From: an uncultured Acidimicrobiales bacterium
GTDB taxonomy: Bacteria > Actinomycetota > Acidimicrobiia > Acidimicrobiales > SZUA-35
Assembly: GCA_963775125.1 (NCBI GenBank)
Contig: CAVZHQ010000001.1
Location: 79,209 to 143,208 of the forward strand
Length of the DNA stretch: 64,000 nucleotides
Reading direction: 5' to 3'
The notes under the pieces are model-generated. The model was not told where the DNA came from. It was given only the letters and a program-made list of their open reading frames with translations, and did not search any database. Within the stretch, counting starts at the first letter, position 1. Every line of letters begins with the position of its first letter. Shown here one piece after another: positions 1 to 64,000 of this stretch. The position numbers were made by a program, and so were the translations under genes.

Positions 1-961
1 GGAAGAGCGGTTGGCCAGGGTCATGCCCGAGTGGGAGGGCGCCTTCTCGCTCGTCATCATCTCGGGCACGAAGGTCATCGCCGCTCGAGATCCCTGGGGC
101 TTCCGCCCGCTCTCGCTCGGCCGCCTGCCGAGCGGTGGGCATGCGGTCGCCTCGGAGACCGGGGCGCTGCGGACGCTTGGCTGCGATGCCATCAAGGAAA
201 TCGGTCCCGGTCAGATCGTCGTGCTCCAGGGCGATGTCGTCCGGACCTTGCAGGCGGTCTCGCCCAAGGAAAAACAGGCGAGGTGCACGTTCGAGCACAT
301 CTACTTCTCTCGACCCGACGCCGTGTGGGACGGCCTGTCGGTCCACCAGGTTCGCCAGCGTCTCGGCGAGGAACTCGCTCGCCAGCATCCGGTCGAAGCC
401 GACATCGTCGTGCCGGTTCCGGACTCCTCGGTGCCCGCCGCCATCGGCTATTCGGCGGTTTCCGGCATCGCCTACAACGAGGCGTTCGTCAAGAACCGGT
501 ACATCGGCCGCACGTTCATCGAGCCGACCGACGAGCTTCGCCGAAGCGGCGTCGCCCTCAAGTTCAACACGCTCGAGGACAACATTCGGGGCAAGCGTCT
601 GGTCGTCATCGACGATTCCATCGTCCGTGGCACCACGTCGGGTCCGCTGATTCGCATGCTGCGCGACGCGGGAGCCCTCGAGGTGCACGTGCGCATCACC
701 TGCCCCCCCATTGCCCACCCCTGCTTCTTCGGGGTCGACATGGGGACCTACGAGGAACTCATCGCCCATCAACTGTCGGTCGCCGAGATCAACGCGCACA
801 TCGGCTCGGACAGCCTCGGTTTCCTGGAACTCGAGCGCATGATGAAGGCCATTGGTCGCGACGATGGCTACTGCAATGCGTGTTTCACCGGAAGCTATCC
901 GGTGCCGGTTCAGCTTTCGCTGGCCACCAGCAAGCAACGATTCGATGGAGTTCTCGGGTGA
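1..961 (+). CDS. purF: amidophosphoribosyltransferase, C-terminal ~316 aa (5' end outside window)
   Basis: ORF 11..961 has PRTase motifs VVPVPDSS and LVVIDDSIVRGTT, and a C-terminal CFFGVD..CNACFTG. TGA 959-961 overlaps the next start (GTGA). Confidence 0.9.
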   Translation, partial: EERLARVMPEWEGAFSLVIISGTKVIAARDPWGFRPLSLGRLPSGGHAVASETGALRTLGCDAIKEIGPGQIVVLQGDVVRTLQAVSPKEKQARCTFEHIYFSRPDAVWDGLSVHQVRQRLGEELARQHPVEADIVVPVPDSSVPAAIGYSAVSGIAYNEAFVKNRYIGRTFIEPTDELRRSGVALKFNTLEDNIRGKRLVVIDDSIVRGTTSGPLIRMLRDAGALEVHVRITCPPIAHPCFFGVDMGTYEELIAHQLSVAEINAHIGSDSLGFLELERMMKAIGRDDGYCNACFTGSYPVPVQLSLATSKQRFDGVLG

Positions 962-3225
962 ACATTCTGTTGTTGGGCTCGGGCGGCCGCGAGCACGCCA
1001 TCGCGGTGGCGCTGCTGCGTGAACCCGATCGGCGGCTGTTCGTCGCTCCGGGCAACGCGGGAACTGCGGCGCACAACGTCGACCTGGATCTCGACGACCA
1101 TCAGGACATCCTCAACTTCTGCGAAGCCGAGCGCATCGACCTGGTGATCATCGGTCCCGAGGCCCCCCTCGTCGCCGGCCTTGCCGATGATCTGCAGGCA
1201 TCGGGCATCCCCTGCTTCGGGCCCACTGCGGCAGCGGCCCGTCTGGAAGGATCGAAGGCCTTCACCCGACAGTTCGCCAGCAGGCACGGCATTCCCGGCC
1301 CTCGATCGGCCACGTTCACCGACGTCGGCCAAGCCTTGGCCTGGCTCGACGAGGTGGGCAAGCCGGTCGTGGTCAAGGCCGACGGACTGGCATCGGGGAA
1401 AGGCGTCATCGTCCCGGCCGACCGGGTCGAGACCGAACGGGCGATCTTCGAGATGCTGTCGGGCCAGACCCTGGGAGCCGCAGGCAGCACCATCGTCCTC
1501 GAAGAACGCATGGAGGGCGAGGAGATCTCGCTCATCGGGTTCTGCGACGGCCGCACGGTCAAGGCGCTGCCTCCGGCTCAGGACCACAAGCGAGTCGGTG
1601 AGCACGACACCGGCGCCAACACCGGAGGCATGGGTGCCTTCGCTCCCGTGCCCAGTGTGAGCAACGCCCTCTGGCACGAGCTCACCGTGAGCTTTCTCCA
1701 GCGCGCGGTCGATGCCATGGCCAGCGAGGGTACGCCGTACGTAGGCATGCTGTACGCCGGACTCATGCTCACCTCCGCCGGTCCCCGGCTGGTCGAGTAC
1801 AACTGCCGGTTCGGTGATCCCGAGGCCCAGGTCTTGCTCCCGCTGCTTGCGTCCGATCTGCTCGAGGTGATCCAAGCGTGCATCGACGGTCATCTGGCCG
1901 ACGTCGACCTGCTCATCCGACCGGGCACCGCTGCGGCTGTCGTGGTTGCAGCCGAGGGCTATCCCGCCGCGCCACGGGTGGACCTCCTCGTTCCCACGGT
2001 CACGGGGACCGCTGACGCCATGGTGCTGCACGGTTCGACCAAGGTCGATCCCGCAGGCCGCGCCGTGTCGACGGGGGGCCGAGTCCTCAACGTCGTCGGC
2101 ATGGGCCAAGAGCTGGCTGCTGCCCTCGACGCTGCCTACGAGGTGGTGAACCAGATCACGATCGACGGCGCTCACCTGTTCGCCCGCTCCGACATCGGAT
2201 GGAGACACTTGCCCCGCGACCCGTACGAACAAGCCGGCGTGTCCTTGAGCGCAGGGGCGGCCACCACCGCCCGAATCGCGGCGTCGGTGAAGAGCACGCA
2301 CGATGCTCGGGTGGTCGCCGGCCTCGGAAGCTTCGGTGGCGTCTTCGACATCGCCGCGCTGGTGAAGATGGACCAACCGCTCCTGGTGGCTTCCACCGAC
2401 GGGGTGGGGACCAAGACGCTCATTGCCGAGAAGCTCGATCGTTGGGAAGGGTGCGGCGCCGACATCGTGAACCATGGGGTCAACGATGTGCTCGTGCAGG
2501 GGGCGCGGCCGCTCTTCTTCCTCGACACCGTCGCGTCCGCCACGCTGGACCCCGAGATCGTCGGCCGGGTGGTCGACGGCATGGCCGAGGCCTGCAGGAA
2601 CAACGGCGTCGTTCTCCTGGGCGGCGAGACGGCTGAGATGCCCGACGTACTGGTCGCCGGCGCCGTCGACATCTCCGGAACACTGGTCGGCGCGGTCGAA
2701 CGAGGCCGGTTGCTGCCTCGTCCTGGCATCGCGCCCGGACATGTGTTGGTCGGGTTGGCCTCTTCGGGGTTGCACACCAACGGGTACAGCCTTGCCCGCA
2801 AGGTCGTGGCCGAGCTCGACCTTCGCCAACCGCTACCCGGCGGTGACGGTGAGTCCATCGGCGACGCGCTTCTCGCGGTGCACCGAAGCTACCTGGCACC
2901 ACTGAGTGCAGCGCTCGACGCCGACCTCATCGACGGCCTGGCCCACATCACCGGAGGCGGGCTCATCGACAACCTGCCCCGCATTCTGCCCGACGGCTGC
3001 GGGGCCGCCATCGACCGCAACTCCTGGGTCGTGCCACCCCTGTTCCAATTCATCATCGCCCGCAGCGGGCTCGACCCGGTCGAGTCGCTCAATTTCCTCA
3101 ACTGCGGCATCGGCATGGTCGCGGTCGTTGCCCCCGAGAACGTCGATGCGGCCCGCGCCGCGATCCCCGAGGAAACGTGGATCATCGGACACGTGACCGA
3201 AGGCGCCGAGGTGCGCATCGGATGA
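958..3225 (+). CDS. purD-purM: fused phosphoribosylamine-glycine ligase (PurD) / AIR synthetase (PurM), 755 aa
   Basis: One open frame runs from GTG 958 to TGA 3223-3225 (in-frame part of ORF 31..3225). The N-half is PurD (ILLLGSGGREHA, GLASGKGV, tail RSDIGWR). The C-half is PurM (YEQAGVS, STDGVGTK, GGETAEMP, SSGLHTNGYSL). Only HLPRD lies between the halves and there is no stop. Confidence 0.8.
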   Translation: MNILLLGSGGREHAIAVALLREPDRRLFVAPGNAGTAAHNVDLDLDDHQDILNFCEAERIDLVIIGPEAPLVAGLADDLQASGIPCFGPTAAAARLEGSKAFTRQFASRHGIPGPRSATFTDVGQALAWLDEVGKPVVVKADGLASGKGVIVPADRVETERAIFEMLSGQTLGAAGSTIVLEERMEGEEISLIGFCDGRTVKALPPAQDHKRVGEHDTGANTGGMGAFAPVPSVSNALWHELTVSFLQRAVDAMASEGTPYVGMLYAGLMLTSAGPRLVEYNCRFGDPEAQVLLPLLASDLLEVIQACIDGHLADVDLLIRPGTAAAVVVAAEGYPAAPRVDLLVPTVTGTADAMVLHGSTKVDPAGRAVSTGGRVLNVVGMGQELAAALDAAYEVVNQITIDGAHLFARSDIGWRHLPRDPYEQAGVSLSAGAATTARIAASVKSTHDARVVAGLGSFGGVFDIAALVKMDQPLLVASTDGVGTKTLIAEKLDRWEGCGADIVNHGVNDVLVQGARPLFFLDTVASATLDPEIVGRVVDGMAEACRNNGVVLLGGETAEMPDVLVAGAVDISGTLVGAVERGRLLPRPGIAPGHVLVGLASSGLHTNGYSLARKVVAELDLRQPLPGGDGESIGDALLAVHRSYLAPLSAALDADLIDGLAHITGGGLIDNLPRILPDGCGAAIDRNSWVVPPLFQFIIARSGLDPVESLNFLNCGIGMVAVVAPENVDAARAAIPEETWIIGHVTEGAEVRIG

Positions 3226-3917
3226 TCGTCCCGCCGGCGGGTCGGGGCCGGGTGACGGTGTTGGTGTCCGGCAACGGCAGCAACCTGCAAGCCCTCATCG
3301 ACGCGGTGGCCGCCGGAACCCTCGATGCTTCGCTGGTCAGCGTCGTATCCAACCGCCCCGACGCGTTCGGACTGGTCCGAGCCCGTGAGAGCGGCATCCC
3401 GACGACGGTCGTCACGGTCGATGGCGACGACCGGTGCACCTACGATCGGCGTCTCGCCGAGGTCGTCGGCCTGACGGAGCCGGACATCGTCGTGCTGGCG
3501 GGCTGGATGCGCATCCTCACCATGGAGTTCCTCGGCCGCTTCCGCGTCGTCAACCTCCACCCGGCCAAGCCCGGCGCGTTCCCGGGAACGCACGCCATCG
3601 AACGGGCATTTGCCGCTTGGATGGCCGGCGAGATCGACGAATCCGGCGTGATGGTCCACTGGGTCCCCGACGAGGGCGTCGACTCGGGGCCTGTCATCGA
3701 GTCGACTGCGGTTCCCTTCGAGCCCGGCGACAGCCTGGAGGCCTTCGAGGCCCGAATGCACGGCGCCGAACACCGCCTTCTCGTGTCCGCCATCGGTCGC
3801 GCACTCGACACCGTCGCTCACCGGCCGAACACCCTCTGGCCGAACACGCTCTGGCCGAACACCCTCTGGCCTAACCTTTCATCATCCATCACGCCCGAGG
3901 AGACCGGTCTCGCATGA
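3222..3917 (+). CDS. purN: phosphoribosylglycinamide formyltransferase with C-terminal PNTLW x3 tail
   Basis: ATG 3222 overlaps the purD-purM stop (ATGA). Motifs VLVSGNGSNLQALID, LAGWMRIL, NLHPA. The stop overlaps the guaB ATG (ATGA 3914-3917). Confidence 0.85.
   Translation: MIVPPAGRGRVTVLVSGNGSNLQALIDAVAAGTLDASLVSVVSNRPDAFGLVRARESGIPTTVVTVDGDDRCTYDRRLAEVVGLTEPDIVVLAGWMRILTMEFLGRFRVVNLHPAKPGAFPGTHAIERAFAAWMAGEIDESGVMVHWVPDEGVDSGPVIESTAVPFEPGDSLEAFEARMHGAEHRLLVSAIGRALDTVAHRPNTLWPNTLWPNTLWPNLSSSITPEETGLA
3825..3875. repeat. 15-bp tandem repeat CCGAACACCCTCTGG x3 plus a partial copy, in frame in the purN 3' end
   Basis: Read directly. Units at 3825, 3840 and 3855, with one substitution in unit 2. 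Confidence 0.95.
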
Positions 3918-5416
3918 CTGACCAAGACCAGCTACATCCCAACCGGCCCAATCCGAATCATGACCTGTTCGGTCACCACGAGGCCCTGACGTTCGACGAT
4001 GTGCTGGTCGTTCCGGGTTGGAGCGAGGTCCTGCCCACCCAGGTCGACACCACCACCGAGATCGCGGGCCTCGTGCTACGGACACCGTTGCTCTCGGCGG
4101 CCATGGACACCGTCACCGAGGCGCCGTTGGCCATCGCCCTCGCTCGGGAAGGAGGGGTCGGTGTCCTCCACCGGAACCTCAGCATCGAGGATCAGGTCGA
4201 CAACGTCGATCGGGTCAAGCGGGCGCAGTCGGGCATGATCGACCATCCGGTCAGCCTCAATCCCCGAGCAACGTTGGCCGACGCCGAGGCGATGATGGGG
4301 CGCCACAAGATCAGCGGCGTTCCCATCTGCGACGACGACGGCCGCCTGGTCGGCATCCTCACCAATCGCGATGTCCGGTTCTGTGGCGACGACGAATACG
4401 GCCGACCCGTCACCGAGTTCATGACCAGCGATGGTCTGGTGACCGCCCCGGTGGGTACCGGCCTGGATGAAGCAGTGCAGATCCTGCACAAGCATCGCAT
4501 CGAGAAACTGCCCCTGGTCGACGACGCCGGACGTCTGTGCGGCCTCATCACGGTCAAGGACATCGTCAAGCGCATCGAGAAGCCCGAATCGACCCTGGAC
4601 GAGCGCGGACGCCTGTGCGTCGGTGCGGCGGTCGGCGTGACCGATGTTGCGGAACGAACCGAAGCTCTCGTCGGGGCCGATGTCGACTTCCTTGTCATCG
4701 ACACGGCGCACGGACACACGCGAGGCGTCGTCGAAGCGGTGGCCACCATCAAGAAGGGCTGGCCCGATCTGTGCGTGGTCGCCGGCAACGTCGTCACCCG
4801 CGAGGGCGTCGAGGCGCTGGCCGAGGTGGGCGCCGATGTCATCAAGGTCGGCGTCGGTGCCGGGTCGATCTGCACCACCAGGGTCGTTGCGGGAGCGGGA
4901 ATGCCCCAGATGACCGCCATCTTCGAATGCGCGCAGGCAGCGCGGGAGATCGGCCGGCGGTACGGGCGCCATCTGCCGATCATCGCCGACGGCGGTGTGG
5001 TCACTTCTGGCGACATCGTCAAGGCCTTCGTCGGTGGGGCCGACGCCGTCATGGTCGGTAACCTGCTCGCCGGGGTCGACGAGGCACCGGGCGATCTCGA
5101 ACTTGTCGACGGCGCCATGTGGAAGACCTACCGGGGTATGGGGTCGGCCGGAGCCATGCGTGGCCGTGCAGCCGACCGTTACGGAACCGGGCAGGGCGGT
5201 CACAAGCATGTGGCCGAAGGAGTCGAAGCCCGGGTCCGCTACGCCGGGCCGCTGGCCGAGCTGGTGTCCCAGCTCATCGGCGGTCTTCGGTCGGGCATGG
5301 GATATGCCGGTGCTGCCAACTTGTCCGACCTCCAGAACCGCACCCGACTGGTCCGGATCACCGGTGCCGGGCTCCGCGAGAGCCACCCCCACGACGTCGA
5401 CGTCACCCGAGACTGA
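3914..5416 (+). CDS. guaB: IMP dehydrogenase (with CBS pair)
   Basis: ORF 3914..5416, 500 aa. Motifs ALTFDDVLVVPG, CBS region ISGVPI..ILTNRDV, catalytic GVGAGSICTTR, MGSxxAM. Confidence 0.93.
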   Translation: MTDQDQLHPNRPNPNHDLFGHHEALTFDDVLVVPGWSEVLPTQVDTTTEIAGLVLRTPLLSAAMDTVTEAPLAIALAREGGVGVLHRNLSIEDQVDNVDRVKRAQSGMIDHPVSLNPRATLADAEAMMGRHKISGVPICDDDGRLVGILTNRDVRFCGDDEYGRPVTEFMTSDGLVTAPVGTGLDEAVQILHKHRIEKLPLVDDAGRLCGLITVKDIVKRIEKPESTLDERGRLCVGAAVGVTDVAERTEALVGADVDFLVIDTAHGHTRGVVEAVATIKKGWPDLCVVAGNVVTREGVEALAEVGADVIKVGVGAGSICTTRVVAGAGMPQMTAIFECAQAAREIGRRYGRHLPIIADGGVVTSGDIVKAFVGGADAVMVGNLLAGVDEAPGDLELVDGAMWKTYRGMGSAGAMRGRAADRYGTGQGGHKHVAEGVEARVRYAGPLAELVSQLIGGLRSGMGYAGAANLSDLQNRTRLVRITGAGLRESHPHDVDVTRD

Positions 5417-5458
5417 CGGTCACGCAGGACTGACCGTCACGCAGGACTGACCGTCACC
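5411..5458. repeat. 17-bp tandem repeat GACTGAC(G/C)GTCACGCAG x2.8 spanning the stop codons of two convergent genes
   Basis: Read directly. Contains the guaB TGA (5414-5416) and the minus-strand TGA (5439-5437). Confidence 0.9.
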
Positions 5459-7468
5459 CACGTGTCGTGGAACGCGGCGGAACCCCGGCCATCGGCGGGG
5501 ACCGTCGGGTTGGTGAGCGCGTTGACGCTCCGCCCCTGCTCGGTGTGCCGGTTCCACCAACCGAACGGCATCGACGCCAGACCCGGCTGCAGATCAGTGC
5601 TCAGCGCGGCAGTGACCGTGAGCGTGCCCCGCTCGTTGTGCACGACCACCCGAGACCCCTCGAGCACGCCGCGCGCTGTCGCATCGTCGGGATGCAGCTC
5701 GAGCCGAGGTTCGGCCGGGTCGGGCAAATGGGCCGGATCGCCACCGTAGTTGGCGTTCAAGAAGCGGAGATGCTGTTTGCGGCTGATGAGCATGAGCGGC
5801 TCGGACTCGCCCGCGGGGGTCGGCGCGGTCCCGGGACCGGGCGGGCGATGGGTCAGGGCGCCGAGATGGAGGCGGCCGTCGGTGGTCTCGGTCGGCGCAT
5901 CGACGTTGGGGCGGAAGCCGACCGGTACGCGCAGACGCTCCCAGCGGTGGGCGACCAATGATTCGAAAGTGATGCCGTCGAGCCACGGGTGACGGCTGTC
6001 GAGCAGCCCGCGAATGAGCTCCTCGTCGGACCGGGCCAGGAGCGGATCGGTCAGACCGAGTCGCTGGGCGAGAAGTCGGAAGATCTCGGTGTTCGGGCGG
6101 GCATCGCCGACCGGAGCGATTGCGCGGCTGGTTGAGCGAGAGGTAGAGGTGGCCCCACGAGATGCCGAGGTCGAGGTGTTCGAGCTGGGTGGTCGCCGGC
6201 AGGATGACGTCGGCGTAGCGCGCCGTGTCGGTCAGGAATTGCTCGATGACCACCGTGAAGAGGTCGTCCCGTTCGAGTCCGGCGATCACCTGGTTCTGGT
6301 CGGGACAGATGACCGCAGGGTTCGAGTTGTGGACGAACAGCAGATCGATCGGAGGGTCGAGGGTCGAGTTCGTCAGCACCTGGCCGAGCGCGGCCATGTT
6401 GAACCGCCGGCGCTGATCGTCGGTGGGCGGGGGAGCCGGGTAGTTGAGCGCCGTCTCGAAGTAGATCTGGGTGGAACGGGCAAGGCCACCGCCCGGGTCT
6501 CGCCATGCTCCGGTCAGCGCCGGCAGGATGGCGATCGCCCGCATGATCTCTTGACCGTTGGTCCGGTGTTCGGCACCGATGAGCGATCGCACTGCGGCCG
6601 GCCGTTCGGTGGCGAACCGACGGGCCAACCACTCGATCCGTTCCACCGAAATGCCCGTCTCTGCGGCGACTTGGTCGAGTGACAGGACGGCGGCCGACGC
6701 GACGAGTTCTTGCGACCCGGTGGCGTGTCCGTCGAGCCACTCGGGGTCGAGGAGGCCGTCGCGATGCAACACCTGCACCAAGCCGAGCACCAGGGCGACG
6801 TCACTGCCGGGTCGCACCTGGAAGAACTCGTCGGCTCGGGCGGCGGTCGGGGTGCGAACGGGGTCGACCACGATGACGCAAGCGCCACCTGCACGCGCCC
6901 GTTCGATCACGGGCCAGAGGTGCCGATTGGTGTGGTAGGTGTTGGTGCCCCACAGCACGATGGTCCGAGCTCGGTCCAAGTCCCATGGGTCGATCCCGAA
7001 CGGCTGGCCCGAGACCTCGGCCGCGCCGAGCCAGGCGGTGACACCGCAAAGGTGCCGGTGCACGTCGCTGCTCTGGAGTACCGAGAAGAATCGGTCGGCG
7101 ACGATGCCCTTCTGAATCACCCCCTGGGTGCCGTCGAACGAGTACGGCAAGATCCGCTCGGCGCGTCCCTCGTGCCGAAGTCCGTCGATACGGGCCGCCA
7201 CGAGGTCGAGCGCGTGCTCCCACGTGGTCTGCTCGAACCGCGCCGTGCCCTTCGGTCCGACACGGACCAACGGATGGAGGAGACGCTCGGGGTGGTAGAC
7301 CCGGTCGAGGTAGCGGTTGACCTTCGGACAGAGTTGGCCCTGGGTGGTGGGGTGGTCGGGGTCGCCTCTCAGCGAGACCGCTCGCCCGTTGTGGACCGTC
7401 ACGTTCCAGACGCAACTGTCCGGGCAGTCGTGGTGGCAGGATCCGGTGACCGTCAACGCCGGCGTCAA
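5437..7468 (-). pseudogene. molybdopterin (bis-MGD) oxidoreductase, frame broken by an apparent 1-nt insertion near 6118-6130
   Basis: The N-part lies in ORF 5594..7582 (CHHDCPDSC 4Fe-4S motif, ..ADVILPATTQLEH..SLNQP). The continuation AIAPVGDARPNTEIFRLLAQRLG.. is in the next frame and joins ORF 5437..5958 (MGD-binding C-domain). The span is 2032 nt, which is 3n+1. TTG start 7468 overlaps the upstream stop. Confidence 0.75.
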
Positions 7469-8187
7469 CCGAGGTTGCGGCGGAACAAACTGTGCAGCCG
7501 CTCCCAATGCCGTTCTGATGCCTCCTGCACGTACGACGGCCGCTCGGCGAAGGCGAACCCATGCTCGGTCCCGGGGTACCACTCGACTCGGCCGTTCGCG
7601 CCGGCATCAGCGATTGCGGCGCCGAAGGCTTCGACCATTTCCGGTGGAGCCCAGTGGTCGGACTCGGCGCAGCCAATGTAGATCTCGCCCGGGATCTGGC
7701 CCAGCCGGAGATGCGGCGAGTCATCAGCGTCGGTGATGAGCCTCACGCCGTGAATGGAGGCCGCAGCCTTCACCCGATCGGCGTGATCGGCCGCAACGAT
7801 CACGGTGAAGGGCCCACTCATGCAATACCCAACGGTGCCGCAGCGGCTTGCGTCCGCTGCTGGATCGGAGTCGGCGTACTCGAAGCACGCGCCGGCATCG
7901 GCCGATGCACGGGCGTTCGTCAGGTTCTCCATCAGTTCGAACATGCGATCGCGGTCGCCCGTCTCGAAGAGGTTGTACTCGCGCACATCGCGGTAGTAGA
8001 GCATCGGCAGCATCACGTAGTAGCCGGCACTCGCCAACCGCCGGCTCATGTTCCGCAGCTCTTCGCGCATGCCCGGCGCGTCCATCTGAAACAGCACCAC
8101 GGGGTGCGGGCCGTCCTCCTCGGGATGGACGATGAAGAGGGGCATGTCGCCATCGGGCGTCGTGAGGTCGAGGTGCTTTTCGATCAT
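7465..8187 (-). CDS. dienelactone hydrolase family protein
   Basis: ORF 7465..8187, 240 aa. Nucleophile motif VGYCMSG and C-terminal GTEHGF. Confidence 0.8.
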   Translation of the reverse strand: MIEKHLDLTTPDGDMPLFIVHPEEDGPHPVVLFQMDAPGMREELRNMSRRLASAGYYVMLPMLYYRDVREYNLFETGDRDRMFELMENLTNARASADAGACFEYADSDPAADASRCGTVGYCMSGPFTVIVAADHADRVKAAASIHGVRLITDADDSPHLRLGQIPGEIYIGCAESDHWAPPEMVEAFGAAIADAGANGRVEWYPGTEHGFAFAERPSYVQEASERHWERLHSLFRRNLG

Positions 8188-9265
8188 GGCCAGACTCTCT
8201 CCTATTTCGCGCGGGTTCGCCAGCTTCGCAGGGTCGGCCGGTCATACTGTGGGCGTGCCTGCTCGATCGAGCGAACCTGTCGTCCTCCTGCCCGACGAAC
8301 GCGCCGCGATCCGGGCCTTCCTGCAGCGTTGCGAAGTCCGGTTGTCCACCCTGCACCGCACCGCCACCGCGTTGCTCTCCGGGGCCGGCCTGCTCGTCGT
8401 CCTCCCCATCGTCGCCAAGGACTCCATGACCGGGATCGTCCGGTCGCTCCTCATCGGTGAACGGTCCCTGTTCGATGGCCTGCTCCTGCTCGCCGTCGGG
8501 GCGGTGCTGCTCGTTCCCGGCGTTGCGTTGTGGCTGGTCTTCCGGGATCTCACCCGCTTCTACTTCCACGCCAACCATGTCGGCGACCAGAGTGACGCGA
8601 CCTTCACCTTGCGGTTCACGCTCACGTCACTTCGGTTGCCCGTCGATGAGCTCGCCGCGTCATCGGCGTCGGCCCTGGCGACCGCTCGTTCCGCCGATGG
8701 GGCGATCGAACTCCTCGTCCCAGCCAATGACGCGGCACGACGACGCATCGACCGTCAGCTTCACGTCTACGACGCCGGACGGTCGCGGGTCATGGCCACC
8801 GACGCCGATCGGGCCGAGGCGATGTTCGAACTTGCGGCAGCCCACTCGCGCTCCCTGGTCGAAGAGGTTGCCAAGGTGGAGCACGGGATGGCCCGACACA
8901 CCCTCCGGCTCCAGGGCATCGTGCTGCGCTACGTGAAGGCGTTGCTGGCGTTGTTGGTCACCGCAGCCGCGGTCTACGCCGGGGACGCTGCCGTGGCCGG
9001 CGCGCTCGCCACCGGCGACGGCGTGCATGCCATCGAGGCCATCTGGCTCTCGGCGATCCTATTGCTCTGGGCCCCGGCCGTCGTGCTGGCCGTCAAGTCA
9101 CCCGTTCGGTGGATCGAGCAACTGGCTCGGTCGGAGGCCTCATCGTCCACCGCGGTTGCCAACGATCCGGAGTTCACCTTCGTCGAGCGAGTGACCTTGC
9201 GCATCGTCGGCGTGGCCGGAGTCGCCTCGGCCGCAGCGCTTGCTGCCGCCATCGTTCAGTACTGA
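8186..9265 (+). CDS. hypothetical multi-pass membrane protein
   Basis: In-frame part of ORF 8132..9265 beyond the divergent gene start. Several hydrophobic segments. No family recognised and the start is uncertain (GTG ~8251 also possible). Confidence 0.45.
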   Translation: MARLSPISRGFASFAGSAGHTVGVPARSSEPVVLLPDERAAIRAFLQRCEVRLSTLHRTATALLSGAGLLVVLPIVAKDSMTGIVRSLLIGERSLFDGLLLLAVGAVLLVPGVALWLVFRDLTRFYFHANHVGDQSDATFTLRFTLTSLRLPVDELAASSASALATARSADGAIELLVPANDAARRRIDRQLHVYDAGRSRVMATDADRAEAMFELAAAHSRSLVEEVAKVEHGMARHTLRLQGIVLRYVKALLALLVTAAAVYAGDAAVAGALATGDGVHAIEAIWLSAILLLWAPAVVLAVKSPVRWIEQLARSEASSSTAVANDPEFTFVERVTLRIVGVAGVASAAALAAAIVQY

Positions 9266-9330
9266 CCATAACCGACTGAGCTGTCCGATTTCCGCTAGCG
9301 AGAGCGGGACTCGTCGGTCAGACTGCGAGC

Positions 9331-10908
9331 ATGAACCGTTCGTCGCCAACCGCTCCCAACAACATCGAGGCGTGGGCCCGGGCTGTCGAGAGTCGCGACA
9401 GCCGGTTCGACGGATGGGTGATTGTCGGCGTGACCTCCACGGGCATCTACTGCCGGCCGAGCTGTCCGACGCCAGTGCGACCCAAACGAGCGAACATGCG
9501 ATTCTTCGCCACTCCGGCCTCGGCGCAGATGGAAGGCTTTCGGGCCTGCAAGCGGTGCCTCCCCGACGCCGCTCCCGGATCACCCGAGTGGAACCGTCGT
9601 GATGATCTGGTCGGACGTGCGATTCGGGCCATCGATGATGGGCTGATCGATCGGGTGGGCGTGAACGGGCTCGCTGGGCATCTGTCGGTGAGCGCCCGTC
9701 ACCTGAACCGCCTGCTGGCCGCCGAGGTCGGGGCCACGCCGGTGGCCCTCGCCCGAGCCCGCAGAGCCCGGGCCGCCCGCGTGTTGATCGAGACGACCGA
9801 CCTGCCGTTCTCCGAGGTGGCCTTCGCCGCCGGATTCGACAGCATCCGCCAGTTCAACGACACCGTGAGCGAGGTGTTCGCCTGCACACCGACGACGTTG
9901 CGGGAAAAGGCGACCCGCGCCGCGCCCAATCGGTTCCGGCATCGCCAAGCGGTCCCCGACTCGATCCCGACCGGGGCCATCTCGTTGCGGTTGCCGTTCC
10001 GCGTTCCCTACAACCGTGATCAGGTGCTGGCCTGGCTGGGATCGCACGCCATCCCCGGTGTCGAGGCCCGCAGCGGTCGGAGGTACGCCAGAAGCCTGCG
10101 CCTGCCTCACGGCCCGGCCGTCGCGCTCCTCGACTTCGAACCGGAGACGCACATCGAAGCGTCGATCTGGTTGTCGTCGCTTGCCGACCTGCAGACGGCG
10201 CTGCATCGATGTCGGAGGATGCTCGACCTCGATGCCGATCCCGGAGTCGTCGACCAGGCGCTCGCTGCCGACCCTCTCCTGGCCTCCAGTGTCTCGGCCC
10301 ATCCAGGCACCCGCTCGCCTGCAGACGTCGACGGGTTCGACGCGCTGCTGCGGGCCATCATCCATCAGCAGGTCTCGGTTGCCAGCGCCGTCGGCGTGCT
10401 CGCTCGACTGACTGCCGTCCACGGTCACCGCATCGAGCAGGCCTTCTCGTTCGCCGCGCTCGGGGACGGCCTCGCCGAGGTCACCACGGTCATTCCCGGC
10501 CCTGAGGTCTGGGCTGCGTTGGATCCGAACGACCTCGGGCTGCCGGCCTCTCGGGCAAGAACCGTCGTCGCTGCGGCTCTCGCTGTGGCTGACGGGACCG
10601 TCGACCTGTCACCAGGTGCCGACCGCGAACTGGCTCGACAGCGGCTTCGCACGATCAAGGGCATCGGACCCTGGACCGCGGCCATCACCTCGTTGCGAGG
10701 CCTGTCCGATCCCGATGTCTTCGTGCCGGGTGACCTCGCCCTCCAGCGCTCGGCGGACTTCGTGGCCCGATCGAATCGACTCGAGGACACCCTCTCGCTT
10801 GACGAACGATCGCTTCGCTGGAGGCCATGGAGGTCCTACGCCATGCATCACCTGTGGCGTTCGTATCAACCGAAATCCCGCGCCGACAAGACTGGAACGA
10901 CACGATGA
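9331..10908 (+). CDS. alkA: Ada (Zn methylphosphotriester sensor + AraC HTH) fused to AlkA DNA-3-methyladenine glycosylase
   Basis: ORF 9331..10908. Ada Cys4 motif CRPSC..CKRC, an AraC-type HTH, and a C-terminal HhH-GPD (IKGIGPWTA..D). Confidence 0.85.
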   Translation: MNRSSPTAPNNIEAWARAVESRDSRFDGWVIVGVTSTGIYCRPSCPTPVRPKRANMRFFATPASAQMEGFRACKRCLPDAAPGSPEWNRRDDLVGRAIRAIDDGLIDRVGVNGLAGHLSVSARHLNRLLAAEVGATPVALARARRARAARVLIETTDLPFSEVAFAAGFDSIRQFNDTVSEVFACTPTTLREKATRAAPNRFRHRQAVPDSIPTGAISLRLPFRVPYNRDQVLAWLGSHAIPGVEARSGRRYARSLRLPHGPAVALLDFEPETHIEASIWLSSLADLQTALHRCRRMLDLDADPGVVDQALAADPLLASSVSAHPGTRSPADVDGFDALLRAIIHQQVSVASAVGVLARLTAVHGHRIEQAFSFAALGDGLAEVTTVIPGPEVWAALDPNDLGLPASRARTVVAAALAVADGTVDLSPGADRELARQRLRTIKGIGPWTAAITSLRGLSDPDVFVPGDLALQRSADFVARSNRLEDTLSLDERSLRWRPWRSYAMHHLWRSYQPKSRADKTGTTR

Positions 10909-10964
10909 CCTGGAACGACACGATGACCGGGAACGACACGATGACCGGGAACGACACGATGACC
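10893..10964. repeat. 18-bp tandem repeat (T/G)GGAACGACACGATGACC x4 covering the alkA stop / ogt start junction
   Basis: Read directly. Units at 10893, 10911, 10929 and 10947. Each carries ATGA. Confidence 0.95.
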
Positions 10965-11495
10965 CACGAACCACGAACACTCCTCCGCCACCGATTCGAG
11001 GTACCTGAAGGGCTCGACTGCCCGGTTGATCACCTGCTGTTGGTTGCCAGTCCCTCCGGCCTGCGGGCCGTGCTGTGGCCCAATGACCTCGATGGCTCCC
11101 GAGCCAAGCATCGTGTGCCCCTCGAGGCCACGACCGAAGGTGTCAACGAAGCAATCGAACGGGCGGAGGATCAGTTGGGTGAGTACTTCTCGGGTCGACG
11201 AACCGAGTTCGACCTGCCGCTCGACCCTGTCGGAACAGCGTTTCAGAAGGAGGTCTGGTTCGGCCTTGCCCGCATTCCGTTCGGGCAGACGACGTCGTAC
11301 GGCAAGCAGGCCGTCGAGTTGGGGCGCCCCACCGCAGTTCGTGCGGTGGCAGCGGCCAATGGCCGGAACCCGATCTCGATCGTCCTGCCGTGCCACCGCA
11401 TCATCGGTGCCGACGGCTCGTTGACCGGATTCGCGGCAGGCCTCGAAGCCAAGGCGTGGTTGCTGAAACACGAGGGCGCGGCCCTGTTCAGCTGA
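10905..11495 (+). CDS. ogt: methylated-DNA-protein-cysteine methyltransferase; four alternative in-frame ATGs (10905, 10923, 10941, 10959)
   Basis: In-frame part of ORF 10827..11495. Active site PCHRII and TTSYG motif. ATG 10905 overlaps the alkA TGA. Confidence 0.85.
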   Translation: MTWNDTMTGNDTMTGNDTMTHEPRTLLRHRFEVPEGLDCPVDHLLLVASPSGLRAVLWPNDLDGSRAKHRVPLEATTEGVNEAIERAEDQLGEYFSGRRTEFDLPLDPVGTAFQKEVWFGLARIPFGQTTSYGKQAVELGRPTAVRAVAAANGRNPISIVLPCHRIIGADGSLTGFAAGLEAKAWLLKHEGAALFS

Positions 11496-11523
11496 CGGCC
11501 GCAGGGTTGGTTGCAATCGGGCG

Positions 11524-12012
11524 TCAGGTGTCGAACGCCGGGCACGCAGTCGCGGTGTCCGCCACGGCCTCGAAGAAGCCCTCGTAAGCGATCGGGTCAG
11601 CTCCGACGACGACCGCCCCGATCGTTCGGTTGCTGAAGGTGTCGGACACGTGCTCCGCGATGCACGACGCGTGGTCGGACGCATAGACGTCGCCGAGCAC
11701 CTCGATGACCACCCGCTCGGTGTCGGCGCATGAGGTGGCGGCCTGACCGATCACGGCTAGCTCCTCGTCGCCGAAGACGACGTCGGGGAGCGGCACCGAC
11801 GGATCCATCTCGATGGCGTTCACGACCGCGTTGGCGACGCATTCGGCGGCATCGGCGTCGGCCAGCGGGCTCGCTTCGACCGCGAGGAGCTGGGGAAGCA
11901 ATGCGTCGGCGGCGCGGTCGTCGCCGGCACATCCGGCGAGCACGGCAGCGACACAGACCGCTCGGCCGAGGCCGACGCCGTTCACGATGTGGCCGATCAG
12001 TTCACGCCACAA
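11524..12012 (-). CDS. putative lipoprotein, acidic, Cys-containing
   Basis: ORF 11524..12012 has a lipobox-like AVLAGC after a hydrophobic N-terminus. No family recognised. Confidence 0.5.
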   Translation of the reverse strand: MWRELIGHIVNGVGLGRAVCVAAVLAGCAGDDRAADALLPQLLAVEASPLADADAAECVANAVVNAIEMDPSVPLPDVVFGDEELAVIGQAATSCADTERVVIEVLGDVYASDHASCIAEHVSDTFSNRTIGAVVVGADPIAYEGFFEAVADTATACPAFDT

Positions 12013-12584
12013 CTGGAGGTAGCGGTGATCATGTTCTCGAGGAACGCACTGTCGGTTGTCGGGTCGACGCCACCGAGCCCGGCGGCCATGGCCTCCTCGG
12101 CGAAGTCCTGGCCGAGCTTGTCCATCATGCAGCCTGCGGCTTCCTCGCCGAACTGGGTGGCCAGCTGCGTGGTCATGAAGGCGATCATGTCCGTGCAGTC
12201 GCTGAACGTGCCGACAACCATGTCGATTTCCTCATCGGTGAGGTCGAGCGTGTCGAGTCCACCGGTGGCGGTGCTCGCGGCCTTCAGCTCGGCCAGGCGG
12301 TCGGCGCCGATTCCGTCGACGATGCTCGATGCCGCACAGGTGGCCTCGTCCTCGTCGGCGAACGGAGAGTCGGCGTCGCCGGTGAGGTCGGCGACGATCT
12401 CGTCGACCAGGGCCGAGTCTTCAGAGCCGGCCCCGCCGACGTCTGCGCCTCCGTCGGAAGAACTGTCGGAGGACGATCCGGCCGCATCATCGGAGCCACT
12501 CGAGCTGCAGGCCGAGAACAACAGGGTCGACGCGGCAAGAATGGCAAGCAACGGCAAGGCGAACGGGGTAGCGGGGCGGCGCAT
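11997..12584 (-). CDS. putative lipoprotein, acidic, Ser/Asp-rich linker
   Basis: ORF 11997..12611. The likely start is MRRPATPFALPLLAILAASTLLFSAC (signal peptide plus lipobox). Overlaps the downstream lipoprotein gene by 16 nt. Confidence 0.5.
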   Translation of the reverse strand: MRRPATPFALPLLAILAASTLLFSACSSSGSDDAAGSSSDSSSDGGADVGGAGSEDSALVDEIVADLTGDADSPFADEDEATCAASSIVDGIGADRLAELKAASTATGGLDTLDLTDEEIDMVVGTFSDCTDMIAFMTTQLATQFGEEAAGCMMDKLGQDFAEEAMAAGLGGVDPTTDSAFLENMITATSSCGVN

Positions 12585-12657
12585 GGGTTTTCTCCAGTGA
12601 TTCGAGGTCAATGCATCATCGGCCGCGCTCAGAGCGTAATGAGCCTACGTTGGTGGC

Positions 12658-13476
12658 ATGGAATCCTTTCGTCATCTGCATCAGCCGGGAAATCCCTTCG
12701 TGCTGGCCAATGCCTGGGATCGGGGCAGCGCTCAGGTCTTGGCCGCGCTGGGAGCCGAAGCCATCGGAACGACCTCGGCCGGGTTCGCCTTCACTCGTGG
12801 GGTTCCTGACGGTGGCCGAGTGTCGCTGGACGAAGCGCTCGATCACGCCGCCGACCTCGGATCGGTCACCGGCCTGCCCATCTCGGCCGACCTGGAGAAC
12901 GGCTACGGCAGCACGCCGGAGGAGGTGGCCGACACCATTCGTCGGGCCGCTGCGGCGGGACTTGCCGGCTGTTCGATCGAGGACACGATCCTGGGTACCG
13001 GCGACTCCTTCGACCTGGCCGAGGCACTCGAGCGAGTGTCCTCAGCGGTTCAAGCGGCACGGGGGTTGGGGGGCGACTTCGTGCTGGTGGCTCGGGCCGA
13101 TGGCCTGCTGCATCGCAACTACACCGTCGATGACGCCATCGAACGGGTCAAAGCCTTCGCCTCGGTCGGGGCTGACTGTGTCTACATCCCGCTGCTGCCC
13201 GACCTTTCGACGGTCGAACGGGTGTGCGCGGCAGTGGACGTTCCGGTCAACGTGCTGGTCGTCGGGCCGATGACCGCGCATCGGAGGGAGGCGTTCGGAG
13301 CGGCCGGAGTGGCGCGGCTGTCGCTGGGGTCAGCGCTCGCTCGGGTGACCCATCGGGCGCTGATCGATGCAGCGGCGGCGGTACTGGACGGCGGCGACTT
13401 CTCGATGCTGTCTGCGGGTGCGTCGGGAACTGCGGTCGACGCACTCCTGCTTGCCGGGTGCCGGTCGACGACTTGA
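12658..13476 (+). CDS. isocitrate lyase / PEP mutase superfamily protein (2-methylisocitrate lyase-like)
   Basis: ORF 12658..13476. Motifs NAWDxxSA, TSAGFA, ADLENGYG, CSIED. Confidence 0.8.
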   Translation: MESFRHLHQPGNPFVLANAWDRGSAQVLAALGAEAIGTTSAGFAFTRGVPDGGRVSLDEALDHAADLGSVTGLPISADLENGYGSTPEEVADTIRRAAAAGLAGCSIEDTILGTGDSFDLAEALERVSSAVQAARGLGGDFVLVARADGLLHRNYTVDDAIERVKAFASVGADCVYIPLLPDLSTVERVCAAVDVPVNVLVVGPMTAHRREAFGAAGVARLSLGSALARVTHRALIDAAAAVLDGGDFSMLSAGASGTAVDALLLAGCRSTT

Positions 13477-13967
13477 GGCAGTGCGCATTCCACGCCTGCT
13501 GATTCAGAGAGCGTGGCGATGGCCGCGGTGTACTGGTCGAGTTGGCGGGGCTGGCCCAGGCCGCCGCTGTCGAAGATCTCACGGATCTTGCCGTCGGTTC
13601 CGATGACAACGGTTCGGCGCGTTGCGCAGCCAAGGTCGGCATTGAAGCACTCGTAGGCGGTGGACACGGCACCGTGGGGCCAGCCATCGGACAGGAGCGG
13701 AAAAGTGAAGCCCTGCTGGTCGGCCCACGCCTTGAGCGAGAACTGCCGGTCGCAGGTGATGCCGAACAGCTGGACGCCGGCACGGTTGAACGATTCGAGG
13801 TTCTCACTCAACTCGCAGAACTCCCCCTGGCACACACCGGTGAAGGCGAAGGGAACGAAGACGAGGACGACCGGCTTGTCGCCTTGGAAGGTCGAGAGCG
13901 TGTACTCGGTGCCGACCTGGTCCCTGAGGGTGAAGTCTGGAGCGGTGTCGCCGACGGACAGAGCCAT
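13182..13967 (-). CDS. peroxiredoxin (AhpE/Bcp-like); the conserved domain ends near 13504, and the remaining ~100 codons are an unconserved-looking extension antisense to the neighbouring gene
   Basis: ORF 13182..13967. Motifs GDTAPDF, VLVFVPFAFTGVCQGE, LLSDxWPHG. A TGA sits one frame off at 13506-13504. Confidence 0.8.
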   Translation of the reverse strand: MALSVGDTAPDFTLRDQVGTEYTLSTFQGDKPVVLVFVPFAFTGVCQGEFCELSENLESFNRAGVQLFGITCDRQFSLKAWADQQGFTFPLLSDGWPHGAVSTAYECFNADLGCATRRTVVIGTDGKIREIFDSGGLGQPRQLDQYTAAIATLSESAGVECALPQVVDRHPASRSASTAVPDAPADSIEKSPPSSTAAAASISARWVTRASADPSDSRATPAAPNASLRCAVIGPTTSTLTGTSTAAHTRSTVERSGSSGM

Positions 13968-14031
13968 GATGATTTTCCTGTCAGAGAGGGTGGACGGCCC
14001 ACACGGCCGGAGCGCAGTCTAGGGTTCGCCG

Positions 14032-15027
14032 GTGTCTGACGTACCGGCGGTTGATCACTGGGCTCGCGAGGTCGATGCGCTGGTCGACGTGCTCCGGCTC
14101 GAACTCGGTTCGTTGCCCTTCGATGCCACGCCTGATGCCCTGTACTGCGCCGACGATCTGTACGCCGGGATCGACCTGGGGTTCGCCGCCACCGTCGACC
14201 AACAGATCTACGTGCGGGCCCACCGGGCGGGTCGACCGCCGCTCGCCCCTGCCGAGGAACTGGCGCAGCGTCTGCACGATCATGGCATCACCGCAGCACT
14301 GAACCAGTTCAGGGTGGGGCGGACGCTCGTCGGAGTGATGGGAGGCCACGCCATGCTCCGCGGCTCGGTCGGTTATCGCCAGATCGTCTCCTTGGGGCGA
14401 TCGTTGACCCTCGCCGGGTTCTGCGTGACGACGGGAGGTGGTCCGGGCGCGATGGAGGCAGCGAACCTCGGAGCCATGACCTCGCTCACTCCATGGGACA
14501 CCGTGGAGGCCATCGTCGACGACCTCGCCCGGTTCCCGAGTTTCCGGGACGATGCCGACGGGTTCATCCGAGCCGGTCTGCGGGCGGCGAGATCCATCGA
14601 GGACCCTCGGGTGTCCTTGTCGGTCCCGACGTGGTTCTACGGTCACGAGCCGAGCAACCCCTTTGCCCTTGCCATCGCCAAGTACTTCTCCAACAGCGAA
14701 CGCGAGGCCGGACTTCTCGCCATCGCCGACGGTGGCATCGTGTTCGCCCCCGGCGGGCCAGGCACGCTGCAGGAGGTGTTTCAAGACGCGGCACAGAATG
14801 CGTACGAGACCTTCGGCCCCGCCAGTCCGATGGTCTTCCTCGAGCATCCCGACGACCCCGAATGGTGGCAGCGATCGGGGGTACTCGCAGCATTGCAGAC
14901 GGTATTCGTCGATTACTCGGGCAGGGCGCGGCCGGGCAAGGCGCTGATTGGTCGTGCGTCGTCGGTGGCGAATGCCGTCGAGTTGCTGCAAGCGGGTAGG
15001 GTCAGAAATCCATCGAACAGCGCGTGA
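14032..15027 (+). CDS. LOG-family (TIGR00730-type Rossmann) protein
   Basis: ORF 14032..15027. Motifs TGGGPGAMEAAN and PGGPGTLQE. Ends 13 nt before selD. Confidence 0.65.
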   Translation: MSDVPAVDHWAREVDALVDVLRLELGSLPFDATPDALYCADDLYAGIDLGFAATVDQQIYVRAHRAGRPPLAPAEELAQRLHDHGITAALNQFRVGRTLVGVMGGHAMLRGSVGYRQIVSLGRSLTLAGFCVTTGGGPGAMEAANLGAMTSLTPWDTVEAIVDDLARFPSFRDDADGFIRAGLRAARSIEDPRVSLSVPTWFYGHEPSNPFALAIAKYFSNSEREAGLLAIADGGIVFAPGGPGTLQEVFQDAAQNAYETFGPASPMVFLEHPDDPEWWQRSGVLAALQTVFVDYSGRARPGKALIGRASSVANAVELLQAGRVRNPSNSA

Positions 15028-15040
15028 GCGGGAGGTGAGC

Positions 15041-16074
15041 ATGACCCGACGACTGACCCAGTTCAGCCACGGCGCTGGTTGAGCCTGCAAGCTCGCCCCC
15101 GGCGACCTGGCGCACGTGCTGCGCCGTCTGACTCCGTCGAACGATCGTCGACTTCTGGTCGATGCAACCACTGGTGACGACGCTGCCGTCTGGCAGATCG
15201 ACGACGACCGCGCGCTTGTTGTCACCGCCGACTTCATCACCCCCCTGGTCGACGACGCCTACACGTGGGGTCGCATCGCCGCGGCCAACTCGGTGTCCGA
15301 CGTCTACGCCATGGGCGGCAGGCCGTTGCTGGCTCTGAATCTGGTCGGCTGGAACACCGAGGAACTGTCGAACGAGCTCCTCGGTGAGGTCCTGGCCGGT
15401 GCGGCTTCGATCGCGGCCGCCGCCGGCTTCGTCATTGCGGGCGGCCACACCGTCGACGATCCCGAACCCAAGTTCGGGCTGGCGGTCGTCGGTGAGGTCC
15501 ACCCGGCCCGGATCCTCACCAACGCGGGTCTGAAGCCCGGGCAGTCCCTGGTGCTCACCAAGCCGTTGGGTATCGGGATCATCTCCACTGCGCTCAAGCG
15601 AGGGCACGAGTTTGCCGCCGAGACCTTCGAGCAGGCCGTCGTCGAGATGACGCGCGCTCAACGATCATGCCGCTCGTATCGCTCTGGCCGCCGGAGCCAC
15701 CGGTGCAACCGACGTCACCGGCTTCGGGTTGCTCGGGTCATCTCGGCCGAGCCGTCCTCGAGTCACATGTCGACGCCGACCTTGACCTCGCGTCGGTGCC
15801 CTTCCTCCCAGGAGTGCGCCAACTGGCCGAGGACGGTTTCATCCCCGGCGGGTCCCAACGGAACCTGGCCCACATCAGCCCCCAGCTCGATGCCGGCCCG
15901 ATCGACGAACTGTTCCAGGTCATGCTGGCCGACGCGCAGACGTCGGGTGGTCTGGTGTTCGGCGTCGATTCGGTCGACGCCGACGCCGTGGTGGCCGAAC
16001 TCGTTGCGCTCGGTCATACGGCCGCCGTCATCGGCCGCACCCGCGTCGGATCGGGTCGGATCGTGGTCCGATGA
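15041..16074 (+). CDS. selD: selenide, water dikinase (selenophosphate synthetase); Sec (UGA) at codon 14; frame broken twice by apparent 1-nt insertions (~15655, ~15736)
   Basis: SD GGAGGTG then ATG 15041. MTRRLTQFSHGAG-TGA-ACKLAPGDL continues in frame into ORF 15116... The middle segment LNDHAARIALAAGATGATDVTGFGLLG is in a second frame, and the C-part is ORF 15667..16074 (HLGRAV..VIGRT). The span is 1034 nt, which is 3n+2. Confidence 0.85.
15080..15125 (+). promoter_or_regulatory. selD UGA-Sec codon plus candidate SECIS hairpin GGCGCA-CGUGC-UGCGCC (15109-15125)
   Basis: Read directly. The hairpin assignment is tentative. Confidence 0.5.
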
Positions 16075-16490
16075 TGACGCCTTCCGACGTTCACGTTTCC
16101 ACCATTGCCGTCCGTTTCAACGAGCTCGACCCGTACGCCCACGTGAACCACGCGGTGTATGCGACCTATTGCGAGGTTGCGCGCACGGAAGCGCTCGCCG
16201 CCATTGGGCTGTCGATCGAGGAGCTGGCGCGCCAGGGCTTCCAGTTCGTCGTCACCGAGTTGAGCCTGCGGTTCCGCAAACCAGCCGTCGCCGGAGACAT
16301 CCTGTCGGTCGACACGTGGCTGTCGGAGATCGGCCGTGCCAGTACGCGCTGGTCGCAACGCATCCGGCGGGGCGACGAACTGTTGGTCGAAGCCGAGTTG
16401 AAGGTCGGTGTCGCCAATGGCCTCGGCCGGCCGACGCGGCCGACGCCCGAGATGGTGGCCACGCTCGAGGCACTTCACCGATCGCGGTGA
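16071..16490 (+). CDS. acyl-CoA thioesterase, 4HBT/YbgC-like hotdog fold
   Basis: ORF 16071..16490. Motif VRFNELDPYAHVNHAVY. The ATG overlaps the selD stop (ATGA). Confidence 0.8.
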   Translation: MMTPSDVHVSTIAVRFNELDPYAHVNHAVYATYCEVARTEALAAIGLSIEELARQGFQFVVTELSLRFRKPAVAGDILSVDTWLSEIGRASTRWSQRIRRGDELLVEAELKVGVANGLGRPTRPTPEMVATLEALHRSR

Positions 16491-16501
16491 GGTAGGCCAC
16501 G

Positions 16502-16774
16502 ATGAGCTTCATCGGCGTCGGGGGCGAGGACTGGGTCGAACTCGACATGGACCTCTTCGACCGGCAGCGGCTCAGTCGCCTGCGTGGTGCGCTGACCGAC
16601 GCTGAGGAACGGCGGGCGATCGGCCTGGCGATCGGCACCGACTACGAAGTCGAGTTCGATGATGTCGGGAACGCGTTCCTGCTCGTCGGCGGGGTTCGCC
16701 GGTTCCAGGCCGAGATCACCAACAGCGACCGATTGATGCTCACGGGAATTCTCGATCCCGACGGACCCCTGTAA
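16502..16774 (+). CDS. hypothetical small protein (90 aa)
   Basis: ORF 16502..16774 fills the gap between flanking same-strand genes. No family recognised. Confidence 0.4.
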   Translation: MSFIGVGGEDWVELDMDLFDRQRLSRLRGALTDAEERRAIGLAIGTDYEVEFDDVGNAFLLVGGVRRFQAEITNSDRLMLTGILDPDGPL

Positions 16775-16784
16775 GAATCTGCCG

Positions 16785-17784
16785 ATGGCCATCTCGTTCT
16801 ACAAAGACTTCGATCCGGTGTACGGCGAAGTCACCCAGCTTGCTCCGCTCGTCCGTCGCGTCGTCGCCAAGAACGCCAACCCGTTCACCTGGAAGGGCAC
16901 CGGTGTCTACCTCGTGGGGCGCGGTGACGTCGCCGTGATCGACCCGGGCCCGACGCTCGACGAACACCTCGATGCCATCCAGGCCGCCCTCGGATCCAGA
17001 CGAACAGATCAACCACATCGTCATCACCCACACGCACACCGATCACACCGCCGGTGTACCGAAGCTTCTCGACCGCACAGGCGCCAGGACCTACGGCTTC
17101 GGCCCCCACGGCGAGGTTCCCGACAAGGACCCGCTCGAGTCCATCAGCTTCGACGAGTACTTCACCCCGGACGAGAAGGCCAAGATCGACAAGGAATGGG
17201 CCGACATGCCCGATGAGCTGAAGCGGGAAGGTCCCGACATCGAGTTCCGGCCCGACGTCCCGTTGGCCCACGGCGAATCCATCAACGGCGACGGCTGGAG
17301 CCTCGAAGCCGTGCACACGCCCGGCCACACCTCCAACCATCTCTGCTTCGCCCTGAGCGACGACGGTGACGGTCAGCGGGTGCTGTTCACCGGCGACCAC
17401 GTCATGGGCTGGGCGACCTCGGTCATCTCGCCCCCCGACGGTGACCTCTACGACTACCTGAGCAGTCTCGAGGTCCTCCTCGGTCGCGAGGACGATCGCT
17501 ACTGGCCAACGCACGGCACAGCCATCACCGACCCGAAGCCGTTCGTCCGTTCCTTCATCGAACATCGGCGCGGCCGGGAACAGCAGATCATCGCCGGGCT
17601 GGCCGACAAGAAGTCGGCGACGATCAAGGACCTCGTGCCCGCCATGTACGCCGACGTCGACAAACGACTCTGGCGCGTGGCGGCCAACTCGGTCTACTCC
17701 CATCTGCTCGCCCTGCACCGTGAAGACCGAGCCCACCCGGTCGAAGGCGACCCGTCGCTCAGCGCAACGTGGCAGCTCGTGTGA
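16785..17784 (+). pseudogene. MBL-fold metallo-hydrolase, frame broken by an apparent 1-nt insertion near 16990
   Basis: ORF 16785..17216 (..LDAIQAALG) continues as DPDEQINHIVITHTHTDH in ORF 16972..17784. The span is 1000 nt, which is 3n+1. Confidence 0.75.
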
Positions 17785-18562
17785 AGGCCATGCCAACGAT
17801 CGGGTAGTCGAACAACAACTCGGCTCCCTCGAAGCGGGCATTGACGCCGAGCCCGTGGCCCTCGTCGATCGAGCGCACGAACGCCTGGCGGAAACCGTCG
17901 TGATCGGTTCCGTGCGATCGACTCAGCACCGCGTCGACCGATGCGCGCAGTCGGTAGGACACCTCGTCGACGACGTTCCAGCCCTGCGTTTCGAGAAGGT
18001 CGCGCTGCTCGGTCGATCGCAGGTTTCGGACGTGCGACGGATCGCGGAGTCGTTCGGCGTCGTCGTAGGCCGAGGCGATCGCTGCGGTTTCGGGAGCGGC
18101 GAAATCGACGATGACCACTCGCCCGTCAGGCTTCGTGACCCGGATCAGCTCCCGCACCACGTGCTCTGGGTCCGAAGCGTGATGGAGCGCGTAGCGACTG
18201 ACCGCCACATCGAATGTCCCATCCTCGAAATCGAGCGCCGTCATACGACCGTGCACGAACGTGGTCCGATCAGCGACGCCCTCGGCCGCTGCTCGCTCCT
18301 CGGCCAGGAGGAGGACCGCAGGAGTCAGATCGACACCGGTCACCCGTGCCCCTCGTCGGGCGAGGTCGACCGAGACGATGCCCGGACCGCACGCCACGTC
18401 GATGACACCCACGCCGGGTGCGATCGCTGCCAACCGAGCAAGGGCGTCGAGGGCGCCTTCGTCGTTCATCAGAGGAGCCGACGCATACGAGGAGCCGTGG
18501 GCCGTGAACTGTTCGACTGCCGCCCGCTCGACCTCGCTCGAATGCAACGGTGATGCGCTCAT
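17759..18562 (-). CDS. class I SAM-dependent methyltransferase
   Basis: In ORF 17759..18724 from MSASPLH (ATG 18562, SD GGAGGGG upstream). Motif VIDVACGPG. The region upstream of 18562 is repeat DNA. Confidence 0.85.
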   Translation of the reverse strand: MSASPLHSSEVERAAVEQFTAHGSSYASAPLMNDEGALDALARLAAIAPGVGVIDVACGPGIVSVDLARRGARVTGVDLTPAVLLLAEERAAAEGVADRTTFVHGRMTALDFEDGTFDVAVSRYALHHASDPEHVVRELIRVTKPDGRVVIVDFAAPETAAIASAYDDAERLRDPSHVRNLRSTEQRDLLETQGWNVVDEVSYRLRASVDAVLSRSHGTDHDGFRQAFVRSIDEGHGLGVNARFEGAELLFDYPIVGMAFTRAATLR

Positions 18563-18609
18563 ACCCCTCCGATGGTAGTAGCGACCCAAGCAGACGGCCG
18601 TTGGCTTTT

Positions 18610-18677
18610 CGCAACCGCTCCAAACTCGCAACCGCTCCAAACTCGCAACCGCTCCAAACTCGCAACCGCTCCAAACT
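18610..18677. repeat. 17-bp tandem repeat CGCAACCGCTCCAAACT x4
   Basis: Read directly. It abuts the hairpin element, and the unit shares CGCAACCG with the hairpin 5' arm. Confidence 0.95.
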
Positions 18678-18731
18678 CGCAACCGTGTGCAGTGCGCACC
18701 TCTGGGAGGGGCAGAACTGCACACGGTTGCG
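18678..18731. repeat. dispersed hairpin element, copy 1: 16-bp perfect stem CGCAACCGTGTGCAGT / ACTGCACACGGTTGCG, loop containing CCTCTGGGAGGGG
   Basis: Read directly. A near-identical copy lies at 43876-43936. Confidence 0.85.
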
Positions 18732-18736
18732 ATTGT

Positions 18737-18800
18737 TCATGCCGGGTCGGCGGCGTCCGCCGCCTCGATCATGCCGGGTCGGCGGCGTCCGCCGCCTCGA
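18737..18800. repeat. 32-bp tandem duplication x2 of the serB 3' end including its stop codon
   Basis: GCCGGGTCGGCGGCGTCCGCCGCCTCGATCAT occurs twice (18741 and 18773). Both minus-strand ORFs end ..IEAADAADPA. Confidence 0.9.
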
Positions 18801-19965
18801 TGTCCTCCCGGCGGACGCCGAGAATGAAGAGGATGGCGTCGAGGTAGGGGACGTTCACCGAGGTGTCCGCCGCCAATCTGACCACCGCCTTGGCGTTGAA
18901 GGCGATGCCGAGCCCGGCCGCGCTCAACATGTCGAGATCGTTGGCACCGTCGCCGACGGCCACGGTCTGATCGAGCGAGATTCCTTCGTACTCCGCGATC
19001 CTCGACATGATGCGGGCCTTGGCCTCGCGGTCGACGACCTCGCCGATCACGCGGCCCGTGAGCCGACCCTCGACGATTTCGAGGGTGTTGGCGTAGGCGT
19101 GCCGCAACCCGAGTTCGGCGGCCAGGTACTCGGTCACGTTGGTGAAACCGCCGGAGACGAGTGCGACGTGGTAGCCCAACCGTTTGAGGGTTCGGACGAA
19201 CGTGCGCGCCCCGGGAGTGAACTGGACGTTGGCTTTCGCTCGGTCGATGGCTGCCTCCTCGAGCCCGGCGAGCAGGCTCACCCGGGCGTCGAGCGACGAT
19301 CGAAAGTCGAGTTCGCCGGCCATTGCCCGTTCGGTGATGGCAGCGACCGCGTCGAGCTGGCCGGCCTCGGCTGCCAACAGGTCGATGATCTCGTTCTGGA
19401 TCAGTGTCGAGTCGACGTCGAGCACGATCAGTCGGGCGGCTCGCCGACCGAGCCCCTCGCGTTGGACGGCGACATCGCAGACGAGTTCGTGGGCGAGGTC
19501 GAGCAGCGCGACGCGAAGCTCCTCGATGTCCGGCCCTGAGACCAGCAGCTCGTAGGCCCACACGGGGTACTTCGCCAGACGGATGATGCGTTCGATGTTG
19601 CCGTGGTGGGCGGCGACGACGCTGGCGACGGCGCCGAACTCCTGCGGATCGACCTGCCTGCCGATGACGGTGACCACCAGCCCCAGCTGACGGGTGATGC
19701 CATCCGCAGCCTCCACGACATCGAAATCGACCTCGACCTTCTGCTGCCAGGCAAAGAGCAGCAGCTCCTTGATGAGATCCTTTCCCCGAGGCACGGTGAT
19801 GACGAGGCTGAGGTTCAGGCGCCCTCGGATGATGATCTGCTCGACGTCGTGCATGCCGGCGCCGGTGGTGGCCAGCAGGTCCATGAGGCGAGCGGTGATG
19901 CCAGGACGATCGGGCCCCGAGATCGTGACCAGTATGTTCTCGGCGGTTGAAGGCACGGCCCTCAC
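18769..19965 (-). CDS. serB: phosphoserine phosphatase with two N-terminal ACT domains
   Basis: ORF 18769..19965. HAD motifs LDVDSTLI and GDGANDL. ACT-like N-terminus (ILVTISGPDRPGI). Confidence 0.9.
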   Translation of the reverse strand: MRAVPSTAENILVTISGPDRPGITARLMDLLATTGAGMHDVEQIIIRGRLNLSLVITVPRGKDLIKELLLFAWQQKVEVDFDVVEAADGITRQLGLVVTVIGRQVDPQEFGAVASVVAAHHGNIERIIRLAKYPVWAYELLVSGPDIEELRVALLDLAHELVCDVAVQREGLGRRAARLIVLDVDSTLIQNEIIDLLAAEAGQLDAVAAITERAMAGELDFRSSLDARVSLLAGLEEAAIDRAKANVQFTPGARTFVRTLKRLGYHVALVSGGFTNVTEYLAAELGLRHAYANTLEIVEGRLTGRVIGEVVDREAKARIMSRIAEYEGISLDQTVAVGDGANDLDMLSAAGLGIAFNAKAVVRLAADTSVNVPYLDAILFILGVRREDIEAADAADPA

Positions 19966-19980
19966 CGTACCGTCGCTCGA

Positions 19981-22900
19981 TCAGCCACCGGAAAAGTTGA
20001 ACCGGCCAACCGACGCGAATCGCAGGTCTCCGGCCTCCTCGTTCTTGACCACGGTGGGCTGCGCCCCGAGACATCGGCCGACGGCAACTCCCGACCCCGT
20101 CCATTCCCAGCACGCGGACAGATCGGTGGAGGTATTCGGTACGGCCATCGACAGGGAGGTGCCGGCGGGTGCACCCGTCAGCTGGGCCTCGAAACCGTCG
20201 TCCCATTGGCCGAGCGCCGCCGGGGGTCGGGTCCGTGCTTCGCCGAACACGTCGGACGAGTCGTCCCACGCCATGAAGTCGATCACGTCTCCATCGGTGT
20301 CGAGGAGCCACAGGTCGTCGCCGAAAGCATCGAGGACCGCCCAGGGTCGATTCGCCTCGTACGAAACGACACTCCCGGGTGCCGCGGGGAACGGCCCGCC
20401 GCCTGCGCTGCTGTCGGGATTGGTTGTCCAGACGATCACCGACTGTCCCGGGCCCAACATCACCGGGTCGAACGAGACCTGGAACGAGGTGTCGAAGGGG
20501 ATGATGGTGACCCAGAAGATGTCGTGGAGGCCGTCGACCGGGTCGAAGTCCTGGAGGCGTAGACCGTCGAGGGAGACGGGATCGCTGCTCACGTTGGTCA
20601 CCTCGATGAACTCATCGATCACGACGAACTGCTCGGACTCGGCGTACAACACCTCGGTGATGGCCAACGCGCCCGACAGACCCGATCGCCCGTACTCCGA
20701 GATCGTGAAGAGGAAGCTCGTGCTCGCCTCCGCGCCGGACGGATCGGCTACCACCAGGGTCACGGTGGACGAACTCCCCTTGGTCGACGGGTCGGCGTCA
20801 CCGGAGATGATTCCGGTGACGCCGTCGATCGAGAGCCCCGCCGGCAAACCGGTGGCGGTGAAGGTCAGCGTGTCGCCGTCTGAGTCAGAGGCCAACACCG
20901 CCAGCGAGAAGGGCACCCCGGCAGCGCCGGCCTGATCCGCCACGGCCTGGAGGACCGGTGTGTCGTTGACCCCGATGACCGTGACCGTGCCGGCACCGGC
21001 GCCGCAGAGCCCACCGGGATCGCACACCGTGTAGGTGAACGCTGCGGTCCCTACGAAGTCCGGTGGTGGCGTCCAAGTAGCCTCGGTCGTGCCGAACGTG
21101 ATCGTGCCGACAGCAAAGGTGATCCCGGTTGCCGTGAGTGGATCACCGTCGACATCGACGTCGTTGGCGGCCAACGATGCGTGGCCGATCGTCAGCGGCG
21201 TGTCCTCCAACGTGGCGAACGCGTCGGTTGCGGCCACCGGGGCGTCGTTCACCGGCGAGACGCTGATCACCCCAGTGGCCGAGGTACACAGTCCGAGTGG
21301 ATCACACGCGTCGTAGACGAAGGTGGCCGGGCCATGGAAGTTCGGCGGCGGAGTCCACACGAACGCGTCGGAATCGACGGTCAACGTCCCTGTGCCGAAC
21401 CTGAGGTCGGCAACGGTCAAGGCATCTCCGTCCGGGTCGCTGTCGTTGGCCGGCAGCGTGGCCAACAAGACGGTCACCGGCGTGTCCTCGGTTCCGGCCA
21501 CGAGGTCGTCCGCCGGAGTCGGCGGGTCGTTGACGGGAACAACCGCAATGGTGGCAACGGCAGGGCTGCAGGCAAGTGAGGGGTCACAGACTTCGTAGCC
21601 AACCGTCGCCGGGCCGTCGTAGTCGGTCGGCGGTGTCCACAAGTACCCGTCGGGGGTGGTGCGGCCGGTTCCGATACTGGAGGTCAGCCAGCGGATCGAC
21701 GGTCGGTCGCCGTCGGGATCCACGTCGTTTGCCAAAACCTGGGCGGTCAGCAGAACGAGGTCGACGTCCTCGTTGACCGAGTAGCTCTCGCCTGCAGCGA
21801 CGGGTGTGTCGTTGACGGCCAACACCGTAATGGTTGCGACGGCGGGGTCCGAACAGCCGACGGAAGGGTCACAGACGGTGTATTCGAACGTATCGGTTCC
21901 GTTGGCGTTCGGGTTCGAGGTGTAGATCGCAACCCGTTGGTGGCCGAGAGGGGCGCCGGCGGTTTCGCCTTGTCCGCTTGTCGCTGCGTCGCCCGGCGCC
22001 GCAGTCGCAGTGGCCGCGGTGAATCGGACCGAACCAAAGGATGGAGCTCGAGTAATGCTGAACACCGCCAGCCCTCCGTCGGTGGTCGCCTCGAGCGTGA
22101 CGGCGAGAGTGCTGTCCTCTGCGGTCGTGGCACGAACTGCGAACGCGGTCGGCCGAATGGGGGCGGCGGTGGTCGTCGTGGTCGAGGAGACCGTCGTTGG
22201 CGGGGTGGTCGTGCGGGGAATGGTGGTTGGTCCCACGCTCGTCGCGGGCCGTGCCGCCGTGGATGCTGTTGGCGGAAGGCTCGGAGCCGTCGTGGTCGGA
22301 GCCTGGGTCGTCGATGGTCCCTCGATGGTGATGACGGTGGTCGTTGGCTCTCCAAGCTCACCGCTCGTGGTGCTGGTGGTTGCGTTGCCGGTCGAGTTGA
22401 CGGAGGTCGTGGTCTCCTCGACGAAGGCCAGGGCCGGTGGCGGTTCCTCGGGCAGCAGGGCTCCCCCGAAGCCGCCGGTGACGAACGCCGCTCCGGCCGT
22501 CACCAGAGCGGTCACACCTGTGGCAAGCGGCGTGGCGACGGGGGCGAGGGGGACCTGGGACACGGCCGGCAGATTGGCGGCCCACGACAACGGTCCGATG
22601 GCCAGCCGGAGCCGGCCGATTCCGATGTTGAGGAAGGCGCGGGCGACGCGGGGGTCGAACTGGGTCCCGGCGCAGCGGGCAATCTCGGCTCGAGCGACAT
22701 CGGCCGGCATTGGCTTCTTGTAGGAACGGACCGACGTCATCACGTCGAAGGCGTCGGCCACGGCGACGATGCGGGCACCGAGGTGGATGTCATTGCCGGA
22801 CAACCCGAACGGATAGCCGTCGCCGTCCCATCGCTCGTGGTGCTGCGACACCGCGTTGTGCCACTCGCCGAGCCAGGGTTTCAGCGGGGCGATGAGCTTG

Positions 22901-23535
22901 TCTCCGGCCATCGGGTGAGTCTTGAGGATCTCCCATTCCGCGTCGGTTGGCCGACCGGTCTTGGTGAGGATCTCCTGGGGGACCATCAGCTTGCCGACGT
23001 CGTGCAGCAGCGACGACCAGCGGAGCTTGCTGGCCGACCGATCGTCCAGGCCCATCTCCTCGACGATGAGATCGGTGTAGGCCCGCACCCGTTCGCAGTG
23101 GCCGCGGGTCAGGCGATCGTGCACGCTGAGCGCGGCCACCATCTCGAGCATCGTGGTCGCGTAGTTGGCGTTCTGATTGAGCCGCCCTGACGCTTGGGCC
23201 TCCGCGACCCGTCGCTGGAGCTGACGGGTCGTCCCGGTCCGCAGCGCGGTCGAGAAGCGGTTCGGCGCCTGATCGGGGAAGATCAGAGACAGCTTGAACA
23301 AGGCCACGAGCGGGAGCATCCGCCGAGCGAGCGAATCCGAGGCGAGAAGCACGATCAGGCCGACGGCGAAGAGGCCGATCCACCACACGAAGACGTTGAG
23401 ACCCAGGGCGTGGGGCGGAAGCTTGCGGGCCAGAACGAAGGTGGCGACGAACGAAACCACCGTCGGAGCCAGGGTGATGAGTGCGCGGAATCGTCCAGGC
23501 CAGCGCGGGTCGGCTGGTCCAGTGAGATTCCTCAC
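19981..23535 (-). CDS. membrane HD-GYP domain protein with large extracellular cadherin-like / Ig-like / lamin-tail-like region (1184 aa)
   Basis: ORF 19981..23535. TM helices, then HDVGK..HHERWDGDGYP, another TM segment, a T/P-rich linker, about 4 repeats with NDxPVA..ANDxDxDGD, then FTATGLPAGLSIDGVTGIISG and ITEVLY..EFIEVTN. Confidence 0.8.
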   Translation of the reverse strand: MRNLTGPADPRWPGRFRALITLAPTVVSFVATFVLARKLPPHALGLNVFVWWIGLFAVGLIVLLASDSLARRMLPLVALFKLSLIFPDQAPNRFSTALRTGTTRQLQRRVAEAQASGRLNQNANYATTMLEMVAALSVHDRLTRGHCERVRAYTDLIVEEMGLDDRSASKLRWSSLLHDVGKLMVPQEILTKTGRPTDAEWEILKTHPMAGDKLIAPLKPWLGEWHNAVSQHHERWDGDGYPFGLSGNDIHLGARIVAVADAFDVMTSVRSYKKPMPADVARAEIARCAGTQFDPRVARAFLNIGIGRLRLAIGPLSWAANLPAVSQVPLAPVATPLATGVTALVTAGAAFVTGGFGGALLPEEPPPALAFVEETTTSVNSTGNATTSTTSGELGEPTTTVITIEGPSTTQAPTTTAPSLPPTASTAARPATSVGPTTIPRTTTPPTTVSSTTTTTAAPIRPTAFAVRATTAEDSTLAVTLEATTDGGLAVFSITRAPSFGSVRFTAATATAAPGDAATSGQGETAGAPLGHQRVAIYTSNPNANGTDTFEYTVCDPSVGCSDPAVATITVLAVNDTPVAAGESYSVNEDVDLVLLTAQVLANDVDPDGDRPSIRWLTSSIGTGRTTPDGYLWTPPTDYDGPATVGYEVCDPSLACSPAVATIAVVPVNDPPTPADDLVAGTEDTPVTVLLATLPANDSDPDGDALTVADLRFGTGTLTVDSDAFVWTPPPNFHGPATFVYDACDPLGLCTSATGVISVSPVNDAPVAATDAFATLEDTPLTIGHASLAANDVDVDGDPLTATGITFAVGTITFGTTEATWTPPPDFVGTAAFTYTVCDPGGLCGAGAGTVTVIGVNDTPVLQAVADQAGAAGVPFSLAVLASDSDGDTLTFTATGLPAGLSIDGVTGIISGDADPSTKGSSSTVTLVVADPSGAEASTSFLFTISEYGRSGLSGALAITEVLYAESEQFVVIDEFIEVTNVSSDPVSLDGLRLQDFDPVDGLHDIFWVTIIPFDTSFQVSFDPVMLGPGQSVIVWTTNPDSSAGGGPFPAAPGSVVSYEANRPWAVLDAFGDDLWLLDTDGDVIDFMAWDDSSDVFGEARTRPPAALGQWDDGFEAQLTGAPAGTSLSMAVPNTSTDLSACWEWTGSGVAVGRCLGAQPTVVKNEEAGDLRFASVGRFNFSGG

Positions 23536-23705
23536 TGGGGCGCCTTGTTGTAGAGGTGCCCCGTCCGGGCATGGCTACTCCCATAGTCGGTTCTTCGGTC
23601 GGAAAGCGAGCGGAGGTGAGAAGTCGGGGAGAACGACTCCCACACCCCCGGCGAGAAGGCACAAAAGGCCCATGCAAGGGCCGACGTGGCCAGTAAGTTC
23701 GACGC

Positions 23706-25067
23706 ATGATTCGGCTCTACGACACCGCCCGTCAGGAAGTGCGCGCCTTGGAGCTGCGTGACCCCGAGAAGGTCTCGATCTACGTGTGTGGGCCGACCGT
23801 CTATGCGCCCCCGCATCTCGGTCACGGCCGAATGGCACTGGTCTACGACATCCTGCGTCGCTTCCTCACGTGGTCAGGTCTCGAGGTGACCTTCGTGTCG
23901 AACATCACCGACATCGACGACAAGATCATTCAGCGGGCCGAAGAGGAGGGTCGTGATTGGAAGGAGATCACGACCAAATGCGAGAACATCTGGTTCCGGG
24001 CCATGGATCGCATCAACGTCCAGCGACCTGACCTCACGCCGCACGCCACCGAGTACGTGGACGCAATGGTCGACCTCATCGCCGATCTGATGGCGAGAGA
24101 CGCGGCCTATCGCACGTCCGATGGTGTGTACCTGTCGGTGTCGGTCGTTCCCGACTACGGGTTGCTGGCGCACCAGTCACTCGACGATCTCGTCGAGGGC
24201 GGTGGGGACCGAACGTTGGTCGGGTCGGCCGAGAAGCGGCATCCCGCCGACTTCGCACTCTGGAAGCTGGCCAAGCCGGGTGAACCGTCGTGGCCGTCAC
24301 CCTGGGGCGAAGGCCGGCCGGGTTGGCACACCGAGTGCGTGGTCATGAGCCTCGACTTGCTCGGCGAAGGGTTCGACCTCCACACCGGCGGGCTGGACCT
24401 TTGCTTTCCCCATCACGAGAACGAGCGGGCCCAAGCGGTTGCCATGGGTTACACGTTCGCCCAGCACTGGATGCACAACGGCTTCGTCGAACTCGGCGGG
24501 GAGAAGATGTCCAAGTCGTTGGGCAACACCATGAACCTCCTCGACCTGACCGACACGTATGACCAGCGCGCCTACCGACTTCTCGTCCTCCAGGCGCATT
24601 ACCGGTCACCGATCGAGGTCACCGATGGCACGTTGGTCGCCGCCGGCGCCGCGCTCGAACGCCTCGATGCCTTCGCCCGTCGTTGCGCATCGCTGCCTGC
24701 AGCGGCCGCCGGCGCCCCACTGCTCGAGCAGTTCACCGAGACCATGAACAACGACCTCGACACCGCCGGGGCCGTCGATCTGCTCTTCCGGCAGGTTCGG
24801 GAGGCCAACGCCGCGCTCGACGCAGGTGACACCGAGCGAGCAGCGGTCGCAGCGTCGACCGCCTCGGTCATCGCCGAGGTGCTCGGTCTGGTTCTGAACT
24901 CGTCGGCCGAGGCGGTTCCGGCGGAGATCCAGGCCTTGGCCGAACAGCGGCATGCCGCTCGAAGCGCTCGGGACTTTGCCACCGCTGACCGACTGCGGGA
25001 CGAGCTGACCGCTGCAGGTTGGTTGGTCGAGGACTCGGCCGACGGGCCGATCGTCCGGCCGGTCTGA
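23706..25067 (+). CDS. cysS: cysteine-tRNA ligase
   Basis: ORF 23706..25067. Motifs [13 protein letters not shown] and KMSKSLGN. Confidence 0.93.
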
Positions 25068-25074
25068 GCGTCGC

Positions 25075-25557
25075 TCAGGCGGCAGCGATCGGGGCCACCG
25101 CGGCGTCGAGCACCCGGATGAGGTCTTCGGGGGAGAGCGAGATCTCGAGCCCTCGTCGGCCGGCGCTCACGTGCACGACGTCCAACAGTTCCACGGTCTC
25201 ATCGACGTAGGTCGCAAGTTTCTTCTTCTGGCCGAACGGCGAGATGCCGCCGACGACGTAGCCCGTCGTGCGCTCGGCGAGGGCCGGCGGAGCCATCTCG
25301 GCCTTCTTGGCGCCGGCAGCGCGGGCGAGTGCTTTGAGGTCGAGCTTCCCGGTGACCGGAACGAGCGCGACGACGAGGCTCCCTCCGGTGGACGTGCCGG
25401 AGAGTCGGGCGAGCAGCGTCTTGAAGACCGAATCAGGATCGAGCCCCAACGCAACGGCTGCCTCGGTTCCGTAGCTTTCCGAAGCGGGGTCGTGCCGGTA
25501 GCTGAGCATCCGGTGGGGGACGGCGAGCGCAGTGAGTTGGTCCACAGCGGGAGTCAT
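25075..25557 (-). CDS. ybaK: Cys-tRNA(Pro)/Cys-tRNA(Cys) deacylase YbaK family
   Basis: C-terminal 160 aa of ORF 25075..26160, starting at MTPAVDQL (ATG 25557). Motifs GYVVGGISPFG and VHVSAG. Confidence 0.85.
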   Translation of the reverse strand: MTPAVDQLTALAVPHRMLSYRHDPASESYGTEAAVALGLDPDSVFKTLLARLSGTSTGGSLVVALVPVTGKLDLKALARAAGAKKAEMAPPALAERTTGYVVGGISPFGQKKKLATYVDETVELLDVVHVSAGRRGLEISLSPEDLIRVLDAAVAPIAAA

Positions 25558-25579
25558 AGGGGTATCATGCCGTGACAAC

Positions 25580-25695
25580 AAACGCCGGGGAGCTCGAGGC
25601 AGTCGGGCTGAGAGGGTCGTCAGGGGTCGGCATCGCCGGCGGCCGGCGCGGCCGACCCGAGAACCTGCTCTGGATAATTCCAGCGAAGGAAGGCC
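25580..25695 (+). promoter_or_regulatory. TPP (THI-box) riboswitch upstream of thiB
   Basis: GGGCTGAGAGGGTCG...CGACCCGAGAACCTGCTCTGGATAATTCCAGCGAAGGAAGG matches the conserved CUGAGA and ACCUGAUCUGGAUAAUACCAGCG cores. It ends 5 nt before ATG 25700. Confidence 0.85.
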
Positions 25696-25699
25696 AACC

Positions 25700-26818
25700 A
25701 TGATGTACCCGTTCGGGGATTCCTCCGACAGGACGCCCCTCCCGACAGTTCGTCCCTCGTCAGTCCCTCTCGCGAGAAGCGGCGTCATCCGGGCGGCCGC
25801 ACTCGCGTGCTCCGTGGGACTCGCGGCCGTTTCCTGTGGCGGCAGTTCCGACTCGGCAGCGCCGGGACCGGTGACGCTGACCCTCGTCACCCACGAGTCG
25901 TTCACCGTCTCGGACGGGATCTTCGATTCGTTCACCGCCGAAACCGGGATCACGGTCGAAACCGTCGGCGCCGGCGATGCGGGTGAGATGGTCTCCCGTG
26001 CGATCCTGTCGAAGGGCCAGCCCGAAGGCGACGTTCTGTTCGGGATCGACAACACGTTCCTCCAGCGAGGCCTCGATGCGGAGATTTTCGTGGCGCACGA
26101 ATCGCCGATGCTCGAGTCGGTCCCCGAAGCATTGCGGCTCGACCCCGAGCACCGAGTCACGCCGATCGACTACGGGGACGTTTGCGTCAACTACTGGATC
26201 GATGCCCTGCCGGGAGATCCGCCGACGTCCCTGGACGACCTGGCCGAGCCCGAGCTGGCATCGTCGTTCGTCACCGAGAATCCGGAGACGTCCTCGCCCG
26301 GGTTCGCGTTCCTGCTCGCCACCATCGCTACCTACGGCGAAGACGGCTGGGAGGACTACTGGCAGCGCCTGGCCGACGGCGGGGTCACCATCGAGGCCGG
26401 CTGGGAAGAGGCGTACTACGCCCAGTTCGCCGCTGGGGGTGGTGACAAAGCGTTGGTCACCAGCTACGCCTCGAGCCCGGTGGCGGAGGTTCTCTTCGCC
26501 GATCCACCGGTCGACACTGCGCCCACCGGTGTGCTGACCGATTCGTGCTTCCGGCAGATCGAGTTCGCCGGGATCCTCGAGGGCACCGACCATCCGGACG
26601 AGGCGGGCAAGCTCATCGACTTCCTGCTGTCGCCCGAGTTCCAGGCAGACATTCCGCTCAAGATGTTCGTTGCGCCGGCGAACGCCGACGTCGCCCTGCC
26701 CGCTGCGTTCATCGAGCACGGCGTGACGGTCGAGAACCCGCTGACGCTGACGCCACAGGAGATCGAAGAGCATCGTTTGGCTTGGACGGAGCGGTGGACC
26801 GACATCGTTCTGCGCTGA
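25700..26818 (+). CDS. thiB: thiamine ABC transporter substrate-binding lipoprotein
   Basis: In-frame part of ORF 25532..26818 from ATG 25700. Signal/lipobox AAVSCGG. Type-II SBP resembling ThiB/TbpA, and the riboswitch context supports the call. Confidence 0.8.
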   Translation: MMYPFGDSSDRTPLPTVRPSSVPLARSGVIRAAALACSVGLAAVSCGGSSDSAAPGPVTLTLVTHESFTVSDGIFDSFTAETGITVETVGAGDAGEMVSRAILSKGQPEGDVLFGIDNTFLQRGLDAEIFVAHESPMLESVPEALRLDPEHRVTPIDYGDVCVNYWIDALPGDPPTSLDDLAEPELASSFVTENPETSSPGFAFLLATIATYGEDGWEDYWQRLADGGVTIEAGWEEAYYAQFAAGGGDKALVTSYASSPVAEVLFADPPVDTAPTGVLTDSCFRQIEFAGILEGTDHPDEAGKLIDFLLSPEFQADIPLKMFVAPANADVALPAAFIEHGVTVENPLTLTPQEIEEHRLAWTERWTDIVLR

Positions 26819-28401
26819 ACAACCTCCGGTCCGCCGCTCCGCCAACCTTGGCGCTGGTCTTCTTGGGGGCGCTGGTGGTGTGGCCGATCGTTGCCATTCT
26901 GCTGCGCAGCCTGGGTGGCGTCGGCCTCGGGCGGCTGACGGACATCTTGGGGAGGCAAGCTGTCTGGAGCGTGGTCGGTTTCACCGTTGGTCAGGCTGCG
27001 CTGTCGATGGTGCTGACTCTGGCGATCGGTTTGCCGGTGGCGCTGGGTCTCGCTCGCTACGAACTTCCCGGTCGCCAAGTGATCCGATCGCTCGTCGTGG
27101 TTCCCTTCGTGTTGCCGACGGTGGTGGTGGCCGCGGCGTTTCGGGCGGTGTTCGGGGTGTTCGGTGTCTTCGAGCAGTCGTTGTTCGCCATTCTCTCGGC
27201 CCATGTGTTCTTCAACCTGGCCGTCGTCGTCCGGGTCGTCGGAGGAGCGTGGGCCCGGATCGACGCTCGCCAGACCGATGCGGCGCGTGTCCTCGGAGCA
27301 TCCGGTTGGCAGGCATTTCGCCGGGTCACGCTGCCGATGCTGCGGGGCCCGATTGCGGCCAGTGGAACGCTCGTGTTCCTCTTCTGCTTCACCAGCTACG
27401 GCGTCATCCTCATGCTGGGCGGGCCGACGAGGGCGACTCTGGAGACAGAAATTCAGCGCTACGCCGTCTTTCGCCAGGAGTTCGACGTCGCGGGCGTGCT
27501 CGCGTTGCTGCAGATGATCGTCGTTGCGTTGCTGGCAATCGTCGGCGGGAGGCTCCAGCGCCGAATTCCCACCGGCGGCCTGGTCTCACAACAAGCGCTT
27601 CGTCGTCGACGCCTGCCCATCGACTCCGGATCGCGTGGCGTGTTCACGGCGTTGGTGCTGGTCATCGTGACGGTCGTGATCGTGGTGCCGATGGCCGCAT
27701 TGGTCGAACGATCGCTGCGAGTAGGCGACGGTCATGGCTTCGACCATTTCGCCCGACTGATGGAGCGTTCCGACGTACTGCCGGTCTCGCCGGCCCGAGC
27801 GCTGCTGCACTCGTTGTCGTTCGCGCTGGCGGCAGCCGTGATTGCTGTGGTCTGCGCGGTGGTGACCGCCCGCTCGATCGCCCATGGAGGTCGGCTGGGG
27901 AGGCTGGTCGGTTTGATCTCGCTGGTCCCGTTGGGAGTCTCGGCGGTGACGCTCGGCTTCGGGTACCTCGTCGGGTTCGCCCGGTTCGATCTGCGCCGGA
28001 GCTTGTGGCTGATTCCTGCCGCCCACGCAGTCATTGGGCTTCCGTTCGTCCTGGCCACGATCTTGCCGGCCATCACGTCGATCCCGGAGCGTCTTCGCAA
28101 CGCAGCGGCCAGCCTCGGCGCCTCGCCGCGGGAAGTGGTTCGCCGAATTGAGCGGCCGATCGTCCGCCGAGCAATGCTCAACGGAGCCGGCTTCGCAGTG
28201 GCCGTGAGCGTCGGAGAGTTCGGCGCCACCTCGTTTCTGGCGCGGGGCTCCTCCGGATTCACCGCGCCCCTCGCCGTGTTCCGCCTGCTCTCTCGCCCCG
28301 GCGACACGCTGCGAGGCCAGGCCTTGGCCCTGTCGGTGGTCATCGGCCTGATCGTCGGTTCACTCGCCTTCGTCCTCGACCGAGTCGGCGACGCCGAATG
28401 A
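26794..28401 (+). CDS. thiP: thiamine ABC transporter permease (duplicated 6-TM)
   Basis: In-frame part of ORF 26545..28401. Two ABC permease halves. The start is uncertain (GTG 26794 or later). Confidence 0.78.
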   Translation: MDRHRSALNNLRSAAPPTLALVFLGALVVWPIVAILLRSLGGVGLGRLTDILGRQAVWSVVGFTVGQAALSMVLTLAIGLPVALGLARYELPGRQVIRSLVVVPFVLPTVVVAAAFRAVFGVFGVFEQSLFAILSAHVFFNLAVVVRVVGGAWARIDARQTDAARVLGASGWQAFRRVTLPMLRGPIAASGTLVFLFCFTSYGVILMLGGPTRATLETEIQRYAVFRQEFDVAGVLALLQMIVVALLAIVGGRLQRRIPTGGLVSQQALRRRRLPIDSGSRGVFTALVLVIVTVVIVVPMAALVERSLRVGDGHGFDHFARLMERSDVLPVSPARALLHSLSFALAAAVIAVVCAVVTARSIAHGGRLGRLVGLISLVPLGVSAVTLGFGYLVGFARFDLRRSLWLIPAAHAVIGLPFVLATILPAITSIPERLRNAAASLGASPREVVRRIERPIVRRAMLNGAGFAVAVSVGEFGATSFLARGSSGFTAPLAVFRLLSRPGDTLRGQALALSVVIGLIVGSLAFVLDRVGDAE

Positions 28402-29465
28402 CTTTCCCCGAGAGCAGCGGCGACGGACTGGGCGACTCTGGACTGGGCGACTCTGGACTGGGCGACTCTGGACTGAAGGTGTCGAAGCTCACCGTTCGCT
28501 ACGGCGAGACGTTGGCGCTCGACGGCGTCGATCTGCACGTACCCGCCGGTTCGATCGTCGCCGTCATCGGCCCGAGCGGTTGCGGCAAGAGCACCCTGCT
28601 GCGAGCGGTCGCCGGGATCGAGAAGCCGACTGCCGGGTCGGTCGAGCTCAACCGACGCGTGCTGGATCGGGTGCCAACGCACCTGCGTGGCGTCGGGCTC
28701 ATGTTCCAGGAGCACGCACTGTTCCCCCATCTCACCGTGGGGGAGAACGTGGGCTTCGGCCTCCAGTACGCCGGGCTGGCCGATCACCTGCGCGTGGATC
28801 GGGTACGCGAGTTGCTCGCACTCGTCGGTCTGGAGGGAACCGCCGACCGTGCGATCGATGAGCTGTCCGGCGGCGAAGCTCAGCGGGTTGCATTGGCGCG
28901 CGCCCTCGCTCCGTCGCCGGGACTCTTGATGCTGGACGAGCCACTCGGTTCTCTGGATCGGATGTTGCGGGAGCAGTTGGTGGGGGAACTGGGCCGAGTC
29001 ATTCGCCGGCAGGGCATGACGGCGGTGCACGTCACCCACGACCAGGCCGAAGCCTTTGCGTTGGCCGATGAGGTCGTCGTGCTCCGGGAGGGCCGCGTGC
29101 AGCAGGTCGGGACACCCGAGGAACTCTGGTGCCGGCCCGTGTCGCCGTTCGTCGCCGACTTCCTCGGGCATCCCAATCTCTGGGCCCGAGGCGACGAGAC
29201 GGTGCTCGTGCCCGTTGGCGGTCTGTGCCCTGCAACCCCCGGCCCGACCGGCGTGGCCCGCCGCGGGACGGTCGAGGCCTCGACGTTTCGGGAGGGGCAC
29301 TACCGGGTGACGGCCACGAGCACCGACGATCACGCAGGAGAGTCGTTGGTGTTCGATTCTGCAACCGCGCTGTCGGCCGGGTCCGACGTCGAACTGGTCA
29401 TCGACACCGCTCAGCTGTGGACCATGCCGACCGAGCGGCCGTTGGGCCCGACTCAGACGTCGTAA
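28398..29465 (+). CDS. thiQ: thiamine ABC transporter ATP-binding protein with N-terminal GLGDS x3 repeat
   Basis: ORF 28398..29465. The ATG overlaps the thiP stop (ATGA). Walker A GPSGCGKST, signature LSGGEAQR, Walker B LLMLDEP. Confidence 0.85.
   Translation: MTFPESSGDGLGDSGLGDSGLGDSGLKVSKLTVRYGETLALDGVDLHVPAGSIVAVIGPSGCGKSTLLRAVAGIEKPTAGSVELNRRVLDRVPTHLRGVGLMFQEHALFPHLTVGENVGFGLQYAGLADHLRVDRVRELLALVGLEGTADRAIDELSGGEAQRVALARALAPSPGLLMLDEPLGSLDRMLREQLVGELGRVIRRQGMTAVHVTHDQAEAFALADEVVVLREGRVQQVGTPEELWCRPVSPFVADFLGHPNLWARGDETVLVPVGGLCPATPGPTGVARRGTVEASTFREGHYRVTATSTDDHAGESLVFDSATALSAGSDVELVIDTAQLWTMPTERPLGPTQTS
28425..28475. repeat. 15-bp tandem repeat GGACTGGGCGACTCT x3 plus a partial copy, in frame in the thiQ 5' end
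   Basis: Read directly. Perfect copies at 28425, 28440 and 28455. Confidence 0.95.
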
Positions 29466-30313
29466 CGCCAGCCGCCGCCCTCGGCGACGAGCCGCCCCGC
29501 CCCCGGCCCGGCGAAGTGTGTGCCGATGACCAGCACATCGTCGGCCTCCCACCGGGCGAACGCCGCACGACGGCTGGCGATGGCGCCTGCCGAGTCGGTG
29601 TCGGCGCTCGAGGCCAGCTCGGGGTGGGGGAACTGGACCGGATGGTGGATCATGTCGCCGGTGATGACGGCTTGTTGCCCGTCGGACGCGATGCGGACGC
29701 TGTGGTGCCCCGGCGTGTGACCGGGCGTCGGTTCGAGCCGCACCGACGGGGTGAGCACGTGATCGGATTCGACGATCTCTGCCAGCCCGGCGTCGAAGAC
29801 GGGCTTGACCGAGTCGCCCATCACATCACCGAAGACCGCTGACTCGTCGGTGACCTTCCAATGGTCGTACTCGACCCGGCCGAACAGGTGCCGGGCGTTG
29901 GGAAAGGTGGGCACCCATGCGCCATCGACCAGCCGGGTGTTCCAGCCGACGTGATCGACGTGCATGTGGGTACAGACCACTTGGTCGATGGAATCCGGGG
30001 CGAACCCGGCTCCTTCGAGGTCGCTGAGAAAGGTGGTGTCGAGCATGTCGAACAAGGGAGTGGGCCGGGGCTTCTGGTTACCGACACAGGTGTCGACGAT
30101 GATCCGCTGACCGTCGGATTCGACGACGAGCGCCTGGATCCGCAGGACGAGCTTGCCCACCTCGTCCACGAAATGAGGCTTCATCCACGGAATCGACGCG
30201 ATGAGTTCGTCGGTGACGGTCGGGAGCAGCCAAGCGAAGCGCCAATGCTGCTCCGTCTCGATGATGCTGGTGATGGTGACATCACCAATGGTCCAGGTCG
30301 GTCCGAGAGGCAT
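29453..30313 (-). CDS. MBL-fold metallo-hydrolase (lactonase-like)
   Basis: ORF 29453..30313. Motif CTHMHVDHVGW. Confidence 0.8.
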   Translation of the reverse strand: MPLGPTWTIGDVTITSIIETEQHWRFAWLLPTVTDELIASIPWMKPHFVDEVGKLVLRIQALVVESDGQRIIVDTCVGNQKPRPTPLFDMLDTTFLSDLEGAGFAPDSIDQVVCTHMHVDHVGWNTRLVDGAWVPTFPNARHLFGRVEYDHWKVTDESAVFGDVMGDSVKPVFDAGLAEIVESDHVLTPSVRLEPTPGHTPGHHSVRIASDGQQAVITGDMIHHPVQFPHPELASSADTDSAGAIASRRAAFARWEADDVLVIGTHFAGPGAGRLVAEGGGWRYDV

Positions 30314-30371
30314 GCGTCATCTTGGCCCCGCCCGGCGAGCCGTGTCGACTCGGTCTGTAGAGTGATGGTCC

Positions 30372-31103
30372 GTGGCCTCCTATCCTTCTCGACGATCTGC
30401 GTTTGAACCGACAGCTTTTCCTCCGACAGCCTTTCATCCAACAGCATTTCATCCAACAGCAGAGCACGAACGATTCCAGTGGACCGGGCGGTGGTTTACG
30501 CGGCTGACTCGGACGCTGGCACACCTGGAGCTTCCCGAGGTGTTGCCGCTGCCCGACAACCGGCCGGTCATTCTCGCAGCCAATCACCGCAGTCTGCTCG
30601 ACCTCGCGATCGCGATGGCGGTCTTCAGCCGGTTCGGCCTTTCGAGCCGGATCCAGATCAGGGCCGATCTCATGGAACGAGGGCCTGGGGCCAAGCTGCT
30701 GCACGGCATCGGAGCGATCCCCACGTCGACCAAGCTTCGAGAGTCCTCGGAGCGGGCATCGATCGAGGCCGTTGCTGCCGGTCACCTTCTGTCGCTGATG
30801 CCCGAGGGGCGCCTCTGCAAACCCGAGGAGTGGGTGCGTGGCGTGGGGCCTGGTCGGCCGGGGGTGTCCCGAATCGCGTTGGCCACCGAGGCCGTCGTCG
30901 TGCCGATCGGGTTCAGCGGGACCGAACGGGTCTGGCCACGCGGCCGGCCGCCGAGGTTCCAGGTACCTCGGCCCCAGATCCGCGTCGGCGTCGGCCCTCC
31001 CGTCGAGCTGGCCAGCACGAGTCACGCCGACAACAGTCGGCAGGTGATGGAAGCCATCGCTGATGTGCTGGTCGCGCTCGAGGACCCGCACGCGGTGGCC
31101 TGA
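30372..31103 (+). CDS. lysophospholipid (1-acyl-glycerol-3-phosphate type) acyltransferase with N-terminal PTAF-repeat
   Basis: ORF 30372..31103. HX4D motif NHRSLLD and PEGR motif. The start is uncertain. Confidence 0.72.
   Translation: MASYPSRRSAFEPTAFPPTAFHPTAFHPTAEHERFQWTGRWFTRLTRTLAHLELPEVLPLPDNRPVILAANHRSLLDLAIAMAVFSRFGLSSRIQIRADLMERGPGAKLLHGIGAIPTSTKLRESSERASIEAVAAGHLLSLMPEGRLCKPEEWVRGVGPGRPGVSRIALATEAVVVPIGFSGTERVWPRGRPPRFQVPRPQIRVGVGPPVELASTSHADNSRQVMEAIADVLVALEDPHAVA
30408..30467. repeat. degenerate 15-bp tandem repeat CC(G/A)ACAGC(N)TTTCAT x4
   Basis: Read directly. Units at 30408, 30423, 30438 and 30453. Confidence 0.8.
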
Positions 31104-31137
31104 CTCATATCCGCAGGGCGTTTGCCGATGGTGAGCG

Positions 31138-32268
31138 ATGGCTCTTCCGCGCGGGCATCGACCTCAGCTCGATGGACTGCGTGCTCTGGCGGTGCTGTCG
31201 GTCGCCCTCCACCACTGGGAGCACCCGGAGGTGGCCGGGCGATCCTTGGCGCTCGGCTACTTGGGTGTCGGCCTGTTCTTCGTCCTGAGCGGCTACCTGA
31301 TCACCGGCGTGCTGATCGGTGTCCGAAGCGAGGCCGAACAGCGGGGCCTTCCTCGCCGCCGGGCAATGCTTCCTTTCTACGTGCGGCGGCTGCTGCGACT
31401 CGCGCCGGCGTTGTACGCGTACCTCCTGGTCGTGTGGGCCCTCGGCATCATCAGCAGCGCGGCCGACTTGCCTTGGTACTTCCTGTACGCCGGCAACCTC
31501 AAGGCCACGATCGATGAGGAGTGGTTCGCCGGCACCGCGCATTTGTGGAGCTTGGCCGTCGAGGAGCAGTTCTATGCGGTGATGCCCCTGGTCGTCCTGC
31601 TGCTGAAGCGCCGGGTGCAGGTCGCCACGTTCCTGGGGATCATCGGTCTCGGCGTCCTCATCCCGGTCCGTTTCGTGCTGCTTCCACCGACTGCGTTCAT
31701 GGGCTTGTCGGTCGGGTGTCTGCTGGCGCTGGCGGCCGCATCCTTCGAGGTGAAGCGTCTCGATCTTCTGTCCAGACTGAGCCTGCCGGGGATGGTTCTT
31801 TGGTTCGTCTCGGCCCATTTCCTCCTGGAGTCGAGAGACATCGCGGCCGCTGACCGCATGGTCGACCTGCTCGGCTACGTCTCGATGGCCGGCGTCGTCT
31901 GGTACGCGGCGAAGGGTGGCGCCTCGGCTGTCGGTCGACTGCTCGAAGCCCGGATCATGGTTTGGCTCGGCGGCATCAGCTACGGCCTGTATCTCTGGCA
32001 CGAGGCGGCGGCCGCCATGTTGAGGGTCGCAACCGACGGCAGCATCCTCGAGCTTCCCGCGTTGTTGTCGGTGCCGCTGCTGGGCGCGCTGACCGTAGGC
32101 CTGGCCGCGCTGAGTGCCCGACTGATCGAGTCGGCGCCCATGCAGCTGAAGGACCGGTTCCCCTATCTGCCCAAACCCGACGTTGTTCGCTCAGCTCCGG
32201 TCGCCCGGAATCATGATGGGCACGACATCGACCCCGTCCCGACCCTGGACGACAAGTACCTGGTCTGA
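31138..32268 (+). CDS. acyltransferase family 3 membrane protein
   Basis: ORF 31138..32268. Motif QLDGLRALAVLSV..HH..GYLGVGLFFVLSGYLIT. Confidence 0.8.
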   Translation: MALPRGHRPQLDGLRALAVLSVALHHWEHPEVAGRSLALGYLGVGLFFVLSGYLITGVLIGVRSEAEQRGLPRRRAMLPFYVRRLLRLAPALYAYLLVVWALGIISSAADLPWYFLYAGNLKATIDEEWFAGTAHLWSLAVEEQFYAVMPLVVLLLKRRVQVATFLGIIGLGVLIPVRFVLLPPTAFMGLSVGCLLALAAASFEVKRLDLLSRLSLPGMVLWFVSAHFLLESRDIAAADRMVDLLGYVSMAGVVWYAAKGGASAVGRLLEARIMVWLGGISYGLYLWHEAAAAMLRVATDGSILELPALLSVPLLGALTVGLAALSARLIESAPMQLKDRFPYLPKPDVVRSAPVARNHDGHDIDPVPTLDDKYLV

Positions 32269-33972
32269 CGCACAGGCGTCGATGCGGGCTTGTACCTCGG
32301 CGGGGTCGACCGCAGCGACATCGGTCAGGTCGGTGCGGATGAGCCGGGTCAACCGGCCTGGGAGACCGCCGGCCAGCGGGGATCCGGCGGGCGTGACCAG
32401 CCAACCGGTCCGCTGATGGGTGACGACAGGCGGAGGGGGCAGCAACGCATCGATTGCGTGCCGGTCACGACGGAAGACGTTGAAGTGATACCAAGCCACC
32501 CCGGTGACCGTGGCGATCAACGCGATGCCGAAGCGGTTCTCGTCGAGGGTGGAGCGGCCGATGATGCCTTCGATGAGATCTCGAAGGGTCGACGTGATCG
32601 CGCCGATCAAGGAGACGATCACGACGAGCCCGCCCACACCGAACAGTCCGATGAGGTAGATCCGGCGAATCGGTGATCTGAGTTCCGATGCTGAACGGTC
32701 CGTTTCCTCCCTGACTCGGGCTTCCAGCCGGCTCCAGGCCCACCACCACAACGGGCCACCGATCACCAAGAGGATGACGGCCAGGATGACCCGGTTGACG
32801 ACACTGACGTCGCCCGACACGACTCGGACGGAGAGCGCTTCGAGCAAGCCGACGAGGAGCATCGTCGCCCCAGCCATTGCGGTGATCAGACTCGCTCCGC
32901 TGAGGACGTAGTCGCGAACCCGTACCGGGTCGCTGCGAACCTCGGGGTGCTGGGCCGAGCGTTCATCGAGCACGAGTTGGTGGTGCCACCACGAACCTGC
33001 CCCGACGAGGAGCGCCCCGACCAAGATCGGGACACCGTCGAAGTGGCTGCGGGCCGCGTCCTCGGCCGGCTCGCCGACGAACCAGACCAACACGAGGTAG
33101 AGACCCCCGGCTGCGGATACCACGGTCATGATCAGGCCGAGGAGCGTCCCGGGGAAGAGGACGACGACGCTCCACAGGTCGGTTTGGGGGGAGCGCCGGT
33201 AACGCGCCAACCAGAAGAAGGCCCAGACCCCGGCACCCAGGACGAAGGTGATGACCCACGTCCAGGTGGTCGGTCCGTCGTCGACGTCGGGACCCTCCGA
33301 CAAGGTGACGGTCATCAAGCGGTCGAGCACGTTGTCGCCGGCCTGTTGGAACAGCCCGACCGAAGCAATGAGGGTGACGACCAAGCCGGCGACCGACCCG
33401 GCAGCCAGGTGGAGATCACCGTTGATGCCGTAGCGGGGGAGGAGCCAGAGCCAGTGTCCAGCCCAGACTGCCGACCAGATGATCACTGCGACCAGCGCGC
33501 CACGGTCGAACGAGTCATCGTTGGCCCATGCCCGGAGGAACTTGTGGGCTTGGAACATGCTGACAGCCAACGAGACGGCCAGCGAAAGATTGAGGTAAGC
33601 GGACCAGCTGGCCGACCGGCGTTCGACCGGATGCGTGTCCAACTGCTTCATGCCGTAGCGGCCGAGCAGCACGAAGGCCGGAGCCCCCACGATGATGAAG
33701 GCAAGGGACTGAGCGACGGCCTCGGCCCGGTCGGAGGCGAGCGTCTCGCCCTCGATCAGTTGGCCCAGAGCACTGGCGAGGCCCGAGCTGAGCAGGACGA
33801 GGGAGAGGAAGGTCAGGCCGTAGAGCACCAACCTTCGGATCGACGCCGCCATGTCGATCTCTCCAGGTTCGTCGGTGTCAGCGACGTGCGGCCCACGGTT
33901 CTTGAGGGCGCTCACGACCAACCAAAGGAGCAGACCGAGCACGATGAGGGGAATGAAGCCGGCAATCACCAT
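32191..33972 (-). CDS. hypothetical polytopic membrane protein (593 aa)
   Basis: ORF 32191..33972. Many hydrophobic segments with a soluble C-terminal tail. Overlaps the convergent gene by 78 nt. No family recognised. Confidence 0.5.
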   Translation of the reverse strand: MVIAGFIPLIVLGLLLWLVVSALKNRGPHVADTDEPGEIDMAASIRRLVLYGLTFLSLVLLSSGLASALGQLIEGETLASDRAEAVAQSLAFIIVGAPAFVLLGRYGMKQLDTHPVERRSASWSAYLNLSLAVSLAVSMFQAHKFLRAWANDDSFDRGALVAVIIWSAVWAGHWLWLLPRYGINGDLHLAAGSVAGLVVTLIASVGLFQQAGDNVLDRLMTVTLSEGPDVDDGPTTWTWVITFVLGAGVWAFFWLARYRRSPQTDLWSVVVLFPGTLLGLIMTVVSAAGGLYLVLVWFVGEPAEDAARSHFDGVPILVGALLVGAGSWWHHQLVLDERSAQHPEVRSDPVRVRDYVLSGASLITAMAGATMLLVGLLEALSVRVVSGDVSVVNRVILAVILLVIGGPLWWWAWSRLEARVREETDRSASELRSPIRRIYLIGLFGVGGLVVIVSLIGAITSTLRDLIEGIIGRSTLDENRFGIALIATVTGVAWYHFNVFRRDRHAIDALLPPPPVVTHQRTGWLVTPAGSPLAGGLPGRLTRLIRTDLTDVAAVDPAEVQARIDACASDQVLVVQGRDGVDVVPIMIPGDRS

Positions 33973-34037
33973 CGGTCACGACCTTCTTTCGCGCCGAGCG
34001 GGTCTCTCGGGCTGTACGGGGTATTCGAACGGGACGG

Positions 34038-34472
34038 TCATCGATCGCACGGCGCAGCAGGCCACGGGTCTTCGGCGATGTGCCATTGGTCGTCGAGCAG
34101 TTCGAGGAAGAACCGTTCTTCCATGTTGTAGCCGCCGGATCCGAACGGGCTCTCGTCGCCGAAGGTCAGCCGTACCTCGATCGTCGCACGGTCGTCCTCG
34201 ACGCGTTCATCGATGAGGACCGCTCGAACCGTGTCGGCCACGACGTTACGGCGGAGCGGGCGCTCACATCGGTTGGCGGTTTCTCGATCGAGGAACGTCC
34301 CGGCCAGATCCGGGTCGCCGTCGAATACGGCGTCGAGGTAGCGCTGAAGGGTGGCCTGGGGCGATCCCTCGTCGAAGGACTGGCGCCGGCTCCGACCCGC
34401 GAGGAGGGTGATCGCGACGACGGCCGCCAACACCGCCACCAACACCATCAAGACCGGTCGACTGGGTTTCAT
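34038..34472 (-). CDS. hypothetical membrane-anchored protein
   Basis: ORF 34038..34514. The likely start is MKPSRPVLMVLVAVLAAVVAI, with a single N-terminal TM. Confidence 0.42.
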   Translation of the reverse strand: MKPSRPVLMVLVAVLAAVVAITLLAGRSRRQSFDEGSPQATLQRYLDAVFDGDPDLAGTFLDRETANRCERPLRRNVVADTVRAVLIDERVEDDRATIEVRLTFGDESPFGSGGYNMEERFFLELLDDQWHIAEDPWPAAPCDR

Positions 34473-34579
34473 TGCGGAAGTATGACCTGGTCTGGTCCAA
34501 TCGGCCCCTGCCAAAGGTCACAAGGTTGACCGGCGAGCAGTGCACGGTGGCGATTCGTCGGGCGCGCTAGCGTCCAGGG

Positions 34580-35467
34580 GTGACCTCCCCGCAATCACCC
34601 GCGCCACCCCCGCAGCAGCAGCCGTCGGCGTACCCCGCCAACTGGTATCCCGATCCAGCCGGTCGGCACGAGCTGCGCTTCTGGGACGGCGAGCGATGGA
34701 CCGACCACGTCAGCTCGCAGGGTCGCCAAGGCGTCGATCCGCTCCAGTCGCCACCGCCGCCGGTTCAGATTGGGCACAGCCCGGAGCAGATCCAGCAGCA
34801 GGTGGCCAATCACCAGGCCCAGGCGGCCAAGCGCGGTGGGCAGGTCGATGCGGCGTTCGTCGGCGACGGCACACTGTTCGGCGAACCGGTGCTCGTCGTG
34901 AACCAGAAGGCGAAGCTGATCGAGATCAACAACGAGTACGCCATCTTCGATCAGGGCGGACGCCAGATAGGCGCCGTGCGTCAGGTCGGTCAGTCCACCC
35001 TCAAGAAGGTCATGCGGGTCGCCACCAACCTCGACCAGTTCATGACCCACACCTTCCAGATCGTGGATGCCGCAGGAACCGTGGTCATGCAGGTCACCCG
35101 ACCGGCGAAGTTCGTGAAATCCAAGGTGCTCATCGCCGATGGTGCAGGTCGTCCCATCGGGGAGATCCGCCAGGAGAACGCCATCGGCAAGATCCGCTTC
35201 GGGCTCTTCTCCGGCGACTTTCGGCTCGGCTCCATCCGCGCCGAGAACTGGCGGGCCTGGAACTTCTCGATCCAGGACGCCGACGACAACGAGGTGGCTC
35301 GTATCACCAAGACCTGGGAGGGCTTGGCCAAGACCTTGTTCACCACGGCCGACAACTATGTCCTGCAGATCCACCGACCATTGCCCGACCCGCTTCGGGC
35401 ATTGGTCGTCGCTTCAGCGCTCACCGTCGACACGGCACTGAAACAGGATTCTCGCGGTCTCGGCTGA
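34580..35467 (+). CDS. DUF2510-type N-terminal module fused to a phospholipid-scramblase/LURP1-like domain
   Basis: ORF 34580..35467. NWYPDPAGRHELRFWDGERWTDHV, then a beta-rich scramblase-like region (FQIVDAAG..FSIQDADDNEVARI). Confidence 0.6.
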   Translation: MTSPQSPAPPPQQQPSAYPANWYPDPAGRHELRFWDGERWTDHVSSQGRQGVDPLQSPPPPVQIGHSPEQIQQQVANHQAQAAKRGGQVDAAFVGDGTLFGEPVLVVNQKAKLIEINNEYAIFDQGGRQIGAVRQVGQSTLKKVMRVATNLDQFMTHTFQIVDAAGTVVMQVTRPAKFVKSKVLIADGAGRPIGEIRQENAIGKIRFGLFSGDFRLGSIRAENWRAWNFSIQDADDNEVARITKTWEGLAKTLFTTADNYVLQIHRPLPDPLRALVVASALTVDTALKQDSRGLG

Positions 35468-35890
35468 TCAGATGCGGCCCGTTCGAGTGAGCGCCAGCAC
35501 CGGGATGACCCGGTCGCCGGCCTTCTCTTCGTACTCGCCGAACTGGGGCATCAGCGCCACCTGCTTGGCGTACAGCTCCGAACGTTCATCGCCGGTGAGC
35601 TCGGTGACCGCGACCTTGAAGGTCTCGGTGCCGTACTCGACGTCGATCTGCGGGTTGGCCTTGAGGTTGTGGTACCACGCCGGGTTGTTCGGAGCGCCCG
35701 CCTTCGAGGCGAACACGATGAAACGGTCGCCGTCGAGGTAACACACGAGGGGCTTCTCTCGCACCTCGCCGGTCTTGGCGCCGACGGTGTGCAGGATCAC
35801 CAACGGAGCGTCGCCGAATTGCGCGACCTTCCCGCCGTTTGCCCTGAACTCTTCCATGACTTGTCTGTTCCAGTCGTTCACGGAGAGCAC
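35468..35890 (-). CDS. deazaflavin (F420H2)-dependent nitroreductase family protein (Ddn-like)
   Basis: C-terminal part of ORF 35468..36322 from VLSVNDWNRQVMEEFRANGG. Motif NPAWYHNL. The start is GTG 35890 or 35881. Confidence 0.75.
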   Translation of the reverse strand: MLSVNDWNRQVMEEFRANGGKVAQFGDAPLVILHTVGAKTGEVREKPLVCYLDGDRFIVFASKAGAPNNPAWYHNLKANPQIDVEYGTETFKVAVTELTGDERSELYAKQVALMPQFGEYEEKAGDRVIPVLALTRTGRI

Positions 35891-35904
35891 CCTACCCTTC
35901 TCGT

Positions 35905-37548
35905 TCAGGTGAGCTTCTTGACCAGCTTCACCTTGGCGATGTCGGCGGGGGCGGCAAGGGCGGTCATGGCCAGCTCGTAGTCGGGGATCGCATGCACCTC
36001 GCCGTCGTCGCCGATCATGACGAAGCGGTCGAGGCTGGCCAGGAACGTGCGGTCGTGGCTGACGGCGACCACGGTTCCCAGGAAGCCGTCGAGGGCCTTC
36101 TCCAGCGCCTCGGACGACTCGATGTCGAGGTTGTCGGTCGGCTCGTCGAGGAGCAGGACGTTGTGGCCTTCGAGCTCGAGACACAGGACCTCGAGGCGCG
36201 CCTTCTGGCCGCCGGAGAGGGTCTCGAACTCCTGTCGGGCGTGCTGGGCCAGGCCATAGCGGGCCAGGGACTTCATCGCCTTCTCGTCCTCCTGGGTGCG
36301 GTCTCGGACGATGTCGAAGCAATCACGGCCGAGGAAGTCCGGCCGGTCGTTGATCTGGGTGAACGTCCCCACCGAGGTTCTCGGCCCGAACGAGACGCTG
36401 CCCTCGTCGGCCTCGATCGTGCCGGCCAACGCGCCGAGGAGGTGGCTCTTGCCTGTGCCGTTCGGCCCGATCAACCCGACGCGCTCGCCGAAGTAGATCT
36501 CTTCGGAGAAGGGGAAGAACAAGTCGCCGACGGAGAGTTGGTCGAGCACCACCACACGACGGGCCGAATCGGCGCCGCGCAGGTTGACCGAGATGAACTG
36601 GTCGGGCACGGGAGGGGGCGGCGGGCCGATGGCGACGAACTTCTCCCAACGGGTCTCGGCGGCGTTGGCCTTCGTGGCGTTCTTGAAGTTCTGGGCGGCC
36701 CGCTGCTTCATGATCTTCATGTGGTGGAACAGCCGACGTTCCTCGTCGTTCCAGCGCTTGAGCGCGTCGCCGAGCAGCTCCTGGCGTCGGGCTCGGGCGT
36801 CGGGGAAGGTCTTGTACGAACCACCGTGGACCCAGCAGCCTGACCCCTCGATGACCACGATCTTGGTGGCCACCGACTCGAGCAGGGCGCGGTCGTGGCT
36901 GACCATCAGGATGGTCGACTTGCACGCTTTGATCTGTTCCTCGAGCCACACGCGCGTCGGGATGTCGAGGTAGTTGTCCGGCTCGTCGATGAGGAGCACG
37001 TCGGCGCCCGAGGTCAGCAACAGGTCGAGCACGAGGCGTTTGCGTTCGCCGCCCGACAGCTCGGAAACGAGCCGGGTGCCGAAGTCCTCCACCGGCGTCT
37101 TGACGCTGCGGCGGGCGGCTGCGGCCCACTGGGCCTCGAGTTCGTAGCCGCCGAGATCGCCCCAGTCGGTGAGCGCAGTGGCGAAGGCCATGCCGTCGTC
37201 CTCGCCCGAGAGCATGGCGGCTTCGGCCGCCACCATGGCCCGGCCCGCGGTGCGAAGCTCGAACGGGGCGACCTCGATGAGCATCTGCCGGAGCGAGTCG
37301 GTCGGTCGAGCCATGCCGACGTCCTGGGTCATCGACAGGAAGCTTCCGCCGATGGCGAAGTCTCCGTCGTCGGGGACGAGCTCGCCCGCCAGGATCCGCA
37401 GGATCGTCGACTTGCCGACCCCGTTGGCTCCGACGAGGGCGGCGTGCTCTCCAGGGCTCACCCCGAAACTCACCTCGAAGAACAGCGAGTCGGCCCCGGG
37501 AGGCGCGTATTCGAGTTCGGAGACGACGATGCTGGACACGACGCCCAT
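35905..37548 (-). CDS. ABC-F family ATPase (two ABC domains, no TMD)
   Basis: ORF 35905..37821 from MGVVSS (ATG 37548). Walker A motifs GANGVGKST and GPNGTGKSH, with signatures LSGGERKR and LSGGQKAR. Confidence 0.88.
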   Translation of the reverse strand: MGVVSSIVVSELEYAPPGADSLFFEVSFGVSPGEHAALVGANGVGKSTILRILAGELVPDDGDFAIGGSFLSMTQDVGMARPTDSLRQMLIEVAPFELRTAGRAMVAAEAAMLSGEDDGMAFATALTDWGDLGGYELEAQWAAAARRSVKTPVEDFGTRLVSELSGGERKRLVLDLLLTSGADVLLIDEPDNYLDIPTRVWLEEQIKACKSTILMVSHDRALLESVATKIVVIEGSGCWVHGGSYKTFPDARARRQELLGDALKRWNDEERRLFHHMKIMKQRAAQNFKNATKANAAETRWEKFVAIGPPPPPVPDQFISVNLRGADSARRVVVLDQLSVGDLFFPFSEEIYFGERVGLIGPNGTGKSHLLGALAGTIEADEGSVSFGPRTSVGTFTQINDRPDFLGRDCFDIVRDRTQEDEKAMKSLARYGLAQHARQEFETLSGGQKARLEVLCLELEGHNVLLLDEPTDNLDIESSEALEKALDGFLGTVVAVSHDRTFLASLDRFVMIGDDGEVHAIPDYELAMTALAAPADIAKVKLVKKLT

Positions 37549-37608
37549 CCTGCCAGCGAGAGGCGAATCTCCGACGGTTCGCCGCGAGCTTTGCCGTAGG
37601 GTTGGTCG

Positions 37609-39255
37609 ATGCGCGCTCCTGAACCGATCAGCTTGCAGCACGAGCTCGCAGTCCTGGAGCAGGCGCGGGTGGCGGTGCAAGCGAAGCTCCAGCGGCTGAA
37701 GGACATCAAGGCCGATGGAGCCGATGCCGTGACCGCTGACTACATCGCGTCCGTCATCGCCGGCACGGTCGAGAAGCTCACGCAGGAGCTGGTGGTGTTC
37801 GGCCGGATCGACGACGAGCACGCGTGGCGGATCGGGCTCTACGGCATCGACGATGGGTCCAACCAGCTCGTGGTCGACTGGCGGGCGCCCTTCGCCGCGA
37901 ACTTCTACCAGGCCCGATTCGACGAGCCGCTGGGACTCGAACGGAGGGTCAGCTACGTCGGCAGCATCGTCGACCTGATGGTCGAAGAGTTTTCGACAGG
38001 AGAGGTCACCGGGTCATCTCCGCTCCTCACCGAGCTGTCGCGCTCCCGTGGGGACGTGATGCGCACGGCGGTGGCGACCCTGCAGTCCGAACAGGACGAG
38101 TTGGTCCGGCTCTCGCCCGAGGCCACGCTGGTCATTCGGGGCGGGCCGGGCACCGGCAAGACGGTGGTCGGCCTGCATCGTGCCGCCTGGTTGGTCTACA
38201 ACGACACCCGGCTCACCGCCGATCGTCTCCTGGTCGTCGGCCCTTCGGACCGTTTCCTGACCTATGTTGCCAGCGTGCTTCCCACGTTGGGAGAAGCACG
38301 CATTCATCAGACGACCTTCGAACGTCTGCTCGGTCCATCGTCGGTGCCCGGAAGCGACGAGCGCTGGATCGAAGCGCTCGATCGCTTCGAGGCGGGGCTG
38401 TTGCAACCGGCCGAGTTCAAGGTGGGTGCGCGCACGATCCCCGAATACGAGGTGGTCGAAGCCGTCGAGCGGGTCTCCAAGCTGAACCTGCCGTGGCGAG
38501 ATCGGCGCAAGCTGTTCGTCGACGGTCTGGCTCGAGCGCGGAACCTTCCGGCCAAGGACGTCAACAGAGCGGCGTCGTCGGTGTTCCCCGCGGTGACCCC
38601 GGCACAGGCCATGAAGGCGCTGCGGCGTCGGCCGACCCTCGAATCGATCGGGCTCTCGTCGGACTTCATCGATGCCTGGCTGGCGGTCGATCACGGCTCA
38701 CGATTTGAAGGGCCGCTGGCCGATGAGGTCCAGGCCCGGTTCGCCGGGGTGCCGGCCCGTTACTCGCATGTGATCGTCGACGAAGCGCAGGACCTCTCGT
38801 TGCTGCAGCTTCGTGCGGTGCTCCGCCGTTCCAAGGGCGTGACGGTCGTCGGCGACGACGCGCAGCGTTCGGCACCCAACAGCCTGGGGCTGCGGCGAGT
38901 GGCCGATCTGTTGGACAGCGAGTTGATCGAGATGCGCACGGCGTATCGGATGTCGGCCGAGATCGCCGACTGGCTCAACGAACACGCCGAGCGGTACTCG
39001 CTCGACGCCGTACACCTCGACGGTGTGCGCCCGACAGGCACGGACGTGCGCTCCGTGACGGCGGTCGGATCCGTCGGACCGGTTCTGGCCGACCTCCACG
39101 AACGATGGGGAACCGTCGCCCACATTCGGGCGGGTGAAGTGTGGCAGCACAAGGGCGTCGAGTACGACGCCGTGGTGGTCGACCGCAGCGGGATGTCGGC
39201 CGGCGAGATCTACCTGGCTGCCTCGCGCGCGGCCCACGAGCTGGTGTTGGCCTGA
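37609..39255 (+). CDS. helD: HelD-like UvrD-family helicase / RNAP-associated ATPase (short form)
   Basis: ORF 37609..39255. N-terminal DWRAPFAANFY, Walker A GGPGTGKT, and DEAQD. Confidence 0.68.
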   Translation: MRAPEPISLQHELAVLEQARVAVQAKLQRLKDIKADGADAVTADYIASVIAGTVEKLTQELVVFGRIDDEHAWRIGLYGIDDGSNQLVVDWRAPFAANFYQARFDEPLGLERRVSYVGSIVDLMVEEFSTGEVTGSSPLLTELSRSRGDVMRTAVATLQSEQDELVRLSPEATLVIRGGPGTGKTVVGLHRAAWLVYNDTRLTADRLLVVGPSDRFLTYVASVLPTLGEARIHQTTFERLLGPSSVPGSDERWIEALDRFEAGLLQPAEFKVGARTIPEYEVVEAVERVSKLNLPWRDRRKLFVDGLARARNLPAKDVNRAASSVFPAVTPAQAMKALRRRPTLESIGLSSDFIDAWLAVDHGSRFEGPLADEVQARFAGVPARYSHVIVDEAQDLSLLQLRAVLRRSKGVTVVGDDAQRSAPNSLGLRRVADLLDSELIEMRTAYRMSAEIADWLNEHAERYSLDAVHLDGVRPTGTDVRSVTAVGSVGPVLADLHERWGTVAHIRAGEVWQHKGVEYDAVVVDRSGMSAGEIYLAASRAAHELVLA

Positions 39256-40457
39256 GGGTCGGTCGCCGCTTCGCGAACGGCATGCACGAGCCGATCGGCC
39301 GCGGTGCACAGTTCGCCGGGAGCCAGGGATGCGAAGGACAGTCGGACCTGTCGAGCGAACCGATCGGAGCCGGTCCGGCCGCAGGTGGCGAACGCAGCGC
39401 CCGGCACGAAGCCCACGCCATGCTCCACCGCTCGGGGGAGGAGCGCGCTGGTGTCGGCGGTCGGGACAGTGACCCACAGGAACATGCCGCCCTCGGGCTC
39501 GTGGAAGGAGAAGTCGGCGTGTGCGCGAAGCGCTTCGGCCAGGGCGTTGCGACGTGTCCGGTAGGTGTGGATGAGGTGGCGCCGGTGGTGTTCGAAGAAC
39601 GGCTGGTCGTCGAGGAGGTCGGCCACCACCAGTTGGTTCAGCGATGCCGTGTGGAGGTCGACGGCTTGCTTCAGCCTGACGATCGGCTCGACCAACCATG
39701 GGGGTGCCACGATCCACCCGACCCGCAGTCCGGGCGCGATGGTCTTGCTGGCCGACCCGAGGCGGATGACGCGGTCGGATCTGGCGCCCAGCGACGTGAG
39801 ATCGGAACCGTCGTAGCGGAGCATGCGGTAGGGGTCGTCCTCGACGATCAGGAACCCGTAGTGCTCGGCCAGTCGGAGGAGATGCTTGCGTCGAGGCTCG
39901 GACAGCGTGGCCCCGGTCGGGTTCTGAAAGTTGGGTGTCACGTAACACAGCCGGACCTTGTTGCCGGCGAACAGGGAGGCCTCGAGCTGGTCGGTGTCCA
40001 GACCGTCGTGGTCGACCTCGATCGGGAGGAATCGTGGCTGCGAACCGCTGAGGGCTTGGACGGCGCCGACGTACGCCGGGCGTTCGATGGCGACGACATC
40101 GCCGGGGTCGAGCAGCGCTCGAGCCACGAGATCGAGGCCTTGCTGCGAACCCGAGGTGATGATGATCTGATCGGGTTCACACGATGTCGGCCCGTCGAGG
40201 GATCGTTCGGCGAGGGTTTGGCGCAGAACCGCCAGACCTTGCGTCGGTCCGTACTGCAGTGCGGCGGGTCCGTACCTTCCGGCGGGCCCGTCGGACGACA
40301 GGACTCGCTCCGTCGCCCGTCGAATGCGCTCGATGGGGAACGCCTCGGCTGCCGGTAGTCCGCCGGCCAGCGAAACCACATCGGGGCGATCCACCAGCGC
40401 CAACAGATCGCGGATGGCCGAGCCGGCGACGGCATGGGAACGTTGGCTGAGGTGCAT
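39210..40457 (-). CDS. PLP-dependent aminotransferase, class I/II (aminoadipate/MocR-type catalytic domain)
   Basis: ORF 39210..41003 from MHLSQRS (ATG 40457). Motifs LAGGLP, NFQNPTG and SASKTIAPGLRVGW. Confidence 0.8.
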   Translation of the reverse strand: MHLSQRSHAVAGSAIRDLLALVDRPDVVSLAGGLPAAEAFPIERIRRATERVLSSDGPAGRYGPAALQYGPTQGLAVLRQTLAERSLDGPTSCEPDQIIITSGSQQGLDLVARALLDPGDVVAIERPAYVGAVQALSGSQPRFLPIEVDHDGLDTDQLEASLFAGNKVRLCYVTPNFQNPTGATLSEPRRKHLLRLAEHYGFLIVEDDPYRMLRYDGSDLTSLGARSDRVIRLGSASKTIAPGLRVGWIVAPPWLVEPIVRLKQAVDLHTASLNQLVVADLLDDQPFFEHHRRHLIHTYRTRRNALAEALRAHADFSFHEPEGGMFLWVTVPTADTSALLPRAVEHGVGFVPGAAFATCGRTGSDRFARQVRLSFASLAPGELCTAADRLVHAVREAATDPQANTSSWAAREAAR

Positions 40458-40595
40458 GCTGTCCAGCGAACGCCCAACAACCGCCGGGCGGAAGAGTCGT
40501 GCTACTGCTAGGACTGATGATTGGTGGGACCGGTAGTCCCTGGTTGCGGGCTCGAAACCGTGACCGCAGCGAGTGGAGCCGTGGCAGAGTGAGGA

Positions 40596-41402
40596 ATGGC
40601 CGGACGAGCCGATCTTGCACACTTCCTGCGCTCCCGGCGCGAGCTTCTCCATCCGACCGATGTCGGTCTCGCTGTCGGCGCACGAAGGCGGGCCAAAGGG
40701 TTGCGGCGAGAAGAGGTGGCCATGCTTGCCGGCGTGTCCGTCAGTTGGTACACCTGGTTGGAGCAGGGCCGAGCGATCAACGCGTCGGTGGACGTGCTTG
40801 AATCGCTGGCGCGCACGCTGCGGCTCGACGAGATCGAGCGCTCGCACTTGTTGTCCTTGGCCGGACACGCGCCTCGTCCTCGTTCGTCGTCGGGGCGGCG
40901 CGAGGTGCCACCGGGCATCGCCCTGCTTCTCCGATCGCTCGATCCGTGTCCGGCCTATGTGCTCGACCCGATGTGGAATGTCCTTGCGTGGAATCGGTCG
41001 CAACAGCGGCTGTTTCCCCGGTTCGCATCGATTCCGGTGGAACAGCGAAACCTGGTGTGGATCATGTTCTGCGACGATGACGCTCGGGCGTTGATCGGCG
41101 ACTGGGATGCGGAGGCCCGACGCGTGCTCTCGCAGTTCCGGGCCGAGACCACGGCGCTACGCGACGAGCCCGAGTTCGTGGATTTCGTCGAGCGGCTGGT
41201 GGCATCGAGTGATGACTTCGCCCGATGGTGGCCGGCCCACGATGTCGGGGGATTCGTGGAACGCGAGCGCACGTTCCATCACCCCCAGGCGGGCGATCTG
41301 CGGTTCGTGACCGAGCAGCTGGTCCCGGTCGGCGATCCCGACCTCCGATTGATCGTGCATCTGGGCATCGACGGGGATTCCAGCATCGCCCGCCTGGCCT
41401 GA
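40596..41402 (+). CDS. MmyB-like helix-turn-helix transcriptional regulator
   Basis: ORF 40596..41402. XRE HTH (GLRREEVAMLAGVSVSWYTWLEQGR) plus an MmyB C-domain. Confidence 0.8.
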   Translation: MAGRADLAHFLRSRRELLHPTDVGLAVGARRRAKGLRREEVAMLAGVSVSWYTWLEQGRAINASVDVLESLARTLRLDEIERSHLLSLAGHAPRPRSSSGRREVPPGIALLLRSLDPCPAYVLDPMWNVLAWNRSQQRLFPRFASIPVEQRNLVWIMFCDDDARALIGDWDAEARRVLSQFRAETTALRDEPEFVDFVERLVASSDDFARWWPAHDVGGFVERERTFHHPQAGDLRFVTEQLVPVGDPDLRLIVHLGIDGDSSIARLA

Positions 41403-41410
41403 CCGTCGTC

Positions 41411-41466
41411 GGGCTGTGCTGTCGTTTCGGGGTGTGCTGTCGTTGGGGTGCAGTACTGTCGGTGGG
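41411..41466. repeat. degenerate ~18-bp tandem repeat GGG(C/G)TGTGCTGTCGTT.. x3
   Basis: Read directly, between the mmyB-like stop and the rhodanese SD. Confidence 0.7.
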
Positions 41467-41511
41467 TGATCCGGCGATCGGCGTCGGGACCGTGAAACAG
41501 AAGGAGGAACC

Positions 41512-41919
41512 ATGGCCATCAAGTCCGTCGAGGAGATGATTGCGGCTGCTCGAGCCGAGATCGACAATCACACGCCGGCCGAAGCCAAGCGGCGAGTGGA
41601 CGAGGAAGGGGCGTTGTTGGTCGACATTCGCGACGTCCGCGAACTCGAACGAGAAGGGGTCGTGCCCGGTGCGTTCCATGCGCCGCGTGGCATGCTCGAG
41701 TTCTGGATCGATCCGGCATCGCCGTACTTCAAACCGGTGTTCGCTGAGGATCGAGAGTTCGTCCTCTATTGAGCGGGGGGCGGGCGGACAAGTTTGTCCG
41801 CAAAGGCTCTCAAGGACATGGGACTTCCCCGGGTGTCCCATATCGTCACCGGCTTCGGTGGATGGAAAGCCGATGGCCTGCCGGTCGTCGACTACCCCAC
41901 GTGGAAGGCCGCCAAGTAG
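41512..41919 (+). CDS. single-domain rhodanese sulfurtransferase with UGA (selenocysteine) at the catalytic Cys position (135 aa)
   Basis: SD AAGGAGGA then ATG 41512. ORF 41512..41772 ends ..REFVLY-TGA. The same frame continues AGGGRTSLSAKALKDMGLPRVSHIVTGFGGWKADGLPVV.. to TAG 41917-41919. Confidence 0.8.
41770..41801 (+). promoter_or_regulatory. UGA-Sec codon plus candidate SECIS hairpin GCGGACA-AGUU-UGUCCGC (41784-41801)
   Basis: Read directly. The hairpin starts 11 nt after the UGA and has G/U in the apical loop. Confidence 0.6.
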
Positions 41920-41971
41920 CACCTTGGTCGACAGCCACCCGGATCTTGACCTGTAGGAGAAGCGAGAACGT

Positions 41972-42850
41972 ATGACCATCAAGTTCGGGTGGCTGTCGCC
42001 GGTCATCGGCAACAGCGGTAGCGACTATCAACCCATCGCCATGTACCAGCAGGAGCACATCCTGCCCACGGCATTGCCCCACTTCGATTCGCTCTGGATC
42101 GCCGACCACTTCTATGGCTTCGACGCCAAGACCGACCCGTTCCTCGAGGGCTGGACCACGCTCACGTGGCTGGCTGCGAAGTTCCCCGGCGTACTGCTGT
42201 GCCATCACGTGCTCGGTCACGGCTATCGACCGCCGGCGCTGACCGCCAAGATGGCGGCCACCCTGCAGACGTTGTCCGGCGGGCGTTTCATCCTCGGTAT
42301 CGGTGCCGGCTGGCGCGAGAAGGAATACCTCGCCTACGGATATGACTTCCCGCGGCCGGCGGTCCGATTCGCGCAGCTCGAGGAGGTCGTGAAGATCTGC
42401 CGACTCATGTGGACCGAGGACGAGCCCAGCTTCCAGGGCAAGTACTTCTCGATCTCGGGAGCGTCGGCCCCGCCCCTGCCTTCGGTGGTGCCGCCCATCT
42501 GTATCGGGGCATCGGGCGAGCAGATCGGGTTGCCGCTCGTTGGCCGTTTGGCCGACATGTGGAACGGTTTCCCCAAGGGTTCCGACGACGACTGGCTACG
42601 CAAGGTCGACATCGTGCACCGCTCGGCCGTCGATGCCGGGCGCCAACCGTCCGACATCGAGATCAGCCAAACCATCGAAAAGGCGTTGCCCGAAACCGAC
42701 GCCCAGTCGGCCGAACTACTGAACCTCTTGGCCCACAAGGTCGAGCTGGGCGTCCGTCATTTCGTCATGGACTTCGGTCATCCCCGTACCCCGGAACACG
42801 TCAGCCGATTCGTCGAGCAGGTCATGCAACCGCTTCGTCAGGGGGCGTAG
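41972..42850 (+). CDS. LLM-class (luciferase-like) F420/flavin-dependent oxidoreductase
   Basis: ORF 41972..42850. Motifs LWIADHF, GRFILGIGAGW and PPICIGASG. Confidence 0.8.
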   Translation: MTIKFGWLSPVIGNSGSDYQPIAMYQQEHILPTALPHFDSLWIADHFYGFDAKTDPFLEGWTTLTWLAAKFPGVLLCHHVLGHGYRPPALTAKMAATLQTLSGGRFILGIGAGWREKEYLAYGYDFPRPAVRFAQLEEVVKICRLMWTEDEPSFQGKYFSISGASAPPLPSVVPPICIGASGEQIGLPLVGRLADMWNGFPKGSDDDWLRKVDIVHRSAVDAGRQPSDIEISQTIEKALPETDAQSAELLNLLAHKVELGVRHFVMDFGHPRTPEHVSRFVEQVMQPLRQGA

Positions 42851-43809
42851 CACACCGGTGTCCACACCAGGATGTCGTCGCCGACCGCGCCTTCGTCGTT
42901 GACGACGCCGGCACGGATCTCGAAACGCAGCAGACGGCCACTGGCCAACGGGAGCTCCTCCACCAGCTTGTGACGGAAGGCCAGGAGGTCGGCCTCGAAC
43001 GCGGGGCCGACGTGGTCGCAGCCGTCCCAGGCCACGATGGTGGCCAGGCCGGGGAGCACCCGGCTGAGCGACGACTGGGCCAGCCCTTGGACGTGGCCGC
43101 CGTAGACCAGGCGCTTCCCGTAGATCGACACGGTCTTGTCGCGGTGGACGAACGCCTGGTTGAACGTCATGCGGGCGAGCGACGGCGCCAGGTCGACGTG
43201 GTCACGCATGGCGTCTGACCGTTCCTCACCCACGTTCCACTCGGTGGCGGGAAGATGGCTGAGGTCCCACGCTGGAGCGAGCTCGGCGACCTCGTCGAGC
43301 GGCACGGGATCCGATGGGCCGGGGATCTCGTCGGCGTGGCCGGGAACGGGGCCGCGGCTGGCCACCAGCGCGCATCGTTCGTAACGCACGATGGGGCCGT
43401 TGTCGCCGGTGGTCTCGATACCCAGCCAGACCTTGCCCCGGTGCTGGTCGCCCTTCGGTTTGCCGTCGGCCAGCCCGAGCACGGTGGTGGTGGTGCGTAG
43501 GGTCTCGCCCAACTCGACCGGGCGCAGGATGCGGACCGACCGGTAGTAGAGGTTGGCGATGGCCTTGCGGGTGGCGTTGGTGGTCTGGCCGATCGAGTAC
43601 TGCATGGCCAGCGCCGGGTAGACGAGCCCGCGGTCCGAGCCGCTGACGGCGGCGTACTTGCGACGGTCGGCTGACGGGAGGTGCTGGTCGCCGGTGATCA
43701 TGCGATAGGCGACGTTGTCGGCCTCGGTGACCGTCACCGGCGGCAGCGGGGGAATGGTCATCCCCTTGGTGAACTCGTCGTAGTAGGGACCGTCGTTGTT
43801 GGCGCTCAT
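42838..43809 (-). CDS. MaoC-family (double hotdog) dehydratase
   Basis: ORF 42838..44526 from MSANNDGPYY (ATG 43809; an alternative ATG lies 36 nt upstream). Hotdog-fold hydratase-like sequence. Confidence 0.72.
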   Translation of the reverse strand: MSANNDGPYYDEFTKGMTIPPLPPVTVTEADNVAYRMITGDQHLPSADRRKYAAVSGSDRGLVYPALAMQYSIGQTTNATRKAIANLYYRSVRILRPVELGETLRTTTTVLGLADGKPKGDQHRGKVWLGIETTGDNGPIVRYERCALVASRGPVPGHADEIPGPSDPVPLDEVAELAPAWDLSHLPATEWNVGEERSDAMRDHVDLAPSLARMTFNQAFVHRDKTVSIYGKRLVYGGHVQGLAQSSLSRVLPGLATIVAWDGCDHVGPAFEADLLAFRHKLVEELPLASGRLLRFEIRAGVVNDEGAVGDDILVWTPVCYAP

Positions 43810-43875
43810 GGCCCGAAGTGTAGGAGCGGGCCGAGACGCCGACATCGCCCGGTGTCGTCGAGCCGGATACCGGGC

Positions 43876-43936
43876 GAACTCGCAACTGCGTGCAGTGCGC
43901 CCCTCTGGGAGGGGTGGAAGCGCACACGGTTGCGAA
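43876..43936. repeat. dispersed hairpin element, copy 2
   Basis: AACTCGCAACTGCGTGCAGTGCGCCCCTCTGGGAGGGGTGGAAGCGCACACGGTTGCGAATT aligns with 18672-18735 with about 10 differences. Confidence 0.85.
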
Positions 43937-43941
43937 TTAGC

Positions 43942-45340
43942 GTGCGCGCGGTGACCGCCGCCGTGAACACCATCGCTGCCCTGGCCGCCGATCTTGCGTC
44001 GGGGGCCACCACGGCCCGCCGCCTGGTCGAGGACGCACTCGATCGGATCGAAGATCCGGCCGGCGAGGGCGCTCGCCGCGTTCTTGTCGGTCGCAGCCGA
44101 ACGGGCACGGGCCACGGCCGACGGCATCGATGCCATCCGGGCGGCCGGGGGAGCAGCGCCGCGTTTCGCCGGCATCCCGTTCGCGGTCAAGGATCTCTGC
44201 GACGTCGCGGGCGAGGTGACGACTGCCGGATCGACGGTGCTGGCCGACCAGGCTCCGGCCACCGCCAACGCGCCGGCGCTCGAGCGGGTCACTCGGGCCG
44301 GGTTCATCGTCATGGGTCGTACCAACATGACCGAGTTCGCGTTCAGCGGACTTGGCCTCAACAGCCACTTCCCGGCGCCGGCCAGCGCCTGGGATCGGCC
44401 GACCCGGCGTATCCCTGGCGGGTCGTCGTCGGGAACCGGCGTGGCTGTTGCCGATGGCATGGCGGTGGCCGGGCTGGGCACCGACACCGGAGGATCGTGC
44501 CGTATCCCCGCCTCGTTCAACGGCATCGTGGGCTACAAGCCCACGGCTCGCCGGGTCCCGCTCGACAACATCGTCCCGCTGTCGTCGTCGCTCGACTCGG
44601 TCGGTCCGCTGGCTCGCAGCGTCGAATGCTGCGCCATCGTCGATGACCTGTTCGCCGGTGGCGACGGATCGAGTGTCCCCGTCGCCCGAACAGCCGGGAC
44701 CATCAGGCTCGGGGTGCTCACGGACTTCGTGCTCGACGGGCTCGATCGCCCGACCGCTTCCGGCTTCGAGGCCGCGCTCTCCCGTCTGTCGCGGGCAGGG
44801 GTGTCTGTCGCCGAGGTCGGCTTCCCCGAACTGTACGAAGTGCCCACGATCAACGGCAAGGGCGGGCTGGCCACCGCCGAGGCCTATCACTGGCACCGGC
44901 AATTGCTGAACGAACGAGGCGACGAGTACGACCAGCGGGTCCGAGTCAGGATCGCGGCGGGGGCGGCGATGTCGGCGTCCGACTATCTCGACGTCGTCGC
45001 AGCTCGTCGACGCCTGATCGGGCTCGCGGCCGAGCGCCTTGCCGGCTTCGATGCCTTCGTGCTTCCGTCGGTCGCCATCGTCCCACCAGCGATCGAGTCG
45101 TTCGATCGTCCACCCGATGGCCAGTCGGTGGACGACTACTACCGGGTCACCAACTTGTTGTGTCTTCGGAACACCGCGGTCGGCAACTTCCTCGACGCAT
45201 GCAGCATCAGCGTGCCGTCGACCCCCGAGGGCGAAGCGCCGGTGGGTTTCCTGCTCATGGGAGCACCCCTCGAGGACAAGGCGCTGTTCGGGGTCGCCCG
45301 GACCGTCGAGCAGCTCCTGGCCACGAAGCAGACGAACTGA
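43942..45340 (+). pseudogene. amidase (amidase-signature family), frame broken by an apparent 1-nt insertion near 44075
   Basis: The N-terminus VRAVTAAVNTIAALAADLASGATTARRLVEDALDRIEDPAGEGAR lies in the frame of ORF 43681... It continues AFLSVAAERA.. in ORF 43994..45340 (GGSSSG signature). The span is 1399 nt, which is 3n+1. Confidence 0.78.
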
Positions 45341-45341
45341 G

Positions 45342-46175
45342 TCAGGCCGTTGGCGCTTCGGGCTCCCAGGGAAGGTAGGCCGAGAGCTGGCGGGCTTGCG
45401 CCAACAGACGACCGTCGGGGGCCCAGGCTTCGGTTTCGGTGTTCACGTAGCCGTCGTTGGCAACGTTGCTCACGTTGCTCACGGCCACCCAGTCGTTGAG
45501 CGGCTCGAGGAGGGGGTCGAACAGGTGCACGGTCAGGTCGATGGTTGCGGCCAGCATCGGCGGCCCGGCCAGCATCATCACCGGTGGCGCCCACCCGTCG
45601 CACATGGCCACCAGCAGGGCAAGGTCCACCGGGGCATGATCCTCGGTGCGGCACCAGCCGGACGACTCGGCGGTCGGGAGGTTCTGGGGTGGGCTGTCGC
45701 CGACGACGTAGCGGGTGTCGTAGCGGGCCCGAACGGTCTCGGATTGCTGGATGACCTCGCGCGGCAGCGTGAGCGGCTCGGGGTAGTTCGGTGGCGTGCG
45801 GTGGTTGAAGACCGGTGCCGGTCGGGCTGCGGCGATGACGGCCCGAGCGGTGACCGTCAATCGACCGTGGGAATGCAGGCCGAGATCGAGCACCGAGGCC
45901 GAGCGACCCTGGCGCAACACATCGACCGAAACCTCGGCCGGCCCCGGCTGGGTGGGGAGGAGATAGTGGACGACGATGGATCGCAGTCGACGCTCGTGAT
46001 CACCGGCCGCCACCATGGCTGCGTTGGCGAGAAGCCCTGCCTGGTAACCACCGTTCGCCCCGAAACCGACGGTCCATTGGTCAGAGACGGTGGTCCGCCA
46101 GCGGCTCGATCCACTGGGAATGCCGGCAGGGGATGGAGCGGGTTCGAGATGGACAGCGTCATGGAAATTCGACAT
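45342..46175 (-). CDS. acyl-CoA thioesterase, TesB-like double hotdog family
   Basis: ORF 45342..46175, 277 aa. The family assignment rests on overall sequence character only. Confidence 0.6.
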   Translation of the reverse strand: MSNFHDAVHLEPAPSPAGIPSGSSRWRTTVSDQWTVGFGANGGYQAGLLANAAMVAAGDHERRLRSIVVHYLLPTQPGPAEVSVDVLRQGRSASVLDLGLHSHGRLTVTARAVIAAARPAPVFNHRTPPNYPEPLTLPREVIQQSETVRARYDTRYVVGDSPPQNLPTAESSGWCRTEDHAPVDLALLVAMCDGWAPPVMMLAGPPMLAATIDLTVHLFDPLLEPLNDWVAVSNVSNVANDGYVNTETEAWAPDGRLLAQARQLSAYLPWEPEAPTA

Positions 46176-46193
46176 GGGTTCCTGTGGTTCGGA

Positions 46194-47114
46194 TCAGAGC
46201 CAGCCGGCGCCGAGGGCGATGCATGATGCCAGGCCGATGGCGATGCGATACCAACCGAAGACGGCGAGGCCCCGGTGCTGGAGCCAGTCGACCATCCACT
46301 TGATGGCCAAGACCGCCGAGACGAAGGCGACGACGAGACCGACGAGCGGGGCGACGACGCCGAACTGGTCGATGAGGTTGGAGCCTCCGCTCACTCCTTC
46401 GTAGAAGGTGGCTGCGGCCAGGGTCACGACGCCCAGCAGGAAGCTGAACTCGACCGATGACCTCAGATTCATACCGACCAAGACGCCGGCAACGATGGTG
46501 ACCAGGCTGCGGCTGACCCCCGGCCAGATGGCGATGGCTTGGAGCAGCCCGATGATTGCGGCTTGCTTCGGGGCGAGCAGGCTGAGTTCGTGCCCGGCCC
46601 GGTTGAGGAACCCGCTGCGGACGATGGCCAGAATGGCAATGCCGCCGACCAGCCAGGCGGCTGCGATGGGGGCGATGCCGTTGCCGAAGACCCTCTCCTG
46701 GACGACGGGGAAGATGACGCCGGCGATGATGGCCGTGGGAACGAAGGCCGTGACGACCGAGATGAGGACGCGGCGTCCTTCGTCACTACGGCCGAGCAGC
46801 CCGTCGACCATCTGCCAGACCCGCGCCTTGTAGAGGAAGAGCACCGCGAGGATCGCCCCCGACTGGATACAGATGGCGTAGGTCTCGAGGGCATCGTCGG
46901 CCGCTTCGGTGCCGCCGAGATCGAGCAGCTTGTTGGTGGCCAGGAGGTGCCCGGTCGAGCTGACCGGAAGGTACTCGGTGATGCCCTCGACCAGACCGAG
47001 GATGACTGCGTGCACGATCGACAGATCGACGGTGCCGGCCGCCGCGGCGGTGGTCGTGGCTGTTGCGGCGGTGGCAATGAGGGCGAACGGCGAGAAGAAG
47101 GGCGCTGGACTCAT
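46194..47114 (-). CDS. uppP: undecaprenyl-diphosphate phosphatase
   Basis: ORF 46194..47114. Motif GLVEGITEYLPVSSTGHL. The N-terminal ~30 aa may not be translated. Confidence 0.88.
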   Translation of the reverse strand: MSPAPFFSPFALIATAATATTTAAAAGTVDLSIVHAVILGLVEGITEYLPVSSTGHLLATNKLLDLGGTEAADDALETYAICIQSGAILAVLFLYKARVWQMVDGLLGRSDEGRRVLISVVTAFVPTAIIAGVIFPVVQERVFGNGIAPIAAAWLVGGIAILAIVRSGFLNRAGHELSLLAPKQAAIIGLLQAIAIWPGVSRSLVTIVAGVLVGMNLRSSVEFSFLLGVVTLAAATFYEGVSGGSNLIDQFGVVAPLVGLVVAFVSAVLAIKWMVDWLQHRGLAVFGWYRIAIGLASCIALGAGWL

Positions 47115-47184
47115 GGTGGACTCACGTTAGAGACTCGCGGGACCAAGACGTGGAATGAGGTGCGCCGATGAGTGACGAGGCAAC

Positions 47185-47226
47185 GGTGAAGAGGCAGCGG
47201 TGAAGAGGCAGCGGTGAAAAGGCAAG
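47185..47226. repeat. 14-bp tandem repeat GGTGAAGAGGCAGC x3 (third copy degenerate)
   Basis: Read directly. It overlaps the predicted GTG start at 47214. Confidence 0.85.
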
Positions 47227-47738
47227 AGCGTGCACCGAAGTCGGCGTCGGGCGCGGCGCGGCGATTTGCCGTCGGGCTTCTGGCGTGGAGCGCGGCGGAG
47301 TATGCCGTGCATCGCTGGATCATGCACGGCCCGATCGAGAAGGCAGGTCGGGCCATCGGACGATTGATCGACCCGATCGTGGCCGAACACCTCGATCATC
47401 ACCGACACCCGGGCTCGACGGTGGCACTACGTCTCGATCGTCACAACGTCGGCTACAAGGCGGGGGCGTTCGCCGCCGCAACAACCCTGGCCGGCACCGA
47501 ATTCGGGGCCGGGTTCACGGTCGGATACGCCGCTTACACGCGGCTACACGATCGGATCCATCATCAGCGGCCGCACGGCAGGATCGCCAAGGCCGTTTGG
47601 AATCACCACCTCGAGCACCACCGGTTGGGTCGACAGGGGGTGGGTGCGAACTTCGGCGTGTCGTCGCCACTCTGGGACGTGGTCGTGGGGAGGTTGTCCT
47701 CCGACGTCGCCCCTGCCAGCCCAAAGCCGACCCGGTAG
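47214..47738 (+). CDS. fatty-acid hydroxylase / sterol desaturase superfamily small membrane protein
   Basis: ORF 47214..47738. His boxes HRWIMH, HLDHH, HDRIHH and NHHLEHH. Confidence 0.6.
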   Translation: MKRQERAPKSASGAARRFAVGLLAWSAAEYAVHRWIMHGPIEKAGRAIGRLIDPIVAEHLDHHRHPGSTVALRLDRHNVGYKAGAFAAATTLAGTEFGAGFTVGYAAYTRLHDRIHHQRPHGRIAKAVWNHHLEHHRLGRQGVGANFGVSSPLWDVVVGRLSSDVAPASPKPTR

Positions 47739-47765
47739 CGTGCTCACGTGCCCCCGCCTTCCTCC

Positions 47766-47825
47766 TCAGACCAGCCATCCTCCGACCAGCCGGCGTCAGA
47801 CCAGCGATCCTCAGCCCAGCCATCG
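47766..47825. repeat. degenerate 15-bp tandem repeat TCAGACCAGCCATCC x4
   Basis: Read directly. It encodes SDQPS-type repeats only if ATG/GTG 47748 is used. Confidence 0.75.
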
Positions 47826-47873
47826 TCGCTGAACCCGACCGCATTCTCCCGGACCGCCGGCGGAGCAGTGCTC

Positions 47874-48704
47874 ATGGACGGTAACCACCTGCGGGACACG
47901 CTGTTGGCCCGGCTGAAAGCGAAGGTCGAGGCCGCCGGATCGCCCGAGGTCTGCCTGGCTACCGTCTTGGTAGGTGAAGACAAGCCGAGCCAGATGTACG
48001 TGCGCATGAAGCAAAAGAAGGCGGTCGAGGCCGGCCTCACCTCTCGTCACGTCAGCATCGCGGGTGATGCCGGCCAGGCCGACATCGAAGCCGCCGTGCA
48101 AGGTCTGGTCGACGATCCAATGGTGCACGGCATTCTCGTTCAGCTGCCGTTGCCCGATGGCTTCGACGCGGAGGCAGTCCTCGCGTTGATCCCGCCGGAG
48201 AAGGACGTCGACGGTCTGACCGAGCGATCGCTCGGTCGGCTGGTGCGGGGGTTACCTGGCCATGCGCCGTGTACGCCGGTCGGCGTGATGCGACTGCTCG
48301 CGTACTACGGCATCCCGACCGTCGGCCGGCGCGCGGTCGTGGTCGGGCGCTCGACCCTGGTCGGTCTGCCCCAGGTTCTGCTGCTCGGGGCGAAGGGGGT
48401 CGATGCCACGGTGACGCTGGCGCACTCTCGGACCGTCGATCTGGCCGCGGTCACCAGGGAGGCCGACATTCTGGTGGCGGCTGCCGGCATGGGCGGGCTG
48501 ATCACCGCTCAGCACGTCAAGCCGGGCGCTGCAGTGTTCGACGTCGGTGTGTCTCGGACCGAGGCAGGTGTCGTTGGTGATGTCTGCTTCGACGAGGTCC
48601 AGGCGGTTGCCGGTGCCATCACCCCCATGCCGGGCGGCACCGGGCCGATGACGGTCGCCTGTTTGATGGAGAACACCTGGGCCGCGGCGCTGATGTTGGC
48701 GTGA
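47874..48704 (+). CDS. folD: bifunctional methylenetetrahydrofolate dehydrogenase / methenyl-THF cyclohydrolase
   Basis: ORF 47748..48704. The conserved domain starts at MDGNHL (ATG 47874). Motifs VLVGEDKPSQMYVRMK, VQLPLP and PMPGGTGPMT. An upstream start at 47748 would add 42 repeat-rich residues. Confidence 0.88.
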   Translation: MDGNHLRDTLLARLKAKVEAAGSPEVCLATVLVGEDKPSQMYVRMKQKKAVEAGLTSRHVSIAGDAGQADIEAAVQGLVDDPMVHGILVQLPLPDGFDAEAVLALIPPEKDVDGLTERSLGRLVRGLPGHAPCTPVGVMRLLAYYGIPTVGRRAVVVGRSTLVGLPQVLLLGAKGVDATVTLAHSRTVDLAAVTREADILVAAAGMGGLITAQHVKPGAAVFDVGVSRTEAGVVGDVCFDEVQAVAGAITPMPGGTGPMTVACLMENTWAAALMLA

Positions 48705-48732
48705 CCTGATCCGGCCCGATCCTGACCTGAGT

Positions 48733-49317
48733 TCAGTCCCGAGTCTGAAGGATCGGCAGGGCGGTCATGGCGGCGATCGCCCGATCGACCGTGGTCTCGA
48801 TGTCGATCTGGCCGAGAGCCAGTGGGTCATGCAGCCAGCGGGTGGTGAACGGCCCCTCCAAGAAGTCGAACGCGACATCGAAGGTGAGGGCCGATGGCAA
48901 CTCGCCGCGTGATCGAGCCGCCTCGATGACTGCTCGCAACGGCCCCTTTCGCTCGTGCATCATCGCCCGGTGGATGCGATCGAGCTCGTCGTCACCCGCA
49001 GCCATGCTGATGACACCGAGCAGCAGACGCCGCAGGTTCAGGTCGGCAAAGATCGGCACCGCGGTCGCCGCCAACTCGAGGAGGTCCGATCGTAGGGCAC
49101 CGGTGTCGGGCACGGGGAACGATACGACGAGCTGGTCGAGCGTGGCGATGAGCAGCTCGTTGGTGCTGTCGAAGTGCCGGTAGATGGTGGTCTTGGCCAC
49201 GCCCGAACGGGCTGCGATCTCGTCGACCGTGAACGCAGCGAGCCCGGAATCGAGCAGCAGTTCGCGGCTGCTCGTCAGAATCCGCTCGCGTGCTTCGGTA
49301 CTCAGCGGTCTCGCCAC
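48733..49317 (-). CDS. TetR-family transcriptional regulator
   Basis: ORF 48733..49713 from VARPLSTEARERIL (GTG 49317). HTH FTVDEIAARSGVAKTTIYRHF. Divergent from the MMPL gene. Confidence 0.85.
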   Translation of the reverse strand: MARPLSTEARERILTSSRELLLDSGLAAFTVDEIAARSGVAKTTIYRHFDSTNELLIATLDQLVVSFPVPDTGALRSDLLELAATAVPIFADLNLRRLLLGVISMAAGDDELDRIHRAMMHERKGPLRAVIEAARSRGELPSALTFDVAFDFLEGPFTTRWLHDPLALGQIDIETTVDRAIAAMTALPILQTRD

Positions 49318-49374
49318 AAAATGGATCGTACCAGTGCGCGTCAGTTCCGCTACGGCGGAGTAGCGTAACCAACC

Positions 49375-51711
49375 ATGTATCGCACACTGGGTCGTTGGTG
49401 TTTCGAGAACCGGGTGAAGGTGCTCGTCTTCTGGTTGGTGGCGCTCTTCGGCGTACAAGGCCTGGCGGGCGCCATCGGAGGGGAGTTCAACGGCGAGTTC
49501 GAGATTCCTGACTCGGAAAGCGCCGATGGCCTGAAGCTCCTGGAGGAGTACTTCCCCGGGACCGGCGGCAGTTCCTTCGGTGGTTCGATCGTGTTCCAGG
49601 CCGAGCAGGGCATCGCCGATCCTGCGGTTCAAGGGCCGCTGGAGAAACTGTTCGCCGAGGTCGAGGAGATCGACGGCGTCGCCGTGGTCAGCCCGTACAC
49701 CGAGTTCGGTCAACAGCAGATCAACGCCGATGGGACCGTTGCCTTCGCCAGCGTCAACCTCGATCTCGACATCGATCAGACCGAGTCGGCGCTGATTGGC
49801 GAGAAGATCGCCGAGTCCATGCCGAAGATCGACGGCGTTCGAACCGAGATCGGCGGTGCGGCCCTGGCCGCGTTCGAACCTCCCGAGTCGGAGCTCATCG
49901 GCATTGCTTTTGCCATCGTCGTTCTCATCCTGTCATTCGGTTCGGTTCTGGCCATGGGTCTGCCGATCGCTGTCGCGCTCGCTGGTGTCGGCACTGGCGT
50001 CGGTCTGGTCACCCTCAGCGCCGGTGTCATCGCCGTCCCCGACTTCGCAACCATCATCGGGGCCATGATCGGCCTGGGTGTCGGTATCGACTACGCGTTG
50101 TTCATCGTCACCCGTTACCGGGAGGTCCATCGCGAGGGGGCAACGCCACTCGAAGCGACCATGCGAGCCATGGACAGCGCCGGCAGAGCGGTGGTCTTCG
50201 CGGGGCTGACCGTCGTGGTCTCCTTGTTGGGCATGCTGTTGATCGGGTTGAAGTTCATCTCCGGACTGGGCATGAGCGCCGCCCTCACCGTCGCCGTCAC
50301 CATGATCGCCTCGGTCACGCTGCTTCCCGCCCTGATCGGATTCGCGCAAGAGCGGATCGAGGTCACTCGGTGGCGGGGCTTGGCCATGGCGACGATGATC
50401 GCACTGGGGCTCCTGGGGCTCGGACTTGGGCAGCCGTTGGTCTTCTTCGTCGCCTTGGTGATCGCCATCCTGATCCTGCTGGCCTCCTTCGTCGTCGAGC
50501 CGCTTCGGCAGCAGGTTCCCGCCCGGGCCCACAAGCCCCTGCGCGACACCTTGGCCTACCGCTGGAGCCGCCTGATCCAAGCTCGACCGTGGTTGTTCCT
50601 TCTGGTCGGAACCGGCCTGCTCTGCCTGCTCGCCGCTCCGGTCCTCGGACTGCGGCTTGGCTTCTCCGACGAGGGTAACTACTCCGAGGAGACCACCACC
50701 CGACGGGCCTACGACCTCATCTCCGAAGGCTTCGGACCCGGATTCAACGGCCCACTCATCGTGGTGATGAAGTCCGAAGCTCCCAGCGACGCATCCGTTG
50801 TCGACGCTGTCGCCGCGGCCATCGCCCAAGACCCGGGCGTTGCCTCCGTGTCTCCGCCCTTCCCCAACAACACCGAAGACCCGACAAAGGCCGAGGCGTT
50901 CCTGCTGCGAGTGGTTCCAACCACCTCGCCGCAGGACGTGGCAACCGAAGACTTGGTCAAGCGCCTCCGCGAAGACGTGATCGCCCCCGCCGTCGAAGGC
51001 ACCACCCTGCAGGCGAACGTGGCCGGAGCGGTGGCGGCCAATATCGACTTCACCGGCTACCTTTCCCGGCGGTTGCTGGTCTTCCTCGGCGCCGTGCTGG
51101 CGTTGTCGTTCCTGCTGTTGATGGCGGTGTTCCGCTCGCTGCTCGTGCCGCTGAAGGCCGTCATCATGAACATGCTGTCCATCGCGGCTGCATACGGTGT
51201 GGTGGTGGCGGTGTTCCAGTGGGGTTGGTTCGGTTCGATCTCGGGTGTCGAAGCGGCGCCCATCGAACCGTTCATCCCGATGATGCTGTTCGCCATCGTG
51301 TTCGGCCTGTCGATGGACTACGAGGTCTTCCTGCTGTCACGGGTCAAGGAAGAGTTCGACCGGACCGGTGATCCCCGAAACTCGGTGGCCGATGGTCTGG
51401 CCGCTACGGCCCGGGTCATCACCGCTGCGGCGGCCATCATGGTCGTGGTGTTCGGCAGCTTCCTCTTCGAGGACGATCGCATCATCAAGCTCTTCGGCCT
51501 CGGTTTGTCGATGGCGGTGCTTCTCGACGCCACCCTTGTCCGCATGCTCTTGGTCCCGGCCACGATGGAACTGCTCGGTGCCAAGAACTGGTGGCTCCCG
51601 GGGTGGCTCGACCGTATCCTGCCCAACCTCAACGTCGAGGGTTCACACGAGCCGGTCGTCGCCGAGACCCTCGGCAGTGAAGCCAACGAACCGGTGAAGG
51701 TGGGCCAATGA
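49375..51711 (+). CDS. MMPL-family (RND superfamily) transporter
   Basis: ORF 49375..51711, 778 aa. Two 6-TM bundles with periplasmic loops. Motif GVGIDYALFIVTRYRE. Confidence 0.88.
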   Translation: MYRTLGRWCFENRVKVLVFWLVALFGVQGLAGAIGGEFNGEFEIPDSESADGLKLLEEYFPGTGGSSFGGSIVFQAEQGIADPAVQGPLEKLFAEVEEIDGVAVVSPYTEFGQQQINADGTVAFASVNLDLDIDQTESALIGEKIAESMPKIDGVRTEIGGAALAAFEPPESELIGIAFAIVVLILSFGSVLAMGLPIAVALAGVGTGVGLVTLSAGVIAVPDFATIIGAMIGLGVGIDYALFIVTRYREVHREGATPLEATMRAMDSAGRAVVFAGLTVVVSLLGMLLIGLKFISGLGMSAALTVAVTMIASVTLLPALIGFAQERIEVTRWRGLAMATMIALGLLGLGLGQPLVFFVALVIAILILLASFVVEPLRQQVPARAHKPLRDTLAYRWSRLIQARPWLFLLVGTGLLCLLAAPVLGLRLGFSDEGNYSEETTTRRAYDLISEGFGPGFNGPLIVVMKSEAPSDASVVDAVAAAIAQDPGVASVSPPFPNNTEDPTKAEAFLLRVVPTTSPQDVATEDLVKRLREDVIAPAVEGTTLQANVAGAVAANIDFTGYLSRRLLVFLGAVLALSFLLLMAVFRSLLVPLKAVIMNMLSIAAAYGVVVAVFQWGWFGSISGVEAAPIEPFIPMMLFAIVFGLSMDYEVFLLSRVKEEFDRTGDPRNSVADGLAATARVITAAAAIMVVVFGSFLFEDDRIIKLFGLGLSMAVLLDATLVRMLLVPATMELLGAKNWWLPGWLDRILPNLNVEGSHEPVVAETLGSEANEPVKVGQ

Positions 51712-52046
51712 GCGTCAAGGTCGAACTGCACGAGTTGCCCGAGGCCGTTGGGCTGGTGGGACCAACCGTCTTCCTGCTCACGACCAACGCCGATGCTTCA
51801 CCGCACCCGGCCCACGTCAGTGTGACGTTCGCCGATGGGGTGTTCACCCTCTCGGCCGGGCGGCGGAGCTGTGCCAACAGCACCGACCGTCCCGCCATCA
51901 CGTTGTTGTGGCCGGCGAGCGAAGCCGATGCCATGAACCTCATCGTCGATGGGGTCGCTGAGACCGTTGTGACCGATGCCGGCGTGGTGACGGTGGCTCC
52001 CACCAGCGCCATGTGGCACCGGCAACCGGATCACCCGCCGCACTGA
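51708..52046 (+). CDS. small hypothetical protein, possibly PNPOx-like split-barrel
   Basis: ORF 51708..52046. The ATG overlaps the MMPL stop (ATGA). The family call is weak. Confidence 0.45.
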   Translation: MSVKVELHELPEAVGLVGPTVFLLTTNADASPHPAHVSVTFADGVFTLSAGRRSCANSTDRPAITLLWPASEADAMNLIVDGVAETVVTDAGVVTVAPTSAMWHRQPDHPPH

Positions 52047-52078
52047 TCACCCGCCATCACTGATCACCCGTCAACCCT
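52029..52078. repeat. ~16-17-bp tandem repeat GATCACCCGCC(N)CACT x3 including the stop codon region
   Basis: Read directly. CACTGA recurs at 52041 and 52058. Confidence 0.75.
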
Positions 52079-52099
52079 GAGCCGAGTTCTTCGCACCCC

Positions 52100-53224
52100 A
52101 TGCAGCCGTTGCCAGCTCCACCCATGACACCGACTGCCGGCTGGTACCCGGACCCGTGGGCCAAGGCGGCCTGGCGTTGGTGGGATGGTCAGGCGTGGAC
52201 GGCCCATGTCGCTCACCGCGAACAGCGCAAGCCACGACTGCCGGCGTGGCTGAGCCTCCCCGTCATTCCCTGCTTGGTCCTGGTCGTCCTGGCCGTCGGG
52301 GTGCTCGGTGTCCAGGCGCCGGTGGCCATCGCCCTGGGACTGGTTCCGCTGGTCATCGTGGCGCCAGTTCTGCAATGGCTCGACCGGGTCGAGCCGGAAC
52401 CACGCTCGGCCCGCATCCACGCCCTGCTGTGGGGGGCAACAGTGGCGGTGGTCATCTCGAGCCTGGTGAACGGGATCGTCGCCGGCGCTGCAGGAGAGAC
52501 CGTGGCCGCGGTGTTCTCGGCTCCGTTGATCGAGGAGGCGACGAAGGCGGGCGGCATCTGGTACGCCGTGCGTCGACGAGAGCTCGACGGAGTCATGGAC
52601 GGCGTGATCTACGCCGGGTGGACCGCGTTGGGCTTCGCTGTCGTCGAGGACTTCCTGTATTTCACCGACGCCTCAGCCGACGGACAACTGGCCGAGCTCT
52701 TCGTCATTCGTGCCCTGCTCACCCCCTTCGCCCACCCGCTGTTCACGGCGTGGACCGGGCTCGCCATCGGGTCAGCCGTAGCGCAAGGCAAGCGCCTCTT
52801 CCCTCGGGTGCTCGTCGGTTACGGTCTGGCCGTGGCCAGCCACATGGCCTGGAACGGATCCCTGAGCGCGGGCGAAGACAGTGGCGCCCTGCTTCCGATT
52901 GCCATCCTGCTCTTCGTCGGCCTCTTCGTCGCCGGTGCCATCGCCCTCTTCGTCGTTCGTCGGAACGAGCAAGCGCACTTCGTGTCACTCGTACCCTGGT
53001 TGGCCCAGCGTTATGGCCTCACGCCCCGCGAAGTTGCGGTCTTCGGCGACTGGAAGGGCATGCTTTCGGCCCGTCGGGCCCTCCCCAAGGACCAACGAAA
53101 ACACTTCGACCAATTGCATGCCGCCCTCGCCCGCCTCGCCCATCTCCACCAGCAGCCCGGGGAAACGGATCGGACGATCGAGGAAGTCCTCGCCGCCCAA
53201 CTCCACCGCGCCCGCCACCCCTGA
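52100..53224 (+). CDS. prsW: PrsW-family intramembrane metalloprotease with N-terminal DUF2510-type module
   Basis: ORF 52100..53224. GWYPDPWAKAAWRWWDGQAWTAHV, then EEATK and GFAVVEDFLY motifs. Confidence 0.8.
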   Translation: MQPLPAPPMTPTAGWYPDPWAKAAWRWWDGQAWTAHVAHREQRKPRLPAWLSLPVIPCLVLVVLAVGVLGVQAPVAIALGLVPLVIVAPVLQWLDRVEPEPRSARIHALLWGATVAVVISSLVNGIVAGAAGETVAAVFSAPLIEEATKAGGIWYAVRRRELDGVMDGVIYAGWTALGFAVVEDFLYFTDASADGQLAELFVIRALLTPFAHPLFTAWTGLAIGSAVAQGKRLFPRVLVGYGLAVASHMAWNGSLSAGEDSGALLPIAILLFVGLFVAGAIALFVVRRNEQAHFVSLVPWLAQRYGLTPREVAVFGDWKGMLSARRALPKDQRKHFDQLHAALARLAHLHQQPGETDRTIEEVLAAQLHRARHP

Positions 53225-53257
53225 CCCAACCTCCGGCTGGAGGCGTCGGTCACCCCC

Positions 53258-53304
53258 AACCTCCGGCCACAGGCGTCGGAAACCGACGCCTGTGGCCGGA
53301 GGTT
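53258..53304. terminator. 22-bp perfect palindrome (loop AAA) between convergent prsW and proS; likely bidirectional terminator
   Basis: AACCTCCGGCCACAGGCGTCGG AAA CCGACGCCTGTGGCCGGAGGTT, read directly. Flanked by partial direct copies of each arm. Confidence 0.55.
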
Positions 53305-53364
53305 CGGTGGTGGTGACGCTTGGGGCCGGAGGTTCGGCGGTGGGCGGGGTGGTCTCGGTCGGCG

Positions 53365-55075
53365 TTAGGACTTGGCTTCGGTGACCAGTCGGGTGACGTG
53401 GGCCGCAAGGTCGTCGAGGGGGACGTTGGTGGTTTCGCCGTTGCGGCGTTCGGTGACCTCGACCTCGCCGTTGGCCAGACCCTTGGGGCCGACGGTGACT
53501 CGGAACGGGATGCCCACCAGTTCGGCGTCGGCGAACTTGACGCCGGGGCGGGCGTCACGGTCGTCGAGGATCACGTCGACGCGGGCTTGACGGAGCTCGC
53601 TGATAGAGCCGCTCGCCGACGGCCATGCTCTCGTCGTCGACTCGCATGAGGGTGATGACCACCTCGAACGGGGCGATGGACGTGGGCCAGATGATGCCCT
53701 TGTCATCGTGGTTGGCCTCGACCGAGGCCGCCATGTTGCGACCGACGCCGATGCCGTAGCTGCCCATCACCACTGGGATCTGCTTGCCGTCGGGAGAGAG
53801 GACCATGACGCCGAACTTCTCGGCATACCCCGTACCGAGCTTGAAGATGTGGCCGATCTCGATGCAGCGAACGATGTCGATGGGGGTCTGGCAGTTGGGG
53901 CAGGCCTCGCCGGCCGAGACCTCGCGGAGGTCGGCCCACTGGGTGACCTGGAGGTCACGATCGACGTCGACGCCCCGCAGGTGCCAGTCGTCGTCGTTGG
54001 CACCCGTGGTCATGTTGGTCCGGCCCCGTAGGGCCTCGTCGATGATGACGGGGTGGTTGGTGACCCCGACAGCGCCGAGGCTGCCGGGGTTGGCGCCGAG
54101 CGCGGCAAGGGCTTCTTCGGGTTCGCCGGCGCGGACCTGGACGGCCCCTGTTGCGTCGAGGAGCTTCTGGATGTTCAGCTGATGGTCACCCCGGACGACC
54201 GCCAAGGTGATGGTCCCGTCGACCACCATGACGAGCGTCTTGAGCTGGCGATCGGCCGAAGCTCCGCCGTCGAAGGTCTCGAGGGCAGCGATGGTACGAA
54301 CGCCGGGGGTGGCGAACCGTTCGGGTGCCGCGGGGCCGGTCTCATCGACCACTGCGGGCAGGTACGAGGTGGCCTTCTCGATGTTGGCGGCGTAGCCACA
54401 TGATGGGCACATGGCGACGTCGTCTTCGCCGGCGTCGGACGGGGTCATGAACTCGACCGAGGAGTTGCCGCCCATGGCGCCCGAGCTGGCCTCGACGCCG
54501 AACGACGGAACGCCGATGCGTTCGAAAATTCTCCGGTAGGCACGGTCGTGGTTGTCGAACTGGACGTCGAGGCCGGCCCAATCGACGTCGAAGCTGTAGG
54601 AGTCCTTCATGGCGAACTCTCGCACCCGGAGCAGCCCGGACTTGGGCCGAGCTTCGTCGCGGAATTTGGTCTGGATGTGGTACCAGAGCTGCGGGAGTTG
54701 CTTGTACGACGACAACTCGGCGGCGACGGTGGCGAAGATCTCCTCGTGAGTGATGCCCAGTGCGTTGTCGTTGCCCTTGCGGTCGACCAGGCGGAACATG
54801 ATCTCGCCCATCGTGTCCCAGCGCCCCGACTGCTGCCAGATCTCGGCGGGATGCATGGTCGGAAGAGAGAACTCCTGCCCGCCGATGGCGTCGATCTCTT
54901 CGCGGATGATCTGGGAGATCTTCTGATGGACTCGCCAACCCATCGGCAGCATCGAGTAGTGCCCCGCGTGGAGCTGGCGGATGAATCCGCCACGCACGAG
55001 CAGCCGGTGGCTGGCCGCGACCGCGTCGTTGGGGGCATCGCGGAGAGTGGGGACGAACATCTGGGACCAACGCAT
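53365..55075 (-). CDS. proS: proline-tRNA ligase (bacterial type with INS editing domain); frame broken by an apparent 1-nt insertion near 53599-53605
   Basis: ORF 53555..55075 (..[13 protein letters not shown]) continues as [32 protein letters not shown].. in ORF 53365..53706. The span is 1711 nt, which is 3n+1. Confidence 0.9.
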
Positions 55076-55136
55076 GCCGAGAGGTTACCAACGGCGGCGG
55101 GCGCCAAAGTTGGCTGTGAGCTGCGACAATCGAGCC

Positions 55137-57090
55137 ATGGCCACCTCGTCTCTTCCCCGGAACCGCCTCTCCACCGTCCGGCCGCGACTCACCACCCCGC
55201 TGCTCCGCGTCGACGGTGAACTTCGGCCGGCGTCGTGGGACGCGGCGCTCAGTCGGGTCGCCGACGGCTTCACCGCCGTCAAGGAACAGCACGGGCCGTC
55301 TGCGTTCGCCTTGTTCTCCTGTTCCAAGAGCACCAACGAGATGAACTACGCGGCCCAGAAGTTCAGCCGTCTGGCGTTGGGGTCGAACAACATCGACTCC
55401 TGCAACCGCACTTGACACGCTCCCAGCGTCGTCGGTCTGGCGACAGTGTTCGGTGCCGGTGGCGGTACCTGCTCCTATGAGGAGGTGGAGGAGGCTGACG
55501 TCATCCTCCTGTGGGGGTCCAACGCCCGCGAGGCCCACCCCATCTACTTCCACCATGTACTGAAAGCGCTCGACAAGGGCGGCCGGATGTACGCGGTCGA
55601 TCCTCGGCGCACCTCGTCGGCCAAGTTCGCCGACGTCTGGTTGGGACTGAACCTCGGGGCCGACGTCGCGTTGGCCAACACCATGGCCAATCACATCATC
55701 GGCCAGGGCCTGGTGAACCAGGCGTTCATCGATCACTCCACGGCTGGTTACGAGGCGTTCAAAGCAGCGGTCGCCCGCTACACCCTCGAGCGCGGCGCCG
55801 AGCTCACCGGGCTGCCGGCGTCGGTCATCGCCGAGATGGCCGAGGCCTATGCCACCGCCGGCTCGGCCCAGATCCTGTGGACCCTGGGCATCACCGAGCA
55901 CCACAACGCGGTCGACAACGTCGTTGCCCTGTGCAACCTGGCGCTGCTCACGGGCCATGTCGGCCGGTGGGGAAGCGGGCTGGTTCCGCTCCGGGGCCAG
56001 AACAACGTGCAGGGCGGCGGCGACATGGGCGCTCTGCCCAACAAGCTTCCGGGCTTCGCCGACATCGATGATCCGTCGGCTCGCGCCCGGTTCGCCGCGG
56101 TGTGGGGCGCGGAGGTTCCGCCCGACCCGGGCCTGCACCTCACGCTCATGTTCGAGGCCATGGAGGCCGGAACCATCCGGGCGGCCTACATCCTGGGGGA
56201 GAACCCCGCGGACTCCGAGGCCGACGTCGCCCATGCCCGCAAGCTGCTGGCCGGACTCGACCTCCTCGTCGTCCAGGACATCTTCCTCACCCGCACCGCC
56301 GAGCTGGCCGACGTGGTGCTTCCCGCGTCGGTGGGCTGGGCCGAGTGCGAGGGCACGGTCACCTCGTCGGAACGGCGGGTACAACGGGTGCGCCCGGCGG
56401 TTCCTCCGCCGGGCGAGGCTCGCCACGACCACGAGATTCTCGGCGAGTTGGCGCGCCGCATGGGCGTCGACTGGGGAGACCCCTCGCCCCAGGACCTCTG
56501 GAACGAAGTGCGATCGTTGTCTCCCCTCCACGCGGGGATGTCCTACGAACGACTCGAGACCGAGGGAGGGCTGCAGTGGCCGTGCCCCGATCTCGATCAT
56601 CCCGGATCCCCCTTCCTGCATGGCTGGCTGTGGGAGGCCGATCTCGGCGGTCGGCCCCCGGCACCGTTCTCGGTGGTCGAGCACGCGGGCCCGAAGGAAG
56701 AGCTCTCCGAGCAGTTCCCCCTGCGACTCACCACCGGCCGGGCCCTCGACTCGTACAACACCGGCGTCCAGTCCGGCTCGCTCGACGCCCCGATCCGCTA
56801 CGGCGATGCCATCGACGTGAACCCCCTCGACGCGTCCGCCCTCCAGGTGGTCGACGGGGAGCGCGTGCGGGTCAGCTCGCCCCGGGGCTCGGTCGAGATG
56901 CCGGTACGCGTGCAACCGGACCTGCCGGTCGGCCTCACCTTCACCACGTTCCACTTCCCCGAACTCGTCGACCTCAACGTGCTCACCAATCCCGGAATGG
57001 GATCCTCGATCCGGAACCTCGGAGTTCAAGGCTGCCGCCATTCGGATCGACAAGTTGGATCCGTCCATCGCAGGCGTGCCCCGTGTCTGA
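55137..57090 (+). CDS. fdhA: formate dehydrogenase catalytic (Mo/W-bisPGD) subunit lacking the N-terminal Fe-S domains; Sec (UGA) at 55413-55415; apparent 1-nt insertion near 56996
   Basis: ATG 55137. ..NIDSCNRT-TGA-HAPSVVGLATVFGAGG.. joins ORF 54981..55415 to ORF 55446..57137 in frame. The C-terminus WDPRSGTSEFKAAAIRIDKL..V-TGA (57088-57090) is in the next frame. The span is 1954 nt, which is 3n+1. Confidence 0.85.
55413..55444 (+). promoter_or_regulatory. UGA-Sec codon plus candidate SECIS hairpin GUCGUC-GGUCU-GGCGAC (55428-55444)
   Basis: Read directly. There are 12 nt between the UGA and the stem, and the apical GGUCU is formed by the conserved Gly-Leu codons. Confidence 0.7.
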
Positions 57091-58852
57091 CCTGCACTTC
57101 ACCGCCGATCAGGCGTCGCCGGACGAGCAGGCGGTGATCGATGCCGTCCTGGCCGGGCTCGGAACCGACCCCGCCACCAGCGCAGAGGGCGAACGGGTCG
57201 TGCGGGGCGGAGTTCGCCGCCGAAACGAGCGTCGCCACGTGCTGTTGCCGGGGTTGCACGGATTGCAGCGAGCCTCGGGCTGGATCACGCCCGGAGGGCT
57301 CAACTACCTCTGCGCCCAGCTCGGGGTTCCACCGGCGGAGGCGTACGGGGTCGCCTCGTTCTACGACCTGTTCCGCACCGAGGACCCTGGTCACACCGAT
57401 TCGGTCCACCACGTCTGCATCGACGCGGCGTGCCAGATTGCCGGCGCCGACGACCGAATCGCCGAACTGGAAGCGGCCGGCCATCACGTGCATCGCAGCC
57501 CGTGCCTCGGCCAGTGCGAGCGGCCGGTCGCAGTCTTCGTCCAAGGGCGAGGTCGTGAGGACGCGGTCCCGATCGATGAGTCGGAGCCCACGGGATCAGG
57601 CAGTATTCCGCAGCGGTACGATCCCTCGCTCGTCCTGCTGGCTCGGGTCGGACGGGTCGAACCCACCTCGCTCGAGTCCTACGTCGGCGCCGGTGGCTAC
57701 AAGGCCCTGGCCAAGGCATTCACGCGGGGCGCCGGCGGCGTGATCGACGAGATCCTCGCGTCGGGCCTCAGCGGGCGTGGCGGCGCTGCATTCCCGACCG
57801 GCGTCAAACTGCGGGCGGTCGCCGCCGAGCCTGGCCCCCGCTACGTGGTGGCCAACGCCGACGAGTCCGAGCCGGGAACCTTCAAGGACCGGATCGTGAT
57901 GGAGAACGATCCGTTCGCCGTGATCGAGGCCCTGACCATCGCCGGCTTTGCCGTGGGCGCAAGCAAGGGCTGGATCTACATCCGGGGCGAGTACCCGCTG
58001 GCGACCCGGCGGCTGCAGGGAGCAATCGACGCTGCCCGCGAGGCGGGCTTTCTCGGTGAACGCATCGCCCGGTCGTCGTTCTCGTTCGACATCGAGATCC
58101 GTCGGGGGGCCGGCGCCTACATCTGTGGCGAGGAGACGGCGCTGTTCAACTCACTCGAGGGTTTCCGGGGCGAGCCTCGCCAGAAACCTCCGTTCCCGAC
58201 GACCCACGGTCTGTTCGGTCGTCCGACTGCGGTGAACAACCCGGAGACACTGCTCAACCTGCTCGAGATCGTCACCAACGGTGGAGACGCCTACGCGGCC
58301 ATCGGGACCGAGGGATCGAAGGGGCGCAAGCTGTTCTGCGTGTCGGGCAACGTGAAGACGCCGGGACTCTACGAAGTGCCGTTCGGGCCCACCCTCCGAG
58401 ACATCCTCGACCTCGCCGGCGGGGTCGACGGCGAGTTGCAGGCGGTTCTGCTCGGCGGTGCCGCCGGCTCGTTCGTCACGCCCGACCAACTCGACGTCCC
58501 CTTGACCTTCGAGGGCACCCGGGCGGCGGGACTCTCGCTGGGTTCAGGCGTCGTCATGGCCTTCAACCGATCGGTCGATCTGGCCGCGGTGGTGACCCGC
58601 ATCGCCGAGTTCTTCCGGGACGAATCCTGCGGACAATGCGTGCCATGCCGAGTCGGTGCGGTCCGCCAACACGAGCTCCTCGTCCGAACCGGCACCCGAC
58701 TCACCCCACCCGACCTCGTGCTGCTCGACGACATGGACCGGGCCATGAAGGACGCGTCCATCTGTGGTCTCGGCCACACGGCGTGCACCGCCGTCCGTTC
58801 GGCGTTGTCGCTCGGGCTCCTCGAAACACCTGCCAACGGAGGCCCGCAATGA
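57083..58852 (+). CDS. NuoE-like (2Fe-2S) fused to NuoF-like (FMN/NAD, 4Fe-4S) diaphorase subunit of NAD-dependent formate dehydrogenase
   Basis: In-frame part of ORF 56102..58852 from GTG 57083. NuoE Cys motif region (CIDAAC..CLGQC). NuoF motifs GRGGAAFPTG, ESEPGTFKDR and ESCGQCVPCR. Confidence 0.85.
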   Translation: MSDLHFTADQASPDEQAVIDAVLAGLGTDPATSAEGERVVRGGVRRRNERRHVLLPGLHGLQRASGWITPGGLNYLCAQLGVPPAEAYGVASFYDLFRTEDPGHTDSVHHVCIDAACQIAGADDRIAELEAAGHHVHRSPCLGQCERPVAVFVQGRGREDAVPIDESEPTGSGSIPQRYDPSLVLLARVGRVEPTSLESYVGAGGYKALAKAFTRGAGGVIDEILASGLSGRGGAAFPTGVKLRAVAAEPGPRYVVANADESEPGTFKDRIVMENDPFAVIEALTIAGFAVGASKGWIYIRGEYPLATRRLQGAIDAAREAGFLGERIARSSFSFDIEIRRGAGAYICGEETALFNSLEGFRGEPRQKPPFPTTHGLFGRPTAVNNPETLLNLLEIVTNGGDAYAAIGTEGSKGRKLFCVSGNVKTPGLYEVPFGPTLRDILDLAGGVDGELQAVLLGGAAGSFVTPDQLDVPLTFEGTRAAGLSLGSGVVMAFNRSVDLAAVVTRIAEFFRDESCGQCVPCRVGAVRQHELLVRTGTRLTPPDLVLLDDMDRAMKDASICGLGHTACTAVRSALSLGLLETPANGGPQ

Positions 58853-59676
58853 CCGACATCACCCTCACGGTCGACGGCCGAACGGTCACCGCCGAACCGG
58901 GTCAGACGATCCTCGAGGCGTGCAACAACGAGGGCATCGAGACCCCGACGCTCTGCTGGGCCGCCAACCTCACCCCGGTGAACGTCTGCCGGGTCTGCGT
59001 GGTCGAAGTCGCGGGCTCGCGAACCCTCGTCCCTGCATGCTCCCGTCCGGTCGAGGAGGGCATGGAGGTCCTCACCGACTCCGACCGGGTTCGTCACAGC
59101 CGCAAGATGGTGCTCGAGTTCCTCGGTTCGGGTGTCGATCTGTCGCAGGCAGAAGCACTCCAGGGGTGGGCCGACCACTACGGCGCCGAACCCGGCCGCT
59201 ACGTCGAGCCGCAGACCATGAACGAGGAGGTGAAGATCCAGGACAACCTCTACATCCGTGACTACGACAAGTGCGTGCTGTGTTACAAGTGCGTCGAGGC
59301 GTGTGGCGACGACGCGCAGCACACCTTCGCGATCGCCGTGTCCGGTCGAGGGTTCGGGGCAAGGATCTCCACCGAGTTCGATGTCGCCCTGCCCGAATCG
59401 GCCTGCGTCTACTGCGGCAACTGCGTGGGTGTCTGCCCGACGGGAGCGCTGCAGTTCACGACCGAGTTCGATCTGCGAACGGCCGGCAACTGGCGGCCGG
59501 AGACACAAACGGTCACCCGGACGGTGTGTTCCTATTGCGGCGTCGGCTGCAACCTGGAGCTGCACGTCCAGGACGAGACGATCGTGAAGGTGACCTCGCC
59601 CGCAGATCACTCGGTGACGTCGGGGCACCTGTGCATCAAGGGACGCTTCGGCTGGAACTACGTCCAGCCGATGTGA
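58849..59676 (+). CDS. NuoG/FdhA N-terminal Fe-S module (2Fe-2S, 4Fe-4S ferredoxins, Mo-enzyme 4Fe-4S domain) encoded as a separate protein
   Basis: In-frame part of ORF 58636..59676 from ATG 58849 (ATGA overlap). Motifs CRVCVVEV, CVLCYKCVEAC, CVYCGNCVGVCP and CSYCGVGC..HLCIKGRFGWNYVQ. Confidence 0.85.
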   Translation: MTDITLTVDGRTVTAEPGQTILEACNNEGIETPTLCWAANLTPVNVCRVCVVEVAGSRTLVPACSRPVEEGMEVLTDSDRVRHSRKMVLEFLGSGVDLSQAEALQGWADHYGAEPGRYVEPQTMNEEVKIQDNLYIRDYDKCVLCYKCVEACGDDAQHTFAIAVSGRGFGARISTEFDVALPESACVYCGNCVGVCPTGALQFTTEFDLRTAGNWRPETQTVTRTVCSYCGVGCNLELHVQDETIVKVTSPADHSVTSGHLCIKGRFGWNYVQPM

Positions 59677-59731
59677 TCCGCAGTACACGGTGTACTTGCG
59701 TTCGAGGTCACCGGCGGCAACCATCGGCGAC

Positions 59732-60571
59732 ATGGCATTCACTTTGGCAAATGTGGACGGACGAGCGGCGCTGGTGCGCAGCGGTGAATGGTTCGACGTG
59801 GAGCGAGCCAGCGAAGGGGCCATCAGCGCCGACCCGATGCTCGCCCTCGGTGACGCCGAGGCACTTCACCAGTTGGACGCGCGCCTCGGCCAGCTCACCG
59901 CCGACGGTTCCGTCGCTGACATCGAACTCGGTCCGCCGGTTCCGCGACCCCGGAACAGCTACGGCATCGGGCTGAACTATCGCAGTCACGCGGCCGAGTC
60001 CAACATGGAGCTGCCGGAGAATCCTCTGGTGTTCACGAAGTTCCCCAGCTGCATCGTCGGCCCCGACAGCGACGTCGAGTTGCGAACCGAGACCGGTGAC
60101 TACGAGGTCGAACTCGTGGTCGTCATTGGCAAAGGGGGCCGCGACATTCCCGAAAGCGAGGCGTGGGACCACATCGTCGGCGTGACGTGCGGACAGGACA
60201 TCTCCGATCGCCGCCTGCAGTTCTCGGCCAAACCGCCGCACTTCGATCTCGGCAAGTCACGGGACACCTACGGCCCCATCGGCCCGGTGCTGGTCTCGAC
60301 CGACCAGTTCGACGACCCGACGCAGATCGACTTGTCCTGCACGGTCAACGGCGAGCCTCGGCAGAGTGACAACACCCGCAACCTGATCTTCACCGTGGCG
60401 CAGCTCGTGGCCTACCTCTCGTCCATCAGCACCCTCGCCACCGGCGACCTGATCTTCACCGGAACCCCCGAGGGAGTCGGCGCCGCTTCGAAGAACTACC
60501 TCAAGCCGGGCGACGTCATCGTCAGCACCCTGCAGGGTGTCGGCACCATGACCAACCACTGTCTCGCCTGA
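59732..60571 (+). CDS. fumarylacetoacetate hydrolase family protein
   Basis: ORF 59690..60571 from MAFTLANV. Motifs GIGLNYRSH, EVELVVVIG and GDLIFTGTPEGVG. Confidence 0.85.
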   Translation: MAFTLANVDGRAALVRSGEWFDVERASEGAISADPMLALGDAEALHQLDARLGQLTADGSVADIELGPPVPRPRNSYGIGLNYRSHAAESNMELPENPLVFTKFPSCIVGPDSDVELRTETGDYEVELVVVIGKGGRDIPESEAWDHIVGVTCGQDISDRRLQFSAKPPHFDLGKSRDTYGPIGPVLVSTDQFDDPTQIDLSCTVNGEPRQSDNTRNLIFTVAQLVAYLSSISTLATGDLIFTGTPEGVGAASKNYLKPGDVIVSTLQGVGTMTNHCLA

Positions 60572-60586
60572 GCGGGGGCCGATCAC

Positions 60587-61333
60587 ATGGACTTGGGAAT
60601 CAACGGCCGGGTTGCACTGGTCACCGGTAGCTACCGCGGAACCGGCTCGGCCATCGCGGCGTCACTGGCCGCCGAGGGAGCGCACGTCCTGGTGCACGGT
60701 TTCGAACCGGGCCAGCCCGAACCGGTGGTCGAGACCATCGTCGCCCGCGGTGGGTCGGCCCGGGGGATCGTCGGCGACCTCTCGTCGGACGAGGGTGCAA
60801 GGGCCGTGCTCGACGCGGCCGGCGAACTCGACATCGTGGTCTGCAACTACGGCGTCGCCCAGGGCGGTCGCTGGAGCCAGGTCTCGACCGACGCCTGGGT
60901 CGACGCCTACGACCGCAACGTCCTCACCGCCGTGCGCGTCGCCGCCGGGGCCGCCCCCGCGCTCGTCGAGCGCGGCTGGGGACGCATCGTGCTGCTGGGG
61001 ACCGTCGGAACCATCCGACCGGCCGCCGTCCGGCCGCAGTACTACGGGGCCAAGGCGGCGTTGCCTGCCCTCACCGTCAGCTTGGCCAAGGAACTGGCCG
61101 GAAGCGGCGTGACGGTCAATCTGGTCAGCCCGGGCCTCATCGCGACCCCCGAGGTCCTGGAACGACTGGGCGATCGGCCGGTCGGTGACGCCTTCCCCGG
61201 CATGAGCGGCCGTATCGCCCTTCCTTCCGAGGTCGCCGATCTGGTCACCTACGTCTGCAGCGAGCAAGCCGGCGCCATCACCGGAAGCAACTTCCGTATC
61301 GACGGCGGTAGCGCCGAGGCCGTTCAACCGTGA
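60587..61333 (+). CDS. SDR-family oxidoreductase
   Basis: ORF 60587..61333. Motifs TGSYRGTGSAIA and YxxxK (YYGAKAA). Confidence 0.85.
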   Translation: MDLGINGRVALVTGSYRGTGSAIAASLAAEGAHVLVHGFEPGQPEPVVETIVARGGSARGIVGDLSSDEGARAVLDAAGELDIVVCNYGVAQGGRWSQVSTDAWVDAYDRNVLTAVRVAAGAAPALVERGWGRIVLLGTVGTIRPAAVRPQYYGAKAALPALTVSLAKELAGSGVTVNLVSPGLIATPEVLERLGDRPVGDAFPGMSGRIALPSEVADLVTYVCSEQAGAITGSNFRIDGGSAEAVQP

Positions 61334-61343
61334 CCGTCCGACC

Positions 61344-62159
61344 ATGACCGGACCCTTCGTGCTGCCGGTCGACGAGGTCACCGCAATGGTGCAAGCCGCC
61401 GGCCAGTTGGCCTTGGGCTGGTTCCGTCGCGCCGGTTCCGAGCCGTTGACGGTCGAGAACAAGCTGGCGGCCGAGGGCCGTTTCGACCCGGTGACGGTGG
61501 CCGACCGCGCCGTCGAGGATGCCTTACGTCATGCCCTGCTCGAGCGATTCCCCGACCACCTGGTCTTCGGCGAGGAGCGAGGGGTCAGCGGCAACCCGGC
61601 CAGCGAGTACCGGTGGGTCATCGATCCGATCGACGGCACGAGGGCGTTCGTCACCGGACAACCCCAGTGGGGCACGTTGCTCGGCCTCCAACACGGTGAC
61701 GAGGTGATCGCGGGTTGGTTGCACCAACCGACGCTCGGCCACACCTATGTGGGGGCCGACGGCCGCGCGGCGCTGCACGAGGGAGCATCGAGCTCGCCGT
61801 TGCGTGTCAGCGGTCAGACCGAGCTCGCCGACAGCATCCTTCTCTGCACCCATCCCGACATGTTCTCGCCGGGAGAGGAGGCTGCAGCCTTCGCCCGAGT
61901 CCAAGGGGCGGTTCGGCTCAGCCGCTTCAGCGGGGACTGCCTGAACTACGGGTACGTCGCCACCGGGTACGCAGATCTCGTGATCGAGGCCCAGCTCCAG
62001 CCCTACGACGTCATTCCGCTCATTCCGATCATCGAGCACGCCGGGGGCGTGATCACCGACCGTGACGGCAACCGCCCACTCGCCGGTGGCTGGGCCATTG
62101 CGGCCGCCTCACCCGAACTGCATCGAACGGCGCTGGAGCTGCTGAACCAGCAGCGCTGA
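61344..62159 (+). CDS. inositol monophosphatase / histidinol-phosphatase (HisN-like) family protein
   Basis: ORF 61344..62159. Motifs FGEE, WVIDPIDGT and GDC..YGYVATG. Confidence 0.78.
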   Translation: MTGPFVLPVDEVTAMVQAAGQLALGWFRRAGSEPLTVENKLAAEGRFDPVTVADRAVEDALRHALLERFPDHLVFGEERGVSGNPASEYRWVIDPIDGTRAFVTGQPQWGTLLGLQHGDEVIAGWLHQPTLGHTYVGADGRAALHEGASSSPLRVSGQTELADSILLCTHPDMFSPGEEAAAFARVQGAVRLSRFSGDCLNYGYVATGYADLVIEAQLQPYDVIPLIPIIEHAGGVITDRDGNRPLAGGWAIAAASPELHRTALELLNQQR

Positions 62160-62781
62160 GGACCCCGGGTCGACGAGGGCGGGCAGGGTCAGTCAGGGTG
62201 CAGCCCGCGGAGTCCCCCCAGGCCAACGTCGTGAGGTCTCTGGCCAATTCGGCTCGGTCGAGCGCGGGACTGCGCTTCCAGAACCGAACCATCCCTTCGG
62301 CCATCCCGACCATGCCGTGTGCCAGCGCCTGGCGGTGGGCCTCGCTCATTCCCTCGACAACGATGAGGTCGGCGATGCCGTTGGCCACCGACTGTTCGAC
62401 GGCGGCCGCGATGCCTGCCCACTCCTCGTCCTCGCGGCTGGCTCCTCCGAACAGCACCCGGAAACCGTCGGGATCGGCCTCGACGAAGGCCAGATACGCC
62501 TCGAAGCCGGTCTTGACCTGTTCGCGCGGCGAACCCGCACTCGCTGCAGCCTTGATGACGTTCTCCCGGAGGCGGTCCCCGACGTCCTCGAGCACGGCCT
62601 GATAGAGGTCGCGTTTGGACGCGAAATGCTGATAGAGCACCGGCTTGGTGACGCCGGCTTCCAGGGCGACGTCGTTCATGGACGTCTCGTGGAAGCCCCG
62701 GCGGGCGAAGACCTCGCGGGCGACTTCGATGAGCTGTGTTCGTCGCTGGCCTGCAGGCAACCGCCCGGAAATGGCGGACAT
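62053..62781 (-). CDS. TetR-family transcriptional regulator; the C-terminus probably ends at 62189 if a C/G homopolymer (62214-62219) is one base short
   Basis: ORF 62053..62784. HTH FHETSMNDVALEAGVTKPVLYQHF. After ..TTLAW the +1 frame gives GGLRGLHPD-stop. The present frame runs 107 nt into the convergent gene. Confidence 0.8.
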   Translation of the reverse strand: MSAISGRLPAGQRRTQLIEVAREVFARRGFHETSMNDVALEAGVTKPVLYQHFASKRDLYQAVLEDVGDRLRENVIKAAASAGSPREQVKTGFEAYLAFVEADPDGFRVLFGGASREDEEWAGIAAAVEQSVANGIADLIVVEGMSEAHRQALAHGMVGMAEGMVRFWKRSPALDRAELARDLTTLAWGDSAGCTLTDPARPRRPGVLSAAGSAAPAPFDAVRVRRPQWPSHRRVGGCRHGR

Positions 62782-63059
62782 CACCAGGTTCCGTCGCGGT
62801 CCGCCCGGTTGGCGGCCTTGACCCCGTACTTGAAGACCAAGGCCGGGGCAAGGAGGGCGGAACCGACGACGATGAGGACGATGACCAGAACCGAGATGGT
62901 CTTGGTGAATCCAGTCATGAAACCGATGAAGAAGACGACGCTGGCCGTGACGTACAGTGCGCTCCCGAGACGGAGCCCCTTCGACACCAGATCGGCGACC
63001 TTCGCTCGCTGGGCCAGTACCGGGTCCTTGGAGGTCCTGGCCCGGTGGGATTCAGCCAT
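62781..63059 (-). CDS. small 2-TM membrane protein (92 aa)
   Basis: ORF 62781..63059. Two hydrophobic helices. The stop overlaps the TetR start. Confidence 0.5.
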   Translation of the reverse strand: MAESHRARTSKDPVLAQRAKVADLVSKGLRLGSALYVTASVVFFIGFMTGFTKTISVLVIVLIVVGSALLAPALVFKYGVKAANRADRDGTW

Positions 63060-63858
63060 GGTCGGACTCGATGATGGTCACATTGCCGCCTTGGACGGTC
63101 CCGACAGGGGAGGGAGAGGGGTTCGGGAGGGACGAGGGATACGGGGTATCGTCGACCTGGTCGAGGACGATCCGGGTGTCTCGCAGATCGAGGGAACTCG
63201 ATGAAGCGGCTACCGAGCCGTCGGCCGACATCGCCTCTGGAACCGCGGTGGTGACCTCGTCGGGGAAGAGGTCGTCGATGGTCACGGTGCGCCGCGGCTG
63301 ACGCAGAAGCAGGTGCATGGTGAGTACCACGAGGCCGGCAAGCATGACGAGGTCGCCGAAGGAGATGACATCGTCGAGGACCGGAACGGGGACGATGTCG
63401 CCGAGCGGACGAAGGAGGGTGTTGGAGTCCTCGAACCGCCAGAGTCCGTTCAGGGCGTAGTCGGCGGGATCGCCGTCGAGCGGCATGCCGCCGACTGCCT
63501 TCAGCGATTCGACGCGGAGTGGAACGTACCCGTTGACCAGCACGGCCATGAGGTTCAGGGTGAGTCCGAAGCCGGTGATGGCAGCGCCCTTGAGGTGCAC
63601 GTTGAGCATGGTGACGCCAACGAGCAGGGCGACCCCGACGAGGTAGAGCGAAAGACGGGCGGGAAGGTCGCCCCACTGCTCGGCCGACTGCAGCACAACG
63701 CCAACCAACAACAGCGGCCAATAGCGGACCTGGACGGACTTGACGGCGGACAACGAGCCGCCTCGAATCAGACCGAGGGCCACGCCGAGTGCGATAGCGA
63801 GCGGTGTGAGGAGCATGATCAGCGCGAATGCTAGCGACCAAACGCCCCCGGTTCTCAT
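63052..63858 (-). CDS. hypothetical polytopic membrane protein
   Basis: ORF 63052..63939. The likely start is MRTGGVWSLAF (ATG 63858), which overlaps the upstream stop (ATGA). Confidence 0.5.
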   Translation of the reverse strand: MRTGGVWSLAFALIMLLTPLAIALGVALGLIRGGSLSAVKSVQVRYWPLLLVGVVLQSAEQWGDLPARLSLYLVGVALLVGVTMLNVHLKGAAITGFGLTLNLMAVLVNGYVPLRVESLKAVGGMPLDGDPADYALNGLWRFEDSNTLLRPLGDIVPVPVLDDVISFGDLVMLAGLVVLTMHLLLRQPRRTVTIDDLFPDEVTTAVPEAMSADGSVAASSSSLDLRDTRIVLDQVDDTPYPSSLPNPSPSPVGTVQGGNVTIIESDHG

Positions 63859-64000
63859 TCGGTGGGTTGCTCGGTCGTGGTGGTCGGAGGCGGCGGTTCC
63901 ACGGAGTGGCAGACCACCCGGCGATCGCCGCGGTTCCACACGCCCTCGGTCGGTACGAACTCCTGGGCGACCCGGGTTGCGATCGAGTACGGCTGCTTGA
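63855..64000 (-). CDS. 3' end of an unidentified gene (5' part outside window)
   Basis: An open minus-strand frame ..KQPYSIATRVAQEFVPTEGVWNRGDRRVVCHSVEPPPPTTTTEQPTE ends at TGA 63857-63855. Confidence 0.3.
   Translation of the reverse strand, partial: KQPYSIATRVAQEFVPTEGVWNRGDRRVVCHSVEPPPPTTTTEQPTE

Follow-up and report, generated by a model that had tools for sequence, protein, structure and literature searches.

The ada-alkA/ogt junction

The window, by which we mean the whole 64,000-nt stretch of DNA that was analysed, carries two adjacent repair genes, and the coordinates of these genes and of the features at their junction are collected in Table 1. The first gene encodes a fusion of an Ada Zn-binding domain, an AraC-type HTH, an AlkA N-terminal domain and a glycosylase part (Pfam Ada_Zn_binding, HTH_18 and AlkA_N), and the second, ogt, encodes both O6-methylguanine methyltransferase domains (Methyltransf_1N and DNA_binding_1). 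These Pfam domains, together with the PCHR active site of Ogt, place the pair among the Ada-AlkA/Ogt adaptive-response operons; P162, C163, H164 and R165 of Ogt are invariant in our 40-sequence alignment A2. The gene content equals that of Mycobacterium tuberculosis Rv1317c/Rv1316c, which we take to be the actinobacterial ada-alkA plus ogt adaptive-response operon and in which an Ada Zn-binding/AraC HTH/AlkA fusion is likewise followed by a separate ogt, and the two operons differ only in the repeat at the junction.

Table 1. Positions of the genes, the overlap and the repeats in the window
Feature	Position	Strand	Basis or remark
ada-alkA fusion gene, 525 aa	9331..10908	+	ORF list; Pfam PF02805, PF12833, PF06029
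18-bp array, units 1 to 4	10893-10910, 10911-10928, 10929-10946, 10947-10964	+	TRF and sequence
ATGA stop-start overlap, ancestral and retained	10905..10908	+	Ogt ATG 10905-10907; AlkA TGA 10906-10908
Ogt-frame ATGs	10905, 10923, 10941, 10959	+	read MTWNDT-MTGNDT-MTGNDT-MTHEPRTLL...
ogt, longest putatively coupled form, 196 aa	10905..11495	+	repeat encodes residues 1-18, MTWNDTMTGNDTMTGNDT
ogt, form of ancestral length, 178 aa, MTHEPRTLL...	10959..11495	+	active-site motif PCHR present
7-bp x 2.1 minor repeat CCACGAA	10964..10978	+	TRF, alignment A1; directly 3' of the 18-bp array

In the segment 10893-10964 an 18-bp unit, (T/G)GGAACGACACGATGACC, stands four times head to tail. TRF reported this array at 10894-10964 with a period of 18, 3.9 copies, 98% matches and a score of 135, and with base 10893 added there are exactly four units, whose sole difference is the first base (T, T, G and G). 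Each unit contains a weak GGAA/GGGAA Shine-Dalgarno-like element, the ATGA and two Ogt codons. The 17-mer GGAACGACACGATGACC occurs 4 times in the window compared with 0.05 expected from dinucleotide shuffles, and its exact occurrences in the 5.04-Mb genome are confined to the array (C1:90102-90172); a genome-wide search for the unit with up to two mismatches returned isolated single chance-like matches and no arrays. The minor CCACGAA repeat that follows is largely shared by relatives (CACGAACCACAAAC), and hence lies outside the new amplification.

Ada-AlkA has the tail ...SYQPKSRADKTGTTR, ending KTGTTR, and its stop codon lies inside unit 1. The original prediction, made from the sequence of this DNA, held that an 18-bp unit with an ATGA in each copy is repeated four times, that the first TGA in the alkA frame ends Ada-AlkA, and that every unit supplies one in-frame ogt ATG; TRF and the sequence bear out the first of these, the ORF list bears out the second, and the third is correct as well, with 6 residues added by each unit. 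The Ogt frame is open from the first ATG until the stop at 11493-11495. As the units are a multiple of 3 in length and leave the ogt frame free of stops throughout the array, initiation at any of the four ATGs would yield an intact Ogt with 0, 6, 12 or 18 additional N-terminal residues. The further proposal that copy number alters both the N-terminal length of Ogt and the distance between the alkA stop and the start that is used stands in its first half and needs correction in its second, since unit 1 keeps the -4 overlap and only the distance to the last ATG, the ancestral one, grows. The locus does not behave as a phase-variable contingency locus, because with a period of 18, a multiple of 3, both genes are intact at any copy number. 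An AlkA-Ogt readthrough fusion was ruled out by the TGA that stands in the alkA frame of every unit.

A search for other signals gave little. No sigma-70-like promoter or terminator was found in 9000-12200, and no Rfam family in the region, the lone match elsewhere having a chance-level E of 0.38. A GGAAC that by eye resembles the -35 element of an ECF sigma factor has no matching -10 (CGTT) downstream on that strand, and was discarded.

Origin of the array

Relatives of the host have the same junction in a single copy. The Ogt proteins of L112 (GCA_038256755) and L113 are 92% identical to that of the window, those of L114 and L115 90%, L196 89%, L200 88%, G005 81% and G001 72%, and in all of these genomes the junction with its ATGA overlap is present once; among the relatives found, the nearest five, with Ogt identities of 81-92%, have one junction copy each, and L197 also has the ATGA overlap at this place. 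In alignment A1 the window differs from four close relatives by a clean 54-bp insertion, corresponding to three additional units. A unit of the window, taken with its flanks, is homologous to the single copy in the relatives, which in L114 reads ACTGGAACAAGGCCATGACC|CACGAACC, and the 178-aa form of Ogt matches the length and the start of Ogt in the 88-92% identical relatives. Thus, as the relatives are single-copy and retain the ATGA, the array is a derived, lineage-specific 54-bp insertion, and judged from these alignments it is a recent amplification of the alkA/ogt junction itself. This agrees with the prediction that a stop-start junction had been amplified. The first bases T, T, G and G imply at least one duplication, then one substitution, and then more expansion.

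Between species the copy number at this junction is therefore 1 vs 4. Exact look-ups of the window AlkA and of three Ogt start variants returned zero records, and metagenome scans gave 0 matches both for the last unit with its right flank and for a degenerate left-flank 23-mer that is conserved across the 88-100% clade. Among 5.8 billion proteins the nearest Ogt has 92% identity, and neither this search nor the exact protein look-ups and the two metagenome scans returned a conspecific sequence.

The array had also been likened to MIRU and VNTR repeats. MIRUs are homologous units of 40-100 bp, dispersed over dozens of loci and potentially mobile, whereas the present unit is 18 bp long, unique, born in situ, and located in an Acidimicrobiia genome. 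The comparison is apt as an analogy, because MIRUs lie in tandem between cistrons and have an internal frame that overlapping stop and start codons link to the genes on either side, which maintains expression downstream (PMC12548453), and the array is likewise made of tandem intercistronic units, with an ATGA and an ogt-frame ATG in each by which the downstream gene could remain coupled. As a statement of membership it fails, for the unit is not dispersed and is a local duplication. The same shared features (intercistronic position, tandem arrangement and a stop/start overlap in each unit, as for MIRUs in PMC12548453) are what speaks for a mobile, MIRU-like element having inserted between the cistrons at the start codon of ogt. 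We consider such an insertion extremely improbable, given that the unit occupies a single locus in the genome, that the two-mismatch search found no arrays in comparable context, that relatives have a single-copy junction to which the unit is homologous position by position, and that the 15-bp units of other arrays are mutually unrelated. A dispersed MIRU/REP-like element was rejected on the same grounds, the unit being unique and the units of different arrays unrelated.

The likeness to slippage VNTRs and minisatellites, in-frame coding VNTRs included, is closer. In both cases near-identical head-to-tail units (98% matches here) arise from local sequence, as the homology to the relatives' junction suggests, in a lineage-specific manner, and the translated period is a multiple of 3 in a length-tolerant region. 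The present array differs in that its unit spans a -4 overlap, so that it is at once 3' of the alkA stop and the 5' coding end of ogt, and in that its status as a VNTR is presumed.

Translation start and N-terminal tail of Ogt

We then considered which of the four ATGs would be used. Pairing of the Shine-Dalgarno-like elements is weak at all four (-3.3 to -5.4 kcal/mol vs a genome median of -5.8), and it is similarly weak at ogt of the single-copy relatives, which is consistent with coupling of ogt to alkA by termination-reinitiation. NTGA is the commonest coupling motif, and reinitiation picks the start nearest to the stop (review PMC12548453). The alkA/ogt pair has the -4 overlap of translationally coupled NTGA pairs, a spacing shared by 453 co-directional pairs in the genome according to our home-made gene calls. 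Hence the ATG at 10905 is most likely the main ogt start, which would give the 196-aa Ogt. The junction resembles other coupled NTGA pairs in its ATGA overlap, its weak Shine-Dalgarno pairing and the conservation of the overlap in relatives, coupling being predicted here, and differs from them in that the overlap module is present four times, with three added in-frame starts 18, 36 and 54 nt past the stop. ATG 10827, which lies upstream and is preceded by a strong Shine-Dalgarno-like GGAGG (-9.3 kcal/mol), was rejected as the ogt start; the GGAGG belongs to the codons for the WRPWRS block conserved in AlkA, and L112 does not keep this ATG.

AlphaFold2 modelled the 196-aa Ogt with a mean pLDDT of 90. 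The core (pLDDT above 90) begins at about residue 26, and residues 1-20 were modelled as coil with a pLDDT of 53-56, so the repeat is predicted to encode a disordered tail of at most 18 residues. Across 40 homologues the N-terminal tail of Ogt varies in length from 0 to about 60 residues. Moreover, the linker formed by the AlkA tail and the Ogt N-terminus carries independent arrays in at least six other lineages: 12 bp x 3 in G003 (TTDE repeats in the AlkA tail), 18 bp x 4.7 in G040 (Ogt N-terminus), 12 bp x 3.7 in L032, 13 bp x 3.1 in L050 (ACATGACCGAACG, with the AlkA stop within the third unit), 12 bp x 7.6 in L055, where an (APTP)7 linker joins AlkA and Ogt in a single open frame, and 15 bp x 2.4 in L197, immediately 3' of the ATGA. 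The region is one that tolerates length change.

In L112, the closest relative, the stop (QY*) of the gene that precedes alkA carries a separate array of 18 bp x 4.8.

Tandem arrays in the genome and in the genus

The host assembly comprises 7 contigs and 5.04 Mb with 67% G+C. Counting non-overlapping TRF arrays with a score of at least 50, we found 673 short tandem arrays in the whole genome (134/Mb), compared with 9/Mb, and zero strong ones, in a trinucleotide-shuffled genome; the window itself holds about ten further arrays of 14-18 bp and 3-4.5 copies. The most frequent period is 15 bp (215 arrays), followed by 18, 21, 16 and 30. Among themselves the 15-bp units show no more similarity than shuffled units; each therefore arose as an independent local duplication, and they do not constitute a repeat family.

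The position of arrays relative to genes was assessed with a simple home-made codon-bias caller (4622 genes, 84% coding), and the class counts are accordingly approximate. Arrays that cover a stop codon numbered 113 (31.1 +/- 5.0 expected), those internal to coding sequence were depleted (246 vs 493) and those in non-coding DNA were enriched (224 vs 87). The stop lies within the first unit in 99 of the 111 array-stop overlaps, thus leaving the protein unaltered. Within genes nearly every period is a multiple of 3; at gene edges many arrays have periods of 14-17. Array coverage reaches 5.5% at +20 to +39 past stops and is 0.8% at -10 to -1 of starts, with a genome mean of 0.7%. Moreover, arrays cover 8.3% of the stops in convergent gaps of 21-60 nt, compared with 2.6-3.9% where co-directional junctions are loose and 0.5-0.6% where they are tight, so that the rate of stop-covering arrays follows the permissiveness of the site. 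Arrays are 4-14 times rarer at tight operon junctions than at other stops, and most duplications at such junctions have therefore been purged. This genome-wide pattern is the one expected from a high rate of short duplication that is filtered by purifying selection. Tandem repeat enrichment downstream of stop codons and upstream of starts has been described for prokaryotes in general terms (PMC12418385); we found nothing specific in the literature on tandem repeats in Acidimicrobiia or on 15-bp duplications.

The period distribution of arrays at gene edges shows a smooth peak at 14-18. A mechanistic preference for exactly 15 bp may be partly spurious, because genes missed by the caller, which under-calls, could contribute to the sharp peak of that period in the 'intergenic' class.

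To place these numbers, the genome of the window (G000; 134 arrays/Mb, 22.8 strong/Mb) was compared with others. Two short-read MAGs of the same genus contain 148 arrays/Mb with 37.5 strong/Mb (G002) and 131 arrays/Mb with 31.7 strong/Mb (G005), a genome from another genus of the family (G013) 110 arrays/Mb with 7.5 strong/Mb, and one from another family (G030) 22 arrays/Mb with 2.5 strong/Mb. Stop-covering arrays, with the expected numbers in parentheses, are 14 (2.1) in G002, 5 (1.5) in G005 and 4 (2.5) in G013. The short-read MAGs of the genus thus match the host in array density, and the stop-codon excess is clear in one of them, G002. The tendency to form arrays is a genus trait.

This comparison bears on whether the array could have arisen from faulty assembly or consensus calling in an error-prone long-read MAG, the true genome being single-copy. 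The assembly has only 7 contigs, as such a reading would have it. Known long-read errors, however, are indels of 1-2 bases, which an 18-bp copy gain does not resemble; artefacts would ignore reading frames, whereas arrays within genes have periods that are nearly all multiples of 3; arrays avoid gene interiors; and a substitution separates units 1-2 from units 3-4. Because arrays are equally dense in short-read MAGs of the same genus, with the same stop-codon excess in G002, they are not an assembly artefact as a class, and for the array at alkA/ogt we regard an artefact as very improbable.

Arrays at other operon junctions

Among co-directional junctions with a gap of up to 40 nt, twelve arrays cover a stop. 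Eight of the twelve, alkA/ogt included, duplicate a stop-start module, and all eight retain an unbroken path to the downstream ORF. In-frame start ladders are formed by the 18-bp array at alkA/ogt and by 15-bp arrays at C7:1197680, C1:164595 and C7:1103099. Arrays of 20, 17 and 14 bp on ATGA junctions produce relay mini-ORFs instead (MKRSSQR*, MIEAQS* and MSVVG*), in which the TGA overlaps the next ATG, and a 16-bp array on a TGAcATG junction produces three MGWL* mini-ORFs. About 6 ATGA-type arrays avoid the phase that would break the chain, with P roughly 0.09 in a sample too small for significance. Unbroken start chains appear to match the functional prediction that follows from the MIRU comparison, but purifying selection alone would leave the same unbroken-chain survivors.

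These junctions raise the question of translational tuning, in which four tandem RBS-ATG modules would offer terminating or free ribosomes four opportunities to initiate ogt and would let copy number set the Ogt:AlkA ratio or the Ogt isoforms in a rheostat-like manner, evolvable by slippage. Ogt is a suicide protein that is used stoichiometrically, hence its dosage matters, and four ribosome-binding and start modules in series could raise or buffer its initiation. In every unit a GGAA/GGGAA element stands 7-8 nt ahead of an in-frame ATG, all eight module-duplicating arrays keep unbroken starts or relay mini-ORFs, and, junction arrays being rare (0.6% of tight junctions), a survivor may have been selected; the array that survives at a tight junction could thus be favoured rather than just tolerated. 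Nevertheless Shine-Dalgarno pairing is weak in every unit, one copy suffices in the five nearest relatives found, and the array fits the genome-wide distribution of size and copy number of arrays that have no conceivable common function. The unbroken chain, moreover, is expected from purifying selection alone and comes from the same small sample. On balance, tuning seems an unlikely explanation of the array.

Discussion

We consider it likely that the array is a near-neutral, slippage-generated and presumed VNTR at a permissive site, and that it is probably a harmless slippage product, one among hundreds in a repeat-prone genus. By this account, 18 bp carrying the ATGA overlap, a weak ribosome-binding element and the first two ogt codons would have been amplified in tandem, with replication slippage as the assumed mechanism, and would persist at a cost near zero. 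Ada-AlkA is unchanged, ending at the first TGA, and from the geometry of unit 1, which keeps the -4 overlap, a ribosome terminating on alkA would be expected to restart immediately. The added residues would fall in a tail that is predicted to be disordered and whose length is hypervariable across the family. The background would be a genus-wide tendency to tandem duplications of 12-21 bp, of which selection spares mainly those at or just past stops.

A more elaborate account would attribute the arrays to a mutational process specific to the genus, which produces 14-18-bp tandem duplications unusually often, with a preference for sites at or just past stops, for example by fork stalling or restart where transcription or translation ends. 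At operon junctions survival would be limited to arrays whose chain of coupled starts is intact, whether as in-frame ladders or as relay mini-ORFs with a TGA that overlaps the next ATG. These arrays would serve as evolvable spacers or start ladders that set the ratio between coupled gene products, here that of the suicide enzyme Ogt to AlkA. We offer this account as a speculation that is distinctly unlikely to be right as a whole.

With near-neutral slippage as the preferred reading, the array alone carries little weight, as the repair genes are intact and its likeliest effect is a floppy Ogt tail of 6-18 residues. It is, however, a clean natural case of a stop-start module that has been duplicated without damage to either gene. 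For annotators, starts and C-terminal tails beside such arrays are easily miscalled. A genus of uncultured Acidimicrobiia with about 130 arrays/Mb, heaped on stop codons, would offer many candidate VNTR markers for strain typing from metagenomes.

Short tandem arrays in the genome and its relatives

Scanning of the whole genome of the window (G000) gave 673 short tandem arrays, or 134/Mb, with a modal period of 15 bp, and the repeat units of separate arrays showed no kinship with each other; further arrays inside the window are listed in the table. A stop codon lay inside 113 of the 673 arrays versus 31 expected, and array coverage was maximal 10–40 nt downstream of stops, both being approximate because genes were called with a simple home-made caller. 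Within the genus, two MAGs built from short reads had a similar array density, and the stop-codon excess was clear in one of them. Strong arrays were far scarcer in a second genus from this family, and a different family within the order had a far lower array content overall.

Tandem arrays and the candidate upstream start
Feature	Position	Source
12-bp × 7.6 array, GCACCAACACCG	L055 2403-2492	uncultured Ilumatobacter MAG FRAM18_bin014
13-bp × 3.1 array, ACATGACCGAACG, AlkA tail	L050 2403-2452	Acidimicrobiales MAG Co_metawrap_1930
18-bp × 4.8 array, CAGTACTGAGCTGTCAGG	L112 797-881	GCA_038256755
Further tandem arrays	3823-3875, 5411-5457, 18609-18685, 18737-18801, 28425-28475, 30411-30461, 47172-47225, 47763-47824, 52029-52080	window
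Strong SD-like GGAGG + ATG in ogt frame, within alkA	10827-10850	window
Junction duplications, period not a multiple of 3	C5:294561-294600, C5:494196-494232, C5:270016-270047, C5:108746-108797	G000, outside window

Repeats at related loci

At the alkA–ogt locus L055, the product of the 12-bp array is an (APTP)7 linker, and a single continuous open frame apparently spans AlkA and Ogt, so that this locus may possibly encode a natural Ada-AlkA-Ogt triple fusion with the repeat as its joint. Each 13-bp unit at L050 changes the reading frame, and AlkA terminates at the TGA within the third ATGA of the array; reduction to one or two copies would let the frame continue into ogt. In L112, the closest relative found (92% Ogt identity), the array amplifies the final two codons and stop (QY*) of the gene immediately 5′ of ada-alkA, and the window counterpart of this gene (8249-9265, ending ...IVQY*) carries no array. 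The 200-aa Ogt homologue P0035 has an insertion, GLKKGLEKGLKKG, within the loop C-terminal to the WPND motif, which looks like a 15-bp tandem repeat within the folded N-terminal domain region.

A candidate upstream ogt start

Inside alkA, GGAGG stands 6 nt upstream of an ATG in the ogt frame, with a pairing energy of -9.3 kcal/mol. This GGAGG belongs to codons of the conserved AlkA motif WRPWRS, L112 lacks the ogt-frame ATG, and the combination is probably incidental, but it could lead gene callers astray to a 222-aa Ogt.

Relay mini-ORFs at other operon junctions

At four arrays on contig C5 of the same genome, the duplicated module is itself an operon junction, ATGA or TGAcATG, repeated in tandem and yielding the mini-ORFs MKRSSQR*, MIEAQS*, MSVVG* and MGWL* (three times). 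Since the stop of each mini-ORF overlaps the following start, translational coupling could be transmitted from unit to unit and thus travel along the array.

Follow-up and report, generated by a model that had tools for sequence, protein, structure and literature searches.

A predicted selenocysteine-type selD gene with a candidate bSECIS hairpin and two single-base insertions in an Acidimicrobiales-type assembly

The 64-kb stretch of DNA analyzed here (64,000 nucleotides, referred to as the window; 66.7% G+C) carries a gene that is, by family assignment, the predicted selD (selenide, water dikinase / selenophosphate synthetase) of an Acidimicrobiales-type actinobacterium. It is strongly supported that an in-frame UGA near its 5' end would encode selenocysteine (Sec) at the N-terminal loop position that is Cys or Sec in this family. 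We hold with considerable confidence the overall account in which this is a Sec-type selD whose UGA would be recoded with the help of a downstream hairpin (H2) acting as the bSECIS, and in which two single-base insertions that break the gene further downstream are most likely errors. The features on which this account is built are collected in Table 1.

Table 1. Coordinates of selD, its hairpins, the second Sec-type gene and the single-base insertions in the window
Feature	Position	Strand	Basis
Shine-Dalgarno-like GGAGGTG, ending 3 nt 5' of the ATG	15031-15037	+	read from the sequence
selD segment 1, frame 1, Met1 to Arg205 including predicted Sec14	15041-15655	+	translation; tblastn
Predicted Sec codon TGA (U14), opposite Cys17 of E. 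coli SelD	15080-15082	+	alignment with 3u0o_A
Hairpin H1, AGCUCGCC-CCC-GGCGACCU, 8 bp in the consensus	15090-15108	+	RNAalifold, covariation
Hairpin H2, candidate bSECIS core, GGCGCA-CGUGC-UGCGCC, 6-bp stem and 5-nt loop	15109-15125	+	RNAalifold, covariation
First extra base in selD, ACGCG(C)GCTC, shift to frame 2	15655-15656	+	1-nt gap against L001, L002, L003 and L162
selD segment 2, frame 2, LNDHAARIALAAGATGATDVTGFGLLG, 27 residues	15657-15737	+	tblastn
Second extra base in selD, CTCGG(G)TCAT, shift to frame 3	15735-15738	+	1-nt gap against L001, L002, L003 and L162
selD segment 3, frame 3, HLGRAVLES...GRIVVR, 111 residues, stop TGA 16072-16074	15739-16074	+	tblastn
1-nt insertion in Mo-oxidoreductase (Cys-type)	~6124		joined protein 11-651 aligns with 9t1s_L
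1-nt insertion in MBL-fold gene	~16996		comparison with syntenic L162
1-nt insertion in proS, ahead of the anticodon-binding domain	53599		joined protein 1-563 aligns with ProRS 8w8j_A
fdhA-like gene, predicted Sec codon TGA 55413-55415 and hairpin GUCGUC-GGUCU-GGCGAC 55428-55444	55413-55444	+	Pfam, fold
1-nt insertion near the C terminus of the fdhA-like gene	~56997		homology

A preliminary description of this DNA had placed the start of selD at the ATG of 15041 behind the Shine-Dalgarno sequence GGAGGTG and had read the frame as MTRRLTQFSHGAG-TGA-ACKLAPGDLAHVLRRL; the start signals and the reading are both present in the sequence, and the open reading frame track does begin only at the GTG of 15116, as it had remarked, with the N terminus lost. 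Its further claim that the same frame runs on into the SelD body fails, because SelD homology in frame 1 ends at 15655 (...EQAVVEMTR) and the rest of the protein is found in frames 2 and 3. Residues 1-180/191 of the SelD proteins of relatives map by tblastn to 15083/15116-15655 of the window, and the tblastn segments adjoin at 15655/15657 with zero residues lost. As a check, alignment with the SelD family across the TGA had been suggested. On a repaired SelD of 343 aa, with the two extra bases deleted and U14 written as C, the selD model TIGR00476 scores 368.8 bits (cutoff 125) and NF002098 scores 353.4 bits (cutoff 299). Residues 4-332 of the repaired protein align with residues 7-333 of E. 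coli SelD (3u0o_A, E 6.7e-72), contiguously across both junctions, and a likewise contiguous alignment is obtained with 2yye_A, the Aquifex aeolicus SelD (PDB 2yye/2zod). In this comparison SHGAG-U-ACK lies opposite the E. coli sequence SHGAGCGCK, giving the glycine-rich loop pattern GAG-[C/U]-x-C-K, and U14 falls on Cys17, which with Lys20 is catalytic in the E. coli enzyme. The N-terminal 185 residues are ∼45% identical to an E. coli SelD query sequence.

The position of the TGA at the Cys/Sec site of the glycine-rich N-terminal loop, also put forward in the preliminary description, is borne out by the relatives. Among the best 80 loci from a scan of species-representative genomes, mostly Acidimicrobiales MAGs with a top identity of 90%, all 80 carry TGA at codon 14, with the peptide kept on both sides and a single frame throughout. 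The addition of 80 metagenome loci brought the total to 155 loci with TGA, one with TGC and four that are cut off, such that TGA is found in 155 of the 156 assessable related loci, mostly of Acidimicrobiales, with TGC as the lone exception. At the protein level, 13 codons 5' and 11 codons 3' of the TGA are kept in the 155 loci (motif RLTxxSHGAG-U-xCK), and the three nearest relatives (90-93% identity in a protein search) share MTRRLTQFSHGAG-TGA-ACK. The residue facing U14 is Cys not only in E. coli SelD but also in the Cys-type homologues P0009-P0062, so that the UGA stands at a Cys position with conserved coding sequence on both of its flanks, which is the pattern expected of a selenoprotein gene. 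Conservation of the TGA to this extent is beyond what chance would be expected to produce.

For the region downstream of the UGA, we made an alignment of 81 sequences, each comprising the TGA plus the next 63 nt, and from it RNAalifold independently gives two adjacent hairpins, H1 in columns 11-29 and H2 in columns 30-46. The second of these is the hairpin GGCGCA-CGUGC-UGCGCC that had already been picked out at 15109-15125, and it proves to be a perfect 6-bp stem that is conserved with covariation; H1, directly 5' of it, had not been mentioned before. Compensatory changes are seen in five of the eight pairs of H1 (93.8% of cells paired) and in three of the six pairs of H2 (98.3%), giving compensatory double changes in 8 of 14 pairs and 95.7% of cells paired over both hairpins. 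Pairing falls to 25-40% once the 3' partners are displaced by 1-3 columns, and 0 of 500 column shuffles matched the observed pairing values. Some of the compensations pair a synonymous with a non-synonymous change, as where GCG to GCC (Ala) accompanies CGC to GGC (Arg to Gly), which points to the RNA, and not the protein, as what is constrained. In the window itself, H1 contains a C.C mismatch at 15092/15106. Folded as a single sequence, the GC-rich 51-66-nt region did no better than its shuffles (z of -0.25 to -1.2), which leaves comparative evidence as the sole support for the structure.

The bSECIS model of Zhang and Gladyshev, in the outline of it given in PMC13188914, has a 3-9-nt loop with G in its first two positions, a 4-16-bp stem, a distance of 16-37 nt from UGA to loop and an MFE no higher than -7.5 kcal/mol. 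H2 agrees with this model on all four counts, with a loop that begins 32 nt past the UGA and a fold of -9.1 kcal/mol, and the G and U at positions 2 and 3 of its CGUGC loop are invariant in the 81-sequence alignment; the SECIS prediction that the preliminary description had proposed as a test thus comes out in favor of its hairpin. Full agreement with the model extends to 138 of the 156 Sec-type sequences, and all 156 have the loop G within the first two positions. H1 lies outside the model, as its CCC loop is without G and starts 15 nt past the UGA. In five Cys-type loci (L140 and L164-L167) H2 is lost, with 1-4 of the six pairs left and an MFE above -7.5 kcal/mol. H2 is hence likely to be the core of a bSECIS element, which would be bound by SelB. 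A search of the whole window against Rfam at the gathering threshold returned no SECIS or other relevant family, and at E values up to 10 the sole match in 15030-15200 was a chance one, on the opposite strand, to ASdes (E 2.4); according to the preprint 10.64898/2026.04.03.716425, Rfam has poor coverage of bSECIS elements. Elements of the kind described here are not covered by that database, and the two hairpins, with their covariation and the loss in Cys-type genes, make a clean comparative data set for bSECIS modeling. That H1 and H2 together form a distinct two-hairpin class of bSECIS in this clade, with H1 functionally required, is a tentative idea that we consider rather doubtful.

A second gene with a predicted Sec codon, not mentioned in the preliminary description, is located elsewhere in the window. 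In this fdhA-like gene (55137-57088), an in-frame TGA in the context NIDSCNRT-U-HAPSVVGL divides the Pfam Molybdopterin domain and is followed by a hairpin whose GGUCU loop starts 18 nt past the UGA (-6.8 kcal/mol), and residues 13-640 of the read-through protein align with 57-688 of E. coli FDH-H (1aa6_A, E 1.6e-129). Since a second gene with a Sec-type TGA implies that the organism decodes Sec, the selD and the fdhA-like gene together mark it as a probable Sec-decoding organism. SelA, SelB, YbbB and Sen families are absent from the ∼60 window ORFs scanned, and the 64-kb window contains no selC or other tRNA gene. In one relative (L080), a tRNA-Sec gene is situated directly upstream of selD, with no selA or selB detected by Pfam in the flanks of the pair; like the fdhA-like gene, this tRNA gene lends indirect support to a Sec-decoding apparatus in the genome. 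A crude scan for more genes with an in-frame TGA recovered fdhA, missed selD and gave no further supported candidate: a TGA-interrupted short stretch at 54747 was set aside as being without hairpin or homology support, and two other returns are ordinary stops between neighbors in the same frame.

On the working of the locus, we propose that translation would start at the ATG of 15041 and that decoding of the UGA at 15080-82 as Sec would give the catalytic loop GAG-U-xCK its Sec14. The signal for recoding would lie in the mRNA structure just 3' of the UGA, in which H2 would offer its apical-loop G-U 32 nt past the UGA as the likely SelB-binding core and H1 would take up the stretch that separates H2 from the UGA. 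Judged by its family membership, the enzyme would supply Sec-tRNA synthesis with selenophosphate, which would serve at least SelD itself and the fdhA-like gene. The insertions in selD would be no biological feature of the gene.

These insertions, on which the preliminary description was silent, leave the assembly without an uninterrupted AIRS + AIRS_C reading frame, the coding sequence being spread over three frames. DNA alignment with the closest relatives gives exactly two 1-base insertions in the window selD, and a frame-split selD is found in 0 of 163 related loci, all 163 being intact. Measured against L162 in the repaired frames, dN/dS is 0.058, 0.021 and 0.092 for segments 1, 2 and 3 of selD, and 0.03-0.23 for the neighboring genes. 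Similar events affect other parts of the window, with a total of six clean +1 insertions over the 64 kb (about one per 10 kb), the two in selD and four in other genes, among them proS, which is normally essential and single-copy. The syntenic 20-kb locus of L162 has 20 genes in common with the window, 17 of which are single-frame there; those that are split are selD (twice), the Mo-oxidoreductase and the MBL-fold gene, and each split amounts to exactly one skipped base with no residue missing. Our own Viterbi gene/frameshift caller returned 22 frame changes, of which we kept only those confirmed by homology. Most of the flagged changes are gene overlaps or artifacts of start choice, and the flags in an amidase (44071) and a TetR gene (62231) were rejected because both genes are single-frame by Pfam.

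Given that no frameshift occurs in the 163 loci, that clean insertions are found elsewhere, including in proS, and that dN/dS is low, the insertions at ∼15655 and ∼15737 are in our judgment probably assembly errors and, if real, would be very recent. No conspecific copy turned up for comparison, the nearest relatives being 90% identical in the genome scan, 72% in the metagenome scan and 93% in a search of 5.8 billion proteins. The insertions are unevenly spread, three of the six lying within 1.35 kb and the two in selD within 80 nt of each other; for two of six to fall in one 1-kb gene, we estimate a chance of ∼0.005 under uniform random placement. Four of the six are in selenium- or molybdopterin-related genes, and most of the contexts are non-homopolymer, not what the usual modes of sequencing error tend to produce. 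The clustering would be explained by a stretch of locally low quality. The same clustering can be turned into an argument that the frameshifts are real and that selD is a fresh pseudogene in a lineage that is losing selenium use, its ancestral Sec-TGA and SECIS still intact, and the frameshift near the C terminus of the Sec-containing fdhA-like gene would fit such a history, as would the documented evolutionary pattern in which selenoproteins and the Sec trait are lost (PMC1794560). However, equally clean insertions break proS, the MBL-fold gene and the Cys-type Mo-oxidoreductase; the shifts come without accompanying substitutions, deletions or premature stops; and the selD segments downstream have dN/dS of 0.02-0.09 in the SelD frame, such that any inactivation must be extremely recent. 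We regard a pseudogene as improbable, and the wider proposal, in which all six insertions are real and the genome is in the act of dropping selenium use with pristine Sec-UGA codons and SECIS, as very improbable. With about one 1-nt insertion per 10 kb, anything deduced from the ORFs of this assembly calls for caution, and the ORF at 15116-16495 in particular is a frameshift chimera, crossing the thioesterase gene in the wrong frame, and is unfit for use.

Two further readings concern the TGA itself. In one, it would be a true stop or lie outside the gene, and selD would start downstream, for example at the GTG of 15116, and lack the N-terminal loop. The mechanical ORF does begin there, and public gene calls for selD of the Sec-type relatives are likewise truncated, at 316-323 aa; the Cys-type homologues (63-68% identity), however, are called at their full length of 342-350 aa with GAGCACK, and they have an equal N terminus in which TGC takes the place of TGA. 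With the SelD motif around the TGA kept in 155 loci and aligned with E. coli residues 7-20, including Cys17 and Lys20, and with a Shine-Dalgarno sequence and an ATG ahead of it, we reject a downstream start as extremely unlikely. In the other reading, the TGA would be a sequencing error for TGC or TGT in an assembly that does bear errors, holding at least six indel-type anomalies. All of these anomalies are insertions and none is a substitution, the TGA is ancestral in 155 of 156 relatives, including those of 90-93% identity, and H2, the hairpin specific to Sec-type genes, is undamaged in the window, so this too has only a slight chance of being correct. Programmed +1 ribosomal frameshifting at the two selD sites to tune SelD output, for which the presence of two shifts is the one thing to be said, is dismissed with practically no residual probability, as it is absent from every orthologue, alike insertions occur in unrelated genes and the sites have no slippery motif in common.

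The reading that we prefer, of a Sec-type selD with erroneous insertions, places the gene among well-known relatives. Sec-containing SelD proteins are found, for example, in Aquifex aeolicus and Haemophilus influenzae. No selenoprotein families are more widespread in bacteria than FdhA and SelD, one or both of which occurred in each selenoproteome of the survey (PMC1794560); among prokaryotic selenoprotein families, SelD ranks second in how widespread it is (PMC1794560; PMC13188914), and Sec is the catalytic residue in its N-terminal loop (2026 review, PMC13188914). Within the Actinobacteria, a 2006 survey listed SelD selenoproteins in Rubrobacter xylanophilus and Symbiobacterium thermophilum (PMC1794560), and a Sec form of SelD has been described in Actinomarina, of the Acidimicrobiia (2026 preprint 10.64898/2026.04.03.716425). 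As the second most widespread family is concerned, the finding is correct but ordinary, and the locus is a further example of the well-known Sec-SelD kind, sharing with the known bacterial cases the TIGR00476 family, the position of Sec in the loop and a hairpin in the coding region after the UGA. It differs from them in coming from a high-GC (66.7%) Acidimicrobiales relative, in belonging to a clade with two tandem hairpins and in the two 1-nt insertions. Compared with E. coli SelD (3u0o), the catalytic loop GAG-C/U-xCK is common to both, but E. coli has Cys17 where the window has a predicted Sec and needs no recoding signal. Compared with the SECIS of E. coli fdhF type, H2 likewise fits the bSECIS model, whereas the window lacks a single long hairpin starting from the UGA and has instead a separate H1 at +8 to +26. 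Modestly new are the near-universal occurrence of Sec-SelD among the relatives retrieved, mostly Acidimicrobiales (155 of 156 loci), and the retention by this clade of two tandem hairpins after the UGA. The value of the selD finding is mostly practical, in that annotation of the gene should begin at the ATG of 15041 with a Sec recoding at 15080-82 instead of at the GTG of 15116.

The neighbors of selD are genes for a PEP mutase, an AhpC/TSA protein, a weakly SLOG/LOG-like protein, a 4HBT thioesterase and an MBL-fold protein. Of the LOG-family gene that had been placed 13 nt upstream, the spacing stands (gene at 14032-15027, stop at 15025-15027, 13-nt gap to the selD ATG), but the family assignment reduces to a weak match to the SLOG/LOG superfamily, with 26.4 bits for LDcluster4 against a cutoff of 26.3 and 25 bits for TIGR00730 against a cutoff of 96. 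Similarly, the hotdog thioesterase said to overlap the gene by ATGA is present as a 4HBT/YbgC-type gene (16071-16490), and the overlap at 16071-16074 joins the selD stop to the thioesterase ATG of 16071; because the C-terminal part of SelD is in frame 3, however, the overlap belongs to that frame and not to the frame of the ATG at 15041. A thioesterase gene is found directly 3' of selD in 8 of 145 loci and a LOG-like gene directly 5' in 3 of 141, and the closest relatives L001 and L162 are without the LOG-like and AhpC genes. We see no reason to connect selD functionally with its neighbors. The absence of a classical sel operon context, as had been noted, agrees with the lack of Sel, YbbB and Sen families among the ∼60 window ORFs. 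Neither senA (EgtB-like) nor senB (glycosyltransferase) is present beside selD, which sets it apart from the SenC of sen clusters, and no ybbB/selU occurs beside selD or among the window ORFs, as would be seen in a selD-ybbB operon; according to Peng et al. (2016), as relayed in the preprint 10.64898/2026.04.03.716425, sequenced Actinobacteria lack the selenouridine trait. SenC and selD-ybbB operons have in common with the window a SelD-family enzyme that would supply selenophosphate, but the window lacks the EgtB/SenA-like, SenB-like or YbbB-like neighbor of those systems. Unlike the window selD, the gene for the Cys-type homologue P0009 adjoins a DinB_2 + FGE-sulfatase (EgtB/SenA-like) gene.

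A second predicted selenoprotein gene in the window is the fdhA-like molybdopterin subunit gene, in which an in-frame TGA occurs in the context NIDSCNRT-U-HAPSVVGL and is followed, 12 nt 3′, by a hairpin with a GGUCU loop. The protein obtained by reading through this codon aligns with E. coli FDH-H with an E value of 1.6e-129. The formate dehydrogenase operon (window 55137-59676, + strand) has an unusual gene layout, which is set out in the table with the other features of the window.

Coding features and single-base insertions in the window
Feature	Position	Strand	Description
fdhA-like molybdopterin subunit gene	55137-57088	+	In-frame TGA 55413-55415; hairpin 55428-55444 (+)
First operon gene (the fdhA-like gene above)	from 55137	+	Mo-binding part of FdhA, without Fe-S N-terminus
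Second operon gene	57088-58852	+	NuoE/NuoF-like fusion
Third operon gene	58847-59676	+	Separate; 2Fe-2S, 4Fe-4S and Molybdop_Fe4S4 domains
751-aa ORF	970-3225	+	GARS_N/A/C (purD), then AIRS/AIRS_C (purM)
Clean 1-nt insertion	~6124	-	Splits Cys-type Mo-oxidoreductase gene 5437-7462
Clean 1-nt insertion	~16996	+	Splits MBL-fold gene 16785-17784
Clean 1-nt insertion	53599	-	Splits proS 53365-55060
Clean 1-nt insertion	~56997	+	Splits C-terminus of fdhA

Together with the two in selD, the four insertions listed amount to ∼1 per 10 kb of the window; these frame anomalies are exclusively insertions, mostly outside homopolymers, and we regard the quality of the assembly as suspect. The 751-aa ORF is either a purD-purM fusion or two adjacent genes joined through loss of a stop or an error in the reading frame.

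Between the Sec-UGA of selD and its bSECIS-like hairpin sits a further, conserved hairpin (H1, 15090-15108, + strand), with compensatory changes in five of its eight pairs, including Ser-codon swaps (AGC...TCT); the bSECIS model did not fit H1. At one related locus, from an Actinomycetota MAG (L080), a tRNA-Sec gene with anticodon tca (5829-5922) lies directly 5′ of a Sec-type selD, and no selA or selB was detected by Pfam within the 6-kb flanks. In contrast to the Sec-type selD of the window, the Cys-type SelD homologue P0009 (66% identity; with its neighbour at L164, 301-1635) has selenoneine-cluster-like surroundings, the gene beginning 8 nt further on combining DinB_2 and FGE-sulfatase domains and being EgtB/SenA-like.

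Four segments of the window (8240-9270, ∼13450-15026, 17785-18740 and 19975-23700) are absent from the relatives L001 and L162, which are elsewhere syntenic. Their content includes AhpC/TSA, LOG-like and methyltransferase genes, a 338-aa gene to which no family was assigned, and a 1197-aa protein with an HD domain and cadherin/Big_9 repeats. The last is encoded by a continuous ORF (19981-23574), within which the codon-position composition of ∼150 nt in 21869-22357 (- strand) locally prefers another frame; this probably reflects the composition of the repeat region, not a frameshift.

Follow-up and report, generated by a model that had tools for sequence, protein, structure and literature searches.

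The window, by which we mean the whole 64-kb stretch of DNA analysed, comes from an uncultured bacterium of the order Acidimicrobiales (Actinomycetota, class Acidimicrobiia), in agreement with the actinobacterial origin proposed in an earlier, sequence-only reading of the same DNA. Three of its genes contain an in-frame UGA followed by a SECIS-like hairpin, and the third opens a formate dehydrogenase cluster:

15041..16074, + strand: selD, selenide-water dikinase (TIGR00476, 368.8 bits)
15109..15125, + strand: selD SECIS-like hairpin, GGCGCA-CGUGC-UGCGCC, 26 nt after the UGA
41512..41919, + strand: single-domain rhodanese, 135 aa (PF00581, full-length)
41776..41811, + strand: rhodanese SECIS-like element, inner hairpin 41784-41801 and outer 6-bp stem
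55137..57090, + strand: fdhA, Mo/W-bisPGD catalytic subunit without the N-terminal Fe4S4 domain (TIGR01591 positions 51-672)
55428..55444, + strand: fdhA SECIS-like hairpin, GUCGUC-GGUCU-GGCGAC, 12 nt after the UGA
57083..58852, + strand: NuoE/NuoF-like fusion with 2Fe-2S, FMN/NAD site and 4Fe-4S (PF01257, PF01512, PF10589)
58849..59676, + strand: Fe-S subunit, 275 aa (PF13510, PF04879)

The selD gene starts at ATG 15041 and meets its TGA at 15080-15082, reading MTRRLTQFSHGAG-U-ACKL (motif GAG-U-ACK); the rhodanese gene runs from ATG 41512 through TGA 41770-41772 (EFVLY-U-AGGGRTS) to a true stop, TAG, at 41917-41919; and fdhA starts at ATG 55137, with its TGA at 55413-55415 (SCNRT-U-HAPSV). 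These are the sites named in the sequence-only reading (selD 15080, rhodanese 41770, fdhA 55413), and all three fall at the catalytic Cys/Sec position. Each gene thus combines an in-frame UGA at such a position with membership of a known selenoprotein family and retention of the codon in relatives, although the selD open reading frame (ORF) is intact only after two inserted bases are removed. With U read as C, SelD, the rhodanese and FdhA all gave full-length family matches: SelD scored 368.8 bits against TIGR00476 (cut-off 125) and 353.4 against NF002098 (cut-off 299), the rhodanese scored 59.6 bits against PF00581 (cut-off 22.2; profile positions 1-101 of 102), and FdhA comprised Molybdopterin and Molydop_binding domains, its best solved homologues being 7qv7, 1aa6, 7e5z and 6tg9. 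In alignment with PDB 2hhg, the rhodanese UGA falls on the catalytic Cys of the C-x-x-G-x-R loop, placing Sec at the catalytic position in a U-A-G-G motif of the UxxG type. The CxU form of rhodanese selenoprotein was ruled out (NF041203, 24.2 bits versus a cut-off of 115). Standard gene callers truncate all three products, to 318 aa for SelD, 86 aa for the rhodanese and 92 aa plus 547 aa for FdhA; the nearest database matches of SelD are proteins truncated at the UGA, and among the matches listed the best 120 FdhA database proteins are all post-Sec fragments truncated there.

All three UGA codons recur in relatives. The selD TGA, together with the 13 codons 5' of it, is kept in L001, L002, L003, L173 and L174, and the fdhA TGA in L008, L009, L170 and L171. 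For the rhodanese, eight other assemblies keep the TGA: four metagenome contigs (87-99% nucleotide identity), the MAGs L010 and L012, and the contigs L090 and L091. Comparison of fdhA with L008 gave pS 0.25 and pN 0.056 upstream of the UGA and pS 0.31 and pN 0.037 downstream, and comparison of the rhodanese with L007 gave pS 0.279 and pN 0 upstream and pS 0.240 and pN 0.009 downstream. Base-call errors at all three TGAs had been named as a finding that would undo the selenocysteine interpretation; the same TGA in independent assemblies, with purifying selection on both sides, shows that the three codons are not such errors.

The hairpins reported 3' of each UGA were recovered, starting 11 nt (rhodanese), 12 nt (fdhA) and, at a greater offset, 26 nt (selD) after it, and their positions are conserved. 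All have apical loops containing G/U, as expected of bacterial SECIS elements: AGUU in the rhodanese (inner hairpin GCGGACA-AGUU-UGUCCGC), GGUCU in fdhA and CGUGC in selD. The fdhA loop and its register, about 12 nt after the UGA, are presumably those of the Escherichia coli fdhF SECIS. Folding z-scores were -1.77 (rhodanese), -0.47 (fdhA) and -0.19 (selD); because such energies are unexceptional at 67% GC, the hairpins alone do not exceed chance, and the case rests on conservation, not on folding energy. In the rhodanese, the hairpin core GGACAAGTTTGTC is present in 9/9 TGA forms and 0/150 Cys forms and is written in rare codons (ACA-AGU-UUG; joint expectation 2e-4), with invariance and no covariation among the TGA forms. 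Some Cys rhodaneses (P0121, P0138 and P0148) retain the peptide GGRTSLS, which counts against our main reading. Five sequences carry the selD hairpin at the same position; 96.7% of its cells are paired, and it shows one G-C to C-G compensatory pair and a single mismatch. In the fdhA hairpin every cell is paired across five sequences, and synonymous changes have produced one C-G to G-C compensatory pair. With five sequences per gene, covariation was not significant in either fdhA or selD, 62/500 and 90/500 shuffles, respectively, reaching the observed score.

The domains of the formate dehydrogenase are divided between separate subunits, a feature absent from the sequence-only reading. FdhA scored 631.6 bits over TIGR01591 positions 51-672, and positions 1-49 (55.3 bits) match residues 225-273 of the Fe-S subunit; the summed score exceeds the cut-off of 666.25 bits, but only across two polypeptides. 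The Fe-S subunit resembles the N terminus of NuoG/HoxU (2Fe-2S, two 4Fe-4S) and ends in the Molybdop_Fe4S4 domain missing from the catalytic subunit. No single polypeptide of the cluster joins the Fe4S4 and Mo-binding domains, PF04879 lying on the separate 275-aa protein. The start of the NuoE/F fusion gene and the end of fdhA share 8 nt, and both the split and the gene order (Sec catalytic subunit, NuoE/F fusion, Fe-S subunit) are common to L008, L009, L170 and L171. Judged by this shared organization, the formate dehydrogenase is naturally split.

On the evidence of conserved UGA codons and hairpins, we assign selenocysteine to selD, the small rhodanese and fdhA, and we hold with considerable confidence that this Acidimicrobiales bacterium decodes UGA as Sec at specific sites, that the indels described below are likely assembly errors and that the genes themselves are probably unbroken. 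If decoding follows the E. coli model, SelB-GTP-Sec-tRNA(Sec) would bind each hairpin and deliver Sec to the ribosome, and UGA at other places would end translation. In SelD, Sec would sit in the N-terminal glycine-rich loop, where selenide and ATP would yield selenophosphate; in the rhodanese, it would replace the persulfide-forming cysteine of the C-x-x-G-x-R loop; and in FdhA, as part of an NAD-type formate dehydrogenase, it would be a ligand of the Mo/W cofactor. The domain content suggests a three-polypeptide enzyme whose proximal Fe4S4 domain would be provided in trans by the Fe-S subunit, electrons passing from Sec-Mo/W along that Fe-S chain and on to the FMN and NAD of the NuoE/F fusion. 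It is conceivable, though unlikely, that a Sec formate dehydrogenase with its proximal Fe4S4 cluster in trans represents an undescribed sub-type.

Frameshifts in two of the three genes, overlooked in the sequence-only reading, bear on whether the trait is functional. In the sequence as it stands, two 1-nt insertions, one at 15655 and one at 15737, interrupt the selD frame, and deleting them recovers a 343-aa ORF; fdhA has a single extra base, at 56995, which puts its last ~31 codons out of frame; the rhodanese frame is free of frameshifts. These three insertions belong to eight 1-nt indels specific to the window, the other five disrupting proS (53603), a lactamase_B gene (16995), an amidase (44076), a Mo-oxidoreductase (6125) and a TetR gene (62214). 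The trait could be decaying, with selD and fdhA as real pseudogenes (two frameshifts and one, respectively) and the UGA genes as relics, and the concentration of 3/8 indels in two of three Sec genes would fit. This is improbable, since the same kind of 1-nt indel interrupts the essential proS and four other genes, relatives at 82-98% identity lack the window's indels and have intact genes, purifying selection on the coding sequence is normal once the single inserted bases are set aside, and the rhodanese is unaffected. In each of six genes tested, removing the inserted base or bases restored the full ORF. Because relatives lack them, the indels are most likely assembly errors rather than decay of the Sec trait, and the genes are therefore probably intact in the organism.

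Selenocysteine decoding at these sites coexists with ordinary use of UGA. As the sequence-only reading had observed, TGA is also a normal stop codon here, terminating 55/61 called coding pieces, so there is no genome-wide reassignment. That reading also found no selA, selB or tRNA-Sec in the 64 kb, and our searches of the window gave the same result: ARAGORN detected no tRNA, Rfam no tRNA-Sec or SECIS at gathering or E-value thresholds, and Pfam and NCBIfam scans of the ORFs, together with synteny-annotated relatives, no SelA or SelB. Nor were selA, selB or tRNA-Sec seen in 174 fetched loci (1.84 Mb in total). Given their absence from the window, selA, selB and selC must be elsewhere in the genome; we infer this because the selenoprotein genes are conserved and because complete Sec machinery, with SelD itself in a Sec form, has been reported in another Acidimicrobiia order (bioRxiv 10.64898/2026.04.03.716425).

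A further proposal of the sequence-only reading, that the Sec-rhodanese is a dedicated selenium carrier passing perselenide to Sec-SelD, both being selenoproteins, was not borne out. It draws on the presence of both Sec forms in one genome, on the ability of rhodanese to carry selenium in vitro and on the rhodanese domain of selenouridine synthase. Against it, the two genes lie 26 kb apart; the rhodanese neighbours in the window (an MmyB-type regulator, a luciferase-like monooxygenase and a MaoC protein) are absent beside six Acidimicrobiia-type orthologues (L010, L011, L012, L014, L034 and L038), and selD adjoins no rhodanese orthologue. The related assembly GCA_024641625.1 pairs Sec-SelD with a Cys rhodanese, and Alphaproteobacteria have abundant Cys members of the same rhodanese family. 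We regard such a relay as very unlikely. The idea that the Acidimicrobiia Sec-rhodanese sub-clade is dedicated to selenium trafficking, holding perselenide or selenosulfide on Sec and feeding SelD, is unlikely as well; if true, the first two selenium-activation steps would themselves be selenium-dependent.

Least credible of all, to the point of being barely tenable, is that the TGAs are plain stop codons, or arose by nonsense mutation or base-call error, with the hairpins as chance structures in GC-rich DNA: the weak folding z-scores, the single base separating TGA from the Cys codons TGC/TGT in an assembly that has errors, and the use of Cys by 150/159 rhodanese homologues examined are set against a TGA that recurs for each gene in 4 to 8 independent assemblies, purifying selection on codons 3' of the UGA, a perfect hairpin-TGA association in the rhodanese, and the implication that SelD, FdhA or rhodanese would be truncated without the catalytic residue or without most of the protein.

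With three selenoproteins encoded in 64 kb, the window documents a probably working Sec trait in an uncultured lineage of Acidimicrobiales and adds to the recent case for common Sec use among marine and aquatic Acidimicrobiia. The lessons concern the quality of annotation and of assembly: the UGA genes are genuine and the frameshifts in the same genes probably are not, so that the trait risks being misread as an artefact or as decaying. Existing knowledge of Sec decoding is unchanged by these genes. Each of the three genes has its place in a known selenoprotein family, Sec-SelD, Sec-FdhA and UxxG Sec-rhodanese all having been published, so the finding, though real, is an ordinary one. Among bacterial selenoproteins, FdhA and SelD are the most widely distributed (PMC9312934), and Sec/Cys polymorphism of SelD has been described before (Guimaraes et al. 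1996, as quoted in the bioRxiv study; PMC9312934).

Compared with the Sec-SelD proteins of Haemophilus influenzae, Methanococcus and Actinomarina, the window's SelD shares TIGR00476 / NF002098 equivalog status and a UGA in the N-terminal G-x-G-(U/C)-x-C-K loop with a hairpin downstream; it differs in being a new sequence, ≤93% identical to database proteins, and in carrying two 1-nt insertions in this assembly. FdhA shares with known Sec-FdhA (E. coli FdhH; NAD-type FdsA / Fdh1A) the Mo/W-bisPGD domain and Sec in C-x-R-x-U-H-x-P-S, whereas its alpha subunit is split, the NuoG-like Fe-S module and Molybdop_Fe4S4 domain residing on a separate protein encoded last. Its NuoE/NuoF fusion partner we take to be as in the Methylobacterium Fdh1B subunit.

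The rhodanese selenoprotein family (Sargasso Sea family) was predicted from marine metagenomes (PMC1088965; PMC13188914), and the UxxG family is listed as forms 2 and 4 in a 2026 review (PMC13188914). By motif and domain, the window protein shares with the published UxxG forms a single PF00581 domain, Sec for the catalytic Cys and U-x-x-G, whereas the Acidimicrobiia sub-clade is set apart by the invariant hairpin GGACAAGUUUGUC and the loop U-[AG]-[GS]-G-G-R-T-S. The closest solved structure is the Cys rhodanese RPA3614 of Rhodopseudomonas palustris (PDB 2hhg; E = 2.3e-37, residues 5-126), which has the RGMLEFWIDP motif and active-site loop in common with the window rhodanese, but has Cys at the position of the UGA and CAGGLRSA where the window has UAGGGRTS. 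For work on why Sec takes the place of Cys, the rhodanese is a clean natural case of both forms occurring in a single family.

Three genes in the window, which comes from an Acidimicrobiales genome, are new members of selenoprotein families already known, and the sequence-only reading recognised them correctly. In-frame TGA codons occur in selD, a rhodanese gene and fdhA, at the positions that reading had claimed.

Genes with an in-frame TGA (start, TGA and translation around the codon)
selD: start 15041, TGA 15080, reads MTRRLTQFSHGAG-TGA-ACKLAPG
rhodanese: start 41512, TGA 41770, stop TAG 41917, reads DREFVLY-TGA-AGGGRTSLSAK
fdhA: start 55137, TGA 55413, reads NIDSCNRT-TGA-HAPSVVGLA

Once TGA is read as Cys, all three products match their families end to end. 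SelD exceeds the cut-off of both TIGR00476 (368.8 bits) and NF002098 (353.4 bits), the rhodanese covers profile positions 1-101 of 102 in PF00581, and FdhA contains Molybdopterin and Molydop_binding domains and matches TIGR01591 over positions 51-672 (631.6 bits). The rhodanese UGA occupies the column of the catalytic Cys in the CAGGLRS loop of 2hhg, the closest solved rhodanese.

The TGAs are genuine, with each recurring in independent assemblies, and substitution patterns show translation on both sides of each. Among loci fetched from other assemblies and contigs (L numbers), the selD TGA and its 13 upstream codons are kept in L001 and L002 (84% nucleotide identity) and L003 (78%), where those codons carry synonymous or conservative changes only, and the TGA and upstream codons are likewise kept in the more distant L173 and L174. 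Many of the best twenty SelD database matches are proteins of 310-323 aa, that is, calls beginning after the UGA. The exact 86-aa N-terminal fragment of the rhodanese is called in four metagenome contigs (87-99% identity), and its TGA is also present in contigs L090 and L091 and in MAGs L010 (Acidimicrobiales BC2.78, 79% amino acid identity) and L012 (Acidimicrobiia SZUA-35, 68%). Exact-match searches with the proS and cysS products of the window gave nothing. Four loci keep the fdhA TGA, namely L009, L170, L171 and L008, the last being 89% identical in nucleotides and syntenic with window 45-64 kb; a close relative, GCA_038256755.1, has a contig (JBBSKA010000005.1) in synteny with window 45-64 kb. 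In addition, 120/120 of the FdhA database matches among those listed are post-Sec fragments of ~545 aa. Synonymous (pS) and nonsynonymous (pN) differences were compared upstream and downstream of the UGA for the rhodanese against L007 (upstream pS 0.279, pN 0; downstream pS 0.240, pN 0.009) and for fdhA against L008 (upstream pS 0.25, pN 0.056; downstream pS 0.31, pN 0.037).

The sequence-only reading had overlooked frame changes, two in selD and one in fdhA. These belong to a set of eight isolated single-nucleotide indels, none of which is found in relatives of 82-98% identity.

Single-nucleotide indels in the window
6125: 1-nt insertion, Mo-oxidoreductase gene
15655: 1-nt insertion, selD, from alignment to relatives
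15737: 1-nt insertion, selD, from alignment to relatives
16995: 1-nt insertion, lactamase_B gene
44076: 1-nt insertion, amidase gene, against a 98%-identical contig
53603: 1-nt insertion, proS, an essential gene
56995: 1-nt insertion, fdhA, from alignment to relatives
62214: 1-nt deletion, TetR gene

Deleting the inserted base (two bases in selD) regained a full-length ORF in 6/6 genes tested, and the indel rate is ~1 per 5-6 kb of compared sequence. We infer that the indels are most likely errors of long-contig assembly. Loss of the Sec trait would also account for frameshifts in selD and fdhA, but it is not the simplest reading, because the essential proS is hit by the same type of lesion and the relatives' genes are intact; both points favour indel error. 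Elsewhere, at 35905-39255, a minus-strand ABC-F ATPase ORF (35905-37992) overlaps a plus-strand HelD/HelR-like ORF (37609-39255) by nearly 400 nt; the latter matches only the first third of HelD profiles and may represent a further indel or a truncated gene.

The range given in the sequence-only reading ends at 59676 because the formate dehydrogenase spans three genes.

Genes of the split formate dehydrogenase
55137-57090: fdhA, Sec catalytic subunit, which lacks an Fe4S4 domain
57083-58852: NuoE/NuoF fusion
58849-59676: 275-aa Fe-S protein with a 2Fe-2S domain, two 4Fe-4S motifs and a Molybdop_Fe4S4 domain at its end

TIGR01591 is divided exactly between two of these products: the Fe-S protein matches positions 1-49 at its C-terminus, and the catalytic subunit matches 51-672. 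The operon thus runs from the Sec catalytic subunit through the NuoE/F fusion to the Fe-S protein, with the parts of the alpha subunit permuted. This order and split are common to L008, L009, L170 and L171/L172 (~9700-14400 in those loci), and because four other assemblies share them, mis-assembly is ruled out and the split formate dehydrogenase is, on this comparative evidence, a natural architecture of the clade. In L171/L172, two adjacent same-strand AhpC-TSA (peroxiredoxin-like) calls of 114 aa and >246 aa at 20606-21647 may be one UGA-interrupted selenoprotein gene.

A hairpin follows each UGA, as had been claimed; that of the rhodanese starts at +11 nt, that of fdhA at +12 nt and that of selD at +26 nt. 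Folding energies are ordinary for the window GC of 66.7% (z = -1.77 for the rhodanese, -0.47 for fdhA and -0.19 for selD) and give no discrimination, so it is the sequences of relatives that carry the case for the hairpins. Among 159 rhodanese homologues, drawn from the window and from genomes and metagenomes, the hairpin core GGACAAGTTTGTC was present in 9/9 TGA forms and 0/150 TGC/TGT forms. The stem codons ACA-AGU-UUG make up 4.1%, 3.7% and 12.9% of window Thr, Ser and Leu codons, respectively (joint expectation 2e-4). That codons so rare are still identical at 68% protein identity indicates constraint on the RNA and not on the protein alone. The fdhA hairpin, GUCGUC-GGUCU-GGCGAC, pairs completely in five sequences and includes one C-G to G-C exchange via two synonymous changes; its loop and register match those known for the SECIS of E. 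coli fdhF. In selD, 96.7% of the hairpin is paired across five sequences, which show a single mismatch and one G-C to C-G exchange. The covariation statistics, drawn from five sequences for each gene, are weak, the observed score being reached by 62/500 shuffles for fdhA and 90/500 for selD. An Rfam scan at gathering and E-value thresholds gave no bacterial SECIS match, Rfam having no usable bacterial SECIS model.

TGA also serves as an ordinary stop, in agreement with the sequence-only reading; it terminates 55/61 called coding pieces in the window, so genome-wide UGA reassignment is ruled out. A scan for more recoded UGAs that asked for coding potential both before and after the codon returned only fdhA and three ordinary gene ends; its thresholds missed selD and the rhodanese, and the scan is not exhaustive. 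ARAGORN, Rfam, Pfam and NCBIfam bear out the reported absence of selA, selB and tRNA-Sec from the 64-kb window: ARAGORN called zero tRNA there, Rfam returned nothing relevant, and neither the Pfam and NCBIfam scans nor the annotated syntenic loci contained SelA or SelB. Across the 174 fetched loci (1.84 Mb), ARAGORN likewise called no tRNA-Sec. From the conserved selenoprotein genes, we infer that selA, selB and selC are present outside the window. The proposed actinobacterial origin also stands, the best-named homologues and syntenic contigs being Acidimicrobiales/Acidimicrobiia MAGs. All 84 complete genomes of the Actinomarinales, another Acidimicrobiia order, are reported in a 2026 preprint to have selA, selC, selD, a divergent selB and Sec-form SelD (bioRxiv 10.64898/2026.04.03.716425); that Actinobacteria lack the selenouridine trait is stated there with reference to Peng et al. 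2016.

The suggestion of a selenium relay, with the Sec-rhodanese as carrier and Sec-SelD as activating enzyme, is not supported, as nothing links the pair and 26 kb lie between the genes. The rhodanese neighbours in the window (an MmyB-type regulator, a luciferase-like monooxygenase, a MaoC protein and an amidase) are not conserved beside six Acidimicrobiia-type orthologues, and synteny offers no functional clue. No selD occurs near any rhodanese orthologue examined, and GCA_024641625.1 (Acidimicrobiales Ww173) carries a TGA selD (L003) but a TGC rhodanese orthologue (L011); because this MAG combines Sec selD with a Cys rhodanese, the two Sec forms do not travel together. The rhodanese would most likely carry out ordinary sulfur transfer or redox chemistry, with a catalytic residue that is more nucleophilic. 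Three homologous Cys-form rhodaneses (P0121, P0138 and P0148) retain, at the protein level, the GGRTSLS peptide overlapping the Sec-form hairpin, which hints at a recent Sec/Cys switch inside the sub-clade.

Directly 3' of selD, and joined to it by an ATGA overlap in the window, is a 4HBT-fold thioesterase gene (16071-16490), followed by a 90-aa ORF and a lactamase_B/WHD_BLACT gene; this neighbourhood is kept across relatives (L001 10280, L003 9627, L174 10974). A TPP riboswitch candidate (RF00059) at 25576-25709 (+) is full-length but sub-threshold (45.3 bits against a gathering threshold of 54.3, E = 1.2e-5) and is closely followed by the gene for an ABC-transporter substrate-binding protein (25871-26818), plausibly part of a thiamine transporter. 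Gene ends and intergenic spacers hold about ten short tandem arrays, with periods of 14-18 nt, 2-4.5 copies and units that all differ, and several have fewer copies or are missing in relatives L001, L006 and L008.

Short tandem arrays in the window
3823-3875
5411-5457
10894-10964
18609-18685
28425-28475
30411-30461
41405-41450
47172-47225
47763-47824
52029-52080

No other bacterial selenoproteins are as widespread as FdhA and SelD (PMC9312934). Work on the Sargasso Sea reported a selenoprotein family of rhodanese-related sulfurtransferases (PMC1088965), for which a 2026 review gives a UxxG motif (PMC13188914). With its motif U-A-G-G, the window rhodanese resembles this UxxG form and is not the CxU form NF041203, against which it scores 24 bits versus a cut-off of 115.

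Follow-up and report, generated by a model that had tools for sequence, protein, structure and literature searches.

Does the TGA codon at the place of the active-site cysteine end a rhodanese gene of an uncultured Acidimicrobiales bacterium, or is it read as selenocysteine (Sec)? The question arose from a first-pass annotation of the window, by which we mean the whole stretch of 64,000 nucleotides analyzed here (contig CAVZHQ010000001.1, positions 79,209 to 143,208). All features described below lie on the + strand and are numbered by their position in the window. A Shine-Dalgarno sequence (AAGGAGGA, 41501-41508) was read from the sequence 3 nt 5' of the ATG at 41512, which opens a frame of 86 codons up to the in-frame TGA at 41770-41772. 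The same frame stays open for 48 more codons to the true stop codon TAG at 41917-41919, as seen from sequence and translation. Read through, the region 41512-41919 encodes a predicted selenoprotein, a single-domain rhodanese of 135 aa, as judged from its translation, PF00581 and orthologues in 39 genomes. A spacer of 11 nt (41773-41783) separates the UGA from a hairpin at 41784-41801, which consists of the 7-bp stem GCGGACA/UGUCCGC and the loop AGUU (41791-41794). On re-reading the sequence, the positions that had been given for the Shine-Dalgarno sequence, ATG, TGA, TAG and hairpin were all exact. Judged from comparative sequence data, we consider it very probable that the gene encodes a rhodanese with Sec in place of the catalytic Cys, the UGA being recoded via the downstream SECIS-type hairpin.

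Comparing the read-through product with PF00581, a match of 59.6 bits (cutoff 22.2) was obtained for residues 21-120, covering positions 1-101 of the 102 profile positions. The 86-aa N-terminal part alone reached 28.4 bits, and its match ended at profile position 67 of 102. A full-domain match was obtained only with the UGA read through, in agreement with the earlier claim that a complete domain needs recoding; the 86-aa fragment has neither the catalytic residue nor the active-site loop, and a third of the rhodanese fold is missing at its C-terminal end. Sec would be residue 87 and the first residue of the active-site loop U-A-G-G-G-R-T. This loop is of the six-residue type C-x-x-G-x-R-(S/T) with Sec for Cys, not of the seven-residue Cdc25 type, and aligns with the CAGGLRS loop of the solved structure 2HHG. 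In the surrounding motif L-Y-U-A, no Cys is found two residues before U. The best 120 homologues were all full-length proteins of ~135 aa with 60-77% identity, mostly from Acidimicrobiales and Ilumatobacter. In their alignment, the column of the TGA was occupied by Cys in 120 of 120 sequences, and the proposal that UGA replaces the catalytic Cys was borne out.

The TGA itself was followed through independent assemblies and species genomes. An identical truncated product of 86 aa was encoded by four independently assembled contigs of the same species, obtained from four different samples; the TGA was present in 4/4, and the rhodanese region showed no indels compared to the window. In the most divergent of these contigs (L004), the part upstream of the TGA had 17 synonymous and 0 non-synonymous changes and the part downstream 9 and 1, respectively, which indicates that purifying selection acts on the 48 codons after the TGA just as it does on those before it. 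Using the TGA-specific degenerate pattern D-R-E-F-I-L-x-TGA-x-x-G-x-R-S/T, 185,579 genomes (one per species) were scanned. The pattern was matched in 39 places, and 39/39 were true orthologues with the TGA at the active-site position. About 33 of them belong to Acidimicrobiia/Ilumatobacteraceae, including the cultured isolate Ilumatobacter nonamiensis YM16-303, and the others were found in metagenome-assembled genomes of five further lineages (Verrucomicrobiales, Chthoniobacterales, SAR324, Myxococcota and Spirochaetales). With all matches being orthologues and most of them coming from one bacterial class, the result is not a matter of chance. In 36 of the 39 orthologues the frame after the TGA continues for 44-67 conserved codons and then stops; two of the remaining three loci end with the available sequence, and in one (L019) the frame is open for 112 codons. 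Among 37 orthologues, mean pairwise protein identity was 78% for the 60 codons before the UGA and 66% for the 44 codons after it. The first-pass annotation had named TGC or TGT at this position in relatives, and loss of conservation downstream of the TGA, as observations that would speak against recoding; TGA was found in the 4 same-species contigs and in the 39 species genomes, and downstream conservation was evident from both the substitution pattern and the protein identities. The TGA of the rhodanese gene is real and conserved, and the frame behind it is under purifying selection.

Next to the codon itself, the hairpin was analyzed in an ungapped alignment of 40 sequences covering 66 nt from the TGA. 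Its core CAAGTTTG was invariant in 40/40 sequences, and the 11-nt spacer had the same length, free of gaps, in all of them. The 7-bp stem was paired in 94% of the cells, compared to 14-44% for slid controls, in which the 3' partner was moved by 1-3 columns. At two pairs both partners had changed in a compensatory manner, in 12 distinct sequences each. Midway along the stem (pair 19-28) AU was found 25 times and UA 12 times, the A-U to U-A change turning the peptide R-T-S-L-S into R-S-S-L-T; at the closing pair (15-32) GC was found 16 times and AU 12 times, the exchange of G-C for A-U being brought about by a synonymous Gly change together with an Ala-to-Val replacement. RNAalifold independently recovered a 5-bp core of the hairpin. 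The codons which form the hairpin are rare in this genome (ACA 4% of Thr, AGT 3% of Ser, GCA 8% of Ala, TTG 14% of Leu), with a joint probability of 1.8e-7 for ACA/AGT/TTG/GCA given the peptide. Across 37 orthologues they are frozen (CGG 37/37, ACA 26/26, AGT 37/37, TTG 37/37, TCC 25/26), while four synonyms each are used for Gly, Thr, Leu and Ser immediately outside the stem. The motif GGWCAAGTTTGWCC occurred exactly once per UGA-rhodanese locus and was absent from ~85 unrelated loci. The folding energy of the hairpin region taken alone was not significant (z = -1.6), and Rfam yielded no SECIS match, neither for the whole window at the gathering threshold nor for 41700-41900 at E-values up to 10. 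A match to REN-SRE in the latter region was meaningless at only 9 bits. As the energy is unremarkable and Rfam gave no SECIS match, the case rests on conservation, covariation and codon choice.

We were aware that conservation of the hairpin is partly confounded by conservation of the encoded peptide; the frozen synonymous sites argue against the peptide as the cause. Being conserved, covarying and gene-specific, the hairpin behaves as a SECIS, and binding of SelB is predicted. Its reading as a bacterial SECIS in the first-pass annotation gained support from the fixed position, the G-U of the loop, the compensatory changes and the frozen rare codons. As part of the coding sequence, the candidate SECIS puts a constraint on the protein as well, and the peptide next to the loop is confined to R-T-S-L-S or its compensated variant R-S-S-L-T. 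The minimal SECIS of Escherichia coli fdhF has an upper stem-loop 11 nt after the UGA with the loop GGUC, in which G-U is essential. Like it, the rhodanese hairpin stands 11 nt from the UGA, its GC-rich stem is short and closed by C-A/U-G, and its loop has 4 nt with the pattern N-G-U-N (AGUU versus GGUC); it differs in that there is no bulged U in the stem, and it belongs to a different gene in a different phylum.

The Cys orthologues were inspected for traces of the same element. In mainstream Cys forms (C-A-S-G-W-R-S-A-L, C-A-G-G-L-R-S-A-L) the region is written in ordinary high-GC codons, and the hairpin is absent. The Cys forms nearest to the Sec clade, P0001 with TGT and P0028 with TGC, encode G-G-R-T-S-L-S with the same rare codons and carry an intact hairpin, and in a further nearby Cys form, P0018, two hairpin pairs are starting to be lost. 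In a neighbour-joining tree the Sec forms were contiguous in leaf order with only four Cys forms interleaved; the tree is indicative only, and this contiguity describes leaf order, not established monophyly. Three of the four interleaved Cys forms were checked and turned out to be these three fossil-hairpin forms. Such fossil hairpins are the pattern expected of a recent replacement of Sec by Cys, which may have left a decaying SECIS behind.

Is the organism equipped to decode Sec? TGA ends 21 of the 25 Pfam-supported genes in the window and also 23 of the UGA-rhodanese orthologues. It is an ordinary stop codon, and recoding must therefore be site-specific. Two further genes of the window carry an in-frame UGA. 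The selD gene (15041-16074; tblastn, translation, TIGR00476) is itself of the Sec type, its UGA at 15080-15082 lying in the motif SHGAG-U-ACK, which confirmed an earlier statement that the window encodes a Sec-type SelD; TGA stands at that site in 74 of 75 related SelD genes from metagenomes. A formate-dehydrogenase-alpha-like molybdoenzyme is encoded at 55137-57137 (Pfam, translation, NCBIfam) with its UGA at 55413-55415 in the motif SCNRT-U-HAPSV. According to Pfam the called ORF is devoid of the N-terminus, which was recovered on translating across the TGA, and the best NCBIfam match of the product was TIGR01591 (Fdh-alpha). Local folding placed a hairpin with a GGUCU loop 15 nt after this UGA. 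In each of the three UGA genes, the UGA precedes a GC-rich hairpin whose apical loop contains G-U, namely AGUU for the rhodanese, GGUCU for the FdhA-like enzyme and GUN for SelD. For the SelD hairpin, 50/50 distinct relatives kept the G-U of the loop, with covariation between C-G and G-C at the closing pair. In I. nonamiensis a tRNA-Sec gene is located ~4 kb from the UGA-rhodanese gene. The putative Sec codon of the FdhA-like gene is independent evidence pointing to Sec decoding by the organism.

The 64-kb window contains no tRNA gene, and selC is absent from it. SelA and SelB were absent among the ORFs scanned in the window, and selA/selB were not found beside selD, beside the rhodanese gene or beside the tRNA-Sec gene of I. 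nonamiensis. The earlier expectation that the organism decodes Sec was strengthened by selD, the FdhA-like UGA gene and the tRNA-Sec gene of I. nonamiensis; as far as selA, selB and selC are concerned, the 64-kb window did not provide them. A codon-score scan for additional genes with in-frame TGA returned only two gene-boundary artefacts and was too crude, having missed the three known cases.

In the assembly at hand, selD is split over three frames by 1-nt insertions at 15655 and 15737, as compared to the syntenic contig L128. These two insertions had escaped the first-pass annotation. Relatives at 90-93% identity possess an intact selD of 318 aa, and the frame-corrected protein matches residue for residue across both breaks and scores 369 bits with TIGR00476 (cutoff 125). 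Further 1-nt insertions were found at 6125, where a molybdopterin oxidoreductase is broken whose counterpart in L128 is intact with 674 aa, and at 16995, where a metallo-beta-lactamase gene is shortened relative to L128. In total, four gene-breaking single-base insertions fall within ~12 kb; three of them are an extra G/C in a G/C run, and no other sign of decay was seen. Because neighbouring genes are broken in the same way, the selD insertions are probably consensus errors of the assembly rather than loss of the trait. If the frameshifts were real, the strain could not make selenophosphate.

These observations have to be weighed against other explanations of the locus. The TGA could have arisen by mistake in sequencing or assembly, or by a nonsense mutation of recent date, leaving a pseudogene of an ordinary Cys rhodanese: only one substitution is needed to turn TGT or TGC into TGA, and the assembly does carry the 1-nt insertions at 15655, 15737, 6125 and 16995. 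However, the assembly defects are all insertions and none is a substitution, the rhodanese region is without indels relative to four assemblies, purifying selection goes on downstream of the TGA, and a dedicated conserved hairpin follows it. That 4 independent assemblies and 39 species genomes from several phyla share the TGA, together with the changes seen in L004, effectively refutes this explanation, to which we assign a practically negligible probability. A second reading takes the UGA as the genuine end of the gene and the 86-aa fragment as its product, with the hairpin serving mRNA stability or pausing. UGA is a normal stop in this genome, public annotation calls a protein of 85/86 aa (WP_206537682.1 and cluster members), and, as Sec insertion is inefficient, some truncated protein is likely to be made. 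Nevertheless, such a product would be an incomplete fold without its last third, and neither active-site loop nor catalytic residue would be present. Sequence past a true stop would not be expected to stay in frame, to be 66% identical across 37 genomes or to show 9 synonymous against 1 non-synonymous change, and the same region is plainly translated in the Cys orthologues. Termination at the UGA as the real fate of the gene is for these reasons highly improbable.

Equally improbable in our view is that the hairpin is a mere by-product of the conserved peptide G-R-T-S-L-S-A with no function at the RNA level. The peptide is indeed conserved, and GC-rich coding DNA is prone to folding; locally, -12.8 kcal/mol is attained by an unrelated Cys form, and the z of only -1.6 at our locus points in the same direction. 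Against this stand the choice of rare codons given the peptide (ACA 4%, AGT 3% and GCA 8%, jointly 1.8e-7) and their lack of variation across 37 genomes, where neighbouring codons use 3-4 synonyms. Furthermore, residue changes come in pairs which restore base pairing (T..S to S..T; G-C to A-U), and mainstream Cys forms encode R-S-A-L-S with ordinary codons and no such hairpin. Finally, the UGA could be read through in a way other than as Sec, by near-cognate or suppressor decoding (Trp, Cys or Arg), or as Cys through the Sec pathway at low selenium. Under selenium limitation, thiophosphate can lead to Cys being placed at Sec codons by mistake, and selD looks disrupted in this assembly. Yet the UGA is located at the single position where an exchange of Cys and Sec is chemically meaningful, it is followed by a SECIS-type hairpin with a conserved loop G-U at a fixed distance of 11 nt, carriers possess Sec machinery in the form of a UGA-containing selD, a UGA gene of the FdhA type and tRNA-Sec, and no reassignment of the code is evident. 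We consider read-through with an amino acid other than Sec improbable, if somewhat less so than the preceding alternatives, and recoding of the UGA to Sec remains the preferred reading.

If the UGA is recoded to Sec, the following course of events can be proposed. Translation would pass the UGA at 41770-41772 without stopping, the hairpin at 41784-41801 would recruit SelB-GTP-Sec-tRNA(Sec) to the ribosome, and Sec would be inserted at residue 87. The last 48 residues would then be made, completing the rhodanese fold. The ping-pong chemistry of rhodaneses is established for Cys enzymes, and the catalytic steps envisaged here are derived from it. The selenolate of U87, held in the anion-binding loop U-A-G-G-G-R-T, would accept sulfane sulfur (or selenium) from a donor. 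An enzyme Se-S(H) or Se-Se(H) intermediate would form and subsequently hand the atom to an acceptor. The cycle would be the ping-pong of the Cys rhodaneses, with a residue that is more nucleophilic and a better leaving group.

Gene context was searched for donors and acceptors. In the window the rhodanese gene is preceded by a gene for an MmyB-type regulator and followed by one for a luciferase-like oxidoreductase, with genes for a MaoC-like protein, an amidase and a helicase also nearby. Looking for a conserved operon partner in the orthologous loci, these neighbours were found to recur only in the same-species contig L026 and in 0 of 38 others, and the neighbours of the Cys orthologues were likewise varied. 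As the neighbourhood is not conserved, it permits no functional inference and gives no pointer to donor or acceptor. One may speculate that the protein is a dedicated selenium/sulfane carrier, whose Se-Se or Se-S adduct on U87 would supply an Acidimicrobiia-specific pathway with sulfur or with selenium (the Sec-type SelD being one conceivable recipient), the lineage switching repeatedly between Sec and Cys with the selenium supply and leaving fossil SECIS elements behind. We regard this idea as conceivable but rather unlikely. If it were true, a perselenide-carrying protein with selenium genetically encoded in its own chain would have been met for the first time.

As a predicted class, rhodanese-type selenoproteins are well established. 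Five forms are distinguished in a 2026 review, and earlier listings are found in PMC9312934 and in the surveys of the Sargasso Sea (2005) and GOS (2008). Searching the available literature, no experimental study of any Sec-rhodanese was found, in agreement with the statement of the first-pass annotation that these proteins are uncharacterized computational predictions. Neither the distribution in Acidimicrobiia nor the rhodanese SECIS seen here was reported in the literature searched. By its description in the review, 'form 2' (COG0607/PF00581, UxxG) shares with our protein the single rhodanese domain, Sec for the catalytic Cys and the UxxG motif (here U-A-G-G), and it is likewise known from bioinformatic prediction only. 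Judged by this description, the rhodanese fits 'form 2' (representative MBM9537886.1) and is a candidate member of it. The COG2897/cd01449 proteins of the Sargasso Sea and GOS surveys ('form 4', UxxG) stem from marine metagenomes and also have the active-site Cys replaced by Sec. They are, however, two-domain proteins of the TST/SseA type with the loop U-Q-A-G-V-R-A-A, the form being defined by U-Q-(A/G)-G-(V/I)-R-A-A, and identity to our protein was 24% over 42 residues (E = 0.013).

Two rhodanese-fold selenoproteins are recognized by the NCBI pipeline, NF041203 (rhodanese_LYCAU, 'form 3', CxU) and NF045694 (TsoB, 'form 5'). The former scored 24.2 bits against a cutoff of 115, the motif here being L-Y-U and not C-x-U. 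The latter, a rhodanese/DsbD fusion with two Sec residues, scored 18.6 bits against 805; our protein is a single domain of 135 aa with one UGA and no DsbD fusion. The MoeB selenoprotein was considered as a further match and rejected, as its Sec is located in the ThiF domain and its rhodanese domain keeps Cys. Because the rhodanese fits neither NF041203 nor NF045694, RefSeq truncates the orthologue of I. nonamiensis to a protein of 85 aa (WP_206537682.1). RefSeq and metagenome gene callers cut the family at 85/86 aa, and dozens of annotations would be put right by a Sec-aware family model.

The closest solved structure is that of RPA3614 from Rhodopseudomonas palustris (PDB 2HHG), a Cys homologue (E = 2e-37). 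It shares with our protein, as do the ~135-aa Cys rhodaneses of Acidimicrobiia, the family, the length, the fold, the loop C/U-A-G-G-x-R-S/T and the motif MLEFWIDP; the differences are Cys for Sec and, in mainstream members, the missing hairpin. 2HHG is a structural-genomics protein without assigned function, and the Cys rhodaneses of Acidimicrobiia are likewise functionally uncharacterized. Sec-rhodaneses have been on selenoproteome lists for about 20 years, since 2005, without biochemical characterization. The family is now defined by a candidate SECIS with covariation, a taxonomic range of at least 33 Acidimicrobiia species genomes and members of five other lineages, and Sec/Cys dynamics traced by the fossil SECIS of the nearest Cys forms, and I. 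nonamiensis YM16-303 is a cultured carrier in which it can be tested. As a Sec/Cys pair in a sulfur-transferase and not in an oxidoreductase, it is well suited to finding out what advantage selenium brings to persulfide chemistry. A specialist in selenoproteins will not be surprised by the protein as such; the value lies in the SECIS covariation, the fossil SECIS, the breadth within Acidimicrobiia and the cultured organism. Overall, the rhodanese is a well-defined further member of a known, predicted and uncharacterized selenoprotein class and not a new kind of system.

The Cys-containing rhodanese orthologues closest to the Sec clade, which carry TGT or TGC at the catalytic position (L044:3001-3417, L045:242-658, L047:518-925 and L046:105-512, all rhodanese loci from other genomes), retain the complete hairpin together with the same rare codons, a “fossil SECIS.” In L046 the loss of two base pairs from the hairpin is under way. 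As these nearest orthologues keep a fossil SECIS, which is decaying in one of them, their sequences suggest recent replacements of Sec by Cys. The UGA-containing rhodanese gene with the same hairpin was also found in MAGs assigned to Verrucomicrobiales, SAR324, Myxococcota, Spirochaetales, and Chthoniobacterales (L008, L012, L021, L028, L037). In the tree, these five sequences were nested within those of Acidimicrobiia, suggesting either that gene and SECIS were moved jointly by horizontal transfer or that the contigs were mis-binned. For the cultured isolate Ilumatobacter nonamiensis YM16-303, approximately 4 kb separate the tRNA-Sec (L025:2574-2667) from the UGA region of the rhodanese gene (L025:6686-6732), with genes for a DUF2264 protein and a sugar-phosphate isomerase-like TIM barrel, both lacking a selenium connection, in between. 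The RefSeq entry for this rhodanese is truncated to 85 aa (WP_206537682.1).

In the window, the 110-nt gap between the gene for an MmyB-type regulator (40596-41402) and the rhodanese gene contains an 18-nt tandem repeat (41405-41450, 2-2.8 copies, consensus TCGGGCTGTGCTGTCGTT), which could be an operator for this regulator.

Two conserved hairpins were observed 3' of the SelD UGA (window 15080-15140; SelD loci of relatives L048-L127). The proximal one is a palindrome (alignment columns 11-29, 95% paired). In the distal one (columns 30-46, 97% paired), a GUN loop caps a stem of 7 bp; the G-U of the loop is invariant (50/50), and the closing pair is CG in 25 and GC in 18 cases. Either hairpin may be the functional SECIS of SelD. 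The selD gene of the window (15041-16074, + strand) carries two 1-nt insertions (15655, 15737) compared to intact relatives at 90-93% identity, so that its coding sequence falls into three frames. Comparable single-base insertions disrupt a molybdopterin oxidoreductase gene (5437-7468, minus strand; insertion at 6125) and shorten a metallo-beta-lactamase gene (near 16995). All four are likely indel errors of the assembly.

One 755-aa ORF (958-3225, + strand) combines PurD (GARS N/A/C domains) and PurM (AIRS/AIRS_C domains), either a fusion unusual for a bacterium or a further assembly artefact. A 1159-aa protein (19981-23460, minus strand) shows an odd architecture of an HD/HD_5 phosphohydrolase domain, cadherin-like/Big_9 Ig repeats, and a lamin-tail domain; its gene is missing from the syntenic contig L128, where a serB-like gene and cysS adjoin.

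The third gene with an in-frame UGA encodes a formate-dehydrogenase-alpha-like molybdopterin oxidoreductase (55137-57137, + strand) and would be broken in two by gene callers at TGA 55413-55415. A hairpin with a GGUCU loop begins 15 nt 3' of this TGA, whose U lies in the classic active site SCNRT-U-HAPSV.
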